Positions 1-64,000 of a stretch of 64,000 nucleotides of DNA are shown piece after piece. The notes under the pieces were generated by a model, which saw only the letters and a list, made by a program, of their open reading frames with translations, was not told the DNA's origin and did not search any database. The translations under genes and the position numbers were made by a program. Every line of letters begins with the position of its first letter. Within the stretch, counting starts at the first letter, position 1. The DNA is taken from the IMG/VR virus record IMGVR_UViG_3300027782_000027, positions 176,760-240,759 of that record. One strand, given 5' to 3'.

Positions 1-2
1 GT

Positions 3-3000
3 AGTTCAGGGACTAGTGGAACATCTGGTTCAAGTGGTTCAAGTGGTTCTTCAGGGTCTAGTGGTAGTGTAGGAACAAGCGGAACTTCTGGTTCTTCAGG
101 AAGTAGTGGAAGTGCTGGGTCATCTGGTTCAAGTGGTTCGTCGGGTACATCAGGTGCTAATGGAAGCTCTGGTAGTTCAGGTTCAAGTGGTAGTTCAGGG
201 ACAAGTGGTTCGTCAGGTTCTAGCGGAAGTGCTGGAAGCTCAGGAAGTTCTGGTTCTGTTGGGACATCAGGTTCGTCAGGTACTTCAGGTTCAAGCGGTT
301 CTTCAGGTAGTAGTGGCTCAAGTGGTAGTTCAGGAAGTTCTGGTTCTGCGGGTACTTCAGGTTCAAGTGGAAGTGCTGGAACTAGTGGTTCATCTGGTAG
401 TTCAGGGTCTGCTGGTAGTTCAGGGTCAAGTGGAGTAACTGGTTCTTCAGGTACTAGCGGGTCTTCAGGAAGTTCTGGTAGTTCAGGTTCTAGTGGAAGT
501 GTTGGAACTAGCGGTTCATCAGGTACAAGTGGTTCATCCGGCTCAAGTGGAAGTTCTGGTTCATCAGGAAGTTCTGGTTCAACAGGTTCATCAGGAAGTT
601 CTGGTTCAACAGGTTCATCAGGAACAAGTGGTACGTCAGGTAGTAGCGGTTCTAGTGGTAGTACAGGGACTAGTGGTTCGTCAGGAAGTTCTGGCTCAGC
701 TGGTACAAGCGGAAGTTCAGGTTCTACAGGTAGTAGTGGGTCTAGCGGAAGTGCGGGTTCTTCAGGAAGTGTAGGGACTAGTGGAACATCTGGTTCTAGT
801 GGTAGTTCTGGTTCTAGTGGAAGTACGGGTAGTTCAGGTACTAGCGGTAGTAGTGGTTCATCAGGAAGTTCTGGTTCCACAGGTTCTTCGGGAAGTAGTG
901 GAACATCAGGTTCTGTAGGTTCATCAGGTACTAGTGGTTCTTCAGGTTCTAGTGGAAGTGCTGGAAGTTCAGGTTCAACTGGTACATCTGGTTCTTCAGG
1001 TTCAGTAGGAACAAGTGGAACTTCTGGTTCAAGTGGTAGTTCAGGTTCTTCAGGTTCAGTAGGAACAAGTGGAACTTCTGGTTCAAGTGGTAGTTCAGGT
1101 TCTTCTGGAACTAGTGGAAGTGTTGGTACAAGTGGTTCATCTGGAACATCAGGTTCTAGTGGTAGTTCAGGAAGTTCTGGTTCATCAGGAAGTTCGGGTT
1201 CCACAGGTTCTTCGGGAACATCAGGAAGTACTGGAAGTTCAGGGTCTAGTGGAAGTACTGGTAGTTCAGGGACTAGTGGTTCGTCAGGGTCTAGCGGAAG
1301 TTCAGGTACATCAGGTACTTCTGGTTCAAGTGGGTCTTCAGGTTCTAGTGGAAGTGTTGGAACATCAGGTACGAGCGGTTCGTCAGGTTCTAGTGGTAGC
1401 ACTGGAAGCTCAGGAAGTGCGGGTACATCAGGTAGTTCAGGTTCTGTAGGTACAAGTGGTAGTTCTGGAAGCTCAGGAAGTTCTGGTTCATCAGGTTCTG
1501 CGGGAAGTGCTGGTACATCAGGAACATCAGGTTCATCGGGAAGTAGTGGTAGTTCAGGGTCATCTGGTTCAGCAGGTACATCAGGTGCTAATGGAAGTTC
1601 TGGTACTTCAGGAACATCTGGTTCTTCAGGTTCAAGTGGAAGTAGTGGTTCATCAGGAAGTGTGGGTACATCTGGTTCATCTGGTACATCTGGTACATCA
1701 GGAACATCTGGTTCAAGTGGCTCAGCAGGTTCTAGCGGAAGTGCTGGAAGCTCAGGAAGTAGCGGTTCATCTGGTACATCAGGAGCTAATGGAAGTAGTG
1801 GAACATCTGGTTCTTCAGGTTCAAGTGGTAGTAGTGGTAGTTCAGGTTCAGCTGGTTCTTCTGGAACATCAGGTTCTAGCGGAAGCTCAGGAAGTACTGG
1901 TTCATCTGGTTCTTCTGGTACTTCAGGAAGTAGTGGAAGTTCTGGAACATCAGGTTCAAGCGGTTCATCAGGTAGTTCAGGAAGTGTTGGAACAAGTGGA
2001 AGTTCTGGAACTTCAGGTTCAAGTGGTTCGTCAGGTTCTAGTGGTAGTGCTGGAAGCTCTGGTACGTCAGGTACTAGTGGTTCATCAGGAACTTCAGGTT
2101 CAAGTGGTTCGTCAGGTTCTAGTGGTAGTACTGGAAGCTCAGGAAGTACTGGTACAAGTGGAAGTTCTGGTTCATCAGGTAGTTCAGGAAGTGTTGGTAC
2201 AAGTGGAAGTTCAGGTTCTGCCGGAACGTCTGGTTCATCAGGAAGTTCGGGTTCAAGCGGTAGTAGTGGAAGTTCAGGTTCTACTGGTTCAAGAGGAACA
2301 TCAGGAACATCAGGTAGTAGTGGTACAAGTGGAACATCAGGTACTTCTGGTTCATCAGGTTCTAGCGGAAGTGCTGGTTCATCAGGTACATCGGGAGCTA
2401 ACGGAAGTTCAGGTACAAGTGGTACTTCAGGAAGTAGTGGAAGTTCAGGGTCTAGCGGTAGTGCTGGAAGTTCAGGTTCTACTGGTACAAGTGGCTCTTC
2501 AGGAAGTTCTGGTACAAGTGGCTCTTCAGGAAGTTCTGGTTCATCGGGTAGTAGTGGAAGTGCGGGGTCATCTGGTTCATCAGGTACATCAGGTGCTAAT
2601 GGAAGTTATGGTACTTCAGGTACTAGTGGAAGTTCAGGGTCTAGCGGTAGTGCTGGAAGTTCTGGTTCTGTAGGTACAAGTGGCTCATCAGGTTCTAGCG
2701 GAAGCGCTGGAAGTTCAGGAAGTACTGGCTCAAGTGGTAGTTCTGGTTCGTCAGGAACAAGTGGTGCTAATGGTAGTTCAGGAACGTCTGGTTCAAGTGG
2801 CTCATCTGGTTCTTCAGGAAGTAGTGGTAGTTCTGGTTCTGTTGGAACATCAGGTTCTAGCGGTTCATCAGGAAGTTCTGGTTCTTCAGGAAGTACAGGT
2901 TCAAGTGGAACATCAGGTACTTCTGGTTCGTCAGGTTCTAGCGGTTCATCAGGAAGTAGTGGTAGTGCAGGTTCTTCAGGAACATCAGGGGCTAACGGTT

Positions 3001-6000
3001 CTTCAGGTACAAGTGGTTCGTCAGGTTCTAGCGGTAGTACTGGAAGCTCAGGAAGTAGTGGTACATCGGGTGCTAATGGAAGCAGCGGAACATCAGGAAG
3101 TTCAGGGTCTAGTGGTTCTTCAGGAACTGCTGGCTCAAGTGGATTATCAGGAAACGACTCTTCTAACTCAGGTAGATGGAGATATAATGGAACAGGTACT
3201 ACACCTGCAGCAACATTCTTTCAGACAGATAGTACAACAATATCTTCAATTACTAATGTCTATATAAACATTGATGATATAAATTCCACATCTTATGCTT
3301 CGTGGTTTTCTGGAATAGATACCATACAGGCTCTTGGTAATACTGTTTATTTACAAATCACACAAGTAGGTTCTAACAATATTATTGGTATATGGGATGT
3401 TGCAGGAATTACAGTAACCGGTAGTGTTTATAGATGGATATTCAAAGGTAATATTGTTGCAAATGGAACTTTATCCAGTACAGAATATACAATATCATGG
3501 GTATTTAATGGTCTTAATGGTTCATCTGGTACGAGCGGAAGTTCTGGAACATCAGGTTCAAGCGGAAGTTCGGGCAGTTCAGGTTCGTCAGGTAATACTG
3601 GAAGTTCAGGAACATCAGGTTCATCAGGAACTAGCGGTTCATCAGGTAGTGCTGGCTCAAGTGGAAGTTCAGGTAATACAGGTTCTTCGGGTACAAGTGG
3701 TAGTTCAGGGTCTTCAGGTAGTGTAGGTACATCTGGAACGAGTGGAACATCGGGTACTAGTGGAAGTTCAGGTTCATCAGGAAGTGCTGGTACGAGTGGA
3801 AGTTCAGGAACATCGGGTTCAAGTGGTAGTTCAGGTTCGTCAGGTAATACTGGAAGTTCAGGTTCTTCAGGAACATCAGGGTCCAGTGGTAGTTCAGGAA
3901 GTACAGGTTCTTCAGGTTCAAGTGGAACATCAGGAAGTTCAGGGTCTAGTGGTTCTTCAGGTTCTAGTGGTAGTGCTGGAAGTTCTGGTACATCAGGTGC
4001 TAATGGTAGTTCAGGAACATCTGGCTCAAGCGGTTCATCTGGCTCAAGTGGAAGTAGTGGTAGTTCTGGTTCAGTTGGAACATCAGGTTCTAGTGGAAGT
4101 AGTGGTAGTTCAGGGTCTTCAGGAAGTACTGGTTCAAGAGGAACAAGCGGTTCTTCAGGAACATCGGGAAGCTCAGGTTCAAGTGGTTCATCAGGTACTT
4201 CAGGTTCTAACGGAAGTTCAGGAACATCAGGAAGTGCTGGTTCAAGTGGTAGTTCAGGTTCATCAGGTTCAAGTGGAACATCAGGTTCTAATGGTAGCTC
4301 TGGTACATCAGGTAGTTCTGGTTCAAGTGGTAGTAGTGGTTCTAGCGGTAGTGCTGGTACTTCAGGTTCAGTAGGGACAAGTGGCTCTTCAGGAAGTGCG
4401 GGTAGTTCAGGGTCAAGTGGAAATACAGGCTCTTCGGGTACTAGCGGTTCATCAGGAACATCAGGTTCTTCTGGCTCAAGTGGCTCGTCAGGGTCTGGTG
4501 GAAGCTCAGGTACATCGGGTAGTAGTGGAACATCAGGGTCTTCAGGCTCAAGTGGAAGTTCAGGTAGTACAGGTTCATCGGGTTCATCTGGTATTACAGG
4601 TTCTTCAGGAACTAGTGGTAGTTCAGGTACATCAGGAAGTTCGGGTTCATCAGGTAGTAGTGGAAGCACTGGCTCAAGTGGTACTGGAGGTTCTTCAGGA
4701 ACATCAGGTTCTTCTGGTTCAAGTGGAAGCTCAGGTTCTTCGGGTAATAGCGGTTCATCGGGAACTTCTGGGTCAAGTGGAACATCAGGTTCTTCTGGCT
4801 CTTCAGGTAGTTCTGGGTCTAGCGGAAGTGCTGGCTCAAGTGGTAGTTCAGGTTCATCGGGTATTACTGGAAGTAGTGGAACAAGTGGTTCTTCTGGCTC
4901 AAGCGGAAGTTCAGGAACATCGGGTTCTTCGGGTACTTCAGGGTCAAGTGGTTCTTCAGGAAGTAGCGGAAGTTCGGGTAATACAGGTTCTTCTGGAACT
5001 AGCGGTTCATCAGGTAGTGCTGGTTCAAGCGGAAGTTCGGGTAATACAGGTTCTTCTGGAACTAGCGGTTCATCAGGTAGTGCTGGTTCAAGCGGAAGTT
5101 CGGGTAATACAGGTTCTTCGGGTACAAGTGGTAGTTCTGGAACATCGGGGTCAACAGGTTCTTCAGGAAGTTCTGGGATTACTGGTTCCTCAGGTACTTC
5201 TGGTTCAGGTTCTGCTGGTTCATCAGGTTCTAGCGGAAGTGGGTCATCAGGAACAAGTGGATTAGATGGTATAAGTGGAACATCTGGCTCAAGTGGTATT
5301 ACTGGTTCATCAGGTACTTCAGGTTCTGGCTCATCAGGAAGTTCAGGGTCTAGTGGAAGTACGGGTTCGTCAGGAACATCAGGTTCGTCAGGAACATCAG
5401 GAAGTTCAGGTTCTAGTGGTAGTTCTGGTTCAAGTGGGAGTACTGGTTCAAGAGGAACTTCTGGAAGTCAAGGTAACAAAGGAGGTCTTCAGTATATCTA
5501 TGGTAATGGAGCCGGTACAGCACCTTCTTCAGGTCAATTTAGTTATAATGGTGCAGGTTCTTCAGTTTATGATTTGAAATTTAATGTAACAACCGCGGAT
5601 TCTGCAAATATTAGTGATTATTTTTTCAATTTAGTTGGAAAAAGTGGGATTGTATATTTGATTTTCAATTTAAATGGTTCAAACAAAATTGATATTTATA
5701 GCTTTAATAACGTTTCGGTAAGTGGTAGTGATTATCTTTTTACAGGAGCTTTAGATACAAATGCTGGAGATACAACACTTACAACTAGTGATTTATGTGC
5801 AATTACCATAATTGTTAATGGAGCATCAGGTGCTAATGGTAGTTCAGGAACTTCAGGTTCAAGTGGTAGTAGTGGAAGTACTGGTTCAAGAGGAACATCG
5901 GGTTCTTCAGGTTCAAGCGGAAGTTCTGGTTCATCAGGGACTAGCGGTTCATCAGGAACTTCAGGTTCTAGTGGAAGTTCAGGTTCTAGTGGAAGTTCTG

Positions 6001-6326
6001 GTTCAAGTGGTTCTTCAGGAACTTCAGGTTCAAGTGGAAGTACAGGTTCAAGAGGAACATCTGGAAGCTCAGGAACTAGTGGTACTTCAGGTTCATCGGG
6101 TTCTTCGGGTACTTCAGGTTCAAATGGTTCATCTGGTACAAGTGGTAGTTCAGGTTCATCGGGTAGTTCAGGTTCATCAGGGACTAGCGGTTCATCAGGA
6201 AGTTCTGGAATTACTGGCTCTTCAGGAACATCAGGTTCAGGTTCATCAGGAACTAGTGGAGCTGCGGGCGGAACATTCACATTAGGAATTGTTTACACAA
6301 CCGCAAACAATTTTAACTTTATATAA
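3..6326 (+). CDS. Giant Gly-X-Y (X,Y mostly Ser/Thr) repeat fibre protein with two globular inserts; 5'-partial (>2100 aa)
   Basis: Frame 3 reads agt tca ggg act agt gga (SSGTSG) from base 3 and stays in the Gly-X-Y register through the track's GTG at 1662, which is an internal Val codon, to TAA at 6326. The true start lies upstream of the window. Confidence 0.9.
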   Translation, partial: SSGTSGTSGSSGSSGSSGSSGSVGTSGTSGSSGSSGSAGSSGSSGSSGTSGANGSSGSSGSSGSSGTSGSSGSSGSAGSSGSSGSVGTSGSSGTSGSSGSSGSSGSSGSSGSSGSAGTSGSSGSAGTSGSSGSSGSAGSSGSSGVTGSSGTSGSSGSSGSSGSSGSVGTSGSSGTSGSSGSSGSSGSSGSSGSTGSSGSSGSTGSSGTSGTSGSSGSSGSTGTSGSSGSSGSAGTSGSSGSTGSSGSSGSAGSSGSVGTSGTSGSSGSSGSSGSTGSSGTSGSSGSSGSSGSTGSSGSSGTSGSVGSSGTSGSSGSSGSAGSSGSTGTSGSSGSVGTSGTSGSSGSSGSSGSVGTSGTSGSSGSSGSSGTSGSVGTSGSSGTSGSSGSSGSSGSSGSSGSTGSSGTSGSTGSSGSSGSTGSSGTSGSSGSSGSSGTSGTSGSSGSSGSSGSVGTSGTSGSSGSSGSTGSSGSAGTSGSSGSVGTSGSSGSSGSSGSSGSAGSAGTSGTSGSSGSSGSSGSSGSAGTSGANGSSGTSGTSGSSGSSGSSGSSGSVGTSGSSGTSGTSGTSGSSGSAGSSGSAGSSGSSGSSGTSGANGSSGTSGSSGSSGSSGSSGSAGSSGTSGSSGSSGSTGSSGSSGTSGSSGSSGTSGSSGSSGSSGSVGTSGSSGTSGSSGSSGSSGSAGSSGTSGTSGSSGTSGSSGSSGSSGSTGSSGSTGTSGSSGSSGSSGSVGTSGSSGSAGTSGSSGSSGSSGSSGSSGSTGSRGTSGTSGSSGTSGTSGTSGSSGSSGSAGSSGTSGANGSSGTSGTSGSSGSSGSSGSAGSSGSTGTSGSSGSSGTSGSSGSSGSSGSSGSAGSSGSSGTSGANGSYGTSGTSGSSGSSGSAGSSGSVGTSGSSGSSGSAGSSGSTGSSGSSGSSGTSGANGSSGTSGSSGSSGSSGSSGSSGSVGTSGSSGSSGSSGSSGSTGSSGTSGTSGSSGSSGSSGSSGSAGSSGTSGANGSSGTSGSSGSSGSTGSSGSSGTSGANGSSGTSGSSGSSGSSGTAGSSGLSGNDSSNSGRWRYNGTGTTPAATFFQTDSTTISSITNVYINIDDINSTSYASWFSGIDTIQALGNTVYLQITQVGSNNIIGIWDVAGITVTGSVYRWIFKGNIVANGTLSSTEYTISWVFNGLNGSSGTSGSSGTSGSSGSSGSSGSSGNTGSSGTSGSSGTSGSSGSAGSSGSSGNTGSSGTSGSSGSSGSVGTSGTSGTSGTSGSSGSSGSAGTSGSSGTSGSSGSSGSSGNTGSSGSSGTSGSSGSSGSTGSSGSSGTSGSSGSSGSSGSSGSAGSSGTSGANGSSGTSGSSGSSGSSGSSGSSGSVGTSGSSGSSGSSGSSGSTGSRGTSGSSGTSGSSGSSGSSGTSGSNGSSGTSGSAGSSGSSGSSGSSGTSGSNGSSGTSGSSGSSGSSGSSGSAGTSGSVGTSGSSGSAGSSGSSGNTGSSGTSGSSGTSGSSGSSGSSGSGGSSGTSGSSGTSGSSGSSGSSGSTGSSGSSGITGSSGTSGSSGTSGSSGSSGSSGSTGSSGTGGSSGTSGSSGSSGSSGSSGNSGSSGTSGSSGTSGSSGSSGSSGSSGSAGSSGSSGSSGITGSSGTSGSSGSSGSSGTSGSSGTSGSSGSSGSSGSSGNTGSSGTSGSSGSAGSSGSSGNTGSSGTSGSSGSAGSSGSSGNTGSSGTSGSSGTSGSTGSSGSSGITGSSGTSGSGSAGSSGSSGSGSSGTSGLDGISGTSGSSGITGSSGTSGSGSSGSSGSSGSTGSSGTSGSSGTSGSSGSSGSSGSSGSTGSRGTSGSQGNKGGLQYIYGNGAGTAPSSGQFSYNGAGSSVYDLKFNVTTADSANISDYFFNLVGKSGIVYLIFNLNGSNKIDIYSFNNVSVSGSDYLFTGALDTNAGDTTLTTSDLCAITIIVNGASGANGSSGTSGSSGSSGSTGSRGTSGSSGSSGSSGSSGTSGSSGTSGSSGSSGSSGSSGSSGSSGTSGSSGSTGSRGTSGSSGTSGTSGSSGSSGTSGSNGSSGTSGSSGSSGSSGSSGTSGSSGSSGITGSSGTSGSGSSGTSGAAGGTFTLGIVYTTANNFNFI
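990..1097 (+). repeat. Exact 54-bp tandem duplication inside the Gly-Ser gene
   Basis: ggttcttcaggttcagtaggaacaagtggaacttctggttcaagtggtagttca at 990-1043 and 1044-1097. Confidence 0.85.
4965..5119 (+). repeat. Exact 63-bp tandem repeat (about 2.5 copies) inside the Gly-Ser gene
   Basis: agcggaagttcgggtaatacaggttcttctggaactagcggttcatcaggtagtgctggttca starts at 4965 and 5028, with a partial copy at 5091. Confidence 0.85.
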
Positions 6327-6334
6327 TATTTATA
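6327..6334 (+). promoter_or_regulatory. Putative phage late promoter TATTTATA
   Basis: Member of a motif recurring upstream of more than 10 genes. Confidence 0.55.
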
Positions 6335-6362
6335 ATAAACTAAATTAAACTAATATAATAAT

Positions 6363-6782
6363 ATGCCAGCGAATACAGCTCCAATCTTTACACTATTACC
6401 TGAGATTATGTGGGATAATACTATCACAACTGCTAATAATACTGGTGATTTAACTTCAGGTACAGTTTATCCTGTATTTACCGCAGGTACCAATGGTAGT
6501 TATGTGCAAAAAATAAGATTTAGACATACAGGTGCCAATTCGGCGGCAACTGTTGCTCGTGTTTGGATTAATAATGGTTCTGCGACTACTAGTGCAATTA
6601 ATAACACTTTATTTGATGAAATAACAATTGCTGCAAACGCCACATTTACAACGAATGCCGCCTCAACCAACTATGAATTACCACTTATGTTTGGTTTACC
6701 TCCTAATTATAGACTTTATGTAACAATCGGTGCGGCTGCTGCAGGTGGTATTGATGCAACGGTTATAGGAGGAGACTACTAA
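6363..6782 (+). CDS. Hypothetical tail-fibre-associated beta-rich virion protein
   Basis: 139-aa Thr/Ala/Asn-rich ORF directly after the fibre gene. Confidence 0.7.
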   Translation: MPANTAPIFTLLPEIMWDNTITTANNTGDLTSGTVYPVFTAGTNGSYVQKIRFRHTGANSAATVARVWINNGSATTSAINNTLFDEITIAANATFTTNAASTNYELPLMFGLPPNYRLYVTIGAAAAGGIDATVIGGDY

Positions 6783-6967
6783 TGTTAATATACCAATTAA
6801 TACAATTTGACTATGGTTCGCCAGTATCTATGGGATATATGGAAATAGATTGGATGGCAGGACAATGTTTAAGATTAACCGATTTAGACGGTAATACTTT
6901 AGATTTGACAATAAATTTCGGATACCGAGTTGTTGATTCAAACCCTCCAAGACCATCATGGGCTTAA
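6782..6967 (+). CDS. Small hypothetical protein (possible fibre/adhesin connector or chaperone)
   Basis: 61 aa, coupled by a TAATG overlap. Confidence 0.65.
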   Translation: MLIYQLIQFDYGSPVSMGYMEIDWMAGQCLRLTDLDGNTLDLTINFGYRVVDSNPPRPSWA

Positions 6968-6973
6968 AAAATT

Positions 6974-7870
6974 ATGATTGACTATTACAATTTAGCTGAC
7001 AATCAATATAAAAATCAAGTATATACCGGGTCTATAGGTACTAATACTACTTTCATGGTTTATTATTGGATTAAACCAAGAGGTGTTACTATGGTACATA
7101 TTACTGCTATTGGTGCTGGAGGTGGTGGAGGTGGTGGTAATTCTTCTGCGAGTACTGCGGCTTCAGGTGGTTCTGGTGGTGGTTCAGGAGCTATTACAAG
7201 ATTAACAATCCCCGCTATTTTTTTACCCGACCAACTTAGAATAATTGTTGCCGCTGGTGGTTCTGGAGGAACTACAGGTGGAGGTAATACTGCAGCTAAT
7301 ACTTTTGTTGAAGTTGCTAGAGGTTCTGCGGTTGCGGCTACCTATGTGTTACAAGCTAACGGTGGTGGTGGAGGTAACGTAGGTGCTGCGGGAGCAGCTT
7401 CTGCGGGTGGTGGAGCCGGAGCTATAGGTGTTCAAACTAATGCAGTATATCAGGCTTTAGGTACGTTTTCAGTTATTGCAGGTCAAGCGGGTGCTGCAGG
7501 TGCAAATGGTGCCGTAGGGGGTACAATAACAATTAACGGTAATGCTACAACAGTATCAGGAGGTGCCGCTGGAGGTGGGAAAAGTGCAGCTAATACCTCA
7601 TTTGGTGGTGGTAATATCAATCCTATTGGGCAAATACCTACAGGTAATGGAGGAAGCGCGGGTGGAACTAATAATGGTGATACAGGAACTTATACGTTTA
7701 ATGGATTTTATAGTGCAGGAGGTGCTGGTGGAGGTGCTTTTGCAACAGGTACTGCGGGCAGAGGAGGTGATGGTGGACCTGGCAGCGGTGGAGGTGGTGG
7801 TGGTTCAGGAGTAACTGGAGGTAATGGAGGTAATGGTGGACCCGGTATGGTAATAATAACATGTTGGTAA
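6974..7870 (+). CDS. Glycine-rich (polyglycine) adhesin-like protein, paralogue 1
   Basis: WIKPRGVTMVHITAIGAGGGGGGG ... GGNGGPGMVIITCW. Confidence 0.8.
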   Translation: MIDYYNLADNQYKNQVYTGSIGTNTTFMVYYWIKPRGVTMVHITAIGAGGGGGGGNSSASTAASGGSGGGSGAITRLTIPAIFLPDQLRIIVAAGGSGGTTGGGNTAANTFVEVARGSAVAATYVLQANGGGGGNVGAAGAASAGGGAGAIGVQTNAVYQALGTFSVIAGQAGAAGANGAVGGTITINGNATTVSGGAAGGGKSAANTSFGGGNINPIGQIPTGNGGSAGGTNNGDTGTYTFNGFYSAGGAGGGAFATGTAGRGGDGGPGSGGGGGGSGVTGGNGGNGGPGMVIITCW

Positions 7871-7882
7871 TAAGTATAAAAT

Positions 7883-8761
7883 ATGAGTTTTGTATATGAT
7901 TTAGCGGACACAAGTTATAAGACCGCAGTGTTTTATCAGTCAGGTAGTTGGATAAAACCACAAGGTATAACCATGATATCTATCACGGCTATTGGTGCTG
8001 GTGGTGGAGGTAGTGGAGGGGCTACTAATACATCTGCTAACGCAAGGTCAGGAGGTGGTGGAGGTGGTTCAGGTAGTATTACAAGATTGACTATTCCTGA
8101 AATGTTTATAACTGATTCATTAATTATAAATATTGGTACGGGTGGTAACGGAGGTGCTGCTGGTTTAGGAAATGGAGGTAGTGGAGGGTCAACAATTGTT
8201 GACATGCCTGTTCCGGGTAATGGTGACATATATACAAGAGTAATAGTTGCTACTGGAGGGTCAGGAGCAGTTGGTGCTACAGGAGGAGTGGCCGCAGGTG
8301 CAACTGACGTAGCCGCGGCATTATATTCGACATTAGGTATTTGGATGGCTATTGGAGGACAAGGAGGTGGTAACGGATTAACTGCCGCAGGTACTTCGGT
8401 AACATATGGAGCGACTATTGGACTACCAATTACCTCAGGTGCGGGAGGTGGTGGTATGGCCGCGGCAGGTACCACACCAACAAATGGTGGAGAAATTACA
8501 GGCGCAGGGTTTGTGTCTACAAACCCTGGTGGTATTTCAGGAGCTACAGGGAATAGAGGGGTTTATTCATTAACACCTTTTTATTCTACAGGAGGAAGTG
8601 GAGGTGGAGGTGGAGGGACAACTCCAGTTTCAGGTGGTGCAGGAGGTGATGGAAATATTGGATGTGGTGGTGGCGGTGGTGGAGGTGGTACTTCACCCAC
8701 AGGTGTTGGTGGCATTGGAGGAAAAGGTGGAGACGGTTTAGTAATAATACAATGTTGGTAA
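7883..8761 (+). CDS. Glycine-rich adhesin-like protein, paralogue 2
   Basis: WIKPQGITMISITAIGAGGGG ... GGKGGDGLVIIQCW. Confidence 0.8.
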   Translation: MSFVYDLADTSYKTAVFYQSGSWIKPQGITMISITAIGAGGGGSGGATNTSANARSGGGGGGSGSITRLTIPEMFITDSLIINIGTGGNGGAAGLGNGGSGGSTIVDMPVPGNGDIYTRVIVATGGSGAVGATGGVAAGATDVAAALYSTLGIWMAIGGQGGGNGLTAAGTSVTYGATIGLPITSGAGGGGMAAAGTTPTNGGEITGAGFVSTNPGGISGATGNRGVYSLTPFYSTGGSGGGGGGTTPVSGGAGGDGNIGCGGGGGGGGTSPTGVGGIGGKGGDGLVIIQCW

Positions 8762-8770
8762 TATAATAAT

Positions 8771-9649
8771 ATGGATTTTCAATATAATTTAACAAACAAC
8801 TCTCATAAGGTTTTCATTTACAACAGTGATGGTACTCACACATGTCAATTACCTAAAGGTGTGTCTATGGTATATGTTATTACAATAAGTGCTGGTGGAG
8901 GTGGTGGTGGAGGATTTACATCCGCCAGTGGAGCCGCTGGAGGAGGAGGTGGTGGAGGTACAGGAGCAGTCAACCGTATCATCATTCCAAAAATATTTTT
9001 GACAGATAGTTTAACAGTTGTAGTTGGTGCCGGAGGTGCCGGAGGTGCTGCAAATACTATTGGTTCTAACGGAGGGGCAACATCTGTAGGATTAAATGTG
9101 ACAACTGGTGGAGGTGCTCAATCATTTTTATTAAGTATTACTGCTGGTGGTGGAGGAGGAAACCCCGGAACTGTGGGGGCTGGTGGTACGGGAGGTGCTG
9201 CTGGAGCTACGTCATCGGTAAACAATATGGCTATGACAGCTTTAGGTGAGTTTGTATTAAGAGCTGGTATTGCGGGTGGTGATGGTAATGCGACTGGAGC
9301 TCCATTGGCTGGTATATACGGGTCAGGTATTGTTCCTTTATCCGCTGGTAGAGGTGGTGCGGGTCGTACAGCAGGTAACGTTCCAGCCGCTGGTGGTTCT
9401 ATTTCAGGTAGAGGATTTGTACAAGATGTTCCAGGAGGTACTTCAGGTGGTGGTACAGGTGTTGATGGTATGTTTATGCGGAAACCTTTTGTATCACTCG
9501 GTGGTACAGGTGGTGGTTCATCAACAGGTGTGGGTGGTAACGGTGGTAATGGAGGACCTGGTAGCGGTGGAGGCGGTGGTGGTGCTGGAACAACAGGAGG
9601 AACAGGAGGACGTGGTGGTAATGGCTTAGTAATTATAACTTGTTGGTAA
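8771..9649 (+). CDS. Glycine-rich adhesin-like protein, paralogue 3
   Basis: LPKGVSMVYVITISAGGGGGGG ... GGRGGNGLVIITCW. Confidence 0.8.
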   Translation: MDFQYNLTNNSHKVFIYNSDGTHTCQLPKGVSMVYVITISAGGGGGGGFTSASGAAGGGGGGGTGAVNRIIIPKIFLTDSLTVVVGAGGAGGAANTIGSNGGATSVGLNVTTGGGAQSFLLSITAGGGGGNPGTVGAGGTGGAAGATSSVNNMAMTALGEFVLRAGIAGGDGNATGAPLAGIYGSGIVPLSAGRGGAGRTAGNVPAAGGSISGRGFVQDVPGGTSGGGTGVDGMFMRKPFVSLGGTGGGSSTGVGGNGGNGGPGSGGGGGGAGTTGGTGGRGGNGLVIITCW

Positions 9650-9658
9650 TTATATAAT

Positions 9659-9925
9659 ATGACATACGTTGAAATATCAAATATAAACGGAACACCACCT
9701 TTTCAAATTTACTTATGTGATTTTGCGGGTAATAATTGTTCTTTGGTTCAAACTGAATACGACCCCGTTTATTGGCCAGTTATTGTTTATCTTCCATCGT
9801 CTTTGATTGGGTCAAGTCAGGTGATGTGTAAAGTTATTGATGGAAATTCTTGTGAGACTTTTAATATTTTAGTTTGTCCAAGTCCTACACCAACACCGAC
9901 ACCTACCCCAACACCCACTCCTTAA
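9659..9925 (+). CDS. Small Cys-containing virion-type protein with Pro-Thr tail
   Basis: ISNINGTPPFQIYLCD motif shared with 17442..17663; C-terminal (PT)n. Confidence 0.7.
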   Translation: MTYVEISNINGTPPFQIYLCDFAGNNCSLVQTEYDPVYWPVIVYLPSSLIGSSQVMCKVIDGNSCETFNILVCPSPTPTPTPTPTPTP

Positions 9926-9965
9926 TATATTTCATTTTTAATATTCATAAAAATAAATTTCTTGT

Positions 9966-9973
9966 TATTTATA
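9966..9973 (+). promoter_or_regulatory. Putative late promoter TATTTATA (4 nt before ATG)
   Basis: ttg tTATTTATA tgta ATG. Confidence 0.6.
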
Positions 9974-9977
9974 TGTA

Positions 9978-12062
9978 ATGGCACTTGGATTTCAAAATTG
10001 TTGTGATGTAGAAGATTATTTTTATGTAACTGGTATACCTGGTTCGGTTTCTGAATTTGAAATATATTATATTCAAACTGTTGAAGGTGAAAAACTATGT
10101 GGTACATATGTTGAATTACCTACATTAGATTATCAACCAATTACCTATGATTTAATAGGTATGACAGCACAGACAAGTTGTACAAATTGTATTTTATTAA
10201 ATCCTTGTCCAACAGGAATTACTATAGATTTCGGAACTCAAAGTACTGGAATTTTCACACCTGTTAATGAGTGTAATGTTAAAACTATCTTTCCTTTTGA
10301 TGTTGAATGTAGAACTGTGGTACCTGTAATTGGTGAAGGTAACGTAAACGGTTCGGTAAGTTTATTTGTTACAGGTGGTACTCCACCTTATAATTTTTAT
10401 AGTGCGGGAACACAAACTCAAATAGGTGTGGGTATTTTACCGACTAATAATGAGTATTTGTTATATGAAAATGTCCCGGCAGGTGATTACTCAATTTTAG
10501 TTCATGACTTTTGGGGAGATAATGTTCAGGTTGTTACTTGTAATATACCTCTTGTTCCTGACCCGTTATATGTTGAATGTCAACCTAACTCACCTGAGTT
10601 TGGTTTACCATCAAGTGGTTCTTTAGATTTGTTAATAACAGGAGGGACTGAACCATATTCGATTTATTTGAGTGGTAATCCTGTTAGTTTACCTATATTT
10701 AATCTAACGGCAGGAACATATACATTAGTTATTGAGGATAATGGTGTTGAAGATTATTTTCAAACTGAAACAATTACTTGTACTTTATTAAATCCTGAGG
10801 ATTTAGTTTATCCTGATAAGTTATGTATGAACTTCCAATACTGTGGGGTTAACTTCTATTTAGATTTTGTAAGTGCGTCAACACTTAATTCAAGACCTGT
10901 ATATAACTTATCGACACCAAGTGAAATAAGTGTTACAGGAATGACAATATATTATGATGAATATTGGTTAAGTTCAATTGAAACTCATAACTCTCCATTA
11001 CCTATCCCAACAGATTGTGAACAATCAAATGTGGTATCGTTTAAAATTGGAAATACATTTTCAGACCAACCTAATGGTTCTAACTGGATTGGTGGTGGTA
11101 CATTTGCAAATACTAATCCAATAGTTGTTACTTCAGGACAATGTTCGCAGATAACACCAACAGTTATTACTAATGCTCAAGGAGGGTGTGGTTTAACAGA
11201 TAATATTGGTAGTGTTATATTATTACCAAATCCATCGTCAGGTCAACCATATACATATTATGTTGATGGTATTGAGTATAACACTCCTGTAGTTAGTAAT
11301 TTAGGTAATGGTGGACATACTGCTCAAGTCTTAGATGTTAACGGTAATTTGAGTAATGTTGTATCATTTACAATTAATAATTCTCCGTTATCACAAACCT
11401 ATTGGGATTATTGCTCATATGTAAATACATTTACAAATACAATAAATGGAGGGATAAAAAAGGATAATTTTAAAGCGAGATTTCTAAATACAACCTCAAA
11501 TTGTTCAATTAAAGCTAAACTAAGAATTATTTATGAATATGCGGAATGGTCGCCCAATAATGAAAATACAACTCAAAATATCAGTCCATATACAGGTACA
11601 CAATTACTTGTATATCTAAATAATGTTGTACAACAAACAGCAACTTTTCAGTTAATAAGTTCACAAAATACTACTTTTATAATTCCAAGTTGTTCACCTA
11701 CAAATACGTTTCAACCGTTTACAAAAACTGTTCAGGTATACGAAACTACAAATTTTGTAAATTTTATAACATTAAATTCACTTGTTGAGGTGAAAGGTGT
11801 TGGATTTGCTTGGGTTTGGAATACTACAACACCTCTTCTTGATTACCCACAATGCTTCCCCGCAGTGTCAGGAACCTCAACCGTGCAAATTTTTAATGCT
11901 ACACTATCGTTTCCCCCAAATTGTCAGTGTATTTTACCGCCACAAGATGTAACAATTGGTGTTTCGCAAATTAATGTGAATCGAAGAAATACAACGTTAG
12001 TTGGTAATGTTATATTAAATACACCGGCAAATATACCAGCAAATATGAATTGTACAGTATAA
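9978..12062 (+). CDS. Cys-rich structural/adhesin protein with SprB-like repeats
   Basis: GSVSLFVTGGTPPYNFY...VPAGDYSILVHD and GSLDLLITGGTEPYSIY...LTAGTYTLVIED repeats. Confidence 0.65.
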   Translation: MALGFQNCCDVEDYFYVTGIPGSVSEFEIYYIQTVEGEKLCGTYVELPTLDYQPITYDLIGMTAQTSCTNCILLNPCPTGITIDFGTQSTGIFTPVNECNVKTIFPFDVECRTVVPVIGEGNVNGSVSLFVTGGTPPYNFYSAGTQTQIGVGILPTNNEYLLYENVPAGDYSILVHDFWGDNVQVVTCNIPLVPDPLYVECQPNSPEFGLPSSGSLDLLITGGTEPYSIYLSGNPVSLPIFNLTAGTYTLVIEDNGVEDYFQTETITCTLLNPEDLVYPDKLCMNFQYCGVNFYLDFVSASTLNSRPVYNLSTPSEISVTGMTIYYDEYWLSSIETHNSPLPIPTDCEQSNVVSFKIGNTFSDQPNGSNWIGGGTFANTNPIVVTSGQCSQITPTVITNAQGGCGLTDNIGSVILLPNPSSGQPYTYYVDGIEYNTPVVSNLGNGGHTAQVLDVNGNLSNVVSFTINNSPLSQTYWDYCSYVNTFTNTINGGIKKDNFKARFLNTTSNCSIKAKLRIIYEYAEWSPNNENTTQNISPYTGTQLLVYLNNVVQQTATFQLISSQNTTFIIPSCSPTNTFQPFTKTVQVYETTNFVNFITLNSLVEVKGVGFAWVWNTTTPLLDYPQCFPAVSGTSTVQIFNATLSFPPNCQCILPPQDVTIGVSQINVNRRNTTLVGNVILNTPANIPANMNCTV

Positions 12063-12088
12063 AAACTATTAAAAGATAATTATAATAA

Positions 12089-14290
12089 ATGGGATACGTA
12101 ATAAAAGAAAATCAAGGGTTACTGATAACAAGACTAACCGATGTCGGTAGAAGAAAAATATCAGAAGGAAACTTTAATATAAGTTATTTCCAAATCGGAG
12201 ATAGTGAAGTTAATTATAGTGCAATACCTGATTATAATATTTCAAATTTTCAAATTTTAGAACCATCATTTAACGCACATAATAATGTGGGAGTTCCTCA
12301 ATCAAATAAAAATGATGTAAAATATCCATATTATTTACAAGGAACTACAGGAATCACTTATGGTCTTCCATTTATGGCATCTGCTGATGATTCTGTTTAC
12401 AATACTGCGGCACCTAGTGGATTTTTTAGTGCTAGTACCGCAACCACATGTTACGCACCATATCATACATCAGCATATACTTATAATTCACAATATACTG
12501 TAAATTTAGCTTCATCATCATTTAATGGTAATTCATCGATTATGACTTTAACGTCTAATCCATGTTCTGACTCAGCATCGGGAACTACAATATCTGCGGG
12601 AACACTTGTTACCATTTATATGAGTGGTGGTTCATCATGTGGTTGTATTAGGTCATGTTATCCGGTATTGACATATCAAGTGACGGCATGGAATTCAGGA
12701 ACATTACAATTGACAGTCGATAGACTTTTACCAGATTTAAATGGGTTAGGATATACAGGAACTGCTAGATTATTCTTTTATCCTTCAGGAATGACTGGAT
12801 ACGATTTACCAACTCCTATGAACTATTGGAGTGATAGTGTTATTAATTATGAATCAGTTTGTACTCCTGAAGATGGTTTAGTTAAGATTTGGAATATGAA
12901 TATTCCTTGGAGTGAGAATCCTGCAGGTTTATTAACAACACAAGATAAGAGTTTTGAAAATTTTGGTTCAGTTGATTATATTAGCACAAAAGAATATTAC
13001 GGTTATATGTCATCAAGTGGACAAACAGATACTTCAGGAACTTCTTACTATAATTCTTTTTATGAAGAAATTATTGTTACACCTGAAGAACAAAAGGCTA
13101 TTGCAATTGTTCACTATACTAATAACACCATAATTAATTTTTATGGTGAAAAATTTGCTTGTGAAGCGTATGACAATACTGACCCTGGTGCAACAGGACA
13201 AGCGAGAAACTTCTCAATAAATCTACCTTGGTTGATGTGGCATAAAAACCCAACATCATGTTGTAGTGGTGAAACATTTTACATTGACCCAGCAGGATTC
13301 GATAATTACGATTTATTAACACCTTATTACATACAATCAACTAAAAATGTTGATATGAATAATCCAGGTATTAGATATTATCATTTATATGATACTCATG
13401 CTAATCCCGTTACAGGTAAACCAAATAGAGTAGGTAAAGTTTTCCCTGATGATAAAGTTATTATTTTTGATGATGATGAAATCATCGCGGCTATGTCATA
13501 TATCTCAAATAGAAATTTCACATTGCCAGCACCAAAATTAGGTTTAATTGTTCCAGGTTCTTGTGGTGATACTTCTACTGACGGATTATTAGATAATGAC
13601 CAACAAGTTTGTTGGGTAACTTACGGATTTGAAGGTGATTGGCAGGGGATGCATTGTAACTATTATCAAAAAATTATTGGACCAACATCAGGTTGTAATT
13701 TAACAGAACAAAACATAACAGTTAGTTTTGGTAATGAGTTTAAATGTATGACAACAGGAACTACAAGTGGGTTTGGGGCTAACGGATTTTTTATTTTAGC
13801 TCAAACTGGTACAACATCACAATTAAGACCTGACCCTGAAGAATGGGTAAAAATTGATTATACATCTGATTTATCAAATTATATATTACCTAACTCTTAC
13901 ATCAATCCTGTAGGGTTAAGTGCTTTAACATTCACAATAACACCATCAGCATATACGGGAGGTGACTCTTATTTACTTAACGAACAAATTATCATCCCAA
14001 GTAATTCTGAATCTGATTTAGGTTTGTTAGGATTTGGTGATGAGTATTCATTCTATGGTAATGTTAATACTGATATTCAGGCAACAATCTATGAAATGAG
14101 ATATTTGATTAATTTACCTAATAATCAATTTGTTAGTTCTACAAATCCAACATGGACTAGTGGAACCCCAGCTTACATGTCTGAAATTGGATTATATGAT
14201 ACAAATAAAAATTTATTAGTGTTAGCTAAATTCCAATCACCACAATTAAGACAAGGTATTCAACAGGCAGTAGTTAAGTTAGATTTCTAA
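12089..14290 (+). CDS. Baseplate/tail-collar-like structural protein
   Basis: N-terminal LTDVGRRKIS..FQIGDSE and C-terminal YMSEIGLYDTNKNLLVLAK resemble the two halves of phage tail-fibre/baseplate attachment domains. Confidence 0.6.
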   Translation: MGYVIKENQGLLITRLTDVGRRKISEGNFNISYFQIGDSEVNYSAIPDYNISNFQILEPSFNAHNNVGVPQSNKNDVKYPYYLQGTTGITYGLPFMASADDSVYNTAAPSGFFSASTATTCYAPYHTSAYTYNSQYTVNLASSSFNGNSSIMTLTSNPCSDSASGTTISAGTLVTIYMSGGSSCGCIRSCYPVLTYQVTAWNSGTLQLTVDRLLPDLNGLGYTGTARLFFYPSGMTGYDLPTPMNYWSDSVINYESVCTPEDGLVKIWNMNIPWSENPAGLLTTQDKSFENFGSVDYISTKEYYGYMSSSGQTDTSGTSYYNSFYEEIIVTPEEQKAIAIVHYTNNTIINFYGEKFACEAYDNTDPGATGQARNFSINLPWLMWHKNPTSCCSGETFYIDPAGFDNYDLLTPYYIQSTKNVDMNNPGIRYYHLYDTHANPVTGKPNRVGKVFPDDKVIIFDDDEIIAAMSYISNRNFTLPAPKLGLIVPGSCGDTSTDGLLDNDQQVCWVTYGFEGDWQGMHCNYYQKIIGPTSGCNLTEQNITVSFGNEFKCMTTGTTSGFGANGFFILAQTGTTSQLRPDPEEWVKIDYTSDLSNYILPNSYINPVGLSALTFTITPSAYTGGDSYLLNEQIIIPSNSESDLGLLGFGDEYSFYGNVNTDIQATIYEMRYLINLPNNQFVSSTNPTWTSGTPAYMSEIGLYDTNKNLLVLAKFQSPQLRQGIQQAVVKLDF

Positions 14291-14337
14291 ATTATTTACT
14301 ATTAAGTTAATTACTTTAATATTAAATCTAATAAGTA

Positions 14338-14940
14338 ATGTTAGATATGGCAAAAAGTATTAAAAATTCTCCTAAAATTTTGGGATTGGATGTTTCCACT
14401 AAAACTATTGGTGTGGCATTGTTTGATTTATCTTCAAGAGATTTATTGGAGTTAACTCATGTTTCACCGCAACCAAAACCGACACCTGAAACAAAGATTG
14501 AGGAGATGTTATTAAAATCTGCAACATTCAGAAAAAAGTTGGAAGAATATAAAGGCGTTGGTGTTGTTAGATGTGTGATTGAAGAACCTTTATTAAATAG
14601 TAATAATGCTTACACCATCGGAACCTTATTAAGATATAATACATTAATTACTAAAGAAGTTTATGATGTATTAGGTATCGTTCCTGAATACGTATCAACT
14701 TATAACTCAAGAAAAGAAGCTTGGCCTGAATTAGTTAAGAAAAACGAAAAAGGTAAGTTTGTTTTATTTGGTGGTTATCCTAAAGATTGTGATAAGAAGA
14801 TGATTATATGGGAACTTGTCGCAAAAAGAGAACCACAAATTAATTGGTTATACACAAGAAATAATACATTAAAGAAAGAGAATTTTGATATGACAGATGC
14901 TTATACGGTTGTATTAAGTTATCTAAATTCAAAAAATTAA
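14338..14940 (+). CDS. ruvC: RuvC-like Holliday junction resolvase
   Basis: ILGLDVSTKTIG, VIEEP and DMTDAY acidic catalytic motifs. Confidence 0.8.
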   Translation: MLDMAKSIKNSPKILGLDVSTKTIGVALFDLSSRDLLELTHVSPQPKPTPETKIEEMLLKSATFRKKLEEYKGVGVVRCVIEEPLLNSNNAYTIGTLLRYNTLITKEVYDVLGIVPEYVSTYNSRKEAWPELVKKNEKGKFVLFGGYPKDCDKKMIIWELVAKREPQINWLYTRNNTLKKENFDMTDAYTVVLSYLNSKN

Positions 14941-14961
14941 TAAGATTTTTATTTAAAATTT

Positions 14962-14985
14962 AAGGTGTCATTTGACACCTTTTTT
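14962..14985. terminator. Intrinsic terminator between convergent genes
   Basis: aaggtgtca-tt-tgacacctt followed by a T-run. Confidence 0.8.
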
Positions 14986-14986
14986 G

Positions 14987-17437
14987 TTATGTACACAATA
15001 CTGATATATTGTTGTCTAAACTATTTTCAACATAGATTCTATCATATTTACTATCGTAAGCAACACCTCTTGGTAAATTACCAACTGGAATTGTTTTAAT
15101 AACGGTATTAGTTAATACATCTATAACACTAACATTATCTGTTGTAGCATTACTTACATACAGTGTGTTACTGTTAGTGTCAAATGCCATATCTATTGGA
15201 TTTGTACCAACAGTTATTGTTGTTCCTGTTGTGTTAGTTATTGGGTTAATTGTTATGACTTTATCAGTACCATTTAAAAGTGTGTATACAGTATTATTTA
15301 TTGGTACATATAAACAGTATCTAGGTAAAGAACCTGAAGGCATGTTAATTGTTGATGCGGTTATTCCTTTTATAGTATCTATTGTTACCACAGTACTGCT
15401 TATTGAGTTTGGTACATATACTTGTAAATTATTTTCATTAAATGCTGGTTGAATTGGTCTAGTTCCTGTTGTATAAGTATTTACAATAGTACTTACCGGT
15501 ATTGAACTTACTGTTCCTCCATCATATTCAGCAACATATAATACTTCGTTTATAGTATCATACGTTAATCCAAAAGGTCTTAATCCTGTTGGAATTGTAG
15601 AAATTACCGATAGGGTAAGAGGATTTATAACTGATATGGTATTCGCTGAGAAATTACTAACGTATAATAATTTACTATCGTTACTTAATACCCCACCTCT
15701 AGGTTGAATACCAACTGGGATTGTTGATACAATAGAATAATCATTAATATCAATTACTGAAACATTATTACTTGTTTCGTTAATTACATACATATATTCG
15801 TTTACACTATCAAATACTATAAAGAATGGGCCTGTTCCCACTGATATTGTTTGTATTATGTTTGGACATGATTGTGTTGGTGTTGGTGTTGGACTGAATG
15901 TTGGTGTTGGTGTTGAGGTTGGAACTGGTGAACAGAACTTGCAATCAAATAAATTACCACTTTCAATAGACTCTAAAATATTTGTAGGAGAACCTAAAAT
16001 ATCTGAGACATAAGTAACACACGATGATTTACCATCAATTATAACACTAAATGTTGCACCTGTTGAAAATGGTATATCTCCTGAAACCACATAAGTTGTT
16101 CTACCATTACAGTCTTGTAAAAACTTGGAATATAAACTTGTAAATTTAGATGAGAAAGTATCATATGATACTGTACCACTAACTATAACACCTTTAATTG
16201 CGTTTGTTGGTGTAACACTTGGAGTTGGACTTGGACCAGGATATGAATAACTTACCCCACTAAAAATAAGTGATTTACCATTACACAGAGGTGTAGGTGT
16301 TGGAGTTGTTGTAGGTGTTGTTGTTGGTGTTAATGTCGGTGTTGGAGTTGGAGTTGCTCCTGATGTAATATTACAATCAAATACTGCGGTGAAATCAAAT
16401 GTATCACAAGCATCTGTTAATGTTGGTGTTGGTGTTGGACATGATGTGTTAAAATATGTTTCGTCTAAATCAGGACAAACAGTATTACTACCTGTCGGTC
16501 CAAATAATTGACATTCACCGTTTACACAACTTGATAAACACCATCTTGTTTCTCCTGTGTTATAATATATGTAATACGGATTAGTGTTATCTGGTTTGTA
16601 GAATACGTTTCGTTGACCAAAAACACCATAGTTGTAATAAGTTCCGTCGTAATTTGTATAAGCACTTAAATTTGTAAACACACAATAACTTGACTGAGGA
16701 CATGCAGTATAAACTGGACTTGGAGTAACAGTAGGTGTTGGTGTCGTTGATAAAGTTGGTGTTGGTGTATTACAAAATGTTGGTAGAGGTGTTTTTGTAA
16801 CAGTAGGTGTTGGGGTTTTTGTCGGTGTAATTGATAGTGTTGGGGTTGGAGAACTTGTTACGGTAGGTGTTGGAGTCTTTGTTGGCGTGATACTTGGAGT
16901 TGGTGTAACAGTTCTTGTTGGGGTATGTGTTGGAGTTATACTTGGTGTTGGAGTATTAGTTGGGGTTTTTGTTACTGTAGGTGTATTAGTCGGGGTTTTT
17001 GTTACTGTAGGTGTATTAGTTGGTGTTTTTGTTGGTGTAACAGTTTTTGTTGGAGTATTTGTTGGTGTTTTTGTTGGAGTTTTTGTTGGAGTTGCACTTG
17101 GTGTGACAGTTTTTGTTGGAGTGTTTGTCGGCGTTTTTGTAGGGGTGGCACTCGGAGCGGGTGTAGATGTCGGAGTAGGTGTAGGACCTGGTACACAAGG
17201 ATAGACCGTGGTACATGCAGAACAAGTTAAATAACTTGTTGTATTTGCTGAAATTAAATTATATTCTGTTCTACCACTAACAAATCCTGAAGTTAAATAC
17301 TGTGAACAACCTGTATACTTATCTGTTATTAAATAATAAGATGTGTTAGCAGAGAAGGTTCCCCCAGAATAATTCGACTGAATTTGGAATGTAGTACCAC
17401 TACAACAACCTGAAAATGAATACCAATTTAATGCCAA
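14987..17437 (-). CDS. Cys-rich protein with mucin-like Pro/Thr stalk and C-terminal YVTN/YncE beta-propeller
   Basis: ([10 protein letters not shown])n; repeats such as [53 protein letters not shown]. Confidence 0.85.
16720..17190 (-). repeat. Pro/Thr low-complexity coding repeat
   Basis: Degenerate 12/30-bp units encoding [14 protein letters not shown]. Confidence 0.8.
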
Positions 17438-17441
17438 TTTT

Positions 17442-17663
17442 TTAAATACTTGTTGTTCCCGTTATTATACAACCAACTGAATCAGTTACCCTTAAATCAT
17501 ATCCATTCAATTCTTGGATAGGAGTTGGGACACTAAAACTATACGGTAAATCACCACTATCTATACTAGATATAAAATAACAAGGTGTACCACCTGAAAG
17601 ACATAAATAAATGTCAAATGGTGTTGAACCTGTAATACTACTAACCGTAATCGTTGTTGGCAT
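17442..17663 (-). CDS. Small virion-type protein, paralogue of 9659..9925
   Basis: [16 protein letters not shown]; TATTTATA motif 4 nt upstream (17668-17675, minus strand). Confidence 0.7.
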
Positions 17664-17737
17664 ATGATATAAATATAAAAGGGATTAAAACTTTGTGAAG
17701 TTTGACAACAATAAGTTTTTATCTTATTATTAAGGTA

Positions 17738-18634
17738 ATGGATGAAGATGAAATTTTACTTGAAATTATTAGGGACTTATTTGGTAAAGAGAAACATTAT
17801 TATGCTTCCAAAGGTCAGATTTCAATAAATTGTCCGTATTGTGATGAGGGTAGAAACAAGGGAAACCTTGAAATTAACATCAACGAACACGTATATAAAT
17901 GTTGGTCATGTTCGGATTCAAATGGAACACACGGAGTTTTAGGTAAGTTAATTGATATTTTTGGAACCAAAAACCAAAAGAAAACTTACGACATATTCAA
18001 ACCCGAAGAACATAAGTCAAAACATGTTGAACTAAAAAAGTTAAAACTTCCCAAAGAATTTATTTCAATTAAGGACGCTAACCCCCTTCACATTCCGCAC
18101 AGAGAAGTTTTAAAGTACATTAAGACTCGTGGTATTACTGATGAAATGATTGAAAAGTTTAATATTGGTTTTGCTACCGATGGTGACTACGGAGGGAGGA
18201 TTATTATACCTTCATATGGTATGGACAATGAGATTAACTACTTCATATCAAGGGCTTGGTTTAATACGAAGAATAAGTATAAAAATCCTGAATACCCAAA
18301 GGAGACAATTATATTTAACGAGAAGTTAATTGATTGGAATAAACCAATTTATCTGTGTGAAGGTGCGATTGACGGATTCTTTACACCCAACCCAGTTGTT
18401 CTACTAGGAAAAATATTACACGATTTATTATTTGAAACAATATATACCAAAGCTAAGTCAGATATTATCATATGTTTGGATGCCGATGCTTGGAAAGATG
18501 CTCAAAAACTTTATAACCAATTAAATGGTGGGAAGTTAAGAGGGAGAGTAAAGATTCTAAAACTACCAAAAGACTCTGATATTGCAGATTTGAAAGGTAT
18601 GATAGATGATTATTATTATGAAATGAGTTATTAA
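17738..18634 (+). CDS. dnaG: DNA primase (Zn finger + Toprim)
   Basis: CPYC..CWSC, RIIIP, KYKNP, LCEGAIDG, CLDADA; ATG 17738 preferred over TTG 17702. Confidence 0.85.
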   Translation: MDEDEILLEIIRDLFGKEKHYYASKGQISINCPYCDEGRNKGNLEININEHVYKCWSCSDSNGTHGVLGKLIDIFGTKNQKKTYDIFKPEEHKSKHVELKKLKLPKEFISIKDANPLHIPHREVLKYIKTRGITDEMIEKFNIGFATDGDYGGRIIIPSYGMDNEINYFISRAWFNTKNKYKNPEYPKETIIFNEKLIDWNKPIYLCEGAIDGFFTPNPVVLLGKILHDLLFETIYTKAKSDIIICLDADAWKDAQKLYNQLNGGKLRGRVKILKLPKDSDIADLKGMIDDYYYEMSY

Positions 18635-18637
18635 AAT

Positions 18638-19492
18638 ATGGATTTATATAAAATAAGAGAAGAAATTATAGAAATAATTTCACAAAAACAAAAAGAACTT
18701 CAATTAACTTTTGAAGAAGAAAGTCATACGTATACAATGGCTGATAAAGATGGTAACTTACGAAGTGATTGGCCCTCAGTATCTAAAATACTAAAATTGT
18801 TTTATCCTGAGTTCCCAACTGATGAAGCGGCTCAAAAGAAATCTAAAGGTGACCCAGTTCTCAAACAACAATTAATTGAAGAATGGGCAGCTGCCGGTGA
18901 TTACTCAACCAATATGGGTAGTAGAGTCCATTACATTTTAGAACAAGCTTCACATAAAATGTTTGGAATAGATAAAGAGATTAGAAAACCTGAATTTGAA
19001 TGTGATATCACCCAAATACTGAAAGGTGATAGTATGGTTACTGCAGGTAAAAAGTTTCTTAAATTAATGGAAGGAAGAGAAACAGTTTTGTTGGATACCG
19101 AAATTGTTTTGGGTTCAAATGAATTACAATACGTGGGGCAACCCGATAAGGTGTGGTTGGTGATAAATAAGAAGAAAGATGGGTTTGGTATTTTAGTTAC
19201 TGACTATAAAACAAACAAACCTAAAAACTTTGAAAGTAACAACTTTACAAAACCTATGTTTAAACCATTCCAAAATCTACCAAATACCGCTCTTGGACAC
19301 TACTATGTTCAACTACCTTTATATGGTAAGTTAATCCTAAAAATGTTGGAAGGAACAAAATACGAAAACATGAAATTATATGGATGTATTGTCGTATTAT
19401 TGCAAGAGGATTCAGAGTTCAAAGAGTTCAGAGTACCACAAGATGTGATAGATACTGTGATGACTATGAATGTAAAGGACTATCTGAATTGA
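18638..19492 (+). CDS. PD-(D/E)XK exonuclease
   Basis: PSVSKIL, GSRVHYILE, GQPD, TDYKT, YYVQLPLY. Confidence 0.8.
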   Translation: MDLYKIREEIIEIISQKQKELQLTFEEESHTYTMADKDGNLRSDWPSVSKILKLFYPEFPTDEAAQKKSKGDPVLKQQLIEEWAAAGDYSTNMGSRVHYILEQASHKMFGIDKEIRKPEFECDITQILKGDSMVTAGKKFLKLMEGRETVLLDTEIVLGSNELQYVGQPDKVWLVINKKKDGFGILVTDYKTNKPKNFESNNFTKPMFKPFQNLPNTALGHYYVQLPLYGKLILKMLEGTKYENMKLYGCIVVLLQEDSEFKEFRVPQDVIDTVMTMNVKDYLN

Positions 19493-19519
19493 CAACAAAC
19501 AAAAAAAATACTATATTTG
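19489..19519 (+). promoter_or_regulatory. Bacteroidota-type primary sigma promoter
   Basis: TTG-N20-TATATTTG, ATG 4 nt downstream. Confidence 0.7.
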
Positions 19520-19523
19520 AACT

Positions 19524-19721
19524 ATGATAAAACTAACATTTAACACAACAGACAAAACAGTAAGCGTTGATTTAGGTCAACTTCATTTTGAGGATTACTT
19601 AAACGTATCAACAGTACAAATTAGAGAAGGTTACTACGAAGTAATGATTAAGTCTGATGAGAAATCTAAACCAGTACTTAGAGTACCGATTAGTAATACA
19701 ATAATGTTTATACAAGAATAA
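19524..19721 (+). CDS. Hypothetical protein
   Basis: 65-aa ORF behind a promoter. Confidence 0.7.
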   Translation: MIKLTFNTTDKTVSVDLGQLHFEDYLNVSTVQIREGYYEVMIKSDEKSKPVLRVPISNTIMFIQE

Positions 19722-19722
19722 T

Positions 19723-19956
19723 ATGAATTTAGAAAAACCAAAAATTAATTTAAGAGACATGGACTTCATTGTCTGTGACAAATGTGAACATAACGAGTTC
19801 AAAGAAATTACTTACCTAAAACGAGTACCAAAGTTATTAACTGGCTCACCCGATGATACAGTCGTACCTTTCCCAACATACGCTTGTTTGGCTTGTGGTA
19901 ATGTGAATGAAGAATTAAACCCATTTCACACTGAATCTCCGAAATTAGAACTATGA
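19723..19956 (+). CDS. Zinc-ribbon protein
   Basis: CDKC...CLAC. Confidence 0.7.
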   Translation: MNLEKPKINLRDMDFIVCDKCEHNEFKEITYLKRVPKLLTGSPDDTVVPFPTYACLACGNVNEELNPFHTESPKLEL

Positions 19957-20732
19957 TAAAAAAGTTAGTTCATTTTTCTGATTTACACGTTAGGTTGTTT
20001 AAAGACCACCAACTGTATAAGTCAATTTTAGAAGAAGCGTTTAAACAATGGAAAGATATTGCTCCTGATAGAATTGTGTTTACAGGGGATTTAGTTCACT
20101 CTAAAAACCAAATGACACCTGAACTTGTTGAGTTCATCGCTTGGGTATTGACGGAGTGTTCAAAGATTGCTAAGACGGTATTAATACCTGGTAACCACGA
20201 CTTCCTTGAAAACAATATGGAACGATTGGATGCTCTAACACCTGTGGTTGATTCACTTAAAAATGAAATGGTGGTTTACTACAAGAATAGAGGTGTGTAT
20301 CAGGATGAAAATATTGATTGGTGTGTGTATTCACTTATGGACCATAACATCCCACCTACGATTGAAAAGTCTGATAGAGTTAAGATTGGATTATTTCACG
20401 GACCAGTTCAAGGACTTACCACCAACTTAGGATTTAAGTTTGAAGATGGGTTTGAAACATCAAAGTTTGATGGGTGTGACTTGGTACTATGTGGTGATAT
20501 TCACAAGAGACAAATCTTTGATATACCAAATGGTAAGAAGGCTTATATGATTGGTTCAACCGTTGGACAGAACTATGGTGAAACGGTAACCAAACACGGA
20601 TATGGAATTTATGATGTGGAAAAAGATGAGTATACGACAGTAGATTTATTCAACCCAAAACCTTTCATATCATTTAGAATAAACTCATATGAAGATATTG
20701 AAAATGGAACAGAAAAATTCGTTAACTATTGA
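19953..20732 (+). CDS. sbcD: Metallophosphoesterase, SbcD/Mre11/gp47-like nuclease
   Basis: SDLH, TGDLVH, GNHD, FHG, GDIH motifs; close to an SbcC-like gene. Confidence 0.85.
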   Translation: MIKKLVHFSDLHVRLFKDHQLYKSILEEAFKQWKDIAPDRIVFTGDLVHSKNQMTPELVEFIAWVLTECSKIAKTVLIPGNHDFLENNMERLDALTPVVDSLKNEMVVYYKNRGVYQDENIDWCVYSLMDHNIPPTIEKSDRVKIGLFHGPVQGLTTNLGFKFEDGFETSKFDGCDLVLCGDIHKRQIFDIPNGKKAYMIGSTVGQNYGETVTKHGYGIYDVEKDEYTTVDLFNPKPFISFRINSYEDIENGTEKFVNY

Positions 20733-21156
20733 GTTAACCAAACAAGACGTTGAAGACTTCAATTCATTCTGTACGATTAATGAAATAACCGACCCTAATG
20801 GTTTTGTTAAATTATGTTTTAGAAAGGGTTATTATATTGAAAAATATGGGTTATTAAATCAGGGTAATCTTCCTGAGGTTATTGACAGAGAATTTGAGAA
20901 GGAAGTTATTGTTGAAGATAACTCAAAAATTGAAGAACTACAAAATGAAATTTACATTCTTAAAGGTAAATTGGAAGATAAAAAGGAAGTAGAATGTGGT
21001 AAACTACAGGAAACCCTTTTTGAACTAAACAGACAATTAAGCGATAAAAATAACACAATAAAAGAATTAACAAGAAAGGTAAATGAGCTTGAAGATATGA
21101 CAAAAACTTCTTATGCTTTCTACCTACAGAATTCAAACTTAAAAAATAGAATATGA
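20704..21156 (+). CDS. Hypothetical coiled-coil protein
   Basis: Heptad-rich C-terminus; ATG 20704 preferred. Confidence 0.65.
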   Translation: MEQKNSLTIELTKQDVEDFNSFCTINEITDPNGFVKLCFRKGYYIEKYGLLNQGNLPEVIDREFEKEVIVEDNSKIEELQNEIYILKGKLEDKKEVECGKLQETLFELNRQLSDKNNTIKELTRKVNELEDMTKTSYAFYLQNSNLKNRI

Positions 21157-21503
21157 CACAGTTAGTATTATTTATGATTTTAGCCTACGGGTTCTCAACA
21201 ATTATGGTTTACGGAACCATATTTAAAGGGATAAGAGATTTCATCAAAGCTTATGGAAACTCTGATTTAATGTTATCAAACACATTCAACTTTATTTCAG
21301 GTATTATATCCTGTATGATGTGTTGTTCCACTTGGGTAGGTTTCTTTTTGGGAACATTTTTATTCTCACCGACTTATCAGTTCTTCGGAACAAGTCCATA
21401 CATTTCATGGTTCTTTGATGGTTTATTTGCATCAGGGGCAGTATGGGCAATCAACGCTTTCATTGAATGGTTTGAAGTAAACCGACCAGCTAAAATAGAT
21501 TAA
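21153..21503 (+). CDS. Membrane protein with CxxC motif (DUF1360-like)
   Basis: Three hydrophobic segments; CMMCCSTWVG. Confidence 0.6.
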   Translation: MTQLVLFMILAYGFSTIMVYGTIFKGIRDFIKAYGNSDLMLSNTFNFISGIISCMMCCSTWVGFFLGTFLFSPTYQFFGTSPYISWFFDGLFASGAVWAINAFIEWFEVNRPAKID

Positions 21504-21522
21504 TTTAAAACCCAAATAATAT

Positions 21523-21705
21523 ATGCCAACGTCAAGATTAAGACCAAACCACAAGCAGAAGGTTGCTGCGTGGAAATTAAAAAACGCTCATGCTGAAAGA
21601 CGCTACCAAAGAACAATGTCAGATTTGTTTGAAAAAATGAAACAAACCGTTTCTGAAAAACCAGAAGGTGAAGAAGCAAATGGACCTGTTCAGCAAGACA
21701 ATTAA
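21523..21705 (+). CDS. Small basic hypothetical protein
   Basis: 60 aa with AT-rich leader. Confidence 0.6.
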   Translation: MPTSRLRPNHKQKVAAWKLKNAHAERRYQRTMSDLFEKMKQTVSEKPEGEEANGPVQQDN

Positions 21706-24049
21706 TTTCACAAAAGTTAGAATGATAAAAGATTTAGATTTTTCAAAACTTGAAAATCCTTACGTACAAGTAGTATGGGAAGACACACCCGAAAATTTTA
21801 CACAAGAAAAGTTAAAAAGTGTGAAAGCGTACTTTCAAAAAAAGTATTCAACTACAAGCGTAAATGTTATTACCAAGTTAAAGAAAACAGAAGAGGTACA
21901 AGACAATGTTGATGTAACTATCAACATTATGGACGAGAACTATCAACACGATTTGATTAAGTCCATCCTTCAATCTAAATCTCAAGAAAACCTTTACGAA
22001 GATATACTGAAGATTGACTCGGCGGTGAACAATAAGATGATTGCCGAACAAGACGAGATTGCTTCATTTAAGAAGTGGTATATTAAGAAGATTGAGTTTT
22101 CTAACTTTCTATCTTATGGTGAAAACCAACATATAAACTTCGAAAAGTTGGGTGGGATTACCGTAATTGAATCGGACCCACCTAACTTTGGAGGTAAGAC
22201 TGTGTTGTCGGTGGATTTGTTGATGTTCTTGTTTTTCAATACGACAACAAAAACAAACAAAGCTGAGGAGATATTCAACAGATATTCTGATAAAGATAAA
22301 GTATCTGTTAGAGGGGAGATTGTTATTGATGGTGAAGATTACATTATTGTTCGTGAACTTGAACGTAAGAAATCTAAATCAGGTGAATGGAATGTTAAGA
22401 CAGAGTTAGACTTCTTTAAGAAGTTTCCTGATGGTTCATTGGTTAAATTCACGGGTGAACAACGACGTGAAACTGAAAAGTTTATTAAGACATCCATTGG
22501 AAGTTATGAAGACTTCCTGATGACTATATTGACCACTGGTACTAACCTTGAAGACTTGTTAGATGCAAAACCAACGGCTCGTGGACAAGTTCTATCAAGA
22601 TTTTTAGGTTTAGATTTCCTTAAAAGAAAGGAAGAGACTGGTAAAGAAATCTATTCGGAGTTCTCCAAGTCAATGATTTCAAACATATACAATACTGAAA
22701 CATTGAAGAATGAGAACGAAGAACTATTGGTTAAAAACCAAGAGTTTGATAAGAATATTGTAGAAAGTGAAGTTAAGATTGAAGATGTTAAAGGTAGGAT
22801 TGTTAAAGGACAAGAGTATCGTGATAACCTTTTGAAATCAAAGGTTGTTGTTGATAGAGAAATTTCATTACTTAACCCTGAAAACACAAAGAAAGAAGTT
22901 GAAACCTTTGAATATCAAATCAAACAGAATGTTCAGTTAAGAGATGGTGTTAAGATTGTTGAACCTTCAAAGTTTTATTATGAGAATGAACATGATAAGG
23001 TTAAGGAGGAGTATCAGAAAACCTACAAACAAAAGGTTGAGTTAGATACTAATATATCATCAATTCAAAAGTTAAAAAGTTCGGTAAGTGGTGGTATCAA
23101 GTGTGAACACTGTGGTATTGAACTTATGAACGCAGCAATTACACAATCAAGAATTGCTGAACTTGACGGACTTATCGGGCAAAAAACCAAGATTGAGGGT
23201 TTAATACAAGAATTATCGGACAAAGAACAAGGTTTTGTTAAACTTAAAAAAGACTTTGATGAGTACGAAAGAAACAAACTTGTCTATGAAAAATACCAAG
23301 CAACAATTGAAAACTTTGAGTTAAAGAAAGAAAGTTTGTTAGATAAGTTGAAAAGATATGATGATGTACAAGATGTTATTAAATCTAACGAACAGATTGA
23401 AAGTCAAATCATTAAGGCTAACTTACGATTGGAAGATTTAAAACGAGAGGAACAACTTGTTCAACAGGAAGTTTCAAGTTCACGTTTTAAAATTACCAAC
23501 AATCTTGAAAAGATTAATACTAACAACAACTTAATCATTAAGATTTCTGAGGAACAACAAAAGGAAGTTAAGTATAAAGTTTATTTGGAATTGTTTGGTA
23601 AGAACGGTATATCAAAAAGAATTATGAAGAACATGATGCCTTTGATTAACTCTGAACTTCAACGACTATTACAGGACTCATGTTACTTCAGATTGGAAAT
23701 TCGTATTAGTGAAAAGAATGAGGTTGAATTTTGTATGATAGACAATAATACTCAAATTGAAAAGTTAATGACTTCAGGTTCGGGATATGAGAAGACAATT
23801 GCTTCACTGGCGTTAAGAGCGGTGATGGCTAAAGTATGTTCTTTACCTAAACCAAACATTACGGTATTTGATGAAGTCTTCGGTAAGATATCTAACGACA
23901 ACTTGGAAATGGTTTATGAGTTCTTTATTAAGATTAAAGAATACTTTGAAAACATACTTGTTATTACTCACAACCCTATGATTTCAAACTGGGCCGATAA
24001 CATCATCAAGATTACGAAAACTGACAATATTTCTAAAGTTTCACATTAA
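21680..24049 (+). CDS. sbcC: SbcC/Rad50/gp46-like ATPase
   Basis: FSNFLSYG, NFGGKT Walker A, CEHC zinc hook, SGSGYE signature, VFDEVFG Walker B, VITH. Confidence 0.9.
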   Translation: MDLFSKTINFTKVRMIKDLDFSKLENPYVQVVWEDTPENFTQEKLKSVKAYFQKKYSTTSVNVITKLKKTEEVQDNVDVTINIMDENYQHDLIKSILQSKSQENLYEDILKIDSAVNNKMIAEQDEIASFKKWYIKKIEFSNFLSYGENQHINFEKLGGITVIESDPPNFGGKTVLSVDLLMFLFFNTTTKTNKAEEIFNRYSDKDKVSVRGEIVIDGEDYIIVRELERKKSKSGEWNVKTELDFFKKFPDGSLVKFTGEQRRETEKFIKTSIGSYEDFLMTILTTGTNLEDLLDAKPTARGQVLSRFLGLDFLKRKEETGKEIYSEFSKSMISNIYNTETLKNENEELLVKNQEFDKNIVESEVKIEDVKGRIVKGQEYRDNLLKSKVVVDREISLLNPENTKKEVETFEYQIKQNVQLRDGVKIVEPSKFYYENEHDKVKEEYQKTYKQKVELDTNISSIQKLKSSVSGGIKCEHCGIELMNAAITQSRIAELDGLIGQKTKIEGLIQELSDKEQGFVKLKKDFDEYERNKLVYEKYQATIENFELKKESLLDKLKRYDDVQDVIKSNEQIESQIIKANLRLEDLKREEQLVQQEVSSSRFKITNNLEKINTNNNLIIKISEEQQKEVKYKVYLELFGKNGISKRIMKNMMPLINSELQRLLQDSCYFRLEIRISEKNEVEFCMIDNNTQIEKLMTSGSGYEKTIASLALRAVMAKVCSLPKPNITVFDEVFGKISNDNLEMVYEFFIKIKEYFENILVITHNPMISNWADNIIKITKTDNISKVSH

Positions 24050-24050
24050 G

Positions 24051-24081
24051 TTTGGTAAATTAAAAAATTGTATTATCTTTG
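24051..24081 (+). promoter_or_regulatory. Bacteroidota-type promoter driving the sigma-factor operon
   Basis: TTTG-N19-TATCTTTG. Confidence 0.75.
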
Positions 24082-24088
24082 TAAGACT

Positions 24089-24643
24089 ATGATTATGAAT
24101 TATATATTATTTGCATTCGGGGAATATAAAGAAAACCCACAGGCCTTAAACCTTTTAACTGAAACGGTATCACAAATATCAAAAGGTGAGATAAAATTCC
24201 AACATGGAGACAGTGGTGTCATAATAACATTTGGCACGAAGTTGGATTGGGAAGATATAGACGACTATATGAAGAAAAATATTGTTAAATTAACAGCAAT
24301 GTATTTTGTTTTCCCTATTGAATCTGACATGATATATTCTATGGACGAAGATATTAAAAAACATTTGTTTGAAAACACTGACATTTTGACAGAAAATGAA
24401 GAATTAAATCAGACTAGATACGTAAGTGATAATACAGGAGTTCCTGAATTTTTTAGGGGTATCCATATTCACAAGGGTAGTCCTTTTGATGATATTCTTA
24501 AAATCCTTAATGAAGAAGTTATTCAAGATGTACCAGTTATGACACTTAATGATTTATTGGATAAGATAAAAGAAAAAGGTATAGATAGTTTGTCAGAAAT
24601 TCAATTAAAACAATTAGAAATTTACTCAAAACAAATAATATGA
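24089..24643 (+). CDS. Hypothetical protein
   Basis: ORF with C-terminal LNDLLDKIKEKGIDSL motif; ATG 24089 lies after the promoter. Confidence 0.7.
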   Translation: MIMNYILFAFGEYKENPQALNLLTETVSQISKGEIKFQHGDSGVIITFGTKLDWEDIDDYMKKNIVKLTAMYFVFPIESDMIYSMDEDIKKHLFENTDILTENEELNQTRYVSDNTGVPEFFRGIHIHKGSPFDDILKILNEEVIQDVPVMTLNDLLDKIKEKGIDSLSEIQLKQLEIYSKQII

Positions 24644-25440
24644 TGGAAAAAAACCAAGTTATCCCGATTAATCAAGACGAAGTACAAATCTACCTTAAAG
24701 AACTCAGACGTATTAAGGTAATGACTCCTGAAAGAGAAAGGGAACTGTCGGCTAAGATGCAAACCCCCGAAACGACTGATAGTGAAAAGGCACGTATCTG
24801 TAAAGAATTGTTAGAGGGTAACCTACGATTTGTTATCACTGTTGCTAAACAGTATCAGGGACAAGGTGTTGATTTCAGTGATTTAGTTGCTGAAGGGAAT
24901 ATCGGACTTATGAAGGCGATTAATAGTTTTGATTGGACAAAGAACCTTCGTTTCATATCGTATGCGGTGTGGTGGATTAGACAATCCATTCTACAGTCTT
25001 TGAATGAACACTCAAGAACAATCCGTATCCCTGTTAACGTTATCCAAGACCTATATAAAGAGAAGAAACGTACAGACAAGACGGGTGAAAGAATTGACGA
25101 TAGATTTGCTAATCTCCCATCAACAATTAACCTACAAACTCAGATTAATGAAGATGGTGATACGTTGATTGATTTAATTGTTAATAAGAATAGTGATATG
25201 CCTGATGAGGCATTTAATAATGGTGACCAACTTAAAGACGGATTGTTTGGTATTATGAATATACTAGATGAACGTGAAAGACAGATTATTGAAGACTATT
25301 ATGGTATCTCAGGTACCCCAAGAACACTTGAAGATATTGGTTCAGATTTCAGTTTAACTAAGGAAAGAGTAAGACAAATTAAGGAAAAAGCTCTTCGTAA
25401 GTTACGAAATGAAAGTGTTACCTTGTTCGATTATATGTAA
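24640..25440 (+). CDS. RNA polymerase sigma70-family factor (RpoD/RpoS-like, no region 1.1)
   Basis: YLKELRR, NLRFVITVAKQY, DLVAEGNIGL, FISYAVWWIRQSI, TLEDIG..LTKERVRQIKEKALRKLR. Confidence 0.95.
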   Translation: MMEKNQVIPINQDEVQIYLKELRRIKVMTPERERELSAKMQTPETTDSEKARICKELLEGNLRFVITVAKQYQGQGVDFSDLVAEGNIGLMKAINSFDWTKNLRFISYAVWWIRQSILQSLNEHSRTIRIPVNVIQDLYKEKKRTDKTGERIDDRFANLPSTINLQTQINEDGDTLIDLIVNKNSDMPDEAFNNGDQLKDGLFGIMNILDERERQIIEDYYGISGTPRTLEDIGSDFSLTKERVRQIKEKALRKLRNESVTLFDYM

Positions 25441-25490
25441 TCAACTATTTATTGTTATAAATTTAATTTTAAATTAGATAAAAAAACATT

Positions 25491-25769
25491 ATGGAAAAAT
25501 TACAGAAATACTTTATCCCCGCGATTTTGGTAATCGTATTATTATCCTTCTTTAAAGGATGTGGAACCTCAACCCAAGTTAAAACAACTGAAAAACAGGT
25601 TGAGTTATTAACTAAGAAAGTTGACTCTTTAAGTACTATCGTAGTATCTCAGGATAAACTAATTACTATCATTAAAGAAACTCCAAGTTGGAAGACTTTA
25701 GAAATTGAAGAATTGTCGGATAAGAACCATATGCCCATAAACCATTACAAGAATGAGTTGGGACAATGA
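25491..25769 (+). CDS. Putative lipoprotein/membrane-anchored protein
   Basis: Hydrophobic N-terminus then FKGCG; TATTTAT at 25446. Confidence 0.6.
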   Translation: MEKLQKYFIPAILVIVLLSFFKGCGTSTQVKTTEKQVELLTKKVDSLSTIVVSQDKLITIIKETPSWKTLEIEELSDKNHMPINHYKNELGQ

Positions 25770-26707
25770 AAAATTGGTTTAGTAGAAATTTAACAAACAT
25801 AATTTCTTTAGCCTTTGTTATTCCAATATTACTCGTAGCGTTTGTGTCAATATCACACGTTACGAGTTTTTATGGTTTATCCAATCCTTTTACTTGGGCT
25901 ATATACCTTTCAGTGGGTATTGAAATTGCTGCATTATCTGCCTTAGCAGCTGTGTCAGTTAACATGGGTCGTTTTGTTTACTTCCCATTTATCATCGTAA
26001 CATTCATTCAGATGTTGGGTAATATTTTCTTTTCGTTTACATATATCGATGAGACATCACAAACATTCCAAGATTGGATTGCAATGGTTGGTGGGTTGTT
26101 TGAAAACATGGGGATTGAAATGACTGATTTAAACAGTCATAAGACAGTTTTAGCTTTCTTAACTGGAGGGTTACTTCCAGTCATATCTCTAACATTTGCT
26201 CACATGTTGGTAAAGTTTACCGAAAAGAATAAAGAAGTGGTTGAAGATGATAAAACAGATTTAACTGAAGGTGACATTCAAAAAATAATTGAATTACAGG
26301 TTAAAGAAAAGGAAAAAGAAAAGTGGACACCTTCTAATGAAGATTTAGAAAAATTAGAGGAAATATTAAAAAATAACTATCCTGTAGAACAAAAACCTAA
26401 AAGTAAACCATATCAACCATCTGAAGAAGATTTACGTAAGATTGAAGAAGTTTTAAATGGTTATACTGAAATTGTTAAAGAAAATATTGATGAAAACGAT
26501 GAGGTGATAACTGAGGACGTTGTTGAGGAACCTGTGGAAGAAGTTAAACCGATTACGGAAGAAAATCAGTATGACAATACTGTATATATGGGATTACTTA
26601 ATAAAGAAGAAGATATACAACCTGAAGAGGTTGAAAAAAAAAATGATACACTTACCGAAACGGGTGAAGATTACAAGGTTTTAAACTACAAAAAAAGAGA
26701 TGCTTGA
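25766..26707 (+). CDS. Multi-pass membrane protein with acidic tail
   Basis: About four TM segments, then an E/K-rich tail with a repeated PSxEDLxKxEE. Confidence 0.7.
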   Translation: MKNWFSRNLTNIISLAFVIPILLVAFVSISHVTSFYGLSNPFTWAIYLSVGIEIAALSALAAVSVNMGRFVYFPFIIVTFIQMLGNIFFSFTYIDETSQTFQDWIAMVGGLFENMGIEMTDLNSHKTVLAFLTGGLLPVISLTFAHMLVKFTEKNKEVVEDDKTDLTEGDIQKIIELQVKEKEKEKWTPSNEDLEKLEEILKNNYPVEQKPKSKPYQPSEEDLRKIEEVLNGYTEIVKENIDENDEVITEDVVEEPVEEVKPITEENQYDNTVYMGLLNKEEDIQPEEVEKKNDTLTETGEDYKVLNYKKRDA

Positions 26708-27302
26708 AATTAAAAAATATGGTAAGTTTTCTAATTTTGAAAAAAATAAAAAGAAAAAACAAATAATTCTTTGTAACAGTTTTAGACCACAAGGAGAATA
26801 TCTAAACTCTTTGAAATACCGTTTTAACGGTAACTACAAGAAAATTCCTAATTATTTAATAACCAAATCAGGGGTTGTGTTAAATTTTATATCAGACGAT
26901 TCTTATGGTGATTTTTTTTCAGAAAGTGAAGTAAATAAACATTCAATCGTGATTTGTTTAGAAAATTTAGGGTGGTTACAAAAAACACCGTTAGGTTTAT
27001 CTCATTCTAATTGGATTGGTGATATTTATAGTAAAGATATTTTTGAAAAAAAATGGAGAAGTAAAATTTTTTGGGAACCATATACTAAAGAACAAATAAA
27101 TTCACTGATAGAACTTTCAAAAAAACTCTTAAAGAAATTTTCAATAGACAACAAATTTATTGGACACAATACGAGAGTAGACGGTGTTAAATTATTTAAT
27201 GGAATTGTCTGTAGAAGTAATTTTAGTGATAAATTTTTGGATTTAAACCCATCATTTGAATATGAATATTTTAAAAAAGAGATAGAAAATTATGAGAGAT
27301 AA
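26700..27302 (+). CDS. Amidase_2-like (N-acetylmuramoyl-L-alanine amidase fold), probably degenerate
   Basis: QIILCNS, PNYLITKSG, SIVICLENLGW, YTKEQINSL, DLNPSF. Confidence 0.6.
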   Translation: MLEIKKYGKFSNFEKNKKKKQIILCNSFRPQGEYLNSLKYRFNGNYKKIPNYLITKSGVVLNFISDDSYGDFFSESEVNKHSIVICLENLGWLQKTPLGLSHSNWIGDIYSKDIFEKKWRSKIFWEPYTKEQINSLIELSKKLLKKFSIDNKFIGHNTRVDGVKLFNGIVCRSNFSDKFLDLNPSFEYEYFKKEIENYER

Positions 27303-27891
27303 CCAAGACATAAAAGACCAACTTAAAAAAGTTAGACAAATTCTTGAATCAAAAAATCAAATAGTTCAAGGACACATAAAGGAAATTAAGAAGTCGTATT
27401 TGATAACTGAAGAGGAAATTGAGGACAATAATATATCTACAAGATATAATGTCCCTAAATCTGTTGAGGACGATATTCAGGGGGATACGGACGAACCAAA
27501 TAAAGCTGAACAGGCATATAGAATATCTGGTGGTATATTAGTTATTCATGCTGAAACCATGAAAGATACCGAACTAACTACTGATGATAAAATGGCTTTT
27601 CAGGAGACTATGGATGAGTTTGTTAGTGAAGTTTCTGATTTAGTTAATTTCAATCAATTAAATGTTTATAAAGATAATGTTGATTGGAGTGGTAAAATTG
27701 TCGATTTTGATATTGATTTTTATTTTACTATCGGAGAAAATAATGGTTTATATATAACTTGTGATATGGTTAAAGTTGATGAAAATTTCACAGCGTCAAT
27801 GGATAAATTACAAACATTTTACGAAAAGTTCAAATCTAAATGGGCTAAAGTAATTGCTAGTAGAAAAAAAACAAAACCAATGGGAGTATGA
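27292..27891 (+). CDS. Hypothetical (probable virion) protein
   Basis: 199-aa ORF. Confidence 0.7.
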   Translation: MRDNQDIKDQLKKVRQILESKNQIVQGHIKEIKKSYLITEEEIEDNNISTRYNVPKSVEDDIQGDTDEPNKAEQAYRISGGILVIHAETMKDTELTTDDKMAFQETMDEFVSEVSDLVNFNQLNVYKDNVDWSGKIVDFDIDFYFTIGENNGLYITCDMVKVDENFTASMDKLQTFYEKFKSKWAKVIASRKKTKPMGV

Positions 27892-28226
27892 GTCAAAAAG
27901 TAATTATAATATTAGTTAGTATTTTAATTTTATTAGTTGGTTATAATACTATTATAACCACAAAGATTAAAACCGATGTTAAAAAATATCAAACATCAAT
28001 TGACAGTATACAAACAAAAATTGATTCTGTTAGTTTAATAAACAAAGAATTGGATTTAAAACTTGATTCATTAGATACGAATATCAATCATATTACCAAA
28101 GAAATCGATTTGGTTGATAATAACATAAATGTAATAAAAAAGAAAACAAATGAAAAAATTGTTGTTGTTGACCATTATGACAATGCTGAGCTTAATGGGT
28201 TTTTCTCAGGTAGGTACGGTAACTAA
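27888..28226 (+). CDS. TM-anchored coiled-coil protein (i-spanin-like)
   Basis: N-terminal TM helix plus heptads. Confidence 0.5.
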   Translation: MSQKVIIILVSILILLVGYNTIITTKIKTDVKKYQTSIDSIQTKIDSVSLINKELDLKLDSLDTNINHITKEIDLVDNNINVIKKKTNEKIVVVDHYDNAELNGFFSGRYGN

Positions 28227-28572
28227 AGATACAACTAAGGTTGTTATAAGTTCAGAAATTGCAAGACAAATTGCTAAAGATTTAATTAGATTAGATGGTT
28301 GTATTCAAGAAAATACCGAATTGTATACTAAGATATCAAAGATAGAAGATAGAGAAAAACAAAAAGACCAAAAGATTGAAATTTTACAAGAAAAAGATAA
28401 AAACAATCAAGTTATAATTGGTGAAAAAGATAAACAAATTGGTTTGTATGTTAATATGACTAACGATTTGAAAGATGAAATTAAAACCAATAATGATAAA
28501 ACTAAATGGTGGAAAGTCGGAACCTATACCGGTGGAGGATTAACACTTCTATTATTAATACTCGCATTTTAA
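28150..28572 (+). CDS. Signal-peptide coiled-coil protein with C-terminal TM (spanin-like partner)
   Basis: MKKLLLLTIMTMLSLMGFSQ; overlaps the previous gene by 77 nt. Confidence 0.5.
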   Translation: MKKLLLLTIMTMLSLMGFSQVGTVTKDTTKVVISSEIARQIAKDLIRLDGCIQENTELYTKISKIEDREKQKDQKIEILQEKDKNNQVIIGEKDKQIGLYVNMTNDLKDEIKTNNDKTKWWKVGTYTGGGLTLLLLILAF

Positions 28573-28573
28573 A

Positions 28574-28816
28574 ATGGCTTTTAATCAATCTGAAAAAAAC
28601 GAAATAGAAAAAATTGTCAAAAAAGAAATTAAATCTTTTTTAGATTCAAATACTATTAAACAATTTGAAGAAAAAATGATAGAATTATTATTAAAGGATA
28701 TTAAAAAGGGTAAATCTGAGAAAGAGATAAAAAATATAATTTCTAAGTCAATGATGGATTTCTACGAATATTTATGGTTTAATAAATCAACTTGGATGGA
28801 TAAAATTAAAAGGTAA
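28574..28816 (+). CDS. Hypothetical protein
   Basis: 80-aa ORF. Confidence 0.7.
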   Translation: MAFNQSEKNEIEKIVKKEIKSFLDSNTIKQFEEKMIELLLKDIKKGKSEKEIKNIISKSMMDFYEYLWFNKSTWMDKIKR

Positions 28817-28817
28817 T

Positions 28818-29366
28818 ATGGACATAAAAGATACGTTATTAAAATCTCTACAGAGTAAAATGCCAAGAGATACCGACTCTTTAAAAGATATGAATAGTTT
28901 TGCAACCAAGTTAAAAACTGAAAGTGAGGAGTTTGATGAGGCGACTGGTTCAGGTAGTACTGGTGGATATGTTGGTCCTTTATCTGAAGAAGAATATTGT
29001 GATGTTTGTGATAAAACTAAATCTGAATGTAGTTGTGATGAAATTAAAAAAGTTGAAGCAACTGAAGCAACAGGTTCTAGTTCGTCTGGTTCATATGAAG
29101 GTCCATCATTTTTAGCTAAATCACAAAAGAAAAAAGATTGGAGAGGAGCAGCAAAACCATTATATAAAGGTGGAAAGTTTGTGAAAATTAAAAAGAAATG
29201 TCAAAAGTTTCCATATTGTAATCAAGGGGATATTAACGCTCTTAAATTGACTGAACTTGATGTCTTTGAAAGTATTGTTAAAAAATTGGCATTGGAATAT
29301 AAAATAGACGAAAATCTAATTAAAAAATTAATCAAAGAAGATATTCTGAAAAACATGAATATCTGA
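28818..29366 (+). CDS. Hypothetical virion-type protein with repeated EATGS motifs
   Basis: EATGSGSTGGYVGP / EATGSSSSGSYEGP; CQKFPYCNQG. Confidence 0.7.
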   Translation: MDIKDTLLKSLQSKMPRDTDSLKDMNSFATKLKTESEEFDEATGSGSTGGYVGPLSEEEYCDVCDKTKSECSCDEIKKVEATEATGSSSSGSYEGPSFLAKSQKKKDWRGAAKPLYKGGKFVKIKKKCQKFPYCNQGDINALKLTELDVFESIVKKLALEYKIDENLIKKLIKEDILKNMNI

Positions 29367-29387
29367 ATATTTATATAGTAAAATACA

Positions 29388-30833
29388 ATGTTTGAATTTG
29401 ATAAAATAATTAAGGGTATCATTAGTGAAAGTTTATCTGAAAGAGCTGATGAACTTGCTGGACAGATTTTTAACAAAATTGAATCAAACGAAGACGTTGA
29501 TAAGTACGATTTAGAAGTAGGTACTGATTATGGTTTTGATGACGATGATGAGGATTACACGTTTATAAGAAGAGGTAAAATATCACCAGACGGACCATTC
29601 CATTTTAAAAGAAATAAACGAGGTGACGATGTTGCCTTTGGAGAAAAAAAAATAGCAAACATGAAAAAAAGAATTAAAGATGCAAGAAGTGAAACAACTG
29701 AAAGACTACATGGTGGTCAAAAAAAATTAGATGTTGCAGAACCTAAAGGTAAACTGACTAAAGCGGATTTTTTAAAATTACAAAAAATGGAAGAAGAAGT
29801 AGAAGAAGGAAACGCTTTTACTGGAGCTTTATCGAAGGCGAAAAAAGAAGGTAAAAAATCTTTTAAAGTTGATGGTAAAGAATTTGAAGTGACTGAAGAT
29901 TTAGGTGGTATGAGATTAGGTATGGGACACGATGACTTTGAAGATATGAATTTATCTGATGATGAAAACCCAAGAGTCCAATATTTGAAGAAAAAGTATA
30001 TGAGAAATTATCCTGAAGAGATTGACCAAGAAGTTGATTTTGTTTCAGGTGATGAAGAACCGGTTAATTATAGAATTAAGATGGGTGATGGTGATTTTCT
30101 TGATTTGGGTGAATCAGAATTGATTGATATGATTGAAGAACTTGTTACTGAAGAAAAGGTTAAGGATAATTTAAAGAAGACAGGTAAACCAGCTGGATTA
30201 GTTCAATATGATAGAGTTTCTAAAAAAGATAAAGAACAGAACTCAAAGGCTAATAAAGAATCATTTAAAAAGATGGCTGACTATGTTAAAGCAGGGTCTA
30301 AAGATACATTTAAATCTAATCCAGTAACGTTCCCAAAAGGTAATGGTGAACTTGCTAAAATGGATAAAAAGGCATATACAGCATCTGAGTATGTTGATGA
30401 GTATATAGATGCATTTGCGTATCCAGGACAAACTAACATAGTGTTTGATGAGATTAAACCTGATGATAAAAAAATTGAGATGTATCTTAAAGGTAATAGA
30501 CTAACAGGTAATGCTCAGGTTGATGACGAAGGTAATCCATTAGGTAATGTTGTTCCAAGTAAGTTAGGTGAGAAGATGTATAAGAACTACGAGGATAATT
30601 TATATGGTGCGGAACAATCAGAAGCTTCTTATAAGAGACAATCACAACCTGTTGATGTTGCCGGTGAAGTAACTCAAAAGGGTAAATTAAAAAGTAAAAA
30701 AAGTTCATCGGCGGCTAAGGCTCAAAAAGTTTTAGATAATGTTAGTGAATCAATATTTAATGAAAAAAGTTCACTTCTTAATGAAGAGATGGAAAACATG
30801 AAAAAGTTAATTGGTTATCAGTATAAAAAATAA
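29388..30833 (+). CDS. Probable internal head protein
   Basis: TATTTATA at 29368-29375; IIKGIISE leader; charged modules separated by Glu-containing linkers. Confidence 0.6.
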   Translation: MFEFDKIIKGIISESLSERADELAGQIFNKIESNEDVDKYDLEVGTDYGFDDDDEDYTFIRRGKISPDGPFHFKRNKRGDDVAFGEKKIANMKKRIKDARSETTERLHGGQKKLDVAEPKGKLTKADFLKLQKMEEEVEEGNAFTGALSKAKKEGKKSFKVDGKEFEVTEDLGGMRLGMGHDDFEDMNLSDDENPRVQYLKKKYMRNYPEEIDQEVDFVSGDEEPVNYRIKMGDGDFLDLGESELIDMIEELVTEEKVKDNLKKTGKPAGLVQYDRVSKKDKEQNSKANKESFKKMADYVKAGSKDTFKSNPVTFPKGNGELAKMDKKAYTASEYVDEYIDAFAYPGQTNIVFDEIKPDDKKIEMYLKGNRLTGNAQVDDEGNPLGNVVPSKLGEKMYKNYEDNLYGAEQSEASYKRQSQPVDVAGEVTQKGKLKSKKSSSAAKAQKVLDNVSESIFNEKSSLLNEEMENMKKLIGYQYKK

Positions 30834-30871
30834 TTAGTTACTTTAAAATATTTTAATCTATAATTCTCCAT

Positions 30872-31351
30872 ATGACTATGGAGAATTTTTTTTCATATAT
30901 ATCCAAACCTATAGACCCTGAAGAATTTGAATTTTGGGTTGAATCAAACAATATTTGTTTTTTAAAACTGGAGCTATACGAAACTTTTGTAAAATCATTG
31001 GTTAATTTAGTTTCCCAAACATACTTGGGAGAATCTGAATTTAATGAAACCAATATTAATGTTACTGAACAGGACATTAATAATCATTTTGATTGGTGTT
31101 GGGATAAGACCGTTGACAACTTTAAAAAAGAGAAAATTTTTTTTGAAAGTGATGGTGAACATAAAAAGTTTATCAGGGAGTTTATTTTTGAAACCTTTTA
31201 TCTACAAAAAAATAAAGATGTAAAATCATCGTTGGATAAGTTCTTTAATGAAATATTTGATATTGAAACTTCAATGACGAAATCTGATTTGGATTTATTA
31301 ACCACAATTTATAAATTGATGGAAAAAAATGTAAAAGTAAATTTACAATAA
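30872..31351 (+). CDS. Hypothetical protein
   Basis: 159-aa ORF. Confidence 0.7.
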   Translation: MTMENFFSYISKPIDPEEFEFWVESNNICFLKLELYETFVKSLVNLVSQTYLGESEFNETNINVTEQDINNHFDWCWDKTVDNFKKEKIFFESDGEHKKFIREFIFETFYLQKNKDVKSSLDKFFNEIFDIETSMTKSDLDLLTTIYKLMEKNVKVNLQ

Positions 31352-31404
31352 TAAATAAACCACTATTCTTGATAGTGTAATAAACAATTTTTATCTTTAA
31401 CAAA

Positions 31405-31581
31405 ATGGAAACAGTTGAAAAAATTAAAGAATTAACTGAACTACTTTCAGTAGATGCTACTAAGTTCTACCAAGGTAATAAGAGTGCTGGTACAAGAGCG
31501 AGAAAAACTGCTCAAGAATTAAAAGCTCTTCTTCAGACATTCAGAGGCGAAATTTTAGAAGGAAGAAAACAGAATGATTAA
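31405..31581 (+). CDS. Histone H1-like nucleoid protein (Hc1 family); missing from ORF track
   Basis: METVEKIKELTELLSVDATKFYQGNKSAGTRARKTAQELKALLQTFRGEILEGRKQND; GNKxAGTRARK signature. Confidence 0.85.
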   Translation: METVEKIKELTELLSVDATKFYQGNKSAGTRARKTAQELKALLQTFRGEILEGRKQND

Positions 31582-31762
31582 TCTAAATAATTTATTTTTA
31601 TTTATTTTTATTTTTAGTGTTTTAAATGTTTTTAAAATTTCAATCATTTTTACAAAATCGCTACTACAAACTCCACCCCAAAAGATGGAGTTGAGTAGTG
31701 GGATTAATTTATTATTCCATTTAACATTAACTTACATAATAACTTATATAATTGCAATCTGA
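31574..31762 (+). CDS. Small two-TM membrane protein
   Basis: Two hydrophobic stretches. Confidence 0.6.
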   Translation: MINLNNLFLFIFIFSVLNVFKISIIFTKSLLQTPPQKMELSSGINLLFHLTLTYIITYIIAI

Positions 31763-32199
31763 TGAGTTTATATACTGAAATCAAACCTTTATTTGATTAT
31801 CTTAATCAAATACGAAAACTTGAAAATTATATCGTTTTTGATATGATTTTTCCAAAGACATGGAAGATGCCTAAAAAATTCATTATTGAAGACAAATTTT
31901 TAAATAATGGTTCTGATGATGACTCACTTCTTTTGTCGTTTATTTCAGAGTACGATGAATCGGAAATAAATAAAACCCAACAAAATATTTTAGGTATTGT
32001 TAATTATAATTTAGAGAGAGAAGCTAAAGAAAAATTATTAGAAAGTAAGATAAGTGAATTAAAAAACATATTTGAAAAAGAAAGTTTAGATAACTTAAAA
32101 ATTCTAAAATTTCAATTAAATTCTGAAAAACCTGTAAAAAATGCCATCACAAAATCAAATACAGAAAGAGTTGGAAGCCCTGAAATCGTTGAGGACTAA
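31762..32199 (+). CDS. Hypothetical protein
   Basis: 145 aa, translationally coupled. Confidence 0.7.
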   Translation: MSLYTEIKPLFDYLNQIRKLENYIVFDMIFPKTWKMPKKFIIEDKFLNNGSDDDSLLLSFISEYDESEINKTQQNILGIVNYNLEREAKEKLLESKISELKNIFEKESLDNLKILKFQLNSEKPVKNAITKSNTERVGSPEIVED

Positions 32200-32332
32200 G
32201 AACGAACTTGATTTAAATAAAGAAAAAGAAAAGTTGGCTGAAATTTTTAAGGATATTAAAAAGAAAGATTTATTTCCTGAAAAGAAAAAATATACATTAT
32301 GGCAGAGAATAAAGAAAGTAATGAATTTTTAG
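32141..32332 (+). CDS. Small basic hypothetical protein
   Basis: 63 aa ending TLWQRIKKVMNF. Confidence 0.6.
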   Translation: MPSQNQIQKELEALKSLRTKNELDLNKEKEKLAEIFKDIKKKDLFPEKKKYTLWQRIKKVMNF

Positions 32333-32514
32333 GTAAATTAGCAATGATTGCTGACGCCTCACAGTCTTTAATTGAGGGTAAAGTATCTGTGGTTATTGAA
32401 GTTTACCAACAGGAGTTTGACATTATTAAACAAAACTTTTCCCAAAATACCGCTGAAGATAGATTTAAGGTTGAAATCTCAGATGTTGATTTTATATTTA
32501 TTTTGGATAAGTAG
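32299..32514 (+). CDS. Hypothetical protein
   Basis: 71-aa ORF. Confidence 0.6.
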   Translation: MAENKESNEFLGKLAMIADASQSLIEGKVSVVIEVYQQEFDIIKQNFSQNTAEDRFKVEISDVDFIFILDK

Positions 32515-33130
32515 TAAAGCTTGTATATAGTTGTTTTCGAGTAAAACCTTTTTCTTCTAAGATTTCATAAAGATATTTTCTGTGTATTGTTGAAATATCT
32601 TTTACTATAATTAAATTCTTTCTTGGGTTATTGTTAAAAAGAATATCTAAAAATCTGTCACAGTCCTCTTCATTTTTTAAACTAAATAATTTATAATCAT
32701 CATCATTTTGAACTATAAATTTATTTTTTAATTTTGATATCATTAATATTTTATCATGGTTTAAGTAAGTTTTTAAAAATTCTGAAAATGTGATTCTTTT
32801 ATTTTTTCCTATATCAAAAATAAGTTCTTCTAAATTATATCTTTCTATTTTGAGTAGATATTGATTTTCGGATATCTTGGGATTAATTACTTTATTTCTA
32901 CCAAACTCGTCAGTGTAATGGATAGTCTCCCCAATATAATCACTGGTGACAATCCCTATGTTAAACTTACAATCATGTCCACTTTCAAATTGTTTATTAA
33001 AAATTATATCACTTGACTTTTTTAATAAATCTTTGTAATAATTTTCAGCTAAAGTTTGTCTAACAAAAGATTTGAGTTTTTTCTTTTTTTTGTTATTCTT
33101 AAACAATATGATATGAAATTTTTGTTCCAT
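32498..33130 (-). CDS. Hypothetical basic protein
   Basis: 210-aa ORF. Confidence 0.7.
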   Translation of the reverse strand: MEQKFHIILFKNNKKKKKLKSFVRQTLAENYYKDLLKKSSDIIFNKQFESGHDCKFNIGIVTSDYIGETIHYTDEFGRNKVINPKISENQYLLKIERYNLEELIFDIGKNKRITFSEFLKTYLNHDKILMISKLKNKFIVQNDDDYKLFSLKNEEDCDRFLDILFNNNPRKNLIIVKDISTIHRKYLYEILEEKGFTRKQLYTSFTTYPK

Positions 33131-33167
33131 ATTAATAAATTAATAAAATTTTAAAAAATAAAAACAG

Positions 33168-34088
33168 TTGGAAAATTTTTATCAGATTTTAGATGTACCA
33201 GAAACTGCAAGTCAGGACGAAATAAAAAAAGCTTATAGGAAGAAAGCTGTGGAATCACACCCTGATAAGGGTGGTAATGAGGAAGTATTTAAAAAGATTT
33301 CAGAAGCTTATGATGTTCTAGGTAACGAGGATAAGAGAAGAAATTATGATAATAATAAGAATAATCCTTTTGGTGGTTTTGATGCTGACCCATTTAACAT
33401 GTTTCATGATTTCTTTAATAATATAAAACAAAATAAACCAAGAAAAGCTCCTGATAAAGTTGTTGAATTAAATATTGGAACTTTAGATTCTTATATTGGG
33501 AAGAATATCGATATTAATTTCAGTAGAAAAATTAATTGTAACACCTGTAATGGTAAAGGTGGTGATAGGGTCACATGTTCGAAATGTAATGGCTCAGGTA
33601 GAATAACCCAAAGAATTGGTAATTCGTTTTTCAGTAATATAGTACAGATGCCATGTGATGCTTGTTCAGGTCAAGGATTCAGTTTAAATAACGTTTGTTT
33701 TTCTTGTGCTGGTGAAGGTAAAAATAATGAGATGAAGTCAATTAATATTAATTTACCTCATGGTATTACTGATGGTCAGATGATAAAGGCGAAACAAATG
33801 GGAGATTATCATGAAGGAAGTTTTGGGGATATAATTTTTAAAATTAAGGTAAATCCTCAAGACGGTTTTGATAAGGTAAACAATGACTTAGTATACAATT
33901 ATCAAATGTCATTGGAAGATTTTAATAAAGATATGATTGACGTACCACACCCATCAGGTAACCTAAATATAAAATTACCTGAAGAGGTAGATACAACAAA
34001 ACCCCTACGTGTTAAAGGTAAGGGTTTTAGAAGTGAGGGTATTGGAGATTTTTATGTTAACATGTATGTTAAACATAAGAGAAGTTAG
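33168..34088 (+). CDS. dnaJ: Chaperone DnaJ
   Basis: J-domain HPD, four CxxCxGxG repeats, C-terminal domain; TTG start. Confidence 0.95.
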   Translation: MENFYQILDVPETASQDEIKKAYRKKAVESHPDKGGNEEVFKKISEAYDVLGNEDKRRNYDNNKNNPFGGFDADPFNMFHDFFNNIKQNKPRKAPDKVVELNIGTLDSYIGKNIDINFSRKINCNTCNGKGGDRVTCSKCNGSGRITQRIGNSFFSNIVQMPCDACSGQGFSLNNVCFSCAGEGKNNEMKSININLPHGITDGQMIKAKQMGDYHEGSFGDIIFKIKVNPQDGFDKVNNDLVYNYQMSLEDFNKDMIDVPHPSGNLNIKLPEEVDTTKPLRVKGKGFRSEGIGDFYVNMYVKHKRS

Positions 34089-34090
34089 AC

Positions 34091-34477
34091 TTATTCGTCT
34101 ATTTCTGTAAGATACATCCAAGCGTAATCGTTATACTCTATAGCTATGAATATATAACCTTGAGTTTCAGATGGACCCATATGGAAGTTACAGTTACCAC
34201 CTTCTGAATCTAACATTCTGTAAGTAATATATGAATCTTTGTCACTTAGTTTAGTGACTACACGATATACTTGGGTTTGTTTACTAAAGATGGTTACTTT
34301 GTCGTCCTCAAGTTTAATTAGAATGTCTACTGATGTTGGTGAACCGTTCCATACGATTTCGTTATTTGTGTCTCTATAACCTGTGTAGAGTTCTACGGCT
34401 TTAGCGAAACCTATTTCTTGAGAAAATGATAATAGTGTTGAGAACACTAAAAAGAGTGATAAGATAAATTTTTTCAT
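34091..34477 (-). CDS. Secreted hypothetical protein
   Basis: Signal peptide MKKFILSLFLVFSTLLSFSQ. Confidence 0.7.
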   Translation of the reverse strand: MKKFILSLFLVFSTLLSFSQEIGFAKAVELYTGYRDTNNEIVWNGSPTSVDILIKLEDDKVTIFSKQTQVYRVVTKLSDKDSYITYRMLDSEGGNCNFHMGPSETQGYIFIAIEYNDYAWMYLTEIDE

Positions 34478-34549
34478 TGTGTTTTATATTTTTTGTAAAG
34501 ATAATATATTCTATGGATTTATGAAATAAATATTGTTATTTTTTATTGT

Positions 34550-37150
34550 ATGAAAAAAATATTGTTCATTGTACCCCACCTATCAACTGGGGGATTACCG
34601 CAAGTTACGACAAACAAAATCCAACTTCTTAAGGATGACTACATTATTAAGTGTGTGGAGTACGGATGTTATTCATGGGATTTTGTTGTTCAGAAGAACC
34701 GAATTAAGAATTTAATCGGTGAGGAGAATCTTATTACATTATGGGATGACAAGAATGTTTTGATTAATCTTATTGATGAATTCCAACCTGATATTATATC
34801 TATGGAGGAATTCCCTGAGTTTTTTATGGGACATGAAATTACAAGACAGATTTATAGAAAAAATCGTCTGTACAAGATATTTGAAACAACACATGATTCA
34901 AGTTTCAAACCAACATCTAAAATTTGGTTCCCTGATAAGTTTATTTTTGTTAGTGTGTTTAATGCTATTCAGTATTCTATGTTTGATATTCCTTACGAGG
35001 TGATTGAGTACCCCATTGAAAATAGAGAGAAGAGAAAGGAATTGTTCCAAGATAAACTTGGGTTAGATAAGGGATGGAAACATGTTGTTAATGTTGGATT
35101 GTTTACTGAAAGGAAAAACCAAAAGTATATTTTTGAAATTGCTCGTAAGTTAGAAAATAGTAAAATTAAGTTTCATTTTATTGGTAATCAGGCGGATAAC
35201 TTTAAGAGTTACTGGGAACCATTGATGAAAAACAAACCTGAGAACTGTATTGTTTGGGGTGAAAAAGATAATGTAAATGAATTTTTGGAAGCGTCTGATT
35301 TATTCATGTTCCCATCAAAAGGTGATAGAAATAATAAGGAGTTAAACCCGATTGCTATTAAGGAAGCCATTGAATATGGTATTCCGATGATGATGTATAA
35401 TCTTGATGTGTATTGTGGGAAATATGATAAACTACCTCAGGTTAAATTTTTGAATGGGGATATTGATAATGATGTGAATAATATGATGGATATTTTAAAT
35501 ATAGGTGGGGTTGATTCTCTGTTTAATTTTGGTTTTAATGGGGAAACTAATCAGATTACCATAAATTATAATGGTAATGAAAAGTTGAACTTTAATATTA
35601 GTATTAGGGATATGACATCAAAGGCTCCAATGTATTGGTTTAATTTACCTTTGGAGTATCCAATATTTTATTGGACAATACCCATTCCAATTCATATTAA
35701 GAAATTCAAAGACAACCCTAATTTCAGAGGGTTTTTGGTTGAGTTTTATGATGTGGAAACAAACGAATTAGTTTTTGGACAGGAGTTGATTGTTAATAGT
35801 AATTTTTACCCGAGAATTCCTGAATTTAAATTTAAACCTTTGGACTGTAACTATATTAATTACTACGAGTTCTTTGTTGATAGATGTTTTGACGATTTGA
35901 GATTAGAAAATCTTGACACTGTAATTGACATCGGTGCTAATGTCGGATTGTTTGCTAAGTATATGTATTCTGTAAATGCTAAGAAGGTTATTTTAGTTGA
36001 GGCAAATCCATACCTAAGAGAGAGTATTGAATACCATTTAGATAATGATTTGGAAACATCAACTATCTATATGAACCCAGTCTATAAAGAACATACCAAA
36101 ATTGACTTTAGATTTTCAAAAGAAAATTCAACAATTGGTTCAAATGTTTTTGACGGTAATGTTGGTGAATACGGTCAACTTAATAATTTAATCAGTTGTG
36201 ATACAATTACTATTGATGACATTTATAAGGATAATAACTACGGTAGAATATCATTATTTAAATGTGATATTGAAGGTGGTGAGTATCCTATTTTTGAATC
36301 AATTACTGATGAACAGATTGGACTGGTTGATAGGTTCATGGTTGAGTTCCATGAAAACACCAACGGACAAATTAATATTATACTTGAAAAACTTGAAAAG
36401 AATAATTTTGAGTATGACATTATTGTTTATGAGATGGGTAAAAAAATTAGAGCGGATAGAAATGCTAAACATGGTGTAATTTTTGCCAAACCTAAGAATG
36501 TTAAATTAAGGAAACCTGGTACTTTATCATCATCAGTTTATGATGTTACAAAAAGTTTTGAAGAACGATTAGCGGAATATACTGGAGCACCTTACGCAGT
36601 TACAATAGATAATCAAAGTAACGCTTTATTCTTATCGTTGTATTACGAGAAAATAACTGGTAAAACAATTAAAATACCAAGTAGAACATATCCATCAGTT
36701 CCTTGTGAAATTATACATGCTGGTGGTAAGGTTGAATTTGAAGATGTTTATGGGTCAACATTAAAAGGACCTTATCAGTTATCACCGACAAATGTGTGGG
36801 ATTCAGCCTTAAGATTTACTACCGACATGTATATACCAGGAACACATATGTGTCTATCATTTACAGGTCCATACAAACACCTAAAACTTGGTAAGGGTGG
36901 TGCAATCTTAACTGACGACTTTGAAGCTTATAAGTGGTTTAAGAGAGCTAGATATTCAGGTAGAAATGAAGTTTCGTATCATGATGATAATTTTGATATG
37001 TTAGGATGGAATTTTTATATGATGCCTGAAATTGCGTCAAGAGGATTGTTACTTATGAACCAATTTTATAATATGGACGGGACACCTAAACATAATGAGG
37101 ATTTGGAATTACCATACCCTGACTTATCAAAATTTGATGTTTATAAATGA
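34550..37150 (+). CDS. Fusion: GT4 glycosyltransferase + FkbM methyltransferase + DegT/DnrJ-like PLP aminotransferase
   Basis: HLSTGGLP, RKNQ, ELNPIAIKEA; VIDIGANVG, KCDIEGGE; FEERLAEYTG, WDSA, SFTGPYKHL..GKGGAI. Confidence 0.85.
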   Translation: MKKILFIVPHLSTGGLPQVTTNKIQLLKDDYIIKCVEYGCYSWDFVVQKNRIKNLIGEENLITLWDDKNVLINLIDEFQPDIISMEEFPEFFMGHEITRQIYRKNRLYKIFETTHDSSFKPTSKIWFPDKFIFVSVFNAIQYSMFDIPYEVIEYPIENREKRKELFQDKLGLDKGWKHVVNVGLFTERKNQKYIFEIARKLENSKIKFHFIGNQADNFKSYWEPLMKNKPENCIVWGEKDNVNEFLEASDLFMFPSKGDRNNKELNPIAIKEAIEYGIPMMMYNLDVYCGKYDKLPQVKFLNGDIDNDVNNMMDILNIGGVDSLFNFGFNGETNQITINYNGNEKLNFNISIRDMTSKAPMYWFNLPLEYPIFYWTIPIPIHIKKFKDNPNFRGFLVEFYDVETNELVFGQELIVNSNFYPRIPEFKFKPLDCNYINYYEFFVDRCFDDLRLENLDTVIDIGANVGLFAKYMYSVNAKKVILVEANPYLRESIEYHLDNDLETSTIYMNPVYKEHTKIDFRFSKENSTIGSNVFDGNVGEYGQLNNLISCDTITIDDIYKDNNYGRISLFKCDIEGGEYPIFESITDEQIGLVDRFMVEFHENTNGQINIILEKLEKNNFEYDIIVYEMGKKIRADRNAKHGVIFAKPKNVKLRKPGTLSSSVYDVTKSFEERLAEYTGAPYAVTIDNQSNALFLSLYYEKITGKTIKIPSRTYPSVPCEIIHAGGKVEFEDVYGSTLKGPYQLSPTNVWDSALRFTTDMYIPGTHMCLSFTGPYKHLKLGKGGAILTDDFEAYKWFKRARYSGRNEVSYHDDNFDMLGWNFYMMPEIASRGLLLMNQFYNMDGTPKHNEDLELPYPDLSKFDVYK

Positions 37151-37770
37151 TAGTTGGATTCAATGAATATAAACACAAGTATCAATTTAATGTTACAGGT
37201 GTAATTCATGTTGGGGCTCATGTTGGTCAAGAATATAATCAATATATTGAAACATTTGGTTTAATCTCTACATATTGGTTTGAACCAATACCACATGTTT
37301 ATAAAGAACTATCAAAAAATTTAGATGGGAAACCTAACACATTTTATTATAATGTTGCGATAGGTGAAAAAATTGGTATACATAAAATGTATCTTGATGA
37401 TGGTAACGGACAACAAAGTTCATCGTTATTAAAACCAAAAGAACATCAAAATTTTTATCCCCATATCAAATTTAGTGAAGAAAACACTATTAATATTACC
37501 TTGAATACATTAGATTTTTATGGTATAGATAGTTGTAATGTTTTAGTTTTAGATACTCAGGGGTATGAGTTAAATGCTCTTAAGGGTTCAATTAATACCT
37601 TAAAGAATATTGATTATATATTCACAGAATTTAATGTTATTGAAATGTATGATGGTTGTCCATCAATTGAACAACTTGATGAGTTTTTACAACCTTTTGG
37701 TTTTTACAGACAAGAAACATGGAATGTTGATGGAGTATGGGGTGATGCATTTTACTTAAAAAAAATATGA
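37147..37770 (+). CDS. FkbM-family methyltransferase
   Basis: IHVGAHVGQE, FEP, LDTQGYELNALKG. Confidence 0.85.
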   Translation: MIVGFNEYKHKYQFNVTGVIHVGAHVGQEYNQYIETFGLISTYWFEPIPHVYKELSKNLDGKPNTFYYNVAIGEKIGIHKMYLDDGNGQQSSSLLKPKEHQNFYPHIKFSEENTINITLNTLDFYGIDSCNVLVLDTQGYELNALKGSINTLKNIDYIFTEFNVIEMYDGCPSIEQLDEFLQPFGFYRQETWNVDGVWGDAFYLKKI

Positions 37771-38354
37771 TTAAAAAAGCTTTTATCGGTAATGGGGGAC
37801 ATTTGAGAGAGGTAATCGCTCATACAAATTATGATGTTATTAGATTTGTTGAAGACGAGTATTTCAAGGGGGAATATAATACATTCCCACTATCACAATT
37901 CAATTCAAAAGAATACACGATTATGATTGCAATTGCTGATAGTCAAGTTAGGTCAAGAATTCAAAAATCATTACCTGAAGACACTAAATATTTTTCATTC
38001 ATTGACCCATCTGCAATTTTAATGGATAGAAATATTGTAATCGGTGATGGTTCATTTATTGGTGCTAATTGTGTTATAACTACTAATGTGAAGATTGGTA
38101 ATCATTCTATTTTAAATAGAAATGTAAATATTGGACATGACGTGGTAATAGGTGATTGTTTTAGTGCTATGGCTGGTTCTGTGGTATCAGGGAACGTCTC
38201 AATTGGTAATAATTGTTATATGGGTAACAATTCATCAATACGTGAAAAAACAACCATTTGTGATGATGTGGTAATTGGAATGAATGGAAGTGTTGTTAAG
38301 AATATTGATAAACCTGGAACTTATGTTGGAGTTCCTGTTAATAAAATTAAATAA
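37767..38354 (+). CDS. Sugar acetyltransferase (PglD/NeuD-like, hexapeptide repeats)
   Basis: GNGGH, IAIAD, IGHDVVIGD, YVGVP. Confidence 0.9.
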   Translation: MIKKAFIGNGGHLREVIAHTNYDVIRFVEDEYFKGEYNTFPLSQFNSKEYTIMIAIADSQVRSRIQKSLPEDTKYFSFIDPSAILMDRNIVIGDGSFIGANCVITTNVKIGNHSILNRNVNIGHDVVIGDCFSAMAGSVVSGNVSIGNNCYMGNNSSIREKTTICDDVVIGMNGSVVKNIDKPGTYVGVPVNKIK

Positions 38355-40087
38355 TGGAAAAATTACTTTCGGTTATAGTATCGGCATATAATTTTGAAAA
38401 ATACCTTGAAGAGTGTATAGATTCAATTTATAACCAAAAAATTACCTACGGATATGAGGTAATTGTTAGAGATGATTGTTCAAAAGATAATACTAAAGAT
38501 GTTTTAGTTAAATTAAAAGAAAAATACCCTGATTTAAGAGTATTAAATGGGGATGTTAATTTGGGAGCATTAGAAAATATAAGAACTTTATTAAACTCTT
38601 GCACGACAAAATATATTGCGTATATTGATGGTGATGATTATTTTGACAATTATACAATTTTAAATGAAGAGGTTGAATTTTTAGAGAATAGCCCAAATTA
38701 TAGTATGGTATGTACAGGAACAAGATATTTGTACCCTGACGGGACAAAAATACCAACAGTACCTGAGTTATTTATTAGTTCATTCCTTGATGATGTTACA
38801 ACAGATGATTTACTCACAATCAATCATGCTTCTTTCTCAAGGGTGTTTAGAAACATACCAAATTTAATAAAAAATTATTTTAAAAATTTACCTTATGTTG
38901 ATTGGCCACTTAACTACGAAATTAGTAAACATGGTTTAATTAAATGTATTCATAAATGTGGAGGCATTTATAGAATATCTAATGACGGTATGTTTTCAAA
39001 TGTATCTGAAGAGGAAAAAAACAAACAAAATTTAATTGTTATCAATGAACTTAAACGACAAAGTATTAAAGATAAGTTTAAAACAATAACCATAGTTGAT
39101 TGTTTTATACACAATCAAAATGTTTTAAATAAATTAGAATTATGTATTAATAATTTAAAAAAATATAATCACACAATACTTTTAGTATCTAATACAATTG
39201 TTCCTGAACATATAATAAAAAATGTTGATTATCATCTATATAATTCTAATAATATTCTTTTTGAGGGTGAGTATACTAATTCAGAACCAGTTATTTTTTG
39301 GAAAAATCTTGATGGATTAACAGTACATGAAGTTATAAATACAATACAGAAACATGGATTACCCGTTATGGTTAATTTATTTAATTCATTAGACTTATGT
39401 AAATCACTTGGGTTTACACACTTCCAAAGAATTGAAGTTGATGATTTGTATAGTGAGAAAGGTTATGAATATATAATAACTGTTCCTTTAATTTGTTCTG
39501 AAAAAAATAAAAAGGGAATGTTTTATTTTAATGAGGGTAGAGATGTCTCGTTCCATTATTTTTATAGTGAGATAGATTATTTCCTACAGATAATTAATAG
39601 GGTTAGTTGTGAAGAAGATTATAAAAATTATTTAGTAAATCACGGATATGGTACTGATTTTATAAATGTTGAAAAATATCTATATGATAACATAAACAGA
39701 AATGATTATGGTTTATTAATAAGGAAAAATGGTGAGGAGGAAATGAATTTTGATTTCCAGGGGACTTTATGGAATACAGAAACTACAGGTAGTAATATAT
39801 CGTCTAAATTTAGAGGATGTTCAACAAAACTTTATAATATACCGGGACAAGAGTCTACGATGTTGTTGTCTTACAACCACAACAATTTTAAATCTGAAAG
39901 AAAGATAGTTGTTAATTTTTTAGATGGTAATACTGAAACTTATTATCATAGTTTGGAAAATTATGGTCATTGGTCTTTTAATATTTTAAATAATGTTGAA
40001 AAAATATTAGTTTATGATAACCAAAACGATGAATTTTTGTATGAAATTATAAACCAAAATGTTCTTGATTATATTATTTTTTCATGA
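38354..40087 (+). CDS. GT2 glycosyltransferase with additional C-terminal domain
   Basis: SVIVSAYN, DDCSKD, YIAYIDGDDY. Confidence 0.85.
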   Translation: MEKLLSVIVSAYNFEKYLEECIDSIYNQKITYGYEVIVRDDCSKDNTKDVLVKLKEKYPDLRVLNGDVNLGALENIRTLLNSCTTKYIAYIDGDDYFDNYTILNEEVEFLENSPNYSMVCTGTRYLYPDGTKIPTVPELFISSFLDDVTTDDLLTINHASFSRVFRNIPNLIKNYFKNLPYVDWPLNYEISKHGLIKCIHKCGGIYRISNDGMFSNVSEEEKNKQNLIVINELKRQSIKDKFKTITIVDCFIHNQNVLNKLELCINNLKKYNHTILLVSNTIVPEHIIKNVDYHLYNSNNILFEGEYTNSEPVIFWKNLDGLTVHEVINTIQKHGLPVMVNLFNSLDLCKSLGFTHFQRIEVDDLYSEKGYEYIITVPLICSEKNKKGMFYFNEGRDVSFHYFYSEIDYFLQIINRVSCEEDYKNYLVNHGYGTDFINVEKYLYDNINRNDYGLLIRKNGEEEMNFDFQGTLWNTETTGSNISSKFRGCSTKLYNIPGQESTMLLSYNHNNFKSERKIVVNFLDGNTETYYHSLENYGHWSFNILNNVEKILVYDNQNDEFLYEIINQNVLDYIIFS

Positions 40088-40851
40088 TTGGATTAACAAT
40101 AACAACTTGTAAAAGAATTGATTTGTTTGAAAAAACAATACTAACATTTGTGAACGAATGTGAAGATTGTAATTTAATTGATATAATAATTCATTATGAT
40201 GATTCTTCATCTTTGGAAGATAGAGATAAGATGTTTTCATTATTGAATAGATTATTTCCCGATACTCTAATAGTCTCTAAAAGATTTAATCCAAATTCGT
40301 TTAACACTAATAGAAGACATTTAGAGATAATGAAAAAATGGAAAGAAGATATTAAATTTTTTAATATTGATTATGTTTTTCATTTAGAAGATGATTGGTT
40401 ATTTGAAAACAAATTTAGTATCCAAGAAGGTGTTGAATTGTTAAAAAATAATAATGAAATTGCTATGGTTGGATTTTCATGGAAAAAAAAGATATTCCCT
40501 AAAGAATTATTTGAACCAAGAATTATTGGTAATTTTTGGGAGTGGTATTATTCTGAAAAACATTACTTGAATGAACCTTTGTTTAATGATACGGTTGAAG
40601 AAACTTTACACGAAGTTAAGGGTTTATGGATTAAATATATTAACTGGCCTTACTTTGGATTTAGACCGGCAATTCATGATGTGAATAAATTAAATGAGAT
40701 TGAAACGTTTAATAATAATATGGATTCTTTTGAATTAGAATTTGCAATAAGATTTGCAAAAAAATTCAAATCTTTTTTACATTTAGAAAGAATTTGTTAT
40801 CATATTGGAGATGATAATTCATCATATAATTTAAATAACTCTTTAAGATAA
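40084..40851 (+). CDS. GT-A fold glycosyltransferase
   Basis: ITTCKR, YDDSS, YVFHLEDDW, YHIG. Confidence 0.75.
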   Translation: MIGLTITTCKRIDLFEKTILTFVNECEDCNLIDIIIHYDDSSSLEDRDKMFSLLNRLFPDTLIVSKRFNPNSFNTNRRHLEIMKKWKEDIKFFNIDYVFHLEDDWLFENKFSIQEGVELLKNNNEIAMVGFSWKKKIFPKELFEPRIIGNFWEWYYSEKHYLNEPLFNDTVEETLHEVKGLWIKYINWPYFGFRPAIHDVNKLNEIETFNNNMDSFELEFAIRFAKKFKSFLHLERICYHIGDDNSSYNLNNSLR

Positions 40852-41423
40852 TGGATTATAACTTTTTATGGGTTCCAAAAACTACTTATCACAGGTCAGC
40901 ACAAAGTCAATTTGTTGTTGATGTCTTTCCAAAGGTATTAAAAAACTTTGAATTAATAATTGAAATTGGTACATTCACAGGTGCCTTTACTTTATGGTTG
41001 TCTGAGAATAAATCTGATAATTGTAAAATAATTTCTTATGATATTAATCCTGATTATTGTGAAGTTAATAATCTTAAACATACTGAATTAAGAATTGGCG
41101 ACTGTTTTGATATTGATGTCATAAAAGATATTTGTGATTTAATTAAAAATTCAGGTAGAACACTTTTTTTATGTGACGGGGGGGATAAAGAACTTGAGTT
41201 TAGATTGTATTCAAAGTATCTAAAAACAAACGATGTTATTATGCTTCATGATTATTCACATAGTGAAGAGGAATATAATATTATTAAAGAAAAAATAAAT
41301 TGGCCAACAAATTCAGAATCACACTATAAAAATATTGAAAGATACTTACCTGAACTTAATTTAACTACATTTATGTATGATGATTTTAAACAAGTTTTAT
41401 GGGGTTCGTTTATAAAAAATTGA
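40851..41423 (+). CDS. SAM-dependent methyltransferase (CmcI/Methyltransf_24-like)
   Basis: IIEIGTFTG, SYDI, CDGG, MLHD. Confidence 0.75.
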   Translation: MDYNFLWVPKTTYHRSAQSQFVVDVFPKVLKNFELIIEIGTFTGAFTLWLSENKSDNCKIISYDINPDYCEVNNLKHTELRIGDCFDIDVIKDICDLIKNSGRTLFLCDGGDKELEFRLYSKYLKTNDVIMLHDYSHSEEEYNIIKEKINWPTNSESHYKNIERYLPELNLTTFMYDDFKQVLWGSFIKN

Positions 41424-41424
41424 T

Positions 41425-42144
41425 ATGAATTATAAGATTAAATTAGTTCATTTACAGACAACACAGAATGAACATAGAGAAAAACTATCACGAAAATCTA
41501 TACAACAAGTAATACCTTACGGTATTGAATATGTTTTACATCAGAACGAGTTATATACTTCCTTACCTCCAGTTCATACAAGTGTTAGACCACATAATGT
41601 TAGAATCGGTAAGTATGAAGATATTAATGACCCTGAATATGGGAACGCATTAACTCCGGCTCACTACGGATGTTTTGAGGCGTTTAAAATTGGTATCCTA
41701 TCAGAATTTGATAATGATTTGGACTTCTTAATTGTTTGTGAAGGTGATTGTATAATAGAAGTTCCGATAGAAGAATTTATTGATAAAGTTAATCATGTCT
41801 GTGGTATTGTTAATCAGGAAGATATTTCTTATTTTTCGTTTGGTGATACTAAAACTTTAGATTATGGGTGGCATCAATCTGACGTTGTTAGAGAAATACC
41901 GAACCAAGATTTATTGTTTATTACTAATAAAATAATTGGTTTACAGTGTATTATGTTTTCAAAAAAATCACGTAAAACAATTATGAGCCAGTTGAGAACA
42001 CATAGATGGGATTGTGCTGATACATTTTTTAATATAATATGTGCAGAACAGAGATTAACTATGGGTGTTTTAAAGAAAAGAATAACAACTCAGGTAGATG
42101 GGGAATCATTCATAGATAAAGAATATAAAGTTTTTACAAAATAA
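41425..42144 (+). CDS. GT25-like glycosyltransferase
   Basis: HYGCFEAF, LIVCEGDC. Confidence 0.55.
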   Translation: MNYKIKLVHLQTTQNEHREKLSRKSIQQVIPYGIEYVLHQNELYTSLPPVHTSVRPHNVRIGKYEDINDPEYGNALTPAHYGCFEAFKIGILSEFDNDLDFLIVCEGDCIIEVPIEEFIDKVNHVCGIVNQEDISYFSFGDTKTLDYGWHQSDVVREIPNQDLLFITNKIIGLQCIMFSKKSRKTIMSQLRTHRWDCADTFFNIICAEQRLTMGVLKKRITTQVDGESFIDKEYKVFTK

Positions 42145-42145
42145 T

Positions 42146-42691
42146 ATGGCACACGAACAACAGAAGAATTTTTTTAAAAGAGTTAAAGAAAAATACCCAA
42201 AATATTTCACAGATGTAAAAGTTTTAGATATCGGTTCTTTGGATATAAATGGGTCAGTAAGAGATTTATTTGATTACCCATTTTATTACGTTGGATTAGA
42301 TTTGGCACCTGGAAAAAATGTTGATGTAATTTGTCCTGGACATTTATATGATTGTGGATTTCAGTTTGATGTTGTTTCATCGGGTGAATGTTTTGAACAT
42401 GATATGTATTACGCAAGAACTATACAGAATATGGTTAAACTTCTTAAGTCTGGTGGTTTAATGGTTTTTACTTGTGCGTCAACAGGGAGACATGAACATG
42501 GTACATTAAGAACTACTCCTGATAACGCACCTTTCTTGGGTGATATTAGTGAAAAGTGGGCAAATTACTATAAGAATTTAACTGAAGATGATATTAGGTC
42601 AGTTATTGATGTTAATGATATTTTTAATAACTTTGGATTTGAATATGAACCAGTAACTTGTGATTTATATTTTTGGGGGATTAAAAAATGA
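42146..42691 (+). CDS. Class I SAM-dependent methyltransferase
   Basis: VLDIGSLDING, FDVVSSGECFEHD, LKSGG. Confidence 0.85.
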   Translation: MAHEQQKNFFKRVKEKYPKYFTDVKVLDIGSLDINGSVRDLFDYPFYYVGLDLAPGKNVDVICPGHLYDCGFQFDVVSSGECFEHDMYYARTIQNMVKLLKSGGLMVFTCASTGRHEHGTLRTTPDNAPFLGDISEKWANYYKNLTEDDIRSVIDVNDIFNNFGFEYEPVTCDLYFWGIKK

Positions 42692-43383
42692 TTGATGTTG
42701 ATGTTATTTGTCTTACTAATACAACTTCCGATGAATTATATTGGATGACAAGACGAACATTAACAACTATACACGATTCTGAAAAAGAGTATAAATTTCA
42801 TGTTCACTTAATTGAGACTAATTCCCAAAGTAATTATGATTTTTCAGATATTGTTGAAAATTATGTAAAACCAAATGAAAAATTTAATTACAATAGATTT
42901 TTAAATCATTCTTATCCTTATGTAAAACATAAATGGGTTTTAATTACTAACAATGATGTAAGATATGAAAGAGGTTGGTTTTCAAAGATAATCGAGGTTT
43001 ACAACAAAAGACCTGATGTTGAATCTTTTTCACCTAAATGTCCGATACTTTATTCAAAATATTTTTTTAATGATTTTTTAGGTGGTGATTTAGATTTTCA
43101 TGAAAGTGTTGGGACTAGTGTTCACTTAATGGGTTGGTCATTAGTTATGAAAAAAAGAGTTTTTGACATTGTTTATCCGTGGGATGAAAACTTTGATATG
43201 TACTACCAAGATAATGATTATGCTGAAATTTTATTAAAAAATAATATTAAACACGGTTTGGTTAGGGACTCAATTGCAACTCATTTAGAATCACAAACTA
43301 TAAAATATAAATTTAATTCAAATACAATTGATAATCTTAGAGTGAAAAATTATTTTTACAATAAATGGGGAAAAGAAATTTAA
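42688..43383 (+). CDS. GT2-family glycosyltransferase
   Basis: FNYNRFLN, ITNNDV, WDENFDMYYQDND. Confidence 0.8.
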   Translation: MIDVDVICLTNTTSDELYWMTRRTLTTIHDSEKEYKFHVHLIETNSQSNYDFSDIVENYVKPNEKFNYNRFLNHSYPYVKHKWVLITNNDVRYERGWFSKIIEVYNKRPDVESFSPKCPILYSKYFFNDFLGGDLDFHESVGTSVHLMGWSLVMKKRVFDIVYPWDENFDMYYQDNDYAEILLKNNIKHGLVRDSIATHLESQTIKYKFNSNTIDNLRVKNYFYNKWGKEI

Positions 43384-43384
43384 T

Positions 43385-45517
43385 ATGAAAATTACACAAG
43401 TAACACCAGGAATAATTACGATACCACCAAACGGTTGGGGGGCGGTTGAAAAGGTAATATGGGAATATTACAACAACATTAAAGAATTAGGTCACGAATG
43501 TGATATAAAGTATCTTAACGATATTGATATTAATAATAGTGATATTGTTCATATTCATATGGCTAATTTGGCAATTGATGCCGCTAATAAAGGAATACCA
43601 TATATTTTTTCATTACATGACCACCACGTTGTTTATTATGGTAAAGATTCATCTAACTACCAACAAAATTTAGATGCAATTAAAAGGTCTGTGGTATCAT
43701 TTACACATGCTGAGTTTTTAGTTGATTACTTTGATGAAACAGACAAGTTATTCTACCTATCACATGGTGTTAATACAGAGTTCTTTAAGAATGACAAACC
43801 GAAAAGAACGGAACACAAATTATTGTGTTTAGCAAACAATGGTATTGGTGGTGATTCAACACATGACAGGAAAGGATTTAGATATGCAATTGAGGCGGCA
43901 ATTAAATTAGATTTACCCATTACAGTTGCCGGTCCTGAAAACAATAGAATATTCTTTGAACATCATAATGACTTATTGAATTATGATAAGTTAACATTAA
44001 TGTTTTCAAATCCAAACGAAGAACAGATATTAGAACTATATAAAAGTCATTCTATATTCTTACACCCTTCTATGTTAGAAGCGGGACATCCGAACCTAAC
44101 ATTACTTGAGGCGGTGTCTTGTAACATGCCGGTTGTTGGTACTTACTTAGGTTCACAAACGATAGAAGGGATGGTAGTGGTTGAAAGAGATGTAAATCAA
44201 ATTGTTACTGGTATTAAACAAGTTATTGATAATTATGATTTATATCTAAGTAACACTGAATTAGATAGACAAAAATACGATTGGAGTGTTATTACCAAAA
44301 GAATGGTTAGAATCTATGAGGACCTTATTAATAGTAGAAAAAATTTGAATAGTCTTGAAACTAAACAAAGATTTGATAAAGTATTTGAAAATACTGAAAT
44401 AAAACCAAAAGATATGGTTGAAAAAATTGAAGTGATTAATCACTACATCAACGGAGCGTTAGTTGAAATTAAAGGTAATACTGATAAGAAATATTTAGTT
44501 GAGTTTTGGAATCAGAATAGTGACTGCGAATATCGTGAGGAGATTGGGTGTAATATGTGGGTTAGATTGAATAAAAAGTATTTTGATGAGTATACTTTAA
44601 AAATTTACTCTGAAGGTAATTTAATTAGTGAAAAGAAATATGATGCTGAAAATAAACGAGTATACATTGCATTAGATTCAAAATCATTGGGTGATACATT
44701 TGCTTGGGTACCATATGCCGAAGAATTCAGAAAGAAACACAACTGTAAGGTTATATGTTCAACGTTCTTTAACGATTTGTTTGTAAAACAATATCCTGAG
44801 ATACAATTTGTTTCACCTGGTAGTACGGTTCATAATCTATATGCAATGTATGAGATAGGTTGGTTCTACGATGGAGATAATGTTAAAATGGATAGACACC
44901 CAAGTGATTTCAAATTAGGTCCATTACAAAAAACCGCAACAGACATTTTAGGTTTGGAATATAAAGAAGTTAAACCTTTAATCAAAAATCCAAACAAGAT
45001 AAAGAAAAAACGAGTTGGACTGGGTATTCACTCAACGGCTCAATCAAAGTATTGGAATAATCCAAAGGGTTGGCGAGATATTACTGATTATCTAATATCT
45101 CTTGGGTATGAGGTGATTATCTATTCAAAAGAGGAAGATGGGTATATGGGTAATTTTTATCCAAAAGGCGCTAAACAAAACCCTCCTGGTTCAATCTACA
45201 AACTTATAGAAGAGTTATCAACTTGTGAATTCTTTATAGGTATATCAAGTGGTATTTCATGGGTTACTTGGGCATTGGATATCCCAACAGTTTTGATTTC
45301 AGGATTTACTGAAGAGTTTAACGAACCTTATGATAATGTATATAAGGTAAGTGCTCCTGAAAATACTTGCAGAGGATGTGCTAATAAATTTAGATTAGAC
45401 CCAGGTGATTGGAATTGGTGTCCAATAAATAAGGGGAATGATAAGATGTTTGAATGTTCTAAAAAGATAACATCTGAGATGGTAAAAGATAAAATTATTG
45501 AATTACTTGGTAAGTAA
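43385..45517 (+). CDS. GT4 fused to Aah/TibC-like autotransporter O-heptosyltransferase domain
   Basis: PPNGWGAVE, EAGHPNLTLLEA; SLGDTFAW, HSTAQSKYWNNPKGW, FIGISSGISW, ISGFT, CRGC..DWNWCP..FECSKKIT. Confidence 0.85.
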   Translation: MKITQVTPGIITIPPNGWGAVEKVIWEYYNNIKELGHECDIKYLNDIDINNSDIVHIHMANLAIDAANKGIPYIFSLHDHHVVYYGKDSSNYQQNLDAIKRSVVSFTHAEFLVDYFDETDKLFYLSHGVNTEFFKNDKPKRTEHKLLCLANNGIGGDSTHDRKGFRYAIEAAIKLDLPITVAGPENNRIFFEHHNDLLNYDKLTLMFSNPNEEQILELYKSHSIFLHPSMLEAGHPNLTLLEAVSCNMPVVGTYLGSQTIEGMVVVERDVNQIVTGIKQVIDNYDLYLSNTELDRQKYDWSVITKRMVRIYEDLINSRKNLNSLETKQRFDKVFENTEIKPKDMVEKIEVINHYINGALVEIKGNTDKKYLVEFWNQNSDCEYREEIGCNMWVRLNKKYFDEYTLKIYSEGNLISEKKYDAENKRVYIALDSKSLGDTFAWVPYAEEFRKKHNCKVICSTFFNDLFVKQYPEIQFVSPGSTVHNLYAMYEIGWFYDGDNVKMDRHPSDFKLGPLQKTATDILGLEYKEVKPLIKNPNKIKKKRVGLGIHSTAQSKYWNNPKGWRDITDYLISLGYEVIIYSKEEDGYMGNFYPKGAKQNPPGSIYKLIEELSTCEFFIGISSGISWVTWALDIPTVLISGFTEEFNEPYDNVYKVSAPENTCRGCANKFRLDPGDWNWCPINKGNDKMFECSKKITSEMVKDKIIELLGK

Positions 45518-45526
45518 TTCAATAAT
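45494..45526. repeat. Perfect 15-bp inverted repeat at the overlap of convergent genes
   Basis: attattgaattactt-ggt-aagtaattcaataat. Confidence 0.9.
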
Positions 45527-45673
45527 ATCTTTAACTAAAGTTATTGACCCATAAATGGATAACCCAAGAATTACAGACCCTAAAATTAATTGAGGTATAA
45601 ATTTTTTACGAGTTTCTTGACATTTGGTGCATTTTTTTTCTTCAGATTTTTTTAAATTTTCCATGTTTTCCAT
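45503..45673 (-). CDS. Small CxxC + TM membrane protein; missing from ORF track
   Basis: MENMENLKKSEEKKCTKCQETRKKFIPQLILGSVILGLSIYGSITLVKDIIELLTK. Confidence 0.7.
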   Translation of the reverse strand: MENMENLKKSEEKKCTKCQETRKKFIPQLILGSVILGLSIYGSITLVKDIIELLTK

Positions 45674-45684
45674 TATTTATAATT

Positions 45685-46071
45685 ATGAGACTTTTAAATT
45701 GTATCAAAAACATAATAAAGGAAGAAAGGATTGGAAAGCTTTTTGGTGACATTAAAGTTAAAGTATCTATTGAAACTTCATCACATGGTAATACCCAAAG
45801 GTTTAGACATGGTAAAGATGAAGTAATTACTAATGATGAAATATTAAGTGTGTTAAACTTAGGTCTACCTGAAATATTAGATGGTATTAAAGAAGGTGAG
45901 TTAGGACAAGACTCATCAATAGTAGTTTCACAAAAAGATTATCCGTTTTTAAATGTTGTTACCAATTTAGAAGAACAGGATTGTTATAATTTCCAAATCA
46001 ATATTGTTACTACCATCCGTAAGAAAAGATTTTACACAACTGGTAAAAACGATTTCCAAATTTACGTATAA
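45685..46071 (+). CDS. Hypothetical late protein
   Basis: TATTTATA at 45674-45681; IKNIIKEE leader. Confidence 0.7.
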   Translation: MRLLNCIKNIIKEERIGKLFGDIKVKVSIETSSHGNTQRFRHGKDEVITNDEILSVLNLGLPEILDGIKEGELGQDSSIVVSQKDYPFLNVVTNLEEQDCYNFQINIVTTIRKKRFYTTGKNDFQIYV

Positions 46072-46108
46072 ATAAAAACCCCCAAAACATCCGATGTAAT
46101 GAGGGTTT
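46072..46108 (-). terminator. Intrinsic terminator (probably bidirectional)
   Basis: Minus strand AAACCCUC-auuacaucggauguuuu-GGGGGUUU-UUAUUU. Confidence 0.75.
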
Positions 46109-46217
46109 CTATCTTTTTCACCTAACGGTTGAGGCTTTTGCCTTTGAACACACCGGGGTTCAATTCCGACTTAATGATTTGGTTGGGTTATTAAGTTGAC
46201 CCCATTCGTTTAACTTG
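46072..46217 (-). ncRNA. Structured small RNA, 6S/6S-Flavo-like candidate
   Basis: TATATTTG promoter (46222-46229, minus), nested stems GGGGUCAA/UUGAACCCC and ACUUAAU/AUUAAGU, intrinsic terminator at 46072-46108; no ORF in the track. Confidence 0.6.
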
Positions 46218-46288
46218 AATACAAATATAAATAGAATATCCTGAATAAAAAAATATATTTTAAACTTTTTTTGATATATCTTTGTCGT

Positions 46289-46426
46289 ATGAAACAGGAA
46301 ATACTACCACTTAACTTACGTCACGTCGCTCAAATTGTGAGACGGAATATGATTACAAAAGTTGTACCATGTGGTAAAGAGTATTCCCGTAAAAGACTTA
46401 AGAAGGTTGATATCTACCAAGATTAG
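46289..46426 (+). CDS. Small basic protein; missing from ORF track
   Basis: MKQEILPLNLRHVAQIVRRNMITKVVPCGKEYSRKRLKKVDIYQD; TATCTTTG at 46277-46284, 4 nt upstream. Confidence 0.65.
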   Translation: MKQEILPLNLRHVAQIVRRNMITKVVPCGKEYSRKRLKKVDIYQD

Positions 46427-46449
46427 AATTATATTTTACGAAAAAAGTT

Positions 46450-47289
46450 ATGCTAAGTTATATTGGTGGTAAGAGTAAGATAGGTAAGTGGATTGTCCCA
46501 TTTTACCCAACAGATATGGAAACCTATGTTGAAACGTTTGGTGGTATGTTTTGGTGTTTCTTCAACATGGATTTAAAACAATATCCTAATTTGAAAAAAG
46601 TAGTTTATAATGACTTCAATCCTTTGAATTATAATTTGTTTATGTGTCTTCAGGACCCTGAGGCTCTTTTGTCTGTGATTAATAACATTCCATGTCAACA
46701 ACAAGGTGTGGAGGTGACACCACCTGTTTATAAAGAACAATTTAATGAGTTTCAAAAGGAAATTTTCTCACATGGTTTAACAATCAACTATCCTGATTAT
46801 AATGTTGCTGCGAAGTATGCTTATGTTCTAACACAAGTTTTCAGTGGTTCAAAACCTGAGACATCAAGTTTTATTGATTTGAAAGGTAAGTATAAGTCAA
46901 AATATCTTACCTTTAGAGATAAATTATCTAAACCTGATTGGGTGGAACATTTCAATAGAATATCGGAGTTTAGATTAGGTGATTTTGAAGATGTTATTAA
47001 AGAGTTTGATAGCCCGACAACATACTTTTATGTTGACCCACCGTATTGGAAGACCGAGAACTATTACTCAAACCACGATTTTGATAGGGAAGACCATGAA
47101 AGATTGGCAGATTGTTTGAAAGGTATTGAAGGTAAATTTAGTTTATCTTACTACGATTTTCAGTTGTTGAATGAGTGGTTCCCAAAGGAGGAATACAAAT
47201 GGGAGAAAAAAGAATTTGCTAAAGCTGCTGCTGCGAAGAAAGGAAAGGCACAAAATATGGGTGAAGAACTATTAATTATGAATTATTGA
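46450..47289 (+). CDS. Dam/D12-family DNA adenine methyltransferase
   Basis: YIGGKS, YVETFGG, VYNDFN, YVDPPY. Confidence 0.9.
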   Translation: MLSYIGGKSKIGKWIVPFYPTDMETYVETFGGMFWCFFNMDLKQYPNLKKVVYNDFNPLNYNLFMCLQDPEALLSVINNIPCQQQGVEVTPPVYKEQFNEFQKEIFSHGLTINYPDYNVAAKYAYVLTQVFSGSKPETSSFIDLKGKYKSKYLTFRDKLSKPDWVEHFNRISEFRLGDFEDVIKEFDSPTTYFYVDPPYWKTENYYSNHDFDREDHERLADCLKGIEGKFSLSYYDFQLLNEWFPKEEYKWEKKEFAKAAAAKKGKAQNMGEELLIMNY

Positions 47290-47313
47290 TATATTTATAT
47301 AAAAACTTTAGAA

Positions 47314-48663
47314 ATGAAATTTACTAATATCTTAACAAACATTATTTTAGAAGATTCAAGATTTAACCTTCTATATGATAAATTAGTTGACAAGGGTGGT
47401 AGAAAACCTGAACCAGGTAAAATCCCTTTTGATACATTAAAGACTATTATCTTTGCTGACCCTACAACAAGAGCTCCGCAAAGTTTACTTCAAAATATTG
47501 AAACCTTAACACCTGAACAAATGGAAATTGTTAAGGTTGGTAAGTATACTAACTGGATATTAAAGAACTTCTTAAAACCAACATTTAGTGATGATTTTCG
47601 TGTTGAAGTTGGTTCACCTGAATATAAACAAGCGGTTAAAAGATATCGTGACTTATACCTTGAGGATTTATACAAGGTTACTGAAGATTTAAATAAGTTT
47701 GAAAGATTTAAAGGTCAACTAGAAGCTGACAAAAGAGATATTAATAAATTGACTATTGATTCGTTATTTGATGCAGTTAAGGACTTTAAGTTAGAAAAAA
47801 CAAAAGGAACAAAACAGGAAAAAGAAGAAGCTAAATCAACTTACCAATATCCTGGTTCAACTATTGCGTTTAAAGGGCCAAACTGGACTGTGGTTAAGAT
47901 TGAAGACCAAAGTGAACTTGGTAAAAACGCAGCTTGTTTCTTTGGTGGATATCATGAGCCGGACATGGGTGAAACAAGATGGTGTACATCATCACCTGGT
48001 TTATCTTACTTCAACACTTATATTAAACAAGGACCATTATATGTAATTCTACCTAATGACAGTTCTGATTTGGGTAAAAAGTCAGGTCTTCCTGTTGAAA
48101 GATATCAATGGCATTTTCAGTCTAATCAGTTTATGGACAGACAGGATAGAAATGTTAATATTGTTGAAATGTTACAAGGTAAGTTATCAGAACTTAAAGA
48201 ATTCTTCAAACCTGAATTTGCTAAAGGATTGGCTAAAGAAAATGGTAAGAGAGTTGATATTGTTTATCCTGAATCTTCGGCTGGTAAGTTCGTTGGATTG
48301 TATGGATTTAAAGAATTATTTGATAACCTACCAGATGACTTGGAGCAATTAATCATCCAAACTTCAAAAAACATTAAAGAAACAATTGCTCTTGAAGTTC
48401 CTGAAAGTATTGGAAGATTTGATAAGTTACAAACACTTTTATTAGGTGGTATGGTTAAATCTGTTCCTAATAGTATCTGTAATTTGACTAGTTTACTATT
48501 ACTTGCTTTACCAAACAACCCTCAGTTAACGACTATCCCAACTTGTGTTAAAGATTTACCTATGTTAGGTTTCTTGAATGTAAGTGGAAGTAATGTTAAA
48601 CTTCCTGAAGAACTTAAAGATGTTTTACATGAGGAAGGTGATGGTTATTATTATGTAGTTTAA
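47314..48663 (+). CDS. Late protein with TRWCTS domain and C-terminal leucine-rich repeats
   Basis: VPESIGRFDKLQTLLL, VPNSICNLTSLLLLAL, IPTCVKDLPMLGFLNV; TATTTATA at 47292. Confidence 0.75.
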   Translation: MKFTNILTNIILEDSRFNLLYDKLVDKGGRKPEPGKIPFDTLKTIIFADPTTRAPQSLLQNIETLTPEQMEIVKVGKYTNWILKNFLKPTFSDDFRVEVGSPEYKQAVKRYRDLYLEDLYKVTEDLNKFERFKGQLEADKRDINKLTIDSLFDAVKDFKLEKTKGTKQEKEEAKSTYQYPGSTIAFKGPNWTVVKIEDQSELGKNAACFFGGYHEPDMGETRWCTSSPGLSYFNTYIKQGPLYVILPNDSSDLGKKSGLPVERYQWHFQSNQFMDRQDRNVNIVEMLQGKLSELKEFFKPEFAKGLAKENGKRVDIVYPESSAGKFVGLYGFKELFDNLPDDLEQLIIQTSKNIKETIALEVPESIGRFDKLQTLLLGGMVKSVPNSICNLTSLLLLALPNNPQLTTIPTCVKDLPMLGFLNVSGSNVKLPEELKDVLHEEGDGYYYVV

Positions 48664-48701
48664 TAAATAAGTTATATCTTTGTTTCCTAATCTTAGAGCC
48701 T

Positions 48702-48992
48702 ATGAAAAATGTGGATGCGGAAATTTACTTAAATCAATTGATTGCGTTCTTTGAAAAGAACCCCAACGATTTGATTGACTTAATTGGGGAACTTAAGAAA
48801 ACCAAATTCTACAAAAGAATTAAAGAAAAAGTTTACGAGAATGTTGAAAATGGTTTGGAACTCATCCTTACCCAGCAACAACTTATTGATATTGTTGTTG
48901 ATATGTATGATGAGACAAACAAAACTGTCAAACCATTAGAAATAAAAACACCTGTTATCAAAACAAATTACGGAATTATTTGGCTTAACTAA
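48702..48992 (+). CDS. Hypothetical protein
   Basis: TATCTTTG at 48675-48682 upstream. Confidence 0.7.
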   Translation: MKNVDAEIYLNQLIAFFEKNPNDLIDLIGELKKTKFYKRIKEKVYENVENGLELILTQQQLIDIVVDMYDETNKTVKPLEIKTPVIKTNYGIIWLN

Positions 48993-49010
48993 GAAACTGT
49001 TGTATATTTG
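48979..49010 (+). promoter_or_regulatory. Bacteroidota-type promoter
   Basis: TTTG-N20-TATATTTG. Confidence 0.75.
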
Positions 49011-49032
49011 TAGTCATAAATAAATAAACACT

Positions 49033-49779
49033 ATGAACATACAAGATTTAAGAACAACAGTCCCAGCACTTTTCCAAACAGAAAAACTTTCAAAATTGTC
49101 TGACCGCTACACCATGGTTCCTACCATTGATGTTGTGGACAAGTTCATCCAAAACGGATGGCAAGTGAGCGGAGCAAAACAAGTAGGTAAGGGTTCATTT
49201 GGTAAACACCAAGTCCGTCTTCGTAACGCAGAACTTCCACAAGTAGGAGATTCATTGTTAGAGGCGGTAATAACCAACTCACACAACGGAACTTCAACTC
49301 TTCAGGTAGGTGCGGGACTCTACCGCCTCATCTGCTCAAATGGTTTGACTGTCCCTGTATCAACCTTTGGTGACATGAAACAAACTCACTTGAACTTGAG
49401 TATGAGTGATGTTGAAATGATTACAGAACAATTCGTAATCAACACACCTAAAATCCAAAAGTCAGTAACCCGTATGATGGAAGTTACCATGGATACTGAA
49501 AGAAAGATTGACTTTGTATCTAAGGCGGTTGGTATCCGTTGGAAGAACACCGAGGATATCTCAACTCTAACTTTAGAGACAATCATTGACCCACTTCGTG
49601 ATGGTGATAGTGATGACAACCTTTGGAGTACCTTCAACGTGGTACAAGAGAAGTTAATCCGTGGAGGGTTCATCAAACAACAAGGACGTAACTCTCGTTC
49701 AGTAAAGGGTATCAATTCTTTGAATATGGACAACATGATTAACACAAGACTTTGGGAACTAGCTGAAACATTTTGCTAA
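49033..49779 (+). CDS. DUF932/DUF945 family protein
   Basis: LSDRY..VPT, NSHNGTS, GLYRLICSNG, NLWSTFNVVQEKLIRGG. Confidence 0.85.
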   Translation: MNIQDLRTTVPALFQTEKLSKLSDRYTMVPTIDVVDKFIQNGWQVSGAKQVGKGSFGKHQVRLRNAELPQVGDSLLEAVITNSHNGTSTLQVGAGLYRLICSNGLTVPVSTFGDMKQTHLNLSMSDVEMITEQFVINTPKIQKSVTRMMEVTMDTERKIDFVSKAVGIRWKNTEDISTLTLETIIDPLRDGDSDDNLWSTFNVVQEKLIRGGFIKQQGRNSRSVKGINSLNMDNMINTRLWELAETFC

Positions 49780-51458
49780 TGGACAACCTATTCAGACTCA
49801 TCAACGAAAAACATTATGTCGGTCACTATCTCCCCTACAATTCGGTGGGGGATATTGCCGATAGTATCCTTGTAGAACCATTTGGTTTGAAAGATAAATA
49901 TCACGCAAGAGAGTCCTTTGATGGTAAGCACTATGTTTTTACTTTTGATAAATCAGTTAATAACGATAAAGAGGAGTTTGAAAAAAACTATGGTAATCCT
50001 CTTTGTGATGTGACTGTTTTTAGAAGTACTTTTGTTGTTGAGGAGAATGAGGATAAGATTTGCTTAAAAGTATTCTATTGTGGGAAACACAGAAAGGCTG
50101 GTGAAGTATTTTTTCGTAAAAGTACCAAACTAAACTACATTTCATTTAATAAGAAAACCAATATTTTTACGGTTGGTAAAAATACTGAATACCATAAAAA
50201 AAGAGGTAAGGGTAAGGGAAGTGTTCTTAGAAGAAACTCATTCCCCACATCGTTAACTACGGATGCTTATCATTCATTTATGAATGGGTTAGACGATACC
50301 AAAACATATAATTTGGAAATTACCGAAGGTATTAATGTATTTTTATCTAAAATTGGTGCTGAAAAAGTTTTAAACTACATTGGGTTACCGATGTCTTTAT
50401 TTGGATGTTTGTTGGACAAACAAGGTGTTAAGAAACCTGACAATTGGAGAGCGTATTATGATGTATATCCAAAACCAACTAAAAAAGACTATAAGAAATA
50501 CGGATTTAAGATGGTTGATGCTTACATGAAATTAAACAATGTAAGTTCAGAGAAAATTAAAAAAGTATTACATAAAATCCAAAACCCTTGTTTCAAAAGT
50601 ATTAAAATGTTGATGGATATCTTTGGTAGAGATTTTATTTTACAAAGACCTGAAGAAGAATTGTGTATTATTTTTAGTACTAAAAGTGATGAGTCAGCAT
50701 TTGAACCTGCAAGACATTACTTTGAAAATTTCGGTAAAAGGGATATGAGTAATTGTTATCAGATTTACTTATTATCTAAAACCGACCCTAATTTATATGC
50801 TAACACTTTTTACGACCACGTAAGATTTTTTGATATCATCTCAAAAAATGAACCGGTTAAATGGATGTCTAAAACTTTAAAAGAATTTAATGCTGAACAT
50901 ACTATTTGGTCGGACAAAGTTGACTTTTATACTACAGGGAGATATTCAAGACAATACTCTAATGAATTTATTGAACGAGTATCAAAACCAATCATAACAA
51001 GTGATAGAATTACATTTAATCCTGTTATTTTACAAAGTAGTGAGGATTATGTTAATGAGTCAGTACACCAGTCTAACTGTGTAAGAACTTATCAAAATAG
51101 ACCTTCATCATTAATTATATCACTTCGTAAGGAAGATGGTGAGAGAGCATCAATTGAATACAGACCTTCAATCGGTATGAATGAAAATCAACCAGTTATA
51201 TTCAAACGAGTTCAGACACTTGGAAGATTTAATGGTCAATTAGATGACACTTGGGGTAATGCAATTTTTATATTGGATAATAGATTAAAAAGTATCTCTA
51301 ATGAAGTGTGGGGTAATCCTGTTGCTGAGTTTGTTACTGGTGGTGGAAGAAAAGAGTATAACTTCATTTTTGATAAAAATGGACAACTTAACTGGGAACA
51401 TTTAACAAATTCAATTGACATCGGGGACGATTTACCTTACATTGACTTTGAATGGTAA
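49779..51458 (+). CDS. PcfJ-like domain protein
   Basis: ESVHQSNCVRTY, SLR, SIEY, QTLGRFN. Confidence 0.7.
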   Translation: MDNLFRLINEKHYVGHYLPYNSVGDIADSILVEPFGLKDKYHARESFDGKHYVFTFDKSVNNDKEEFEKNYGNPLCDVTVFRSTFVVEENEDKICLKVFYCGKHRKAGEVFFRKSTKLNYISFNKKTNIFTVGKNTEYHKKRGKGKGSVLRRNSFPTSLTTDAYHSFMNGLDDTKTYNLEITEGINVFLSKIGAEKVLNYIGLPMSLFGCLLDKQGVKKPDNWRAYYDVYPKPTKKDYKKYGFKMVDAYMKLNNVSSEKIKKVLHKIQNPCFKSIKMLMDIFGRDFILQRPEEELCIIFSTKSDESAFEPARHYFENFGKRDMSNCYQIYLLSKTDPNLYANTFYDHVRFFDIISKNEPVKWMSKTLKEFNAEHTIWSDKVDFYTTGRYSRQYSNEFIERVSKPIITSDRITFNPVILQSSEDYVNESVHQSNCVRTYQNRPSSLIISLRKEDGERASIEYRPSIGMNENQPVIFKRVQTLGRFNGQLDDTWGNAIFILDNRLKSISNEVWGNPVAEFVTGGGRKEYNFIFDKNGQLNWEHLTNSIDIGDDLPYIDFEW

Positions 51459-51793
51459 ACGAAAAAAAGATATTTCTATTTGAGGATAGATTGTTGGATA
51501 AAGAAGGACTTTTGTCAATTCTTCAGTTATCTGATGGACACAATCTTTCACCTTCTGATTTCTTAAAAAGAGATAACATAGAAAAAGTTTTTATTAACTC
51601 AATCATGTATAGTGATGGTGAGGTTTATTCCGACTTAATATGTAAACTACCCAATGGTAGTTTCATTTATTTATCTAAAGAAGACGGTGTTGAGTATAAA
51701 GTAAAATTATATTATAACGCTGACAAGTTGAGTGAGGTTAAGTTCTTTTTATCTCAACTTTTGAAACAAAAAAAGGAAAGTAAAAATATTTAA
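51452..51793 (+). CDS. Hypothetical protein
   Basis: 113-aa ORF. Confidence 0.65.
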   Translation: MVNEKKIFLFEDRLLDKEGLLSILQLSDGHNLSPSDFLKRDNIEKVFINSIMYSDGEVYSDLICKLPNGSFIYLSKEDGVEYKVKLYYNADKLSEVKFFLSQLLKQKKESKNI

Positions 51794-51797
51794 AAGT

Positions 51798-52103
51798 ATG
51801 GAACAATTAACAAGTAGTCAGATACAAGAAAAGATTAACAACGGGGAAGATTTTATATTAAAGATGCATGCCACATGGTGTGGTCCCTGTAAACAATTAA
51901 CTGAAGAACTAAAGAAAATTACAACTGATGTGTCAATCTATGAGTTTGACGTTGAGAGTGATATTAATTTCTCAAAGAGTTTGGGGGTTAGAAATGTACC
52001 TGTATTAAAATTTTATAAAGAAGGTGTTGATACTCATACAATGGTTGGTTTAAAACCTGCTCAGACTGTATCATCACTAATCCTTGAACACATTAATAAC
52101 TAA
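51798..52103 (+). CDS. Thioredoxin
   Basis: ATWCGPCK, VRNVP. Confidence 0.9.
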   Translation: MEQLTSSQIQEKINNGEDFILKMHATWCGPCKQLTEELKKITTDVSIYEFDVESDINFSKSLGVRNVPVLKFYKEGVDTHTMVGLKPAQTVSSLILEHINN

Positions 52104-52375
52104 TGAGTAAGTTATTGGTAGCGTATACGATGAAAGGGTGCCATTGGTGTACAGAGTTTAAAAAACAACTTAAAGAAAACAAGATTAAGTTTAAGGAACG
52201 AGACATTGAAAAATACGAAGAGGAGTATAACCTTTTTGTAGAAGTGACTGGTAACGATTTTGTTCCGGCATTTATGATTGTTGATACTATAACAGAAGAT
52301 GCTAAGTTGTTCGCACCCGACAGAGATTTTCAGGATATCAACGAAGCTGTTGGAATTATCAAAAATATTTTGTAG
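52103..52375 (+). CDS. Glutaredoxin-like protein
   Basis: YTMKGCHWC, FVPAF. Confidence 0.85.
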   Translation: MSKLLVAYTMKGCHWCTEFKKQLKENKIKFKERDIEKYEEEYNLFVEVTGNDFVPAFMIVDTITEDAKLFAPDRDFQDINEAVGIIKNIL

Positions 52376-52377
52376 TT
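52334..52377 (+). repeat. 44-bp direct repeat, copy 1 (3' end of glutaredoxin gene)
   Basis: gatatcaacgaagctgttggaattatcaaaaatattttgtagtt. Confidence 0.9.
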
Positions 52378-52399
52378 GTGTAATTTTTTCTTATCTTTG
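52369..52399 (+). promoter_or_regulatory. Bacteroidota-type promoter of the R-M cassette
   Basis: TTTG-N19-TATCTTTG, ATG 4 nt downstream. Confidence 0.75.
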
Positions 52400-52403
52400 T
52401 GGT

Positions 52404-53030
52404 ATGGGAAAAATTAACACAATTAAAAAGAAAGATATCATACCATTTCATAATGAATTAAACACAGTTGTTGAAGAATATTGTGATAGAGCTTGGGAGT
52501 CTAATGAAGGTGGGAAGAGAAGAAAAATTATGGGAGACCTTGGAGAAGAGATATCTCAAAGAATATTTGAATATTGTATTAATATTTTAAATATTAAAAA
52601 CACGAGAGTTTATAAAGGGTGTGAGAAAAAAATTATGTGTAAAATAGATAATAACGCATATTTTCAGGCTCAAGTTGATAAGCACATTGAAATTAAAAAT
52701 AATTTAAGAATTATTTGCGAAGCTAAAACTTATTTGGATAAAACTTATGTCGAAAGAGCTAGTAGTGATTTTAGTATAATTAGAAAATATAATACGATAG
52801 GTGATAAGAAAATTTTTAGTTATATTATTTCCTTACAAGACTGTGTTAAAAAAGAAACATTATCTTTTTTTATGAGAGATGGTCATATTGATAATGTATT
52901 TATTCTTATGGATTTAAAACGAAATGGAACTAAACCAATATGGAATCCTAATTTTAGAAAAACAATTAATCTTGATAAACTTTATAATTGTATTTATATT
53001 ATAACAAATAACTTATTAGATGGAATCTAA
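52404..53030 (+). CDS. Putative PD-(D/E)XK type II restriction endonuclease
   Basis: GDLGE, QVDKH...ICEAKTYLDK; overlaps an MTase gene; true start ATG 52404. Confidence 0.6.
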   Translation: MGKINTIKKKDIIPFHNELNTVVEEYCDRAWESNEGGKRRKIMGDLGEEISQRIFEYCINILNIKNTRVYKGCEKKIMCKIDNNAYFQAQVDKHIEIKNNLRIICEAKTYLDKTYVERASSDFSIIRKYNTIGDKKIFSYIISLQDCVKKETLSFFMRDGHIDNVFILMDLKRNGTKPIWNPNFRKTINLDKLYNCIYIITNNLLDGI

Positions 53031-53787
53031 ATTAATATTAGGAGAATGTATTGAGGAAATGAAAAAATTAGAAAAAGAATCTATTGATATGATTCTTTGT
53101 GATTTACCATATGGTACAACACAGTGTAGTTGGGATAGTGTAATTCCGTTTAAAGATTTGTGGGAACAATATGAAAGAATTATAAAACCAAATGGTGCAA
53201 TTGTTTTAACTGCTGCTCAACCTTTTACCTCTAATTTGGTTATGTCTAACACCAAATTATTTAGATATTCTTTAGTTTGGGAAAAATCTAAATCCACAGG
53301 GTATTTGAATAGTAAGAAAATGCCAATGAGAGCCCATGAGGATGTGTTAGTTTTTTATAAAAAATTACCAACTTATAACCCTCAAAAGGTACAAGGGACC
53401 CCTTATGATAAAGGTATTGCTCATAGACCAACAGAAGTTTATCGAGAACAAAAAGGTGAGATACATGTTAAAAATGAAAACGGATTAAGATATCCTAGGT
53501 CGGTACAATACTTTAAAACCGCAGAATCTGAAGGTAAAGTATATCACCCAACACAAAAACCAATTTCAATGTTCGAATGGTTGATTAAAACATATTCAAA
53601 TGAGGGTGATGTGATATTAGATAATTGTTTAGGCGCTGGTACAACGGCAATTGCTGCAATAAGAACTAATCGAAAATATATTGGTATTGAGATTAGTGAA
53701 GAATATTACAATATATCACTTGAAAGATTAAATAATGAAACAAAAGACATCAACAAAGCTGTTGGAATTATCAAAAATATTTTGTAG
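53020..53787 (+). CDS. N4-C/N6-A DNA methyltransferase (beta class)
   Basis: CDLPYG, HPTQKP, VILDNCLGAGTT, YIGIE. Confidence 0.9.
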   Translation: MESKLILGECIEEMKKLEKESIDMILCDLPYGTTQCSWDSVIPFKDLWEQYERIIKPNGAIVLTAAQPFTSNLVMSNTKLFRYSLVWEKSKSTGYLNSKKMPMRAHEDVLVFYKKLPTYNPQKVQGTPYDKGIAHRPTEVYREQKGEIHVKNENGLRYPRSVQYFKTAESEGKVYHPTQKPISMFEWLIKTYSNEGDVILDNCLGAGTTAIAAIRTNRKYIGIEISEEYYNISLERLNNETKDINKAVGIIKNIL

Positions 53788-53789
53788 TT
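53746..53789 (+). repeat. 44-bp direct repeat, copy 2 (3' end of MTase gene)
   Basis: gacatcaacaaagctgttggaattatcaaaaatattttgtagtt; 2 mismatches to copy 1. Confidence 0.9.
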
Positions 53790-53796
53790 TTGTTCC

Positions 53797-54324
53797 ATGA
53801 AGGAACTAACATTTAAAAAGAAAGGGGTAGTTCATACCCCTTTGACATTTTGGCAAGTTGACCCAACATCGAAGATTGCTATCTACCAAGGTGGAAGAGG
53901 GGCTCGTCCTGATTTGGATTTTATTGTAAAACATAAGGAAGAAGGTAAGAGATTACGTACACCGTCACATACACATTGGATTGTTGATTTGATTGCCAAG
54001 AAACAATGTGCTCCGAATGTTATTAAAGGGTTTATTGATGACCTGATAAAAATCTATGATGAAACTGAACCATTTAATTGTGAGACATCAAGAGATACCT
54101 ACCAATTACAGTATGTTAATAAACTCACATCAAAGTATCTTGCGTTACAAGGATGTGGTTATTATTCCGTTGAAGTTTTAATTTCTTTTGTTGAGTTGTT
54201 CTCCAAGTGTGAAAAACAAACACCAGGAGCGTTCATGTTTAGAAACCTATTGGTGATGGTTAAGGGGTATATTGACGGTGATAGAGACTTCTATCAAATC
54301 GTAGGTTACTCTAAACGTGTTTAA
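53797..54324 (+). CDS. Hypothetical protein
   Basis: TTG-N20-TAGTTTTG promoter 4 nt upstream; RLRTPSHTHWIVDL. Confidence 0.7.
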   Translation: MKELTFKKKGVVHTPLTFWQVDPTSKIAIYQGGRGARPDLDFIVKHKEEGKRLRTPSHTHWIVDLIAKKQCAPNVIKGFIDDLIKIYDETEPFNCETSRDTYQLQYVNKLTSKYLALQGCGYYSVEVLISFVELFSKCEKQTPGAFMFRNLLVMVKGYIDGDRDFYQIVGYSKRV

Positions 54325-54947
54325 ATAACGTTCAGGAACAATTTAGACGGTAGTTGATAGTCATCTGATACCTTACCTTCAAAGTTGTCGTTTAATATTG
54401 ACAGAAGAAGTTCTGAACTATAGTAACTATCTGATTTTACTTTGGTGAACTTCAGGTTACCTTCATTACTTTCAAATTCCAATCTAAGGTTTCTGAACTT
54501 AAAGTATGGTTGTGATTTCTCCGAGATTTTATAAAGGTAAGAATAAAGATTACCTAAATAGTTTTTAGAATATCCGTGAGGGAATGTTGATTGTATTGTT
54601 ATTGATGATAGTTTGTTTGCTGTGAAAGTTTCAGGATATTCAAAGATGAATTTGGTGTCTTCAAAGTTTGTGTCTTTGGTATCGTAATCTATGATGTCTA
54701 ACGTTTTAAGGTTAAGTCCTGTTAGGTCTGAATAGTTGTCTTTGTGTTCTTCTATGAACTTATCTGTAAGGTTGTTAAGAACAAAAACATTTGGGTTCTT
54801 TGTATAACCTTTGATGATGAATAGACTATTACAATCAACGACGGATAGTTTAGTTTTGTAGGTGTTATTTTCACTTACTTCTTGACACAAAAAATCTGCA
54901 AACTTATTAACAAATTCTTGATTTAAAATACAACTCTCTTTTTCCAT
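54321..54947 (-). CDS. Hypothetical protein
   Basis: ATG 54947 preferred over TTG 54953. Confidence 0.7.
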   Translation of the reverse strand: MEKESCILNQEFVNKFADFLCQEVSENNTYKTKLSVVDCNSLFIIKGYTKNPNVFVLNNLTDKFIEEHKDNYSDLTGLNLKTLDIIDYDTKDTNFEDTKFIFEYPETFTANKLSSITIQSTFPHGYSKNYLGNLYSYLYKISEKSQPYFKFRNLRLEFESNEGNLKFTKVKSDSYYSSELLLSILNDNFEGKVSDDYQLPSKLFLNVI

Positions 54948-55003
54948 GTTCAATTTTAGAACTAAAATTTTAAAGGTTAAAGTGTAAACTATTTTTTATC
55001 TTA

Positions 55004-56116
55004 TTAGAAATAACTATTAAACTCAATATTGAGACATTTTGTAACGTCGCTGAAATCGGGGTAGTCAGGGGTTCTTCCAGAACTCAACCAACTTAAGTCA
55101 CCACTTTCAAATAAACTTTTAAGTAGGTTGATATAACCTCCGTAATAATTTAAATTTTCATATGGGTTATTTACGTTACTTTCAAACCAAAGTTTAATAT
55201 TATAATGTGCAGTTTTTGTAACTTCATATCTTACGCCATATCTTTCTGTTGATGTACTTTTATTGTAATCGTATTTTTTGTATTTATAATCTTCAGCTTT
55301 TTTATTATCAATAACCTCACCGACTAATTGTCCTATAAGTGAGTCATACAATTCGTTAACGTAAACCGACCCATAACAATTTGAGTATAATGAATATAAT
55401 TCACTTCTTATATCTAATCCTAAGTTCATTATAAAGTATTCAACGCAATCATTATCTTGTAAAAGTTTAGTGATTATCTCTTCATTTAATTTTAAATTCG
55501 ACTCATCACCTTGTTCTTTTGCTAAATCTTCTATTAATCCAGGAGTTTCATAACTGATAGATAAATTACCAATTTTAAGTAAATCTTCTTTGATGTATCC
55601 TCTAATTTCTTCTTGGTATTTTGGCTCTAGTTCTTCATAAATATCTTTGAACTCATCACCTGTTACGTCATCATAAAGATAACCATCATAATCCCCATTT
55701 AATATTTCGGCGATTCTGTCTTCACTAATATCGTTTCTACCACTACTAAAGAATTGTGCCAGTTCACCGGAATCTTGTAAATCAACATAATATTTCCCAT
55801 CAATCTCAGTTATATCTGAAAATTCCATTTCCATCATCTTATAGATGTAATTTGGGTCTTTTTGTATAAATTGATAAATTATTTTATTTTGATAATCAGA
55901 CCAATCATTATTAAAAGGGTCAATGTAATGTGATAAATTATATTTAATTATTAACTCAAAAAATTTATCAAAACTACCTATGGTGTTTTCAATATCCTCC
56001 TCAGTAACATCTCCGTTTTGGAATAGAGTAATAAGTTTTACTAACTTATTTTGGAAACCTGTTAATACGGGTTTTTCCTCTTCTTCGTTTAATTTTTTGA
56101 AAATTTTAAATTCCAT
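55004..56116 (-). CDS. Acidic late protein
   Basis: TATTTATA at 56120-56127 (minus); KKLNEEEE leader. Confidence 0.75.
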   Translation of the reverse strand: MEFKIFKKLNEEEEKPVLTGFQNKLVKLITLFQNGDVTEEDIENTIGSFDKFFELIIKYNLSHYIDPFNNDWSDYQNKIIYQFIQKDPNYIYKMMEMEFSDITEIDGKYYVDLQDSGELAQFFSSGRNDISEDRIAEILNGDYDGYLYDDVTGDEFKDIYEELEPKYQEEIRGYIKEDLLKIGNLSISYETPGLIEDLAKEQGDESNLKLNEEIITKLLQDNDCVEYFIMNLGLDIRSELYSLYSNCYGSVYVNELYDSLIGQLVGEVIDNKKAEDYKYKKYDYNKSTSTERYGVRYEVTKTAHYNIKLWFESNVNNPYENLNYYGGYINLLKSLFESGDLSWLSSGRTPDYPDFSDVTKCLNIEFNSYF

Positions 56117-56128
56117 AATTATAAATAT

Positions 56129-56154
56129 AAAAAAAGAGGAAAAATTCCCCTTTT
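56129..56154 (-). terminator. Intrinsic terminator after the micropeptide operon
   Basis: Minus strand AAAAGGGGAA-UUU-UUCCUCUUUUUU. Confidence 0.75.
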
Positions 56155-56178
56155 AGTTTTCTTATGTTGCGGGAAAGA

Positions 56179-56220
56179 TTATTTTCCACATCCGCAACCA
56201 CCACCGTTGTTGTTCTTCAT
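56179..56220 (-). CDS. 13-aa micropeptide MKNNNGGGCGCGK
   Basis: ATG..TAA between a 41-aa GCGC ORF and a terminator, with an A-rich leader. Confidence 0.5.
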   Translation of the reverse strand: MKNNNGGGCGCGK

Positions 56221-56244
56221 CGTTTTTAATTTATTAGAGGTTTA

Positions 56245-56370
56245 TTACTTTTTCTTGTTTTTGTTGTAGTACTTATCAATAGTACTCTGAACTGCGTTTT
56301 TAATACTCTCAGTTCTTAACTTTTTCACCTGTTCAGGTGAAGCATTTTGTTTTTTACATCCACATCCCAT
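56245..56370 (-). CDS. 41-aa basic peptide starting MGCGCKK
   Basis: MGCGCKKQNASPEQVKKLRTESIKNAVQSTIDKYYNKNKKK; TATTTATA at 56387-56394 (minus). Confidence 0.7.
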   Translation of the reverse strand: MGCGCKKQNASPEQVKKLRTESIKNAVQSTIDKYYNKNKKK

Positions 56371-56460
56371 ATTGTTGGTATTTTATTATAAATATTTACC
56401 ACATGTGATTTAATAGTAAATAATATAGTTATTTTAATATTTATTAATATAATTTTTATC

Positions 56461-57759
56461 ATGAGAGTTAATATAGATATATCACAAATACAAAAGGTTG
56501 TTCAGATGTTGGTTGAGGAAGAAGGACAAGAGAGTGTTGTTATAACACCTGAGCAATATATTGACTTATTAAAGTTTACTGACTATAACGGTAAATTGGT
56601 TCAAAATATGAAACAATTCAGAGGTAAAAGGATTGTTATTGATGGTAATTTAAGTCTGAGAGGAACGGATGCCAACAATATCACAAATATCACAGTTAAT
56701 GGTGGTTTAGATTTAACATATACCAAAATTAATTCTATTGAGGGGATTGAAGCCAAATCTATTTCAACATATGGTACACCATATGAACAAATTCAAATCA
56801 AAAAACAAAGACAGATTGAATTTGAAAAACAAAACGTTTTACGACAAGAGGATGAGTGGAATTTAGAAACTGCAACTAGTGAGATTGCGATTTTGGCAAA
56901 TGTTTTATTTGAATTTTTGACTTCATCTTCTGGTGATTATGAGGCTAAAGAACCTAATCATGATGCAAGGTTACAGGAACTTTATACTGCAAAAGAAAGA
57001 ATGGAGGAAATTGAGAAAGAAACAGAAGATAATGAAAATCTGATGGATTTAGAAGCGGTTGAAGAAGAAATTGAAGAACTTGAAAAAAGAATTGACTTAT
57101 ATAATTTGGTTTATGATTACAAATATTATAGTATGAGAACTTTTTATTTGTTAACTGACGAATTAGAAGAATCAAAAGAAAGATGGGCGGTTGGTGATAA
57201 TTATAGAACCCACATGTCGGCATATGAAAGAATTGATGAATTGATTGATGATATCGGAATAAAAGGTTTTAATTCAAGTTTTGTTGAAGATTATATTGAT
57301 ATTGAAGAACTTAAGGAAACTTTTAGAGACGATGAAGAAAATAATGTTAGAGAAAACCTTGAAGACTTTTTTGACGAGGAAGATTTTGAATATTCAGACC
57401 CAGCAGTTCAAGAAAGAATTGATGAAATTGAATTGTTTTTGGAAGATTCTGAAATAGACCAAGAAAAAGAAGATGAATTAAATGAAGAACTTGATGAGTT
57501 AAGAGATAGTGATAAAACTGTCCCTGAAAATTTAATTGAGGAAAAGGTTGAAGATTTAATTAATGATTTGGTTGATGACCCTGCGAACGTAATTGAAGAA
57601 TATGGTTTGAATATTGAAAACTTTATAGATATAAAAGGTTTTAAAGAAGGGTTAGTTGAAACTGACGGTATTGGTCACACACTGAACTCTTACGATGGTG
57701 ATTACGATACTATTGAATTTAATGATGAAACATATTACATTTTACAAATAGAAGGGTAA
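56461..57759 (+). CDS. Highly acidic late protein with short LRR-like N-terminal region
   Basis: GNLSLRGT/GGLDLTYTKI; D/E-rich C-terminal half; TATTTAT at 56438. Confidence 0.75.
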   Translation: MRVNIDISQIQKVVQMLVEEEGQESVVITPEQYIDLLKFTDYNGKLVQNMKQFRGKRIVIDGNLSLRGTDANNITNITVNGGLDLTYTKINSIEGIEAKSISTYGTPYEQIQIKKQRQIEFEKQNVLRQEDEWNLETATSEIAILANVLFEFLTSSSGDYEAKEPNHDARLQELYTAKERMEEIEKETEDNENLMDLEAVEEEIEELEKRIDLYNLVYDYKYYSMRTFYLLTDELEESKERWAVGDNYRTHMSAYERIDELIDDIGIKGFNSSFVEDYIDIEELKETFRDDEENNVRENLEDFFDEEDFEYSDPAVQERIDEIELFLEDSEIDQEKEDELNEELDELRDSDKTVPENLIEEKVEDLINDLVDDPANVIEEYGLNIENFIDIKGFKEGLVETDGIGHTLNSYDGDYDTIEFNDETYYILQIEG

Positions 57760-57760
57760 A

Positions 57761-58522
57761 ATGGAAACAAAACCAAAAAGAAGAAAATTAAAAAAAGACA
57801 ATCATTTTAAGTTATCAACAGATTGGTTGTTAACAGAACCAGTTGACTACGAACATAAGTATTATATGTTGATGGACTTCTTAAATTTCTGTGACGATAA
57901 AATTGAAAAGTTTGAGTTGTATCCGTTATTCAGTGAAATGTCGTTACACTTAGCAAATCTACAAACGATATCTTCAGAGTTCAAATACATCATTGTTAAC
58001 AAAAAATTTGAAGTCATTGACGATGAAATATTAATCAATGAACTTAAATTTACACCAATCCCAAAGTTAGGTGATGATGAGTTAGAAGAACTAAATAAAA
58101 TTCTAAAATATGCTGGACCGAAGTTTTTTGAATACTTTAATGTCATCAAAGCTCTTTGGACATTAACATACGACTCGGTTTCAATCAAACATACCAACGA
58201 GAATAAAAATCAGAGTTTAGAAACAGGATATTTTTTTACACTTAAGGGTAACAACAAAAGGATTTGGAAGTATGTGGCAGGTGATGTTAACACGGTTAAA
58301 CACGACAGTAAATTTGCGGTTCAGTTGATATTTGATGGTGAAAGTAAAAAGGTTATCAAAACAATATTAAATGAATTAACCCAAGATATAAGTCTACCTA
58401 TATTTGAATTAATGTCATCCAACGACTTACCATTTGAGAATACACTCCTACCAATCTTTAAAAGAAAGGTATTAAGTTACATAGTTCAGAAAAAAACAAT
58501 TGTTAATCTAAAAAAAAATTAA
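57761..58522 (+). CDS. Hypothetical protein
   Basis: WLLTEPVDYEHKYYML. Confidence 0.7.
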   Translation: METKPKRRKLKKDNHFKLSTDWLLTEPVDYEHKYYMLMDFLNFCDDKIEKFELYPLFSEMSLHLANLQTISSEFKYIIVNKKFEVIDDEILINELKFTPIPKLGDDELEELNKILKYAGPKFFEYFNVIKALWTLTYDSVSIKHTNENKNQSLETGYFFTLKGNNKRIWKYVAGDVNTVKHDSKFAVQLIFDGESKKVIKTILNELTQDISLPIFELMSSNDLPFENTLLPIFKRKVLSYIVQKKTIVNLKKN

Positions 58523-58534
58523 TACTTTTGTAAT

Positions 58535-58696
58535 ATGGGGTTCAACAAAAAGATTGTAGGAGAATTACAAATACATGAAATAGAAATGAACCCCGAAAAT
58601 ATTAAGTATTATCTTAACGCTGATGCTATATTATTTTCATCTAAAGAAATTGAAATTAAATTTAAAGAATATGAGAAACAATATAGACCTGAATGA
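58535..58696 (+). CDS. Small hypothetical protein; missing from ORF track
   Basis: MGFNKKIVGELQ...QYRPE; TTG-N20-TACTTTTG promoter 4 nt upstream. Confidence 0.65.
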   Translation: MGFNKKIVGELQIHEIEMNPENIKYYLNADAILFSSKEIEIKFKEYEKQYRPE

Positions 58697-58871
58697 AGTT
58701 CTGTTAAGAAAACTTGAAAAACCAGTTCATATCAATTACATTTGTGATTATATCCTACGAGTTGGAATCGACGAAACAAGAAAACGAATTGAAAAACTTG
58801 TAAGTGAGGGTATACTTGAAGAAAGTAAATATGGAAAAGAATATTATGTCAGAGCAAAAAGAAATGGTTAA
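58671..58871 (+). CDS. Small winged-helix-like protein
   Basis: ETRKRIEKLVSEGILEE..YYV; ATG 58671 preferred. Confidence 0.55.
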   Translation: MRNNIDLNEVLLRKLEKPVHINYICDYILRVGIDETRKRIEKLVSEGILEESKYGKEYYVRAKRNG

Positions 58872-59076
58872 TCACCCATCACATTATGGTGGTGAAGATA
58901 ATCCATATGAAGCAATCAAAGTCATTGATGAGTGGAATTTAGGATTTTGTCTTGGGAATACAGTTAAATATATCTCAAGAGCGGGTAAAAAAAATAAAGA
59001 AAAAGAATTGGAAGATTTAGAAAAAGCTCTGTGGTATCTACAATATTATGTAAATCAAAAAAAATATGAAAAGTAA
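58846..59076 (+). CDS. DUF3310 family protein
   Basis: VNHPSHY, GFCLGNTVKYISRAGKK, EDLEKALWYL. Confidence 0.85.
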   Translation: MSEQKEMVNHPSHYGGEDNPYEAIKVIDEWNLGFCLGNTVKYISRAGKKNKEKELEDLEKALWYLQYYVNQKKYEK

Positions 59077-59941
59077 AATTACTGTTATTGGTATATCATC
59101 TGATAACATTGAAAATGTATTTAATGGTTGGGAATATACTTACATAGTTAAAGATTTATTAGCGAATTTTGAAGTTGACCTAAAGTTAATTTCAGATAAA
59201 TTAGATTTGTTTTGTGACAATTGTTTAATAATTTATTCATGTGATGAAAGAAATATTCCTGATAATTTACTTGAATATTTTACTGAGTATAAAAATAGAA
59301 ATCTTGATTTTAATCTTTTTCACATATCAAACGAACAACTAAGACATGATACAAGTTATTATAAATTGGCTAAAAATGTTTTTAGAAATTATTTTGACCC
59401 GTCAATAACTTTAAATAATGTTTTAACTTTACCTTTAGGTTATAAAAATGGGTTTTTTAATCCGAGTTTAACATTTAAAAAAATTGAAGATAAAAAATTT
59501 GATAGTTGTTTTGTTGGACAATTAAAACACGATAGAATTAATGTTGTTCACGAAATTAGTAATTTAGATAAAAAATTTATACACATTACACAACAATGGG
59601 ATTGTCCAACATCTCTCCCTTCGGAAGCAGTTTTTAAGATTTATCAAGATACTCTTTTAATTCCGTGTCCAATTGGTAATGTTAATCAAGACTCGTTCAG
59701 AATTTGTGAGATTTTGGAATCCGGCTCAATACCTTTAATTAAAATTTATTTCCAAGAAGATTATTTTAAACATATTTTTGGAGAACACCCAATACCAACT
59801 GTTAGAGATTGGAATGAAATACCTAAAATATTAAAAGATATTAAAAATAATAGTAACGAAAAAATTTTAGAAATTAATGAGTGGTATAAAAAATTCAAAG
59901 AAGAACTAAGAACTAAAATTTTTAATATATTAAATAAATGA
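59066..59941 (+). CDS. Exostosin/GT47-like glycosyltransferase
   Basis: LPLGY, FVGQ, PCPIGNVNQDSFRICEILESGSIP. Confidence 0.65.
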   Translation: MKSKITVIGISSDNIENVFNGWEYTYIVKDLLANFEVDLKLISDKLDLFCDNCLIIYSCDERNIPDNLLEYFTEYKNRNLDFNLFHISNEQLRHDTSYYKLAKNVFRNYFDPSITLNNVLTLPLGYKNGFFNPSLTFKKIEDKKFDSCFVGQLKHDRINVVHEISNLDKKFIHITQQWDCPTSLPSEAVFKIYQDTLLIPCPIGNVNQDSFRICEILESGSIPLIKIYFQEDYFKHIFGEHPIPTVRDWNEIPKILKDIKNNSNEKILEINEWYKKFKEELRTKIFNILNK

Positions 59942-60795
59942 TAGAAAATTATATTAACAAAGTCCTTAATGGTGATACCATTGACGTGATGAGCGAAATG
60001 CCCGAAGGATGGGTTGACCTAGTTGTTACATCGCCTCCATATAATGTGGGTATCCAATACGACACACATAACGATGAGATTGTTATGGATGAATATTGGG
60101 AGTGGTCTGAAAAATGGTTGACAGAAGTATACCGTCTACTTAAAGACGATGGAAGAATTGCTATTAACATACCATATGAGGTGAATGTACAAGCCCGTGG
60201 TGGTAGAGTATTCTTCGCTTCAGAAATATATCAGGTGATGAAAAAAGTTGGGTTTAAGTTCTACGGTATTGTTGACCTTGAAGAAGACTCACCACATAGA
60301 AGTAAGACAACTGCTTGGGGTTCTTGGATGAGTCCATCATCTCCTTACATTTACAACCCAAAAGAATGTGTCATCTTGGCTTATAAAAAAGTTCACATCA
60401 AGAAAGTTAAGGGTGAACCACAATGGAAAGGTGAACCTTATCTAACTGAAGAGGGGAAGAACAAAGTTGCTTATTCTGAACAAGATAAGAAAGAGTTTAT
60501 GGAATTGGTGTTTGGACAATGGAAATACTTTGCCGATACCCGTTCATTAACAAAGGCGACGTTCTCCATGGATATTCCCGAAAAGGCAATCAAGATATTG
60601 TCATACAGAAATGATGTGGTATTAGACCCCTTTAATGGTTCAGGTACCAGTTGTGTGGCAGCAGTTGTTCATGACAGACGATGGGTTGGTATTGAATTAA
60701 GTGAAAACTATTGTGAAATTGCTAAACAACGAATACAAAGTTTTGTTGACCAAAAGAGCCAACAGAAGTTACAATTTGAAAACGGAGTCCAATAA
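59938..60795 (+). CDS. N4-C/N6-A DNA methyltransferase (beta class)
   Basis: VTSPPYN, VLDPFNGSGTS, VGIEL. Confidence 0.9.
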   Translation: MIENYINKVLNGDTIDVMSEMPEGWVDLVVTSPPYNVGIQYDTHNDEIVMDEYWEWSEKWLTEVYRLLKDDGRIAINIPYEVNVQARGGRVFFASEIYQVMKKVGFKFYGIVDLEEDSPHRSKTTAWGSWMSPSSPYIYNPKECVILAYKKVHIKKVKGEPQWKGEPYLTEEGKNKVAYSEQDKKEFMELVFGQWKYFADTRSLTKATFSMDIPEKAIKILSYRNDVVLDPFNGSGTSCVAAVVHDRRWVGIELSENYCEIAKQRIQSFVDQKSQQKLQFENGVQ

Positions 60796-60808
60796 ACTCC
60801 GTTTTTTT
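60779..60808 (+). terminator. Intrinsic terminator
   Basis: aaaacggagt-ccaataa-actccgtttt-ttt. Confidence 0.85.
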
Positions 60809-60840
60809 ATTTATTTGTATATTTATAATTAAATGTTATT

Positions 60841-61212
60841 ATGAAAAATTCGGAAGTTGTTAAATTTTTACTAGAAACACAAACTCAGTTTAGAATACTA
60901 CACTGGCAAACAAAATCATTCTCAAGACATGAGGCTTATGGGCGTATTTATGATTCACTTGATGATTTGATTGATAAGTTTGTTGAAGTTTGTATGGGTA
61001 AACACGGAAGACCTAGTTTTACAGGCGGTTATACATTAGCGGGTAGAGATATTGAAGAACTTGAGTTAACTGAGTTTATTAATTTAGTATGTGAATACTT
61101 GGTGGGATTGTCTGAAAGCTACGACCCAAAGATGGACTCAGATTTATTAAACATTAGAGACGAAATGTTAGCGGAAATTAACCAGTTGAAATACTTGTTA
61201 ACTTTAAAATAG
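60841..61212 (+). CDS. Ferritin/Dps-like four-helix protein
   Basis: LHWQT..HEAYG..D..D..VE; NIRDEM..LKYLLTLK; TATTTATA at 60820. Confidence 0.75.
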   Translation: MKNSEVVKFLLETQTQFRILHWQTKSFSRHEAYGRIYDSLDDLIDKFVEVCMGKHGRPSFTGGYTLAGRDIEELELTEFINLVCEYLVGLSESYDPKMDSDLLNIRDEMLAEINQLKYLLTLK

Positions 61213-61234
61213 AGGTATATTACTTTTTTACTTT

Positions 61235-61267
61235 AAAAGGTTCATCGTAATGATGAACTTTTTTTTT
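61235..61267 (+). terminator. Intrinsic terminator
   Basis: aaaaggttcatc-gtaat-gatgaactttt followed by a T-run. Confidence 0.85.
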
Positions 61268-61286
61268 GTTATAATATTTATTATTA

Positions 61287-62687
61287 ATGAAAAAGATAAT
61301 TTCTGAAGGTGGTATTAGAAACATAAAAGAACTTTCTAATAGATACAGCAAAGCGAAGATATACTTTCACCAAGATTTAGATGGTGTTGCAACTGCATTA
61401 GCAATGAAAAAGTATTTGGAAGACAATGGAATTAAAGTTGTTGATGTTGAAGTAATCCAATACGGAGATAAAGAATTTGCGGTTAAGAAGGCGGATGCTG
61501 AAGGTGAAATTATGCCAGTTCTTGTTGACTTTGCTCACGGAAAACCAATGTTCGTAGTTCACACCGACCACCACGATAGACAAGCCGGAGCTGACGAAAC
61601 TAAATCAACTCAGTTCAGAGGAGCTCGTTCTAATGTTGAAACACTTTCACAGATTGTTCCGGCATCTGAAATTTTTACACCGGAAGATGTTGCGACAATA
61701 TCTATGGTTGATAGTGCTGATTATGCTTCTAAAAACATTACACCTGAAATGGTAATGAATTATGTATACGGAACGTCAAAAGAAAAAAGTGCTAAAGAAA
61801 ATAGAATGTTATTAGGTTTGGTTACTAACAAGTTATTGTTGGCGTTTAAGAACAAACCCGGATTTTTAGAGACATTAGTGTTAGATTGTAAACCTTCAAT
61901 CCTTTCAATCTTTAATAAGATAAAAGAGTTGATGAAGACAAATAGATATGCTGACATATCTTCATTAGAAAAAAACAAAGAAGATTATGTTCAGACAATG
62001 AAAGGACATAAGAATGTTCAGGTTAAAGATAATATCATTGTTCAATACGGTGGTGGAAGTATGATGAAACCTGGCTCATATGATAGATATACCCCATTTA
62101 GAAACAACCCTGAGGCAGACTTTCTTGTAATTGCTTGGCCACTTGGTTTATTACAGGCATCGTGTAACCCTTTTAAAAAAGAAAGAGAACTTAAAGGTGT
62201 TAACTTGGGAGAAATTGCTCAAGAAGTATTGGGACATTGGGAATCACAATTAAAAGAAAAACAAGTTCCACTATCAACAATTAAATGGGTTTCTGAAACT
62301 GCTGCAAAAGAAGAATCAGTTGGATTTACCTTTAAGGATTTTGCTGCAATATACGGAGACAAGTACTTGGATGAGAAAGATGGTGTTAAAACACTTATGG
62401 ATATTAAATCTTTGATGGAAAAGAAATCAACTGAACTGACTGAAGAAGAATGGAGTGTTTTAGATGGTGTTACTGTCCCTGTATGGGAAGTTATTCAAGC
62501 AAATTCAGGTGGACACAAGTGTATTACAAATGTATCTGGTTTAAACTATATTGGAAGAAGTAAAAGACCACCACAAGGTAAGTACAAGTACGACTCTGAA
62601 AAAGATGATTCACCTTATATTAAATTCTTAAAGATGTTACAGAATAAATTTGTAAATGTCTTACAAGAAAAGATTAATCAAAAATGA
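61287..62687 (+). CDS. DHH-like phosphoesterase
   Basis: YFHQDLDG, LVDFA, TDHHD, SGGH; TATTTAT at 61275. Confidence 0.7.
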   Translation: MKKIISEGGIRNIKELSNRYSKAKIYFHQDLDGVATALAMKKYLEDNGIKVVDVEVIQYGDKEFAVKKADAEGEIMPVLVDFAHGKPMFVVHTDHHDRQAGADETKSTQFRGARSNVETLSQIVPASEIFTPEDVATISMVDSADYASKNITPEMVMNYVYGTSKEKSAKENRMLLGLVTNKLLLAFKNKPGFLETLVLDCKPSILSIFNKIKELMKTNRYADISSLEKNKEDYVQTMKGHKNVQVKDNIIVQYGGGSMMKPGSYDRYTPFRNNPEADFLVIAWPLGLLQASCNPFKKERELKGVNLGEIAQEVLGHWESQLKEKQVPLSTIKWVSETAAKEESVGFTFKDFAAIYGDKYLDEKDGVKTLMDIKSLMEKKSTELTEEEWSVLDGVTVPVWEVIQANSGGHKCITNVSGLNYIGRSKRPPQGKYKYDSEKDDSPYIKFLKMLQNKFVNVLQEKINQK

Positions 62688-63172
62688 GAATAGTTGAAGA
62701 AATTAGTAAGATAAAAAAATTAATGTTTGAAAATCAAACTAATTTTAATTTTGGATATCAAGGGGACATTGGAGAGAAACCAGGGTTACATATCTACATA
62801 TCTGATGACGAAAAAATTGGACATTCTAATTTACTTAATTTTTATGATTCTTGGGATTTTGATATGGATGTAGAAAGATTTTATAATAATCCACAATATT
62901 GTGTTGATGGTTGTGATGACGGATTCTTCAACCAAAAAAATACAGTATATCTACATGACTTAAAAGTTTCCCCAAAATATCAAGGTAATGGGTATAGTAA
63001 GTTACTAATGAATAAATCACATGAAATTGCTAAAAATCTAGGATTTGATTATGTTAGTTTGATTACATCTAGAAATAATGAACCCGCTCAAAATTTGTAT
63101 AAAAAATTAGGTTATAAATTACACCAAACTGATGATAATAAAGATTTTTATTATTATAATTTAAACAAATGA
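62684..63172 (+). CDS. GNAT acetyltransferase
   Basis: LKVSPKYQGNGYSKLL, NEPAQNLYKKLGY. Confidence 0.85.
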   Translation: MRIVEEISKIKKLMFENQTNFNFGYQGDIGEKPGLHIYISDDEKIGHSNLLNFYDSWDFDMDVERFYNNPQYCVDGCDDGFFNQKNTVYLHDLKVSPKYQGNGYSKLLMNKSHEIAKNLGFDYVSLITSRNNEPAQNLYKKLGYKLHQTDDNKDFYYYNLNK

Positions 63173-63199
63173 AACAAAGTGATGGAATAATTGTGAAAG
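63169..63199 (+). repeat. 31-bp direct repeat of the Nudix 5' end (dead-end 16-codon remnant)
   Basis: atgaaacaaagtgatggaataattgtgaaag versus atgaaacaaagtgctggaattattgtgaaag at 63579-63609. Confidence 0.85.
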
Positions 63200-63204
63200 A
63201 AAGG

Positions 63205-63558
63205 TTAAACTTTAATTAAGAACTTACAAACATCACCCTCTTCAATATTTTCATCTTTACAACGACCACCTTCTATTTCTAAAACATAGGTTCCTGAACC
63301 TTCATAACTTTGACAAAGTTCAAATTCACAGGGTTCACAGTTGTGGTGTATTTTTGTTATTTTATGGTTTTTATCTATAAAGATGATATCCAAAGGAATA
63401 ATACAGTTCAACATCCAAAAACTGTGTTCACCTTTACCCATAAAAAATAACATACCATCAAATCCAATAAACTCCCGACCCATCATTCCTCTTTTAGTTT
63501 CAGATTTGGTTTTACAAACTTTGACTTTAAATATTTCTTTATTTATTGTTACAAACAT
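63205..63558 (-). CDS. DUF192 family protein
   Basis: GMMGRE..GMLF..SFWMLNCIIPLDIIFID..YVLEIEGG. Confidence 0.85.
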   Translation of the reverse strand: MFVTINKEIFKVKVCKTKSETKRGMMGREFIGFDGMLFFMGKGEHSFWMLNCIIPLDIIFIDKNHKITKIHHNCEPCEFELCQSYEGSGTYVLEIEGGRCKDENIEEGDVCKFLIKV

Positions 63559-63578
63559 AGTTATATATAAATAGTATT

Positions 63579-63989
63579 ATGAAACAAAGTGCTGGAATTA
63601 TTGTGAAAGTAAATGATAAATGTCTGGTTTGTAAGAGGGCTTCAGATGTTAATGAACCTGCAAAGTGGGCAATACCTATGGGTGGTATAGAGGAAGGAGA
63701 AGACCCTAAAGATGCTGCGTATAGAGAGTTCTATGAAGAGATGGGTGTTTCAGTTGATGGTGTTATTAAACCTTTAGTTAGGATTAATCGTTATAATAAG
63801 TTAGGAAATATAAAAAGTATTTTACATGTTTTTATTTTTAAAACTGATACTGAAATCATTCCTGATTTAGAGAATGCTGTAGATGGTTTTGAACATACTG
63901 AATGTGATTATATGACTTTAGATGAGATTAAAGGACTTACTATGTCATCGGGTATTAAGGAAGTTTTAACTGATGTGTTAAATTTTTAA
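63579..63989 (+). CDS. Nudix hydrolase
   Basis: GGIEEGEDPKDAAYREFYEEMG Nudix box. Confidence 0.9.
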   Translation: MKQSAGIIVKVNDKCLVCKRASDVNEPAKWAIPMGGIEEGEDPKDAAYREFYEEMGVSVDGVIKPLVRINRYNKLGNIKSILHVFIFKTDTEIIPDLENAVDGFEHTECDYMTLDEIKGLTMSSGIKEVLTDVLNF

Positions 63990-64000
63990 TTTTTTTGATA

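What the first reader, a model, noticed from the sequence alone, without database searches (positions are those of the whole stretch)
3..6326. Proline-free collagen-register fibre of about 600 Gly-Ser/Thr triplets
Seen: more than 2100 aa open from the window edge. Gly occurs at every third residue for roughly 1850 aa, X/Y are almost only Ser/Thr (occasional A, V, N, R, I), and the repeat has no Pro. Established: collagen-like phage and bacterial fibres usually rely on Pro and charged residues, whereas Gly-X-X repeats can also form polyproline-II bundles, as in springtail antifreeze protein. Inference: as a triple helix (about 0.29 nm per residue) this would be a filament of about 0.5 micrometre, offering more than 1000 hydroxyls as glycosylation or ice/water-binding sites.
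Basis: partly seen in the sequence, partly recalled or inferred. Interest (0 to 1): 0.65.

Follow-up and report, generated by a model that had tools for sequence, protein, structure and literature searches.

The report
Giant proline-free collagen-like phage fibre
An uncultured jumbo bacteriophage encodes a 4,766-residue fibre protein made almost entirely of Gly-Ser/Thr-Ser triplets, without proline or charge; as a collagen-type triple helix it would be over a micrometre long, and sugar-adding enzymes encoded beside it may be what stabilises it.

Summary
The window is the last 64 kb of a 240.8-kb IMG/VR phage record. The ORF continues 8 kb upstream and is 14,301 nt, 4,766 aa and 391 kDa. It has 1,431 Gly-X-Y triplets, one run of 1,168 without a slip, no Pro, 11 charged residues and 2,631 Ser/Thr in the repeats. 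Two other metagenome assemblies carry the same ORF with 1 and 3 mismatches and no indel. Synonymous codons are scrambled (all 101-mers unique), so it is not an assembly artefact.

The gene lies in the baseplate/fibre module of a T4-like myophage, probably of Bacteroidota. Its N-terminal 207 aa are shared with a neighbouring 329-aa protein. Each collagen run ends in a globular domain or a conserved short tail. One knob folds confidently and recurs in many viral collagen proteins.

A GT60-type polypeptide GlcNAc-transferase homologue and two further glycosyltransferase-like genes lie just upstream, and a ten-gene glycan island lies 28 kb downstream.

Best reading: a trimeric, O-glycosylated collagen-like virion fibre of variable length. 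Triple helix, glycosylation and virion location are inferred. Pro-free Ser/Thr collagen runs are common in uncultured phages, so this is an extreme variant of a known kind.

The parts
3..3158 (+). Last 350 triplets of collagen-like run 1. The run begins upstream of the window at residue 208 (G000:C1 169406) and has 1,168 uninterrupted Gly-X-Y triplets. The gene starts at G000:C1 168785 with a 207-aa N-terminal anchor domain.
   Evidence: Searches give the sequence and triplet counts. Pfam PF01391 is over its cut-off along the whole run. The N-terminal domain is 42% identical (E 3e-47) to the N-terminus of the neighbouring 329-aa ORF.
3159..3509 (+). Knob 1: a 117-aa globular insert (residues 3712-3828) at the C-terminal end of run 1.
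   Evidence: It has no Pfam or PDB sequence match. AlphaFold2 gives a beta-sandwich with one helix, at pLDDT 85-97. It is conserved in 17 IMG/VR loci, always between Gly-X-Y runs. The fold recurs in many viral 'Collagen triple helix repeat' proteins.
3510..5489 (+). Collagen-like run 2: 216 triplets in blocks of 189, 10 and 17, separated by one-residue G-S-G register slips.
5490..5819 (+). Knob 2: a 110-aa globular insert (residues 4489-4598), weakly homologous to knob 1.
   Evidence: It is 27% identical to knob 1, E 3e-4. It is conserved in the 2,435-aa relatives.
5820..6242 (+). Collagen-like run 3: 47 triplets.
6243..6326 (+). C-terminal 27-aa tail with a hydrophobic, strand-like end, plus the stop codon. 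It is a candidate trimerisation nucleus or docking peptide.
   Evidence: Its last 16 residues are conserved, with one substitution, in the 2,435-aa relatives. The proposed function is inferred.
6363..6782 (+). A 139-aa ORF immediately downstream of the fibre gene. It co-occurs with the fibre's C-terminal tail.
   Evidence: It is 89% identical in the L014-type relatives, which share the tail. It is absent from the L019-type relatives, which have a different C-terminal domain.
6974..9649 (+). Three tandem glycine-rich paralogues (298, 292 and 292 aa; about 30% Gly). They are candidate tip adhesins or assembly factors.
   Evidence: Pfam PF21722 Gly_rich_2 matches at E 5.7e-10, and weak PHROG matches are 'tail fiber assembly' and 'minor tail'. 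They are only 56-72% identical in relatives whose flanking genes are 89-99% identical.
9978..12062 (+). A 694-aa protein with a sub-threshold SprB-repeat match: a further adhesin-like gene of the fibre module.
   Evidence: 24.2 bits, under the 28-bit cut-off. The upstream 720-aa ORF has SprB repeats over the cut-off.
34550..45517 (+). A glycan-synthesis island of ten back-to-back ORFs. It holds GT1, GT2 and GT4/GT9 domains, FkbM and other methyltransferases, a DegT aminotransferase and a PglD-like acetyltransferase. It is a possible source of sugars for the fibre, but no link was shown.

Best explanation
The gene encodes a virion fibre of a T4-like jumbo myophage. The N-terminal 207-aa domain anchors it to the particle, probably at the baseplate or tail; a shorter neighbouring fibre protein uses the same anchor. 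Three chains then wind into a collagen-type triple helix along 1,431 Gly-Ser/Thr-Ser triplets, giving a thin flexible filament of up to about 1.2 micrometres. Each helical run is nucleated and kept in register by the globular knob, or the short C-terminal tail, at its C-terminal end. The repeat lacks the two known stabilisers, imino acids and Lys-Glu/Asp salt bridges. Stability would therefore come from dense O-glycosylation of its roughly 2,600 Ser/Thr hydroxyls per chain. The likely enzymes are the GT60-type polypeptide GlcNAc-transferase homologue and the other glycosyltransferases encoded beside it. The filament would widen the capture radius for scarce host cells and present the distal knob, the tail and the downstream Gly-rich proteins to the cell surface. 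Its length changes quickly between strains. Shown here: the sequence, its reproducibility, the gene context, the domain layout, the knob fold and the GT linkage. Inferred: trimer, triple helix, glycosylation, virion location and function.
For: Constraint on the repeat:
- There are 1,168 consecutive triplets without one Gly replacement or register slip.
- Over the same stretch, codons are scrambled: Gly is GGT 668, GGA 391, GGG 67, GGC 46, and Ser uses six codons. No exact repeat exceeds 92 nt. This points to purifying selection on Gly at every third residue, not recent slippage.
- The X and Y positions are not equivalent. Thr is 368 at X against 85 at Y, Val 6 against 84, Ala 8 against 40. GSV is followed by GTS in 83 of 84 cases.

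Family matches:
- Pfam Collagen and PHROG tail-fibre families match.

Gene context:
- Tail sheath and gp6-like baseplate wedge genes lie upstream.
- Lectin-like and SprB-repeat neighbours surround the gene.
- The N-terminal domain is shared with the adjacent 329-aa ORF.

Domain layout:
- The knob is a confident beta-sandwich that recurs in many viral collagen proteins.
- In locus L056 a homologous knob is flanked by ordinary Pro- and charge-bearing collagen sequence.
- In every family member, each Gly-X-Y run is followed by a globular domain or the conserved tail. This fits the C-to-N zipper folding of collagens (PMC11923368).

Reproducibility:
- The 4,766-aa form occurs in 3 assemblies.
- The 2,435/2,429-aa form occurs in 4, and the 1,998-aa form in 4.

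Glycosylation machinery:
- A PF11397 gene (232.7 bits) lies 5.4 kb upstream, with an HtrL_YibB gene and a weak GT2 match beside it.
- The PF11397 family is rare: 4 of 50,697 GenBank phage records and 0 of 14 control genomes.
- Even so, it lies within 3-10 kb of Ser/Thr collagen genes or their anchor domain in divergent relatives L042, L045, L077 and L134, at 44-71% identity.
- GT60 enzymes start mucin-type O-glycosylation of Ser/Thr-rich domains (PMC8724618).
- Glycosylated Thr can replace hydroxyproline as a triple-helix stabiliser (PMC11923368, citing Mann 1996 and the galactosylated Gly-Pro-Thr peptide).
Against: - The repeats hold 0 Pro, 11 charged residues in 4,293 and no KGE or KGD. Both documented stabilising codes are therefore absent.
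- Gly-Ser-rich sequences are the usual flexible linkers. The flanks of the knob profile matched such linkers in PDB fusion constructs.
- From my own knowledge: the known glycosyl-Thr stabilisation concerns the Y position, whereas Thr here sits mainly at X and Ser fills Y.
- There is no expression, virion proteomics, glycan or imaging evidence.
- Read-level checks could not be run.
- The glycosyltransferases could instead act on phage DNA or host surface glycans.
- The attachment site (baseplate, neck or head) is not determined.
- The N-terminal domain model was poor.
Confidence: 0.55

Rival explanations
1. The protein is a mucin-like tether. It is a virion appendage, but the repeat is an extended and largely disordered or single-chain polyproline-II brush, stiffened only by dense O-glycans. 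It would resemble mucins or bacterial serine-rich repeat glycoproteins, and would not be a triple helix.
For: The composition (58% Ser+Thr, 31% Gly, no Pro, almost no charge) matches flexible Gly-Ser linkers and mucin-type acceptor domains. A GT60-type enzyme is encoded nearby (PMC8724618). Repeat length varies twofold between 98%-identical relatives, as in mucin tandem repeats.
Against: A brush has no need for Gly at exactly every third residue. Yet 1,168 triplets keep the register through heavy synonymous divergence, and X and Y differ strongly. The homologous knob sits in ordinary collagen sequence in L056. Every run has a C-terminal globular domain.
Confidence: 0.25
2. The repeat forms a polyproline-II / polyglycine-II bundle. 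The chain folds back on itself into stacked antiparallel PPII helices, as in springtail antifreeze protein or the gp38 adhesin of T-even phages. This would give a compact or ribbon-like hydroxyl-rich body, possibly ice- or water-binding.
For: The sequence has Gly-X-X periodicity with small residues. Gly-rich proteins are encoded just downstream.
Against: From my own knowledge: such bundles use short PPII segments of about 8-12 residues joined by turns, and need Gly at the inward-facing positions, usually two of every three. Here Gly is one in three. No periodic break or turn signal appears (autocorrelations at most 0.10 in size for Val, Ala and Y-position Thr at lags of 1-24 triplets, at most 0.16 for X-position Thr). 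One run has 1,168 triplets without interruption. No evidence bears on ice binding.
Confidence: 0.03
3. The ORF is an artefact: a mis-assembled low-complexity repeat, or an open frame that is not translated.
For: Short-read metagenome assemblies often break in repeats. Many related contigs end inside the repeat. Other frames and the opposite strand also carry ORFs of up to 467 aa.
Against: Three assemblies agree over 14,301 nt with at most 3 mismatches and no indel, and 3 of the 4 differences are synonymous. All 101-mers are unique. Codon usage follows the rest of the genome. The frame joins four conserved non-repeat domains. Only this frame is open throughout.
Confidence: 0.02
4. The molecule is as in the best explanation, but it is mounted elsewhere on the particle: as a neck whisker or head fibre rather than a baseplate or tail fibre.
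For: From my own knowledge: in T4 the whisker gene (fibritin) also follows the baseplate and short-fibre genes, and it carries a small C-terminal trimerisation unit. The anchor domain has no recognisable homologue.
Against: The neighbours on both sides are baseplate-type or adhesin-like genes. PHROG matches of the repeat are mostly tail-fibre families, but these reflect the repeat itself.
Confidence: 0.15

Closest known systems
Phage collagen-like tail-fibre proteins (Pfam PF01391; 'Bacteriophage collagen', Smith et al. 1998; for example P-SSM2 orf028 of T4-like cyanophages, PMC1079782)
   Same: Both have Gly-X-Y runs inside fibre genes of tailed phages, interrupted by globular domains. [quoted passage not shown] The knob fold found here also occurs in Synechococcus phage collagen proteins.
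   Different: This protein has no Pro, 92% Ser/Thr at X/Y, 1,431 triplets and a single uninterrupted run of 1,168. For comparison, about 330 triplets make a human fibrillar collagen chain (PMC11923368).
Bacterial and viral collagen-like proteins stabilised by Lys-Glu/Asp salt bridges (Scl2, EPclA; folding code of PMC11923368)
   Same: Both show the collagen register, interruptions, and C-terminal nucleation domains followed by zipper-like folding.
   Different: KGD is about 13% of viral collagen triplets in that survey. Here there are zero KGE or KGD, and 11 charged residues in 4,293.
Glycosylated-threonine collagens: Riftia cuticle collagen, Bacillus anthracis BclA (GPT repeats), galactosylated (Gly-Pro-Thr)10
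   Same: In both, hydroxy-amino acids stand in for hydroxyproline and sugars are the proposed stabiliser. Glycosyltransferase genes are at hand.
   Different: Those cases keep Pro at X and Thr at Y (my own knowledge). Here X is Ser/Thr and Y is mostly Ser. Glycosylation here is not shown.
Mucin-type domains and their GT60 polypeptide alpha-GlcNAc-transferases (Dictyostelium, Trypanosoma cruzi; PMC8724618), and bacterial serine-rich repeat glycoproteins
   Same: Both pair a very long Ser/Thr-rich repeat with a dedicated polypeptide glycosyltransferase homologue (PF11397, 232.7 bits).
   Different: Mucins have no strict Gly periodicity and no trimerising knobs. The enzyme's substrate here is unknown.
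T4 fibritin with its C-terminal foldon
   Same: Both are long trimeric phage fibres with an N-terminal anchor and a very small C-terminal unit that could nucleate trimer folding.
   Different: Fibritin is a coiled coil of 486 aa (my own knowledge). There is no sequence similarity, and the tail's role here is only inferred.
Springtail antifreeze protein and the gp38 polyglycine-II sandwich
   Same: Both have Gly-rich tripeptide periodicity and PPII-type backbone geometry.
   Different: See the membership test: the Gly fraction and the absence of turn periodicity do not fit.

Membership tests
Collagen-like proteins (triple-helix repeat, PF01391) | Uninterrupted Gly-X-Y repeats (6 or more triplets) that score over the Pfam gathering threshold | tested here: met
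   There are 1,431 triplets, with a longest run of 1,168. PF01391 scores 154 bits on 300 aa, and about 100 matches over the cut-off lie along the gene.
Collagen-like proteins (triple-helix repeat, PF01391) | Sequence-encoded stabilisers: Pro/Hyp at X/Y, or Lys-Gly-Glu/Asp salt-bridge triplets | tested here: not met
   The repeats hold 0 Pro, 0 KGE/KGD and 11 charged residues in 4,293.
Collagen-like proteins (triple-helix repeat, PF01391) | Alternative stabiliser: glycosylated Thr/Ser | not testable with these tools
   Only the means are shown: PF11397, HtrL_YibB and GT2-like genes upstream, and a glycan island in the window.
Collagen-like proteins (triple-helix repeat, PF01391) | Homotrimeric triple-helical conformation | not testable with these tools
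   This needs CD, melting curves, protease resistance or a solved structure.
Collagen-like proteins (triple-helix repeat, PF01391) | A non-collagenous trimerisation or nucleation domain next to each helical run | tested here: inconclusive
   Every run is followed by a knob, a C-terminal domain or the conserved tail. Knob 1 folds confidently. Trimerisation itself was not shown.
Phage tail fibres | The gene lies in the tail or baseplate morphogenesis module | tested here: met
   Tail sheath and gp6-like wedge genes lie upstream. Adhesin-like neighbours are present. Synteny is conserved in relatives.
Phage tail fibres | A conserved N-terminal anchor with variable distal parts | tested here: met
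   The N-terminus is 42-100% identical across 28 loci and in a paralogue. Repeat length, knobs and C-termini differ between them.
Phage tail fibres | Presence in the virion and receptor binding | not testable with these tools
   No isolate exists. The GenBank phage collection has no match for the anchor, the knob or the Gly-rich proteins.
Polyproline-II / polyglycine-II bundle proteins (springtail AFP, gp38) | Short PPII segments joined by regular turns, with Gly at most inward-facing positions | tested here: not met
   Gly is exactly one in three. There is no periodic signal at lags of 1-24 triplets, and one run has 1,168 triplets unbroken.
Mucin-like / serine-rich repeat glycoproteins | A Ser/Thr-rich repeat with a dedicated polypeptide glycosyltransferase | tested here: inconclusive
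   The composition fits and a PF11397 homologue is linked to the gene. The transferase's substrate is unknown, and the strict Gly register is not a mucin feature.

The most novel reading that the evidence does not exclude
The repeat may be a third kind of collagen. It would be a triple helix with neither imino acids nor salt bridges, held together only by O-linked sugars (or hydroxyl-water networks) on Ser/Thr installed by phage-encoded cytoplasmic glycosyltransferases. It would form the longest known virion appendage, about 1.2 micrometres. Its length would be tuned strain by strain as a 'fishing line' for scarce freshwater hosts.
Probability: 0.25. Interest if true: 0.8.

Novelty: new variant of a known kind. 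Interest (0 to 1): 0.6.

Why it matters
Collagen stability is currently explained by imino acids, salt bridges and, in a few animals and spores, glycosylated threonine. A natural 3,504-residue uninterrupted Gly-X-Y run with no Pro and almost no charge tests those rules directly. The strict register is conserved through scrambled codons.

If it folds, it defines a minimal, hydroxyl-only or glycan-dependent triple helix. The enzymes that would make it sit beside the gene. That would be useful for recombinant, hydroxylase-free collagen materials.

For phage biology, a micrometre-scale appendage whose length differs twofold between near-identical strains would be a new, evolvable adsorption trait. 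Such Pro-free Ser/Thr collagen runs are common in uncultured phages: 64 of 79 sampled loci have under 1% Pro. Yet none has been characterised.

Tried and rejected
- Trimer prediction of knob 1 with ten flanking triplets on each side (3 copies, own alignment) returned 'no answer'. It is not used as evidence either way.
- AlphaFold2 of the N-terminal anchor gave mean pLDDT 43 and was unusable.
- The ESM Atlas feature search of the anchor gave only scores below 0.9. These are leads only: Mtd_N and 'upper tail fiber' (one search was a size slip).
- PDB sequence searches found nothing for the Gly-rich paralogue or the anchor, and only collagen or linker matches for the knob's flanks.
- Foldseek against the PDB gave no match at E <= 0.001 for the knob; the best was an adenovirus fibre head at E 0.011. 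VIA-align gave at best Z 6.5, to a phage tail chain, which is within the range of common arrangements.
- The word-based protein search with the repeat (residues 208-1200) returned only 5 proteins of 2,850-4,543 aa. The two I inspected have short, ordinary collagen segments; three were not inspected because my script failed.
- tblastn of the repeat against GenBank phages is blanked by the complexity filter.
- The XacN1 homologue of the GT sits in a glyco-cluster beside a 3,313-aa baseplate-adjacent protein. That protein has no Gly-X-Y run.
- Higher-order periodicity was tested and not found.
- HSP70, a marker reported in some 'moraphages' (PMC12619734), is absent from this record. Membership of that lineage stays open.

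Full report
**1. Observation**

Window 3-6326 (+) is one open frame of 2,107 aa ending in a stop. It holds 613 Gly-X-Y triplets. The commonest are GSS 345, GTS 142, GSA 32, GST 28 and GSV 18. Only two prolines occur, and both are outside the repeat.

The register is broken by two globular inserts of 117 and 110 aa and a few one-residue G-S-G slips. The ORF is also cut by the window edge.

**2. The whole gene**

The window is the last 64 kb of a 240,759-bp IMG/VR virus record, linear, with a CheckV completeness estimate of 82%. In that record the frame opens at an ATG 7,975 nt upstream of window base 1, and the gene runs 14,301 nt.

| Property | Value |
|---|---|
| Length | 4,766 aa |
| Mass | 391 kDa |
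| Share of the record | 5.9% |
| Total triplets | 1,431 |
| Pro in the repeats (4,293 residues) | 0 |
| KGE/KGD in the repeats | 0 |
| Charged residues in the repeats | 11 |
| Ser+Thr in the repeats | 2,631 |

Layout along the protein:

| Residues | Element |
|---|---|
| 1-207 | N-terminal globular domain |
| 208-3711 | Run 1: 1,168 triplets without a single interruption |
| 3712-3828 | Knob 1 |
| 3829-4488 | Run 2: 216 triplets with three slips |
| 4489-4598 | Knob 2 |
| 4599-4739 | Run 3: 47 triplets |
| 4740-4766 | 27-aa tail |

At 0.286 nm per residue, the repeats would span about 1.23 micrometres as a triple helix, and run 1 alone about 1.0 micrometre.

**3. Real or artefact**

- The DNA is not a simple tandem repeat. 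Ser uses six codons and Gly four. The longest exact repeat is 92 nt and every 101-mer in the gene is unique. Tandem Repeats Finder sees only weak local arrays with 62-87% matches.
- Codon preferences follow the rest of the genome.
- Two other IMG/VR contigs from different metagenome assemblies carry an ORF of exactly the same length. They differ at 3 and 1 positions, with no indels, and three of the four differences are synonymous.
- Shorter forms are equally reproducible. The 2,435/2,429-aa form is in four contigs and the 1,998-aa form in four.

**4. Evidence for constraint**

Over 1,168 triplets the third position of the Gly codons is highly varied, while the first two positions never change and no one- or two-codon indel has survived.

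X and Y are not equivalent:

| Residue | At X | At Y |
|---|---|---|
| Thr | 368 | 85 |
| Val | 6 | 84 |
| Ala | 8 | 40 |

GSV is followed by GTS in 83 of 84 cases, giving a Y-Gly-X pair Val-Gly-Thr. That is the same geometric slot that salt-bridge triplets occupy in other collagens (PMC11923368).

No higher-order period exists. Autocorrelations are at most 0.10 in size for Val, Ala and Y-position Thr at lags of 1-24 triplets, and at most 0.16 for X-position Thr.

Between relatives whose N-terminal domain is 98% identical, the repeat aligns at only about 75% nucleotide identity with many gaps. The repeat therefore turns over fast while the register is kept.

**5. Context**

The record is a T4-like jumbo myophage.

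- Upstream on the same strand are a 1,071-aa tail sheath and a gp6-like baseplate wedge protein.
- Then come several large unassigned ORFs, a 720-aa protein with SprB repeats, a ConA/laminin-G-like 'virion structural' protein and the fibre gene.
- The fibre's first 207 residues are 42% identical (E 3e-47) to the N-terminus of a 329-aa ORF four genes further up. This is the pattern of a shared anchor used by alternative fibres.
- Downstream are a conserved 139-aa ORF, three Gly-rich paralogues (PF21722), a 694-aa ORF with a sub-threshold SprB-repeat match, and a 733-aa ORF.
- Only 4% of ORFs have a Shine-Dalgarno-like motif. Anchor homologues turn up on short contigs binned into Bacteroidetes and Flavobacterium MAGs, but also into others. 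With the SprB repeats, this points weakly to a Bacteroidota host.

**6. Family**

The anchor occurs in 28 IMG/VR loci at 47-100% identity. Complete or near-complete orthologues have 1,290, 1,998, 2,435, more than 3,337 and 4,766 aa. They have different numbers and kinds of knobs and different C-termini.

Knob 1 occurs in 17 loci, always embedded in Gly-X-Y runs. In the most distant one (L056) the flanks are ordinary collagen sequence with Pro and charged residues. This ties the Ser/Thr runs to the collagen context.

AlphaFold2 gives knob 1 a confident beta-sandwich, pLDDT 85-97. It has no clear PDB counterpart. It does match dozens of predicted viral proteins named 'Collagen triple helix repeat', from uncultured Caudovirales, Synechococcus phages and giant viruses.

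In every member, each run is followed on its C-terminal side by a globular domain. After the last run comes a conserved short hydrophobic tail or a 152-aa domain. This suits C-to-N zipper folding from a trimerising nucleus.

The 139-aa ORF and the Gly-rich trio accompany the short tail and are missing where the 152-aa domain replaces it. That suggests they work together at the distal end.

One relative has a second gene next door. A roughly 1,000-aa globular part is followed by the same Ser/Thr run.

**7. Glycosylation**

- A gene 5.4 kb upstream matches PF11397 at 232.7 bits, and a PHROG glycosyltransferase at E 1.9e-168.
- To my knowledge this Pfam family corresponds to CAZy GT60. Its characterised members put GlcNAc on hydroxyproline of Skp1 or on Ser/Thr of mucin-type domains (PMC8724618).
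- The family is rare. It is found in 4 of 50,697 GenBank phage records and in none of 14 control genomes.
- Despite that, it sits within 3-10 kb of Ser/Thr collagen genes or their anchor in divergent relatives at 44-71% identity.
- Beside it are a weak GT2 match and an HtrL_YibB protein with a weak second GT-like part.
- The window also holds a ten-gene glycan island at 34550-45517. It has GT1, GT2 and GT4/GT9 domains, methyltransferases, a DegT aminotransferase and a PglD-like acetyltransferase.
- None of this shows that the fibre is the substrate. DNA or host glycans are alternatives.

**8. How unusual**

Collagen-like phage fibres are long known (PMC1079782 and its reference to Smith et al. 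1998). Prokaryotic collagen-like chains of up to 2,000 triplets with many interruptions are on record (PMC11923368).

Of the 79 loci kept, 64 have under 1% Pro at X/Y, with Ser+Thr at 60-88% and runs of up to 594 triplets within the short stretches fetched. The proline-free Ser/Thr type is therefore common among uncultured phages.

This gene is its extreme, with 92% Ser/Thr at X/Y and an uninterrupted run of 1,168 triplets. I found no experimental study of this type in the searches made.

A paper on freshwater Bacteroidota jumbo 'moraphages' with several core glycosyltransferases does not mention collagen.

**9. Verdict**

The most likely reading is a trimeric, probably O-glycosylated, collagen-like virion fibre of strain-variable length, anchored in the tail region (confidence 0.55).

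| Rival reading | Confidence |
|---|---|
| The same appendage as a non-helical glycosylated tether | 0.25 |
| Same molecule, mounted at the neck or head | 0.15 |
| PPII bundle or antifreeze-like body | 0.03 |
| Artefact | 0.02 |

The open question is whether a chain with neither imino acids nor charge pairs forms a triple helix, and whether sugars make it do so. Simple recombinant experiments can settle it.

Noticed in passing
window 34550-45517 (+): This is a ten-gene glycan-synthesis island. It holds an 866-aa fusion of GT1, FkbM methyltransferase and DegT aminotransferase; a second FkbM methyltransferase; a PglD-like hexapeptide acetyltransferase; a 577-aa GT2; two further methyltransferase-like ORFs; and a 710-aa GT1/GT4 plus GT9 protein.
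   Followed up: partly
window 6974-9649 (+): Three tandem paralogues of about 292 aa have about 30% Gly (PF21722 Gly_rich_2) and a conserved hydrophobic C-terminus ending in Cys-Trp. They diverge much faster than their neighbours (56-72% against 89-99% identity in relatives). A BFVD protein named 'Glycine-rich domain-containing protein' also carries the knob fold.
   Followed up: partly
window 7936-8475 (-) and 2-1402 (-): Long antisense ORFs, Pro-rich opposite the Gly-rich genes, are mirror images of the biased coding strand. They are most likely not genes.
   Followed up: no
window 1-10000 against the rest: GC is 0.42-0.48 over the fibre and Gly-rich genes, against about 0.30 elsewhere. GC skew is strongly positive. 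The Gly (GGN) and Ser (AGY/TCN) codon load explains this, not foreign origin.
   Followed up: yes
whole record G000:C1: Only 9 of 229 ORFs (4%) have a Shine-Dalgarno-like motif, and the upstream regions are A/T-rich. With the SprB repeats and the MAG bin labels (Bacteroidetes, Flavobacterium, but also Thiobacillus and an archaeon), this hints at a Bacteroidota host.
   Followed up: partly
G000:C1 167547-168755 (just upstream of the window's gene): A 402-aa ORF with no family match lies immediately upstream of the fibre gene in nearly all relatives (34-95% identity), even where the glycosyltransferase genes are absent. It is a candidate adaptor or assembly partner.
   Followed up: no
L019:16148-20617 (+): In a 93%-anchor relative, the next gene (over 1,490 aa, running off the locus) joins a roughly 1,000-aa globular N-terminal part to the same Gly-Ser/Thr-Ser run. 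The repeat is therefore a movable spacer module.
   Followed up: no
L065/L066 (Xanthomonas phage XacN1, AP018399.1 203370-223508): The closest cultured-phage homologue of the PF11397 gene (47% identity) sits in a cluster with a carbamoyl transferase and a GT9 gene. The cluster lies next to a baseplate wedge gene and a 3,313-aa hypothetical protein that has no collagen register.
   Followed up: partly
window 14338-14940 (+) and 21668-24049 (+): A RuvC-like Holliday junction resolvase and an SbcC-like nuclease subunit lie here. The structural module ends near window 14.3 kb and a DNA-metabolism block follows.
   Followed up: no

What the first reader, a model, noticed from the sequence alone, without database searches (positions are those of the whole stretch)
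6327..63573. Second promoter class TATTTATA producing near-leaderless late transcripts
Seen: TATTTAT(A) lies upstream of genes at 6327, 9966, 25446, 29368, 45674, 47292, 56438, 60820 and 61275 (+) and at 17668, 56120, 56387 and 63566 (-). In five cases it is only 3-4 nt before the ATG. It is the reverse complement of the T4 late box TATAAATA, yet it aligns with the host -7 element TAnnTTTG. Inference: a -7 variant read by a phage sigma factor (24640 or one outside the window), marking structural and packaged genes.
Basis: partly seen in the sequence, partly recalled or inferred. Interest (0 to 1): 0.6.

Follow-up and report, generated by a model that had tools for sequence, protein, structure and literature searches.

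The report
Phage-specific TATTTAT promoter class
An uncultured 240-kb freshwater phage that probably infects Bacteroidota carries about 80 copies of a conserved TATTTAT(A) box just upstream of its genes; this looks like the phage's own main promoter, set so close to the start codons that many mRNAs would have almost no leader, and it is probably read with the phage's own sigma factor.

Summary
All 13 sites exist, and five lie 3-4 nt before an ATG.

**Enrichment.** Raw window counts are not enriched (18 vs 12.2). Upstream of genes the motif is strongly enriched: 11/76 window genes vs about 2.3 expected, and 66/276 genome-wide vs 9-18 expected (z 12-20).

**Behaviour (called P2 here).** The box is sense-oriented. 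A conserved A or AAA lies 4-5 nt downstream, fixed to the box rather than to the ATG. It lacks the host -33 TTG, is avoided inside genes on both strands, and is almost absent before tightly coupled genes.

**Conservation.** It is invariant upstream of terminase in 37 distinct relatives. Among orthologue pairs with a 294-kb relative, 37 of the 50 P2-headed genes keep it, although the flanks are only 40-60% identical.

**A second class, P1.** This is the canonical Bacteroidota -33 TTTG / -7 TAnnTTTG promoter. It heads the stable RNA genes and the operon holding the only sigma gene (window 24640-25440).

**Reading.** Host sigmaA transcribes P1, which supplies the phage sigma, which then reads P2. 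The sigma-P2 link is inferred, because no RNA data exist. P2 is not restricted to late or structural genes: it also heads a helicase/ribonucleotide-reductase operon, the unit ending in DNA polymerase, and dozens of small ORFs. This is a new variant of a known kind.

The parts
6327..6334 (+). P2 box TATTTATA, directly after the stop codon of the 4766-aa ORF; ATG at 6363 (28 nt downstream)
9966..9973 (+). P2 box TATTTATA; ATG of the 694-aa SprB-repeat protein 4 nt downstream (9978). The G001 orthologue keeps a P2 box at 4 nt.
17668..17675 (-). P2 box TATTTATA; ATG at 17663, 4 nt downstream. Conserved in G001 at 3 nt.
24051..24081 (+). P1 host-type promoter: TTTG (24051-24054), 19-nt spacer, TATCTTTG (24074-24081). 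ATG at 24089 opens the two-gene operon (184-aa ORF, then sigma).
   Evidence: P1 is also present in G001 and G002
24089..24643 (+). 184-aa ORF co-transcribed with the sigma gene. Weak DUF6576-like C-terminus; function unknown.
24640..25440 (+). Phage sigma factor, 266 aa. Regions 1.2, 2 and 4 are present; region 3.0/3.1 is truncated. A paralogue of Bacteroidota sigmaA.
25446..25453 (+). P2 box TATTTATT, 6 nt after the sigma stop codon; ATG at 25491 (37 nt). Conserved in G001 at 33 nt.
29368..29375 (+). P2 box TATTTATA; ATG at 29388 (12 nt). Conserved in G001 at 14 nt.
45674..45681 (+). P2 box TATTTATA; ATG at 45685 (3 nt)
47292..47299 (+). P2 box TATTTATA followed by taaaaa; ATG at 47314 (14 nt), LRR protein. 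Conserved in G001 at 18 nt.
52991..52998 (+). Additional candidate P2 box TATTTATA; ATG at 53020 (21 nt). It lies inside the 3' end of the upstream ORF, so it is a weaker candidate.
56120..56127 (-). P2 box TATTTATA, preceded by a hairpin and T-run; ATG at 56116 (3 nt), 370-aa ORF
56387..56394 (-). P2 box TATTTATA; a 41-codon ORF starts at 56370 (16 nt)
56438..56445 (+). P2 box TATTTATT; ATG at 56461 (15 nt). Conserved in G001 at 13 nt.
60808..60827 (+). Tandem P2 boxes TATTTATT (60808) and TATTTATA (60820), directly after a hairpin and T-run terminator; ATG at 60841. Conserved in G001 at 12 nt.
61275..61282 (+). P2 box TATTTATT after a hairpin and T-run; ATG at 61287 (4 nt). Absent in G001, where the gene overlaps the upstream gene.
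63540..63547 (+). Additional candidate P2 box TATTTATT; ATG at 63579 (31 nt). Divergent partner of the box at 63566.
63566..63573 (-). P2 box TATTTATA; ATG at 63558 (7 nt). Conserved in G001 at 7 nt.

Best explanation
TATTTAT(A/T), called P2 here, is the core -10-like element of the phage's own major promoter class.

**Proposed mechanism**
- The box occupies about -12 to -5.
- It needs no -33/-35 element.
- Transcription starts at an A 3-5 nt downstream.
- The resulting mRNAs are either leaderless or nearly so (0-3 nt leader; 44 of 77 promoter-proximal genes) or carry a 7-14-nt leader beginning AAA.

**Proposed cascade**
1. Host RNA polymerase with host sigmaA reads about 25-35 canonical Bacteroidota promoters (P1: TTTG, 19-20 nt spacer, TAnnTTTG).
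2. One of these P1 promoters drives the operon that encodes the phage's single sigma factor (window 24640-25440).
3. That sigma replaces host sigmaA on the host core enzyme and reads P2.
4. P2 heads essentially all other transcription units: structural, lysis, replication and many small genes.

**Shown by sequence statistics and comparison**
- The motif is real, oriented, positioned and self-sufficient.
- It is conserved and distinct from P1.
- A single sigma gene exists.
- A P1 promoter precedes the sigma operon.

**Inferred, not shown**
- That P2 is a promoter at all, since no transcripts were seen.
- The transcription start position.
For: **Enrichment and orientation**
- TATTTAT is the top 7-mer upstream of genes: 79 sense vs 35 antisense.
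- 66 of 276 genes carry it within 30 nt, vs 8.6-17.6 expected (z 12-20).

**Anatomy**
- The logo is a-TATTTAT-wwww-A. The A at +11 is present in 82% of sites.
- In the long-leader class, AAA at +11 to +13 is present in 91-94%. It is fixed relative to the box while its distance to the ATG varies.
- The commonest distance from the 8-mer end to the ATG is 4 nt for both P1 and P2. This matches the host box at -12 to -5 (PMC9723704).

**Class separation from P1**
- TTG lies 19-20 nt upstream in 15 of 37 P1 sites but 2 of 77 P2 sites.
- TTTG lies there in 9 of 37 P1 sites and 0 of 77 P2 sites.

**A DNA-level, self-sufficient signal**
- TATTTAT and its reverse complement are the 2nd and 3rd most depleted of 42 same-composition 7-mers inside coding sequence (observed/expected 0.66 and 0.68).
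- TAnnTTTG is not depleted there.

**Marks the starts of transcription units**
- It precedes 2 of 109 tightly coupled same-strand genes, vs 27 of 50 with a 12-39 nt gap and 20 of 53 with a gap of 40 nt or more.
- A terminator-like hairpin lies upstream of 11 of 77 P2 sites vs 6 of 199 other genes.

**Conservation**
- The box is invariant upstream of terminase in 37 distinct relatives (77-100% amino-acid identity). Meanwhile the terminator stem, the spacer and even the leader class change.
- The complete relative G001 shows the same top 7-mer and the same two-peaked spacing.
- Among 154 orthologue pairs: both P2 in 37, P2 lost in 12, P2 gained in 8, switched to P1 in 1 (odds ratio 34, p = 5e-17). 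Flanking identity is only 40-60%.

**Cascade**
- There is one sigma70-family gene in G000 and one in the complete G001, and no beta or beta' domains.
- A P1 promoter precedes the sigma operon in G000, G001 and G002.
- The tRNA-Arg and tmRNA genes sit behind P1 boxes.
- The sigma differs from Bacteroidota sigmaA mainly in region 1.2 and by a region 3 deletion. By general sigma70 structural knowledge, region 1.2 contacts the downstream part of the -10 element and the discriminator. Those are the positions where P2 differs from the host box.
Against: - There is no transcript evidence of any kind. All 24 public runs holding this DNA are DNA metagenomes.
- The phage sigma keeps the host-type recognition helices. 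Region 2.3-2.4 (FISYAVWWIRQSILQ) is identical to Bacteroidota sigmaA, and region 4.2 is nearly identical. A new specificity is therefore not obvious, and an intact region 4.2 fits poorly with promoters that lack a -33 element.
- By homology the sigma could just as well read P1-type promoters.
- P2 also heads replication genes and dozens of small ORFs. If the cascade is right it is a two-step scheme (early vs everything else), not a 'late' class.
- Cryptic transcription factors or a non-canonical polymerase among the many unannotated ORFs cannot be excluded.
Confidence: 0.55

Rival explanations
1. P2 is a promoter read by the host sigmaA holoenzyme, either unaided or after remodelling by unidentified phage proteins in the manner of T4 AsiA/MotA. 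The phage sigma would then do something else, for example keep P1-type transcription going after host sigmaA is inactivated.
For: - P2 shares TA at the first two positions and the same register as the host -7 box.
- The phage sigma has the same region 2.4 helix and nearly the same 4.2 helix as Bacteroidota sigmaA, so it is predicted to like host-type promoters.
- Many early-looking small ORFs carry P2.
Against: - P2 departs from the host consensus at two of its conserved positions (T to A, and G to A/T). It lacks the -33 TTG in 75 of 77 cases.
- P1 and P2 almost never interconvert between orthologues: 1 of 154 pairs.
- The 7-mer alone is avoided inside genes while TAnnTTTG is not. This implies a reader with different requirements from sigmaA.
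- No AsiA- or MotA-like gene was identified, although most ORFs are unannotated.
Confidence: 0.22
2. P2 is read by a phage-encoded non-canonical RNA polymerase, possibly virion-packaged or crAss/N4/phiKZ-like, hidden among the giant unannotated ORFs.
For: - The genome has several very large ORFs without annotation: 1611, 1863, 2065 and 4766 aa.
- Some jumbo phages and some Bacteroidota phages are known to encode their own polymerases (general knowledge).
- P2 has no -35-type element.
Against: - No beta or beta' domain was found in G000 or in the complete G001.
- The three large ORFs tested (1611, 1863 and 2065 aa) gave no PHROG hit and no PDB sequence hit.
- The T7-type RNA polymerase family gave no hit, but its control genomes did not ring either, so that search is uninformative.
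- The box has the position and TA start of a sigma70-type -10 element.
Confidence: 0.1
3. The motif is not a promoter. It is an RNA-level signal (an AU-rich translation enhancer or processing site for Shine-Dalgarno-less Bacteroidota translation), or simply AT-rich intergenic composition.
For: - Bacteroidota mRNAs lack Shine-Dalgarno sequences and use A-rich leaders (PMC6847099, listed).
- The motif lies close to start codons.
- Whole-window counts are at chance level.
Against: - Enrichment is z 12-20 against AT-matched Markov models.
- The conserved AAA is fixed to the box, not to the ATG.
- Distance to the ATG has two peaks and reaches 34 nt, conserved at the sheath gene.
- The motif is absent before 107 of 109 tightly coupled genes.
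- It is depleted on both strands inside genes; an RNA signal should be avoided only on the sense strand.
- It is invariant in diverged orthologous spacers.
Confidence: 0.04

Closest known systems
Bacteroidota sigmaA promoters (-33 TTTG / -7 TAnnTTTG)
   Same: - Same register: an 8-mer at about -12 to -5 starting with TA.
- The start codon or predicted start lies 4 nt after the box.
- The phage itself uses this canonical type (P1) for its sigma operon, tRNA, tmRNA and about 25-35 other units.
   Different: - P2 reads TATTTAT(A/T): A instead of T at the sixth position, and A/T instead of the conserved G at the eighth.
- The two 'n' positions are fixed as TT.
- There is no -33 TTG (2 of 77 vs 15 of 37 in P1).
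- Leaderless spacing occurs in more than half of P2 genes, against 5.5% leaderless mRNAs in Flavobacterium psychrophilum (PMC9723704).
T4 late promoters (TATAAATA at -10, read by gp55 with gp33 and the gp45 clamp)
   Same: - An AT-only 8-mer at about -13 to -6.
- No -35 element.
- A phage-specified sigma is the presumed reader.
- It heads structural genes.
- The two sequences are exact reverse complements.
   Different: - On the non-template strand the box reads TATTTATA, not TATAAATA (sense 79 vs antisense 35 genes).
- No gp55 homologue is found.
- The phage sigma is a full sigmaA-like protein with region 4, not a minimal region-2 factor.
- The class is not confined to late genes.
Phage sigma cascades of the SPO1 (gp28, gp33/34) and phiEco32/7-11 (gp36) type
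   Same: - Early genes, including the phage sigma gene, use host-type promoters.
- The phage sigma then redirects the host core enzyme to promoters with a different consensus.
- (Known from the literature, my own knowledge; related papers are listed.)
   Different: - Here the sigma is a close paralogue of the host primary sigma: 40-46% identity, with identical 2.4 and near-identical 4.2 helices.
- Only one phage class is visible, rather than separate middle and late classes.
- The promoters are placed to give leaderless mRNAs.
- Nothing has been tested biochemically.

Membership tests
Bacteroidota sigmaA-type promoter | -7 box TAnnTTTG at -12 to -5 | tested here: not met
   P2 is TATTTAT(A/T). 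Positions 6 and 8 differ from the consensus in all sites by definition (logo). P1 sites in the same genome do meet this feature.
Bacteroidota sigmaA-type promoter | -33 element TTTG/TTG about 19-20 nt upstream of the -7 box | tested here: not met
   TTG at 19-20 nt: 2 of 77 P2 sites vs 15 of 37 P1 sites. TTTG: 0 of 77 vs 9 of 37.
T4-type late promoter | TATAAATA on the non-template strand upstream of the gene | tested here: not met
   The sense strand reads TATTTATA. TATTTAT is sense-oriented before 79 genes, and its complement before 35.
T4-type late promoter | A gp55-family sigma is encoded | tested here: not met
   phmmer of T4 gp55 against all six-frame ORFs of G000 and G001 gave no hit at E <= 10. 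This is a sequence-level search only.
T4-type late promoter | No -35 element | tested here: met
   No conserved position lies upstream of -1 in the logos.
Phage sigma-factor cascade | The phage encodes a sigma70-family factor | tested here: met
   Pfam Sigma70_r1_2, r2 and r4 all score above their cut-offs. PHROG_351 at 2e-51. A single copy is found in G000 and in the complete G001.
Phage sigma-factor cascade | The sigma gene is expressed from a host-type (early) promoter | tested here: met
   TTTG, 19 nt, TATCTTTG at 24051-24081 upstream of the two-gene operon. P1 is also present in G001 and G002. This is sequence-level evidence only.
Phage sigma-factor cascade | The phage sigma holoenzyme initiates specifically at the new promoter class | not testable with these tools
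   This needs in vitro transcription or in vivo reporters. There are no RNA runs.
Leaderless mRNA | The primary 5' end lies at, or within 1-3 nt of, the start codon | not testable with these tools
   Inferred only. The 8-mer end lies 2-7 nt from the ATG in 44 of 77 P2 genes. The host box-to-start distance is 4 nt (PMC9723704).

The most novel reading that the evidence does not exclude
A large family of uncultured freshwater jumbo phages (561 terminase relatives in IMG/VR) carries a paralogue of the host primary sigmaA with region 3 deleted. The proposal is that this sigma initiates without any -33 contact at a 7-bp box placed so that transcription begins on the start codon itself. Most phage messages would then be leaderless, in a phylum where leaderless mRNAs are rare (about 5%). 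That would amount to a phage-specific coupling of transcription and translation that separates phage from host gene expression.
Probability: 0.3. Interest if true: 0.65.

Novelty: new variant of a known kind. Interest (0 to 1): 0.5.

Why it matters
- **Transcription map.** It gives a sequence-level map of transcription (about 80 P2 and 25-35 P1 promoters) for an abundant, uncultured family of lake jumbo phages. Almost nothing else in these genomes can be annotated.
- **Natural experiment.** If the sigma link holds, it shows how a few changes to Bacteroidota sigmaA (region 1.2, loss of region 3.0/3.1) could retarget the -7 box and remove the need for the -33 element.
- **Tool potential.** A compact, self-sufficient 7-bp promoter paired with a single small sigma could become an orthogonal expression tool for Bacteroidota.
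- **Leaderless translation.** The high share of predicted leaderless genes makes leaderless translation in Bacteroidota directly testable.

Tried and rejected
- **RNA evidence.** The look-up of sequencing runs returned 24 DNA metagenomes from 21 studies and no RNA run.
- **Population variation.** Read laying on 55900-61400 used contigs only. A variant contig with 77 differences in 1.47 kb leaves the three boxes at 56120, 56387 and 56438 unchanged. About 1.3 changes were expected there, so this says nothing.
- **Host identification.** Searching bacterial genomes with the FtsH-like protease gave about 45% identity across many phyla, which is uninformative.
- **Distant sigma-bearing phage.** LR756500.1 (sigma 33% identical) shows no TATTTAT enrichment in 40 kb. 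Its recognition helices differ, so this neither supports nor refutes the sigma link.
- **Cryptic polymerase.** PHROG scans and PDB sequence searches of the large ORFs found nothing. The PF00940 search is uninformative because its controls did not ring.
- **T4 gp55.** No homologue was found.
- **Function of P1-driven proteins.** Pfam and PHROG scans found almost nothing: one DUF932 protein, and otherwise only weak or function-unknown family hits.
- **A third promoter motif.** None is obvious among the 50 genes that have an upstream gap but neither box.
- **Leader length as a temporal marker.** Rejected as a split between middle and late genes. Both the short-leader and long-leader classes include structural genes, and terminase orthologues switch class.
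- **T4-box reading on the opposite strand.** Rejected by orientation.
- **Literature.** No paper links TATTTATA to a phage promoter.

Full report
**Context**

The window is the last 64 kb of a 240,759-bp linear IMG/VR viral contig with 32% GC and a CheckV completeness estimate of 82%.
- The same DNA is held by 24 freshwater or lake DNA metagenomes from 21 studies. None is an RNA run.
- Protein scans identify a tailed phage. Found were terminase large subunit, portal, major head protein, tail sheath, baseplate wedge, family-B-like DNA polymerase, DnaB helicase, ribonucleotide reductase, SbcC and many glycosyltransferases.
- The contig also carries a tRNA-Arg and a tmRNA gene.
- Terminase has 561 relatives in IMG/VR.
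- One relative, G001, is 293,850 bp and rated 100% complete. I fetched it whole for comparison.

**Checking the observation**

Five lie 3-4 nt before the ATG.
- Counted over the whole window the word is at chance level: TATTTATA 18 vs 12.2 +/- 3.5, and TATTTAT 44 vs 41.3.
- That is misleading, because the word is concentrated upstream of genes and depleted inside them.
- In the 30 nt before window genes it occurs 11 times in 76, vs 2.2-2.5 expected from Markov models trained on those same AT-rich regions.
- Genome-wide it occurs 66 times in 276, vs 8.6-17.6 expected (z 12-20).
- Without any prior, TATTTAT is the commonest 7-mer upstream of genes, and ATATTTAT and TATTTATA are the commonest 8-mers. 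Orientation bias is strong: 79 genes sense vs 35 antisense.

**Anatomy of the box (P2)**

- Aligned on the box, the logo is a-TATTTAT-(a/t)-www-A. Nothing is conserved further upstream.
- The distance from the 8-mer end to the start codon has two peaks: 2-7 nt (44 genes) and 10-18 nt (33 genes).
- In the long class, positions +11 to +13 are AAA in 91-94% of sites. They are fixed relative to the box while their distance to the ATG varies. This marks the likely initiation point.
- In the short class, the A of the ATG occupies that place.
- In Flavobacterium psychrophilum the sigmaA box TAnnTTTG lies at -12 to -5, and only 5.5% of mRNAs are leaderless (PMC9723704).
- The phage's own host-type boxes and the P2 boxes share the same commonest distance to the ATG, 4 nt.

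**Two classes**

- The genome also holds about 25-35 canonical Bacteroidota promoters (P1), typically TAT(A/C)TTTGta.
- In P1, TTG lies 19-20 nt upstream in 15 of 37 sites. In P2 it does so in 2 of 77. TTTG lies there in 9 of 37 P1 sites and 0 of 77 P2 sites.
- P1 precedes the tRNA-Arg, the tmRNA, an FtsH-like protease, a DUF932 protein and several small unknown ORFs.
- P1 also precedes the operon holding the sigma gene: TTTG at 24051, a 19-nt spacer, TATCTTTG at 24074, and ATG at 24089.

**Evidence that P2 is a functional DNA signal marking transcription-unit starts**

1. *Avoidance inside genes.* Inside coding sequence, TATTTAT and its reverse complement are the 2nd and 3rd most depleted of 42 same-composition words against synonymous-codon shuffles (0.66 and 0.68). 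The most depleted word is the P1 core TATATTT. TAnnTTTG as a whole is not depleted. Avoidance on both strands fits a self-sufficient DNA element rather than an RNA signal.
2. *Position in operons.* P2 precedes 2 of 109 genes tightly coupled to an upstream same-strand gene. It precedes 27 of 50 genes with a 12-39 nt gap and 20 of 53 with a larger gap.
3. *Terminators.* Hairpin-plus-T-run terminators lie just upstream more often than for other genes: 11 of 77 vs 6 of 199. Window examples are at 56120(-), 60808/60820 and 61275.
4. *Terminase orthologues.* Upstream of terminase in 37 distinct relatives (77-100% protein identity) the box is invariant. The terminator stem changes with compensating substitutions, the spacer changes, and the leader switches between the short and the AAA class.
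5. *Whole-genome comparison.* G001 shows the same top 7-mer (97 of 376 genes vs 40 antisense) and the same two spacing peaks. Among 154 orthologue pairs (median 61% identity), P2 is kept in 37, lost in 12, gained in 8 and exchanged for P1 once (odds ratio 34, p = 5e-17). Positions flanking the box are only 40-60% identical. Eight of the 13 window sites are conserved in G001.

**Which genes carry P2**

- Structural and packaging genes: terminase (4 nt), portal (7 nt), the operon ending in the major head protein, the tail sheath (34 nt, conserved), the gene before the baseplate wedge, and an adaptor-like gene.
- Other genes: two endolysin-like genes, the SprB-repeat and LRR proteins in the window, the DnaB-helicase/ribonucleotide-reductase operon, the unit ending in DNA polymerase, and dozens of small ORFs in the first 72 kb.
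- Short-leader and long-leader sites do not separate by function.
- P2 is therefore the phage's general non-host promoter class, not a late or structural marker.

**Who reads it**

- ORF 24640-25440 is a 266-aa sigma70-family protein with regions 1.2, 2 and 4. It is RpoD/RpoS-like but falls below every equivalog cut-off.
- Its nearest clusters in the ESM Atlas are mostly viral proteins of the same length.
- It is the only sigma detected in G000 and in the complete G001. Neither genome has beta or beta' domains.
- No gp55 homologue exists.
- The three large unannotated ORFs tested (1611, 1863 and 2065 aa) match no PHROG family and no solved structure by sequence.
- Aligned with five Bacteroidota sigmaA proteins (40-46% identity):
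  - the phage protein has the same short architecture without region 1.1;
  - region 2.3-2.4 (FISYAVWWIRQSILQ) is identical;
  - region 4.2 is nearly identical (KERVRQIKEKA vs RERVRQIKEKA);
  - region 1.2 is divergent and carries a 6-residue insertion;
  - about 35 residues of region 3.0/3.1 are deleted.
- This supports a Bacteroidota host and shows that the sigma is a paralogue of the host primary sigma.
  - In favour: the retained 2.4 helix fits the retained TA at the start of the box. The changed region 1.2 fits the changed downstream half. That reasoning rests on general sigma70 structural knowledge, not on a test here.
  - Against: an intact 4.2 helix fits poorly with promoters that lack a -33 element, and by homology the protein could also read P1.

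**Conclusion on mechanism**

- The most economical scheme is: host sigmaA reads P1, P1 supplies the phage sigma, and the phage sigma reads P2. I give it about 0.55.
- Taken separately, I put the promoter nature of P2 at about 0.85, and a start 3-5 nt downstream at about 0.7.
- Rivals:
  - host holoenzyme, unaided or remodelled by unknown phage proteins (0.22);
  - a hidden phage polymerase (0.1);
  - an RNA-level or compositional artefact (0.04).

**Comparison with known systems**

- P2 works like the sigma-dependent, -35-less promoters of T4 (late) and like the SPO1 or phiEco32-type sigma cascades.
- It fails the membership tests for a T4 late box: the strand is wrong and there is no gp55.
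- It also fails the tests for a Bacteroidota sigmaA promoter: the box differs and there is no -33 element.
- I found no paper that reports this box.
- It is a new variant of a known kind.
- Its points of interest are the host-like sigma paralogue, the self-sufficiency of a 7-bp box, and the predicted abundance of leaderless messages in a phylum where they are rare.

Noticed in passing
window 46070-46229 (- strand): A P1-type box TATATTTG at 46222-46229(-) is followed by about 130 nt with no ORF. That stretch folds well (-41.2 kcal/mol, z -2.8) and ends in a strong two-way terminator hairpin near 46070-46115. There is no Rfam or tRNA hit, although the + strand has a T-loop-like GGTTCAATTCC at about 46157. 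It may be a phage small RNA.
   Followed up: partly
L012:11205-11279 (+) and L012:14464-14856 (-), i.e. genome 47205-47279 and 50464-50856: The phage encodes a tRNA-Arg(TCT) and a tmRNA (tag AKLSTLGLIRTEEVSVA). Each lies behind a host-type P1 box: TATATTTG 12 nt before the tRNA, and TATCTTTG 21 nt before the tmRNA.
   Followed up: partly
window 1-6326 (genome 168785-183085): This is the 3' end of a 4766-aa ORF. It has 45-48% GC against 32% for the genome and is open in several frames, which suggests a repetitive giant protein. A P2 box starts on the base right after its stop codon.
   Followed up: no
window 34550-45517: A run of multi-domain glycosyltransferase, FkbM-methyltransferase and DegT-aminotransferase genes. 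More glycosyltransferases lie elsewhere in the genome. This looks like a large sugar-modification module.
   Followed up: no
L010:2500-9700 (genome 2.5-9.7 kb): A family of paralogous genes of about 110 aa in alternating orientation. Each has its own nearly identical P2 promoter (aactaaTATTTATatataATGAAATA...).
   Followed up: no
L011:17339-17421 and L011:18712-18791 (genome about 35.34-35.42 and 36.71-36.79 kb): Two duplicated divergent intergenic regions hold a P1 promoter on the minus strand and a P2 box on the plus strand. The two overlap back to back: the P2 box lies beside the -33 TTTG of P1. This could act as a class switch.
   Followed up: no
L010:15640-16540 and L011:2840-2890 (genome 15.6-20.9 kb): A C-rich element (ccccctacccccttttttg) recurs four times immediately upstream of P2 boxes. 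It is unusual in a genome with 32% GC.
   Followed up: no
window 58844-59027 and 60132-60683: In four lake metagenomes these two short stretches attract 5-20 times more contig depth than their surroundings. The contigs involved are diverged. The stretches are probably parts of genes shared with many other phages or organisms.
   Followed up: no
window 24089-24643: The 184-aa ORF co-transcribed with the sigma gene is conserved in G001 (about 30% identity). Its only hit is a weak DUF6576-like C-terminus. It is a candidate sigma partner or anti-sigma, untested.
   Followed up: no

What the first reader, a model, noticed from the sequence alone, without database searches (positions are those of the whole stretch)
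27292..63172. Shared N-terminal leader on diverse late proteins: possible capsid-targeting and co-injection system
Seen: unrelated proteins start with an amphipathic Lys/Ile segment ending (I/L)-x-E: MFEFDKIIKGIISE (29388), MRLLNCIKNIIKEE (45685), MKFTNILTNIILED (47314, LRR), MEFKIFKKLNEE (56116), ..KVVQMLVEEE (56461), MKKIISEGG (61287, DHH-like), MRIVEEISKIKKLMFE (62684, GNAT), ..KKVRQILES (27292). Six of these sit directly behind TATTTAT promoters. EEISKIKKLM recurs as EEMENMKKLI at the end of 29388, and 28818/29388 contain repeated E-delimited modules. Established: T4 internal proteins use a short N-terminal capsid-targeting sequence removed by the prohead protease after (I/L)-x-E. Inference: a portable tag loads enzymes (phosphoesterase, acetyltransferase, LRR and acidic proteins) into the head for injection, for example as anti-defence effectors.
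Basis: partly seen in the sequence, partly recalled or inferred. Interest (0 to 1): 0.72.

Follow-up and report, generated by a model that had tools for sequence, protein, structure and literature searches.

The report
Portable N-terminal leader on phage late proteins

Summary
The window is the last 64 kb of a 240.8-kb IMG/VR contig. The phage has a T4-type head module: gp20 portal, an S77 gp21-type prohead protease, and gp23 capsid protein.

A stricter leader is real:
- h-[polar]-[polar]-h-h-x-E is 17 times more frequent at N-termini than inside proteins (25 observed, 1.95 in shuffles).
- Its Glu falls at residue 7, 13/14 or 22.
- It recurs in a complete relative, G003.
- It sits on about 40 ORFs, mostly outside the window.

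The clearest form, MKKIVRLTESDLxxIVKRVIxE, was confirmed at 469 IMG/VR loci. In the 80 loci kept it always lies at the start codon, on 52 unrelated cargo groups, and 62 of 80 have TATTTAT upstream. It is almost absent from cellular genomes.

The same promoter motif precedes the terminase, portal, protease, scaffold, sheath and tube genes.

Status of the eight named ORFs:
- Credible: 29388, 45685, 47314.
- Plausible: 56461, 61287, 62684.
- Doubtful: 56116.
- Unsupported: 27292.

Capsid targeting with cleavage after Glu is the best-fitting mechanism, but it is inferred, not shown. No cultured relative or virion proteome was found.

The parts
29388..30833 (+). 481-aa ORF, no Pfam or PHROG hit. 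14-aa leader (29388-29429) ending I-S-E. TATTTAT at 29368-29374. Conserved C-terminal motif at 30783-30818.
   Evidence: PSSM 14.5 bits, p per position 3e-5. Four orthologues keep K-[IV]-[IL]-x-E at the same place, the upstream TATTTAT and the C-terminal motif. Promoter position.
45685..46071 (+). 128-aa ORF, no family hit. 13-aa leader (45685-45723) ending I-K-E. TATTTAT at 45674-45680, 4 nt before the ATG.
   Evidence: PSSM 12.7 bits. Top non-member hit of the class A leader HMM, but E = 0.14, not significant alone. The G003 orthologue keeps L-I-T-E at residue 13.
47314..48663 (+). 449-aa protein with C-terminal leucine-rich repeats. 13-aa N-terminal segment (47314-47352) ending I-L-E. TATTTAT at 47292-47298.
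   Evidence: LRR: Pfam LRR_14 4.6e-6 and PDB LRR proteins 1.7e-9. It matches the strict regex but not the PSSM. In 17 distinct N-termini of about 120 homologues, [LI]-I-[LV]-E at residues 10-13 is conserved and E13 is invariant.
56461..57759 (+). 432-aa very acidic protein (net charge about -76), possibly LRR-like. Weak leader (56461-56520). TATTTAT at 56438-56444.
   Evidence: PSSM only 4.1 bits. The G003 orthologue has a clear K-K-I-L-K-S-I-I-S-E at residues 6-15. Atlas neighbours carry LRR or Recep_L families, which is a lead only. Charge.
61287..62687 (+). 466-aa DHH/DHHA1-fold phosphoesterase. 7-aa N-terminal segment MKKIISE (61287-61307). TATTTAT at 61275-61281.
   Evidence: Pfam DHH only 0.0033. 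The AF2 model (pTM 0.74) matches only DHH-family structures: RecJ, GdpP, NrnA. The N-terminus M-[KR]-x-h-h-x-E-[SG]-G is conserved in about 110 homologues with x variable. Residues 1-10 are unstructured in the model, pLDDT 32.
62684..63172 (+). 162-aa GNAT acetyltransferase. Its first 16 aa (62684-62731) resemble the 'class D' leader (E-I-x-K-I-K-x-L-M). Its start overlaps the stop of 61287. No TATTTAT of its own.
   Evidence: Acetyltransf_1 3.3e-14. Motif comparison. PSSM 7.2 bits. A host-type TAnnTTTG lies 31 nt upstream. No orthologue in G003.
55004..56116 (-). 370-aa ORF. TATTTAT at 56121-56127 on the minus strand. N-terminus MEFKIFKKLNEE: doubtful leader.
   Evidence: PSSM 10.7 bits. The G003 orthologue has a different, longer N-terminus, and the alignment starts at residue 47.
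27292..27891 (+). Not supported as a leader protein.
   Evidence: No TATTTAT. Not among the top PSSM scores. Fails the strict regex. The orthologue N-terminus is only loosely similar.
28818..29366 (+). 182-aa ORF with a leader-like motif N-L-I-K-K-L-I-K-E-D eight residues before its C-terminus (about 29313-29342) and two copies of a Ser/Gly-rich S-G-x-Y-x-G-P element.
   Evidence: Internal regex hit. Class A HMM weak hit at residues 166-175. Repeat element seen.
26700..27302 (+). Amidase_2 protein, the likely endolysin of a lysis cassette (followed by membrane and lipoprotein ORFs at 27888-28572). It has no leader and serves as an internal contrast.
   Evidence: Pfam Amidase_2 4.9e-9. N-terminus lacks the motif.

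Best explanation
The window holds a handful of members of a clade-wide set of phage genes. Each starts, right behind a TATTTAT-type phage promoter, with a short portable leader peptide. The leader is an amphipathic stretch that ends in two hydrophobic residues, a variable residue and an invariant Glu at residue 7, 13/14 or 22.

The most likely function is that of T4's capsid-targeting sequences. The leader docks the newly made protein onto the scaffolding core of the prohead. The phage's gp21-type (Peptidase_S77) protease then cuts after the Glu, and the cargo stays in the head for delivery with the DNA.

Shown here:
- The leader exists and is N-terminal.
- It is under protein-level selection.
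- Its cargo is diverse.
- It shares a promoter motif with the head and tail genes.
- It co-occurs with the S77 protease.

Inferred only: docking, cleavage, packaging, injection, and any anti-defence role.
For: Lineage:
- Portal_T4 255 bits, Peptidase_S77 93 bits, Gp23 245 bits.
- The protease aligns to T4 gp21 (5JBL) at 8.5e-18 and keeps the ELNHP and SSRG motifs.

The leader is real:
- 17-fold N-terminal enrichment.
- 25 observed against 1.95 in shuffles.
- Glu positions quantised at 7, 13/14 and 22 in both G000 and G003.
- Replicated in G003, with an 11-fold enrichment.

The leader is portable:
- Similarity among the 10 class A proteins is mostly confined to residues 1-25.
- Conservation stops at the invariant E22, after a variable residue 21.
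- In 80 IMG/VR loci, 80 start at Met, 79 have no upstream in-frame ATG, and the cargo falls into 52 BLAST-unrelated groups.

Selection acts on the protein, not the DNA:
- Codon identity at identical residues is 64%, against 51% expected from codon usage.

Co-expression with virion genes:
- TATTTAT precedes the terminase, portal, protease, scaffold, sheath, tube and baseplate-region genes and nearly all leader genes.
- 28 of 84 motif-bearing ORFs have a leader, against 16 of 194 without the motif and 1 of 29 with only a host-type promoter.
- 62 of 80 loci in relatives have the motif.

Co-occurrence and specificity:
- 16 of 17 large leader-bearing contigs encode S77, including 5 of 5 complete ones.
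- Each complete relative carries 7-17 class A leader genes.
- Only 5 hits appear in 185,579 cellular genomes, all in MAGs and mostly on short contigs.

Substrate-like context:
- The capsid protein region that roughly corresponds to the T4 gp23 maturation site holds conserved L-K-E, L-Y-E and I-N-E.
- The putative scaffold N-terminus is dense in conserved h-x-E.
- The protease has I-L-I-E at residues 16-19.
- The 432-aa ORF next to the terminase starts with a leader ending R-I-N-E followed by A-P. Its G003 orthologue reads MKTYKKRINE, against the T4 CTS MKTYQEFIAE (PMC8442874).

Structure models:
- In a class A protein the leader is a low-confidence helix (residues 9-21), there is a break at 22-26, and the confident domain starts at about residue 40.
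- Residues 1-10 of the DHH protein are conserved yet unstructured.

Cargo:
- Two extra peptidoglycan hydrolases (a lysozyme fusion and an amidase) carry leaders, while the lysis-cassette amidase does not.

T4 precedent: PMC9026906, PMC5694885, PMC3012670.
Against: - There is no direct evidence of packaging or cleavage. No cultured relative or virion proteome exists.
- The complex prediction of protease plus leader gave no answer.
- About 40 tagged ORFs is far more than T4's handful of CTS proteins.
- The promoter motif also precedes a DnaB-like helicase, so it may not be strictly late.
- The 7-residue form also matches a head-tail adaptor-like protein that need not be a protease substrate.
- In 29388 and 47314 the conserved region runs on past the Glu, so their N-termini could simply be part of the folded protein.
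- 61287 and 47314 are highly conserved core genes rather than the variable cargo typical of T4 internal proteins.
- Window proteins are individually weak against the class A HMM (E = 0.14 and 1.6).
- Paralogy inflates the counts.
- ORF starts come from a crude caller that uses ATG only and keeps the longest ORF.
Confidence: 0.5

Rival explanations
1. The leader is a real shared module, but it is a docking helix for some other late process. Candidates are binding a common assembly chaperone, another virion site or a host target, or driving oligomerisation. In this reading it is neither cleaved nor used for head packaging.
For: - It forms an amphipathic helix.
- It is conserved on unrelated cargo.
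- In some families conservation continues past the Glu.
- The phage encodes its own full-length DnaJ at window 33168-34088.
- About 40 cargo proteins is many for a capsid interior.
- Nothing shows cleavage.
Against: - The only invariant C-terminal feature is h-h-x-E with a variable x, followed by an immediate loss of conservation. That is what a T4-type cleavage site looks like.
- The linker after it varies freely in length.
- The leader is tied to genomes with an S77 protease.
Confidence: 0.27
2. The resemblance among the reader's eight window N-termini is mostly composition. AT-rich, often leaderless late mRNAs favour Lys/Ile/Leu-rich starts, and (I/L)-x-E is common by chance, so there is no shared function in the window.
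For: - The loose motif is not significant in the window (18 against 13.4, P = 0.067).
- K, I and L are 1.5-1.8 times enriched in residues 2-15 of all ORFs.
- The loose motif is also present on the terminase, an RNR subunit, methylases and thioredoxin.
- 27292, 56116 and 56461 score at or near noise, or lose the motif in orthologues.
- TATTTAT lies 4-8 nt from many start codons, which suggests leaderless transcripts.
Against: - The strict motif beats a composition-preserving shuffle in the window (4 against 0.34) and genome-wide (25 against 1.95).
- The Glu sits at fixed positions in two genomes.
- Orthologues at 30-55% identity keep it.
- Class A conservation over 22 residues with free synonymous change cannot be explained by composition.
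Confidence: 0.15
3. Promoter plus leader is a DNA-level recombination cassette that captures and shuffles genes, as the promoter-stem-loop cassettes of T4-type phages do. The peptide itself would be a passenger.
For: - Promoter and leader travel together in front of unrelated ORFs, clustered in a variable region.
- In G003 a fused G000 gene is split into two genes, each with its own leader.
Against: - Codons vary almost as freely as codon usage allows while the residues are kept.
- Promoter-to-ATG spacing and spacer sequence differ between copies, from 4 to 45 nt.
- The leader is kept at about 70-90% amino-acid identity across hundreds of divergent contigs.
Confidence: 0.05

Closest known systems
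Phage T4 capsid-targeting sequence (CTS) of internal proteins IPI, IPII, IPIII and Alt, removed by the gp21 prohead protease
   Same: - Same head lineage: gp20 portal, gp21-type S77 protease, gp23 capsid protein.
- A short N-terminal propeptide-like leader (7-22 aa here; 10-20 aa in T4) shared by otherwise unrelated proteins.
- The leader ends in (L/I)-x-E.
- The promoter motif is shared with the head genes.
- Some cargo are enzymes, as Alt is in T4.
   Different: - No sequence homology to MKTYQEFIAE. The only resemblance in form is one orthologue that starts MKTYKKRINE.
- At least four leader classes with quantised lengths.
- About 40 tagged ORFs per genome instead of about four.
- A 22-aa form that is far more strongly conserved than the T4 CTS.
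- Some tagged proteins are conserved core genes.
- No experimental evidence at all.
Propeptides of ejection and inner-body proteins in phiKZ-like giant phages (phiKZ gp175, 201phi2-1, SPN3US gp245 substrates)
   Same: - Many head proteins are processed after Glu by a gp21-related protease.
- Paralogues can share an identical N-terminal stretch while the rest diverges (PMC5694885).
- The genomes are large, with many packaged proteins.
   Different: - Those proteases use (S/A/G)-x-E or A-x-E, and the propeptides are often longer than 100 aa.
- Here the motif is hydrophobic-hydrophobic-x-E, as in T4, and the leaders are short.
- No phiKZ-type virion RNA polymerase or nucleus genes were looked for or seen.
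Hyperplastic internal-protein loci of T-even phages, where only the CTS is conserved among diverse injected anti-restriction proteins such as IPI*
   Same: Clusters of small, fast-changing ORFs that keep only the leader. This fits an arms-race role for the cargo.
   Different: - The scale: tens of genes, and at least 52 cargo groups in the 80 loci sampled.
- The probable host group (Bacteroidota-type promoters and signal peptides).
- No cargo function is known.

Membership tests
T4-type capsid-targeting (CTS) / internal-protein system | The genome encodes a gp21-family (Peptidase_S77) prohead protease together with a T4-type portal and gp23 capsid protein. | tested here: met
   PF03420 93 bits, PF07230 255 bits, PF07068 245 bits. 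T4 gp21 5JBL at 8.5e-18, with the ELNHP and SSRG motifs kept.
T4-type capsid-targeting (CTS) / internal-protein system | A short N-terminal leader (about 10-20 aa) ending in (L/I)-x-E. | tested here: met
   Leaders of 7, 13/14 and 22 aa ending h-h-x-E, significant against shuffles and seen in two genomes. In the window the leader is clear for 29388, 45685 and 47314, and weaker for the others.
T4-type capsid-targeting (CTS) / internal-protein system | The same leader sits on otherwise unrelated proteins. | tested here: met
   Similarity among class A proteins is mostly confined to residues 1-25. There are 52 unrelated cargo groups among 80 loci.
T4-type capsid-targeting (CTS) / internal-protein system | The tagged proteins are expressed together with the head proteins. 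| tested here: inconclusive
   The TATTTAT motif is shared with the head and tail genes. It also precedes a DnaB-like helicase. No expression data were examined.
T4-type capsid-targeting (CTS) / internal-protein system | Sequence homology of the leader to the T4 CTS MKTYQEFIAE. | tested here: not met
   Leader classes A-D do not resemble it. Only the G003 orthologue of the ORF next to the terminase (MKTYKKRINE) looks alike, which could be chance (PMC8442874).
T4-type capsid-targeting (CTS) / internal-protein system | The leader is cleaved after Glu by the prohead protease. | not testable with these tools
   The complex prediction gave no answer. This needs N-terminomics or an in vitro cleavage assay.
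T4-type capsid-targeting (CTS) / internal-protein system | The cargo is present inside the mature head, and the leader alone is enough for packaging. | not testable with these tools
   No cultured relative or virion proteome was found.
DHH/DHHA1 phosphoesterases (for ORF 61287) | A DHH plus DHHA1 two-domain fold with the DHH motifs. | tested here: met
   Pfam is weak (0.0033). All top Foldseek PDB hits are DHH-family proteins such as RecJ, GdpP and NrnA, with probability about 1. H28, D30, D32 and D94-H95-H96-D97 are invariant in 37 homologues.
GNAT acetyltransferases (for ORF 62684) | An Acetyltransf_1 domain above the Pfam threshold. | tested here: met
   53.6 bits against a cut-off of 20.7. 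PHROG acetyltransferase families also hit.
Leucine-rich repeat proteins (for ORF 47314) | LRR units detectable by sequence. | tested here: met
   Residues about 320-440 match solved LRR proteins at 1.7e-9. Pfam LRR_14 scores 4.6e-6, below its cut-off. Many homologues carry PF23598.

The most novel reading that the evidence does not exclude
An uncultured clade of T4-related jumbo phages, probably infecting Bacteroidota, may have turned the T4 capsid-targeting trick into a general cargo-loading system. It would use a family of leaders with quantised lengths (7, 13/14 and 22 aa) behind one promoter type, tagging about 15% of the genes. The tagged proteins include enzymes (PPK2-lysozyme, amidase, superoxide dismutase, a DHH phosphoesterase, perhaps a GNAT), LRR proteins and dozens of small orphan proteins. 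All would be packed into the head and injected with the DNA.
Probability: 0.4. Interest if true: 0.78.

Novelty: new variant of a known kind. Interest (0 to 1): 0.62.

Why it matters
If the leaders are capsid-targeting propeptides, the injected proteome of a whole uncultured phage clade could be read from sequence alone. That proteome would be hundreds of cargo families, a ready list of candidate first-strike effectors such as anti-defence proteins, cell-wall hydrolases and metabolic enzymes.

It would also supply well-defined natural packaging tags of three lengths for protein delivery by phage capsids. And it would show that the T4 internal-protein strategy can scale to tens of cargo proteins per virion.

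Even if the mechanism is different, a 22-residue peptide kept at 70-90% identity on at least 52 unrelated proteins, at 469 confirmed viral loci and essentially nowhere in cellular genomes, is an unexplained and testable sorting signal.

Tried and rejected
- Rfam and tRNA scans of the window found nothing.
- Megablast of 20 kb against GenBank phages found nothing.
- tblastn of a class A leader and of a class B protein against GenBank phages found nothing. The ORF next to the terminase hit only two uncultured huge phages. No isolate with a virion proteome is therefore available.
- Literature searches for the motif strings, and for capsid targeting in jumbo phages, gave only the T4 and SPN3US background.
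- The complex prediction of protease plus leader peptide scored 0.00, which is no answer and was not used as evidence.
- The class A HMM does not reach significance on window proteins (45685 at E = 0.14; 29388 at E = 1.6). The visual resemblance of the capsid protein N-terminus to the leader is not significant either (E = 5.6) and is mentioned only as a lead.
- The 'E-delimited modules' in 28818/29388 were rejected: their site density is ordinary.
- The PDB sequence search did not support DHH for 61287, but the fold search did.
- Atlas searches of 29388 and 56461 returned only unnamed viral clusters.
- A double-glycine bacteriocin-type leader was considered because of the L-[ST]-x-x-[ED]-L-x-x-I pattern. 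It was rejected: there is no conserved Gly-Gly, the cargo reaches 600 aa, and the genes sit in a phage late-gene context.
- Sec, Tat and SAR signals were rejected because the leaders are charged amphipathic segments, not hydrophobic ones.
- One call failed through my own slip, a reference that was too short.

Full report
**What the sequence is.**
The window is bases 176,760-240,759, the last 64 kb, of a 240,759-bp IMG/VR viral contig (G000). The contig is linear and about 82% complete. It is AT-rich, about 30% GC, apart from the first 10 kb of the window.

I laid out the whole contig and called 278 ORFs with a crude caller that uses ATG starts only and keeps the longest non-overlapping ORFs.

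At genome 60-71 kb lies a T4-type head module:
- large terminase;
- gp20-type portal (PF07230, 255 bits);
- gp21-type prohead protease (Peptidase_S77, 93 bits);
- an acidic scaffold-like protein;
- gp23-type major capsid protein (245 bits).

The protease aligns to T4 gp21 (PDB 5JBL) at 8.5e-18 and keeps the ELNHP and SSRG motifs. The nearest capsid proteins in GenBank are about 42-44% identical: Flavobacterium phage immuto, a Microcystis phage and uncultured huge phages.

Two features suggest a Bacteroidota host, but that is inference from my own knowledge:
- host-type TAnnTTTG promoter motifs;
- signal peptides ending SFSQ or SNAQ.

**Checking the observation.**
All eight N-termini are as quoted.

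- It occurs in 37% of all ORFs, against 20% of internal 20-mers.
- N-termini are generally Lys/Ile/Leu-rich here. When residues 2-20 of each ORF are shuffled, the window count is 18 of 50 against 13.4 +/- 2.7 expected (P = 0.067).
- It is also found on the terminase, a ribonucleotide reductase subunit, methylases and thioredoxin.

Reading all N-termini nevertheless exposed a much stronger pattern, mostly outside the window. Three main leader classes appear, plus a fourth:
- Class A: MKK[IV]VRLTESDLxxIVKRVIxE, on 10 genes.
- Class B: MKY[LI]ITES[QK]L, on 15 genes.
- Class C: six variable residues and then IKK[VI]L[KR]E, with the Glu at residue 13 or 14. It is on about 10 genes, including window ORFs 29388, 45685 and 47314.
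- Class D: a 7-residue start followed by E-[IV]-x-[KR]-[IM]-K-x-[IL]-M-G. It is on at least two large proteins, and the GNAT at 62684 and the C-terminus of 29388 resemble it.

The statistics for a strict motif are clear:
- A 7-residue regex (hydrophobic, two polar, two hydrophobic, any residue, Glu) hits 29 sites ending by residue 30 and 18 internal sites. That is a 17-fold higher rate per position at N-termini.
- Counted per ORF it gives 25 against 1.95 in composition-preserving shuffles. It gives 15 against 1.72 without class A, and 4 against 0.34 for the window alone.
- The Glu of h-h-x-E piles up at residues 7, 13/14 and 22. This holds in G000 and independently in G003, a complete 293,850-bp relative that I assembled from fetched pieces.

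**Which window proteins belong.**
I built a scoring matrix (PSSM) from 17 out-of-window leader cores and scored the named ORFs:
- 29388 scores 14.5 bits and 45685 scores 12.7 bits. Both have per-position p of about 3-5e-5.
- 56116(-) scores 10.7 bits and 62684 scores 7.2 bits.
- 56461 scores 4.1 bits, which is noise.
- 47314, 61287 and 27292 are not among the top 60.

Orthologues add information:
- Four relatives keep K-[IV]-[IL]-x-E at the start of the 29388 family, together with the upstream promoter motif and the C-terminal motif.
- The 45685 orthologue keeps L-I-T-E at residue 13.
- The 56461 orthologue has a much clearer K-K-I-L-K-S-I-I-S-E.
- The 56116 orthologue has an unrelated, longer N-terminus.
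- 62684 has no orthologue in G003.

Two window proteins are widely conserved:
- 47314 has thousands of homologues. In 17 distinct N-termini, [LI]-I-[LV]-E at residues 10-13 is conserved and E13 is invariant.
- 61287 also has thousands of homologues. Its start is M-[KR]-x-h-h-x-E-[SG]-G, with only the x free to vary. In an AlphaFold model with pTM 0.74, residues 1-10 are the least confident part (pLDDT 32) and have no secondary structure. That is what a linear motif would look like.

My grading of the eight ORFs:
- 29388, 45685 and 47314 are credible.
- 56461, 61287 and 62684 are plausible.
- 56116 is doubtful.
- 27292 is unsupported.

- GNAT for 62684.
- LRR for the C-terminal part of 47314.
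- DHH/DHHA1 fold for 61287.

**The leader is portable and under protein-level selection.**
- Among the ten class A proteins, BLAST similarity is mostly confined to residues 1-25.
- A database search restricted to the first 40 residues found the same leader on dozens of unrelated small metagenomic proteins. In a few it is repeated internally or at the C-terminus.
- In an alignment of 24 leaders, M1, K3, R6, L7, E9, L12, K17 and E22 are invariant and residue 21 is variable. Conservation ends at E22.
- Codons at identical residues match in 64% of pairs, against 51% expected from codon usage. The peptide, not the DNA, is conserved.
- In IMG/VR at least 590 stretches matched the search patterns and 469 were confirmed.
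- In the 80 loci kept, all start at Met, 79 have no upstream in-frame ATG, and 62 have TATTTAT within 60 nt. The cargo falls into 52 BLAST-unrelated groups with a median length of 146 aa.
- Five complete relatives carry 7-17 class A genes each.
- The same scan over one genome for each of 185,579 prokaryotic species found 5 hits, all in MAGs and mostly on contigs of 1-4 kb.
- Linker length after the leader is free. One orthologue pair differs by 66 residues between the leader and the conserved domain.
- A PPK2-lysozyme fusion in G000 is two genes in G003, each with its own leader.

**The promoter.**
ATATTTAT is 19-fold enriched upstream of ORFs. The core TATTTAT lies 4-18 nt before the start codons of two sets of genes:
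- the terminase, portal, protease, scaffold, tail sheath, tail tube and baseplate-region genes;
- nearly all leader genes.

A leader motif is present in:
- 28 of 84 ORFs that have the promoter motif;
- 16 of 194 ORFs without it;
- 1 of 29 ORFs that have only a host-type TAnnTTTG motif.

One caveat: a DnaB-like helicase also has the motif. 'Late' is therefore an inference from the company it keeps.

**Mechanism.**
The established T4 precedent has four parts:
- The internal proteins and Alt carry 10-20-residue N-terminal capsid-targeting sequences that bind the scaffolding core.
- gp21 removes these sequences after Glu.
- The sequences are enough to carry foreign proteins into the head.
- Internal-protein loci vary between T-even phages, with only the CTS conserved (PMC9026906, PMC5694885, PMC3012670, PMC8442874).

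Everything I could test here fits that model:
- The protease family is right, and the leader's length and position fit.
- The leader ends in h-h-x-E with a variable x, and conservation drops sharply after it.
- The cargo is unrelated, the promoter is shared with head genes, and the leader co-occurs with S77 in 16 of 17 large contigs, including 5 of 5 complete ones.

Expected protease substrates also show the same kind of site:
- The capsid protein N-terminus aligns roughly with the T4 gp23 propeptide region. Query residues 72-105 align with T4 residues 93-126, which places the T4 cut at about residue 45-60 here. That stretch holds conserved L-K-E, L-Y-E and I-N-E.
- The scaffold N-terminus is dense in conserved h-x-E.
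- The protease has I-L-I-E at residues 16-19, paralleling the LIE-9 noted for T4 gp21 in PMC9026906.
- The 432-aa acidic ORF beside the terminase starts with a 16-residue leader ending R-I-N-E followed by A-P. Its G003 orthologue reads MKTYKKRINE, which is striking next to T4's MKTYQEFIAE but could be chance.

Further support:
- A model of a class A protein shows a low-confidence helix at residues 9-21, a break at 22-26, and a confident domain from about residue 40.
- Leader-bearing enzymes outside the window include PPK2 fused to a phage lysozyme, an Amidase_2 protein, and an Fe/Mn superoxide dismutase with a conserved extension of about 35 residues.
- The lysis-cassette amidase in the window (26700) has no leader.

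**What remains unshown.**
Packaging, cleavage, injection and any anti-defence role are all untested.
- The one structural test I could run, protease plus leader peptide, returned no answer.
- No cultured relative exists in the collections searched.
- About 40 tagged ORFs is many.
- Some tagged proteins, the DHH and LRR proteins, are conserved core genes rather than variable cargo.
- The 7-residue form also matches a head-tail adaptor-like protein.
- In 29388 and 47314 the conserved segment runs on past the Glu.

I put the capsid-targeting reading at about 0.5. A non-cleaved docking helix for another late function gets about 0.27. A DNA cassette with a passenger peptide gets about 0.05.

**Novelty.**
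The kind is known: T4 CTS, and phiKZ/SPN3US propeptides. I found no description of this leader family in the literature searched, and its carriers have no Pfam assignment on record. Its scale, its quantised lengths and its strong conservation across hundreds of uncultured phage contigs make it a new variant worth an experiment.

Noticed in passing
window 1-6326 (genome 168785-183085): The window opens inside a 4,766-aa ORF that is 45% Ser, 31% Gly and 12% Thr. It is essentially (G-S-S / G-T-S)n triplets, collagen-like, with a globular N-terminal part that is related to neighbouring fibre-like ORFs. It explains the 45-48% GC and strong GC skew of the first 10 kb, against about 30% elsewhere.
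   Followed up: partly
whole genome; in the window e.g. 45674-45684, 56117-56127, 61275-61286: The distance from TATTTAT to the ATG appears bimodal, about 4-8 nt and about 12-18 nt, judged by eye from the list. The short class would give leaderless or nearly leaderless mRNAs if the motif acts as a -10 element.
   Followed up: no
window 34550-45517: An 11-kb island of sugar and methyl transfer genes: a GT1 + FkbM methyltransferase + DegT aminotransferase fusion (866 aa), FkbM methyltransferase, hexapeptide acyltransferase, GT2, FtsJ-like methyltransferase, and GT1/GT9 (710 aa). None has a leader or its own TATTTAT. This may reflect glycan modification of virion or host surface.
   Followed up: partly
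L003:10908-12695 (genome 28908-30695): A 595-aa protein joins a class D leader, a polyphosphate kinase 2 domain (238 bits) and a phage lysozyme domain. In relative G003 the two halves are separate adjacent genes, each with its own leader.
   Followed up: partly
L007:17623-19128 minus strand (genome 107623-109128): An Fe/Mn superoxide dismutase with a conserved N-terminal extension of about 35 aa that contains h-x-E sites, plus a 275-aa C-terminal extension that the G003 orthologue lacks. It lies behind a TATTTAT motif.
   Followed up: partly
window 33168-34088: A full-length DnaJ (J domain, Cys-rich zinc-finger domain and C-terminal domain) encoded by the phage.
   Followed up: no
window 26700-28572: A probable lysis cassette: an Amidase_2 endolysin, a small membrane protein (27888) and a lipoprotein-like ORF with a Bacteroidota-style signal peptide (28150).
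   Followed up: no
window 28818-29366 and its G003 orthologue; also genome 71212-71949: A short Ser/Gly-rich element, S-G-x-Y-x-[GAP]-P, recurs twice in 28818 and twice in its G003 orthologue. It occurs once in the G003 orthologue of the ORF after the capsid gene, and the G000 copy of that ORF has only a looser form (G-G-T-Y-K-P-P). Its meaning is unknown.
   Followed up: partly
window 46450-47289, 53020-53787, 59938-60795: Three DNA methyltransferases: one Dam-like (D12 class) and two of the N6/N4 type. With thioredoxin, glutaredoxin, NUDIX, DUF932 and DUF192 genes, this shows that the right half of the window mixes non-structural genes with the leader-bearing ones.
   Followed up: no
P0010, P0011, P0013, P0014 (metagenomic proteins): A few metagenomic proteins carry a second class A leader internally or at the very C-terminus. 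This may reflect fused genes or polyproteins with internal processing sites. Some may be gene calls truncated at contig ends.
   Followed up: no
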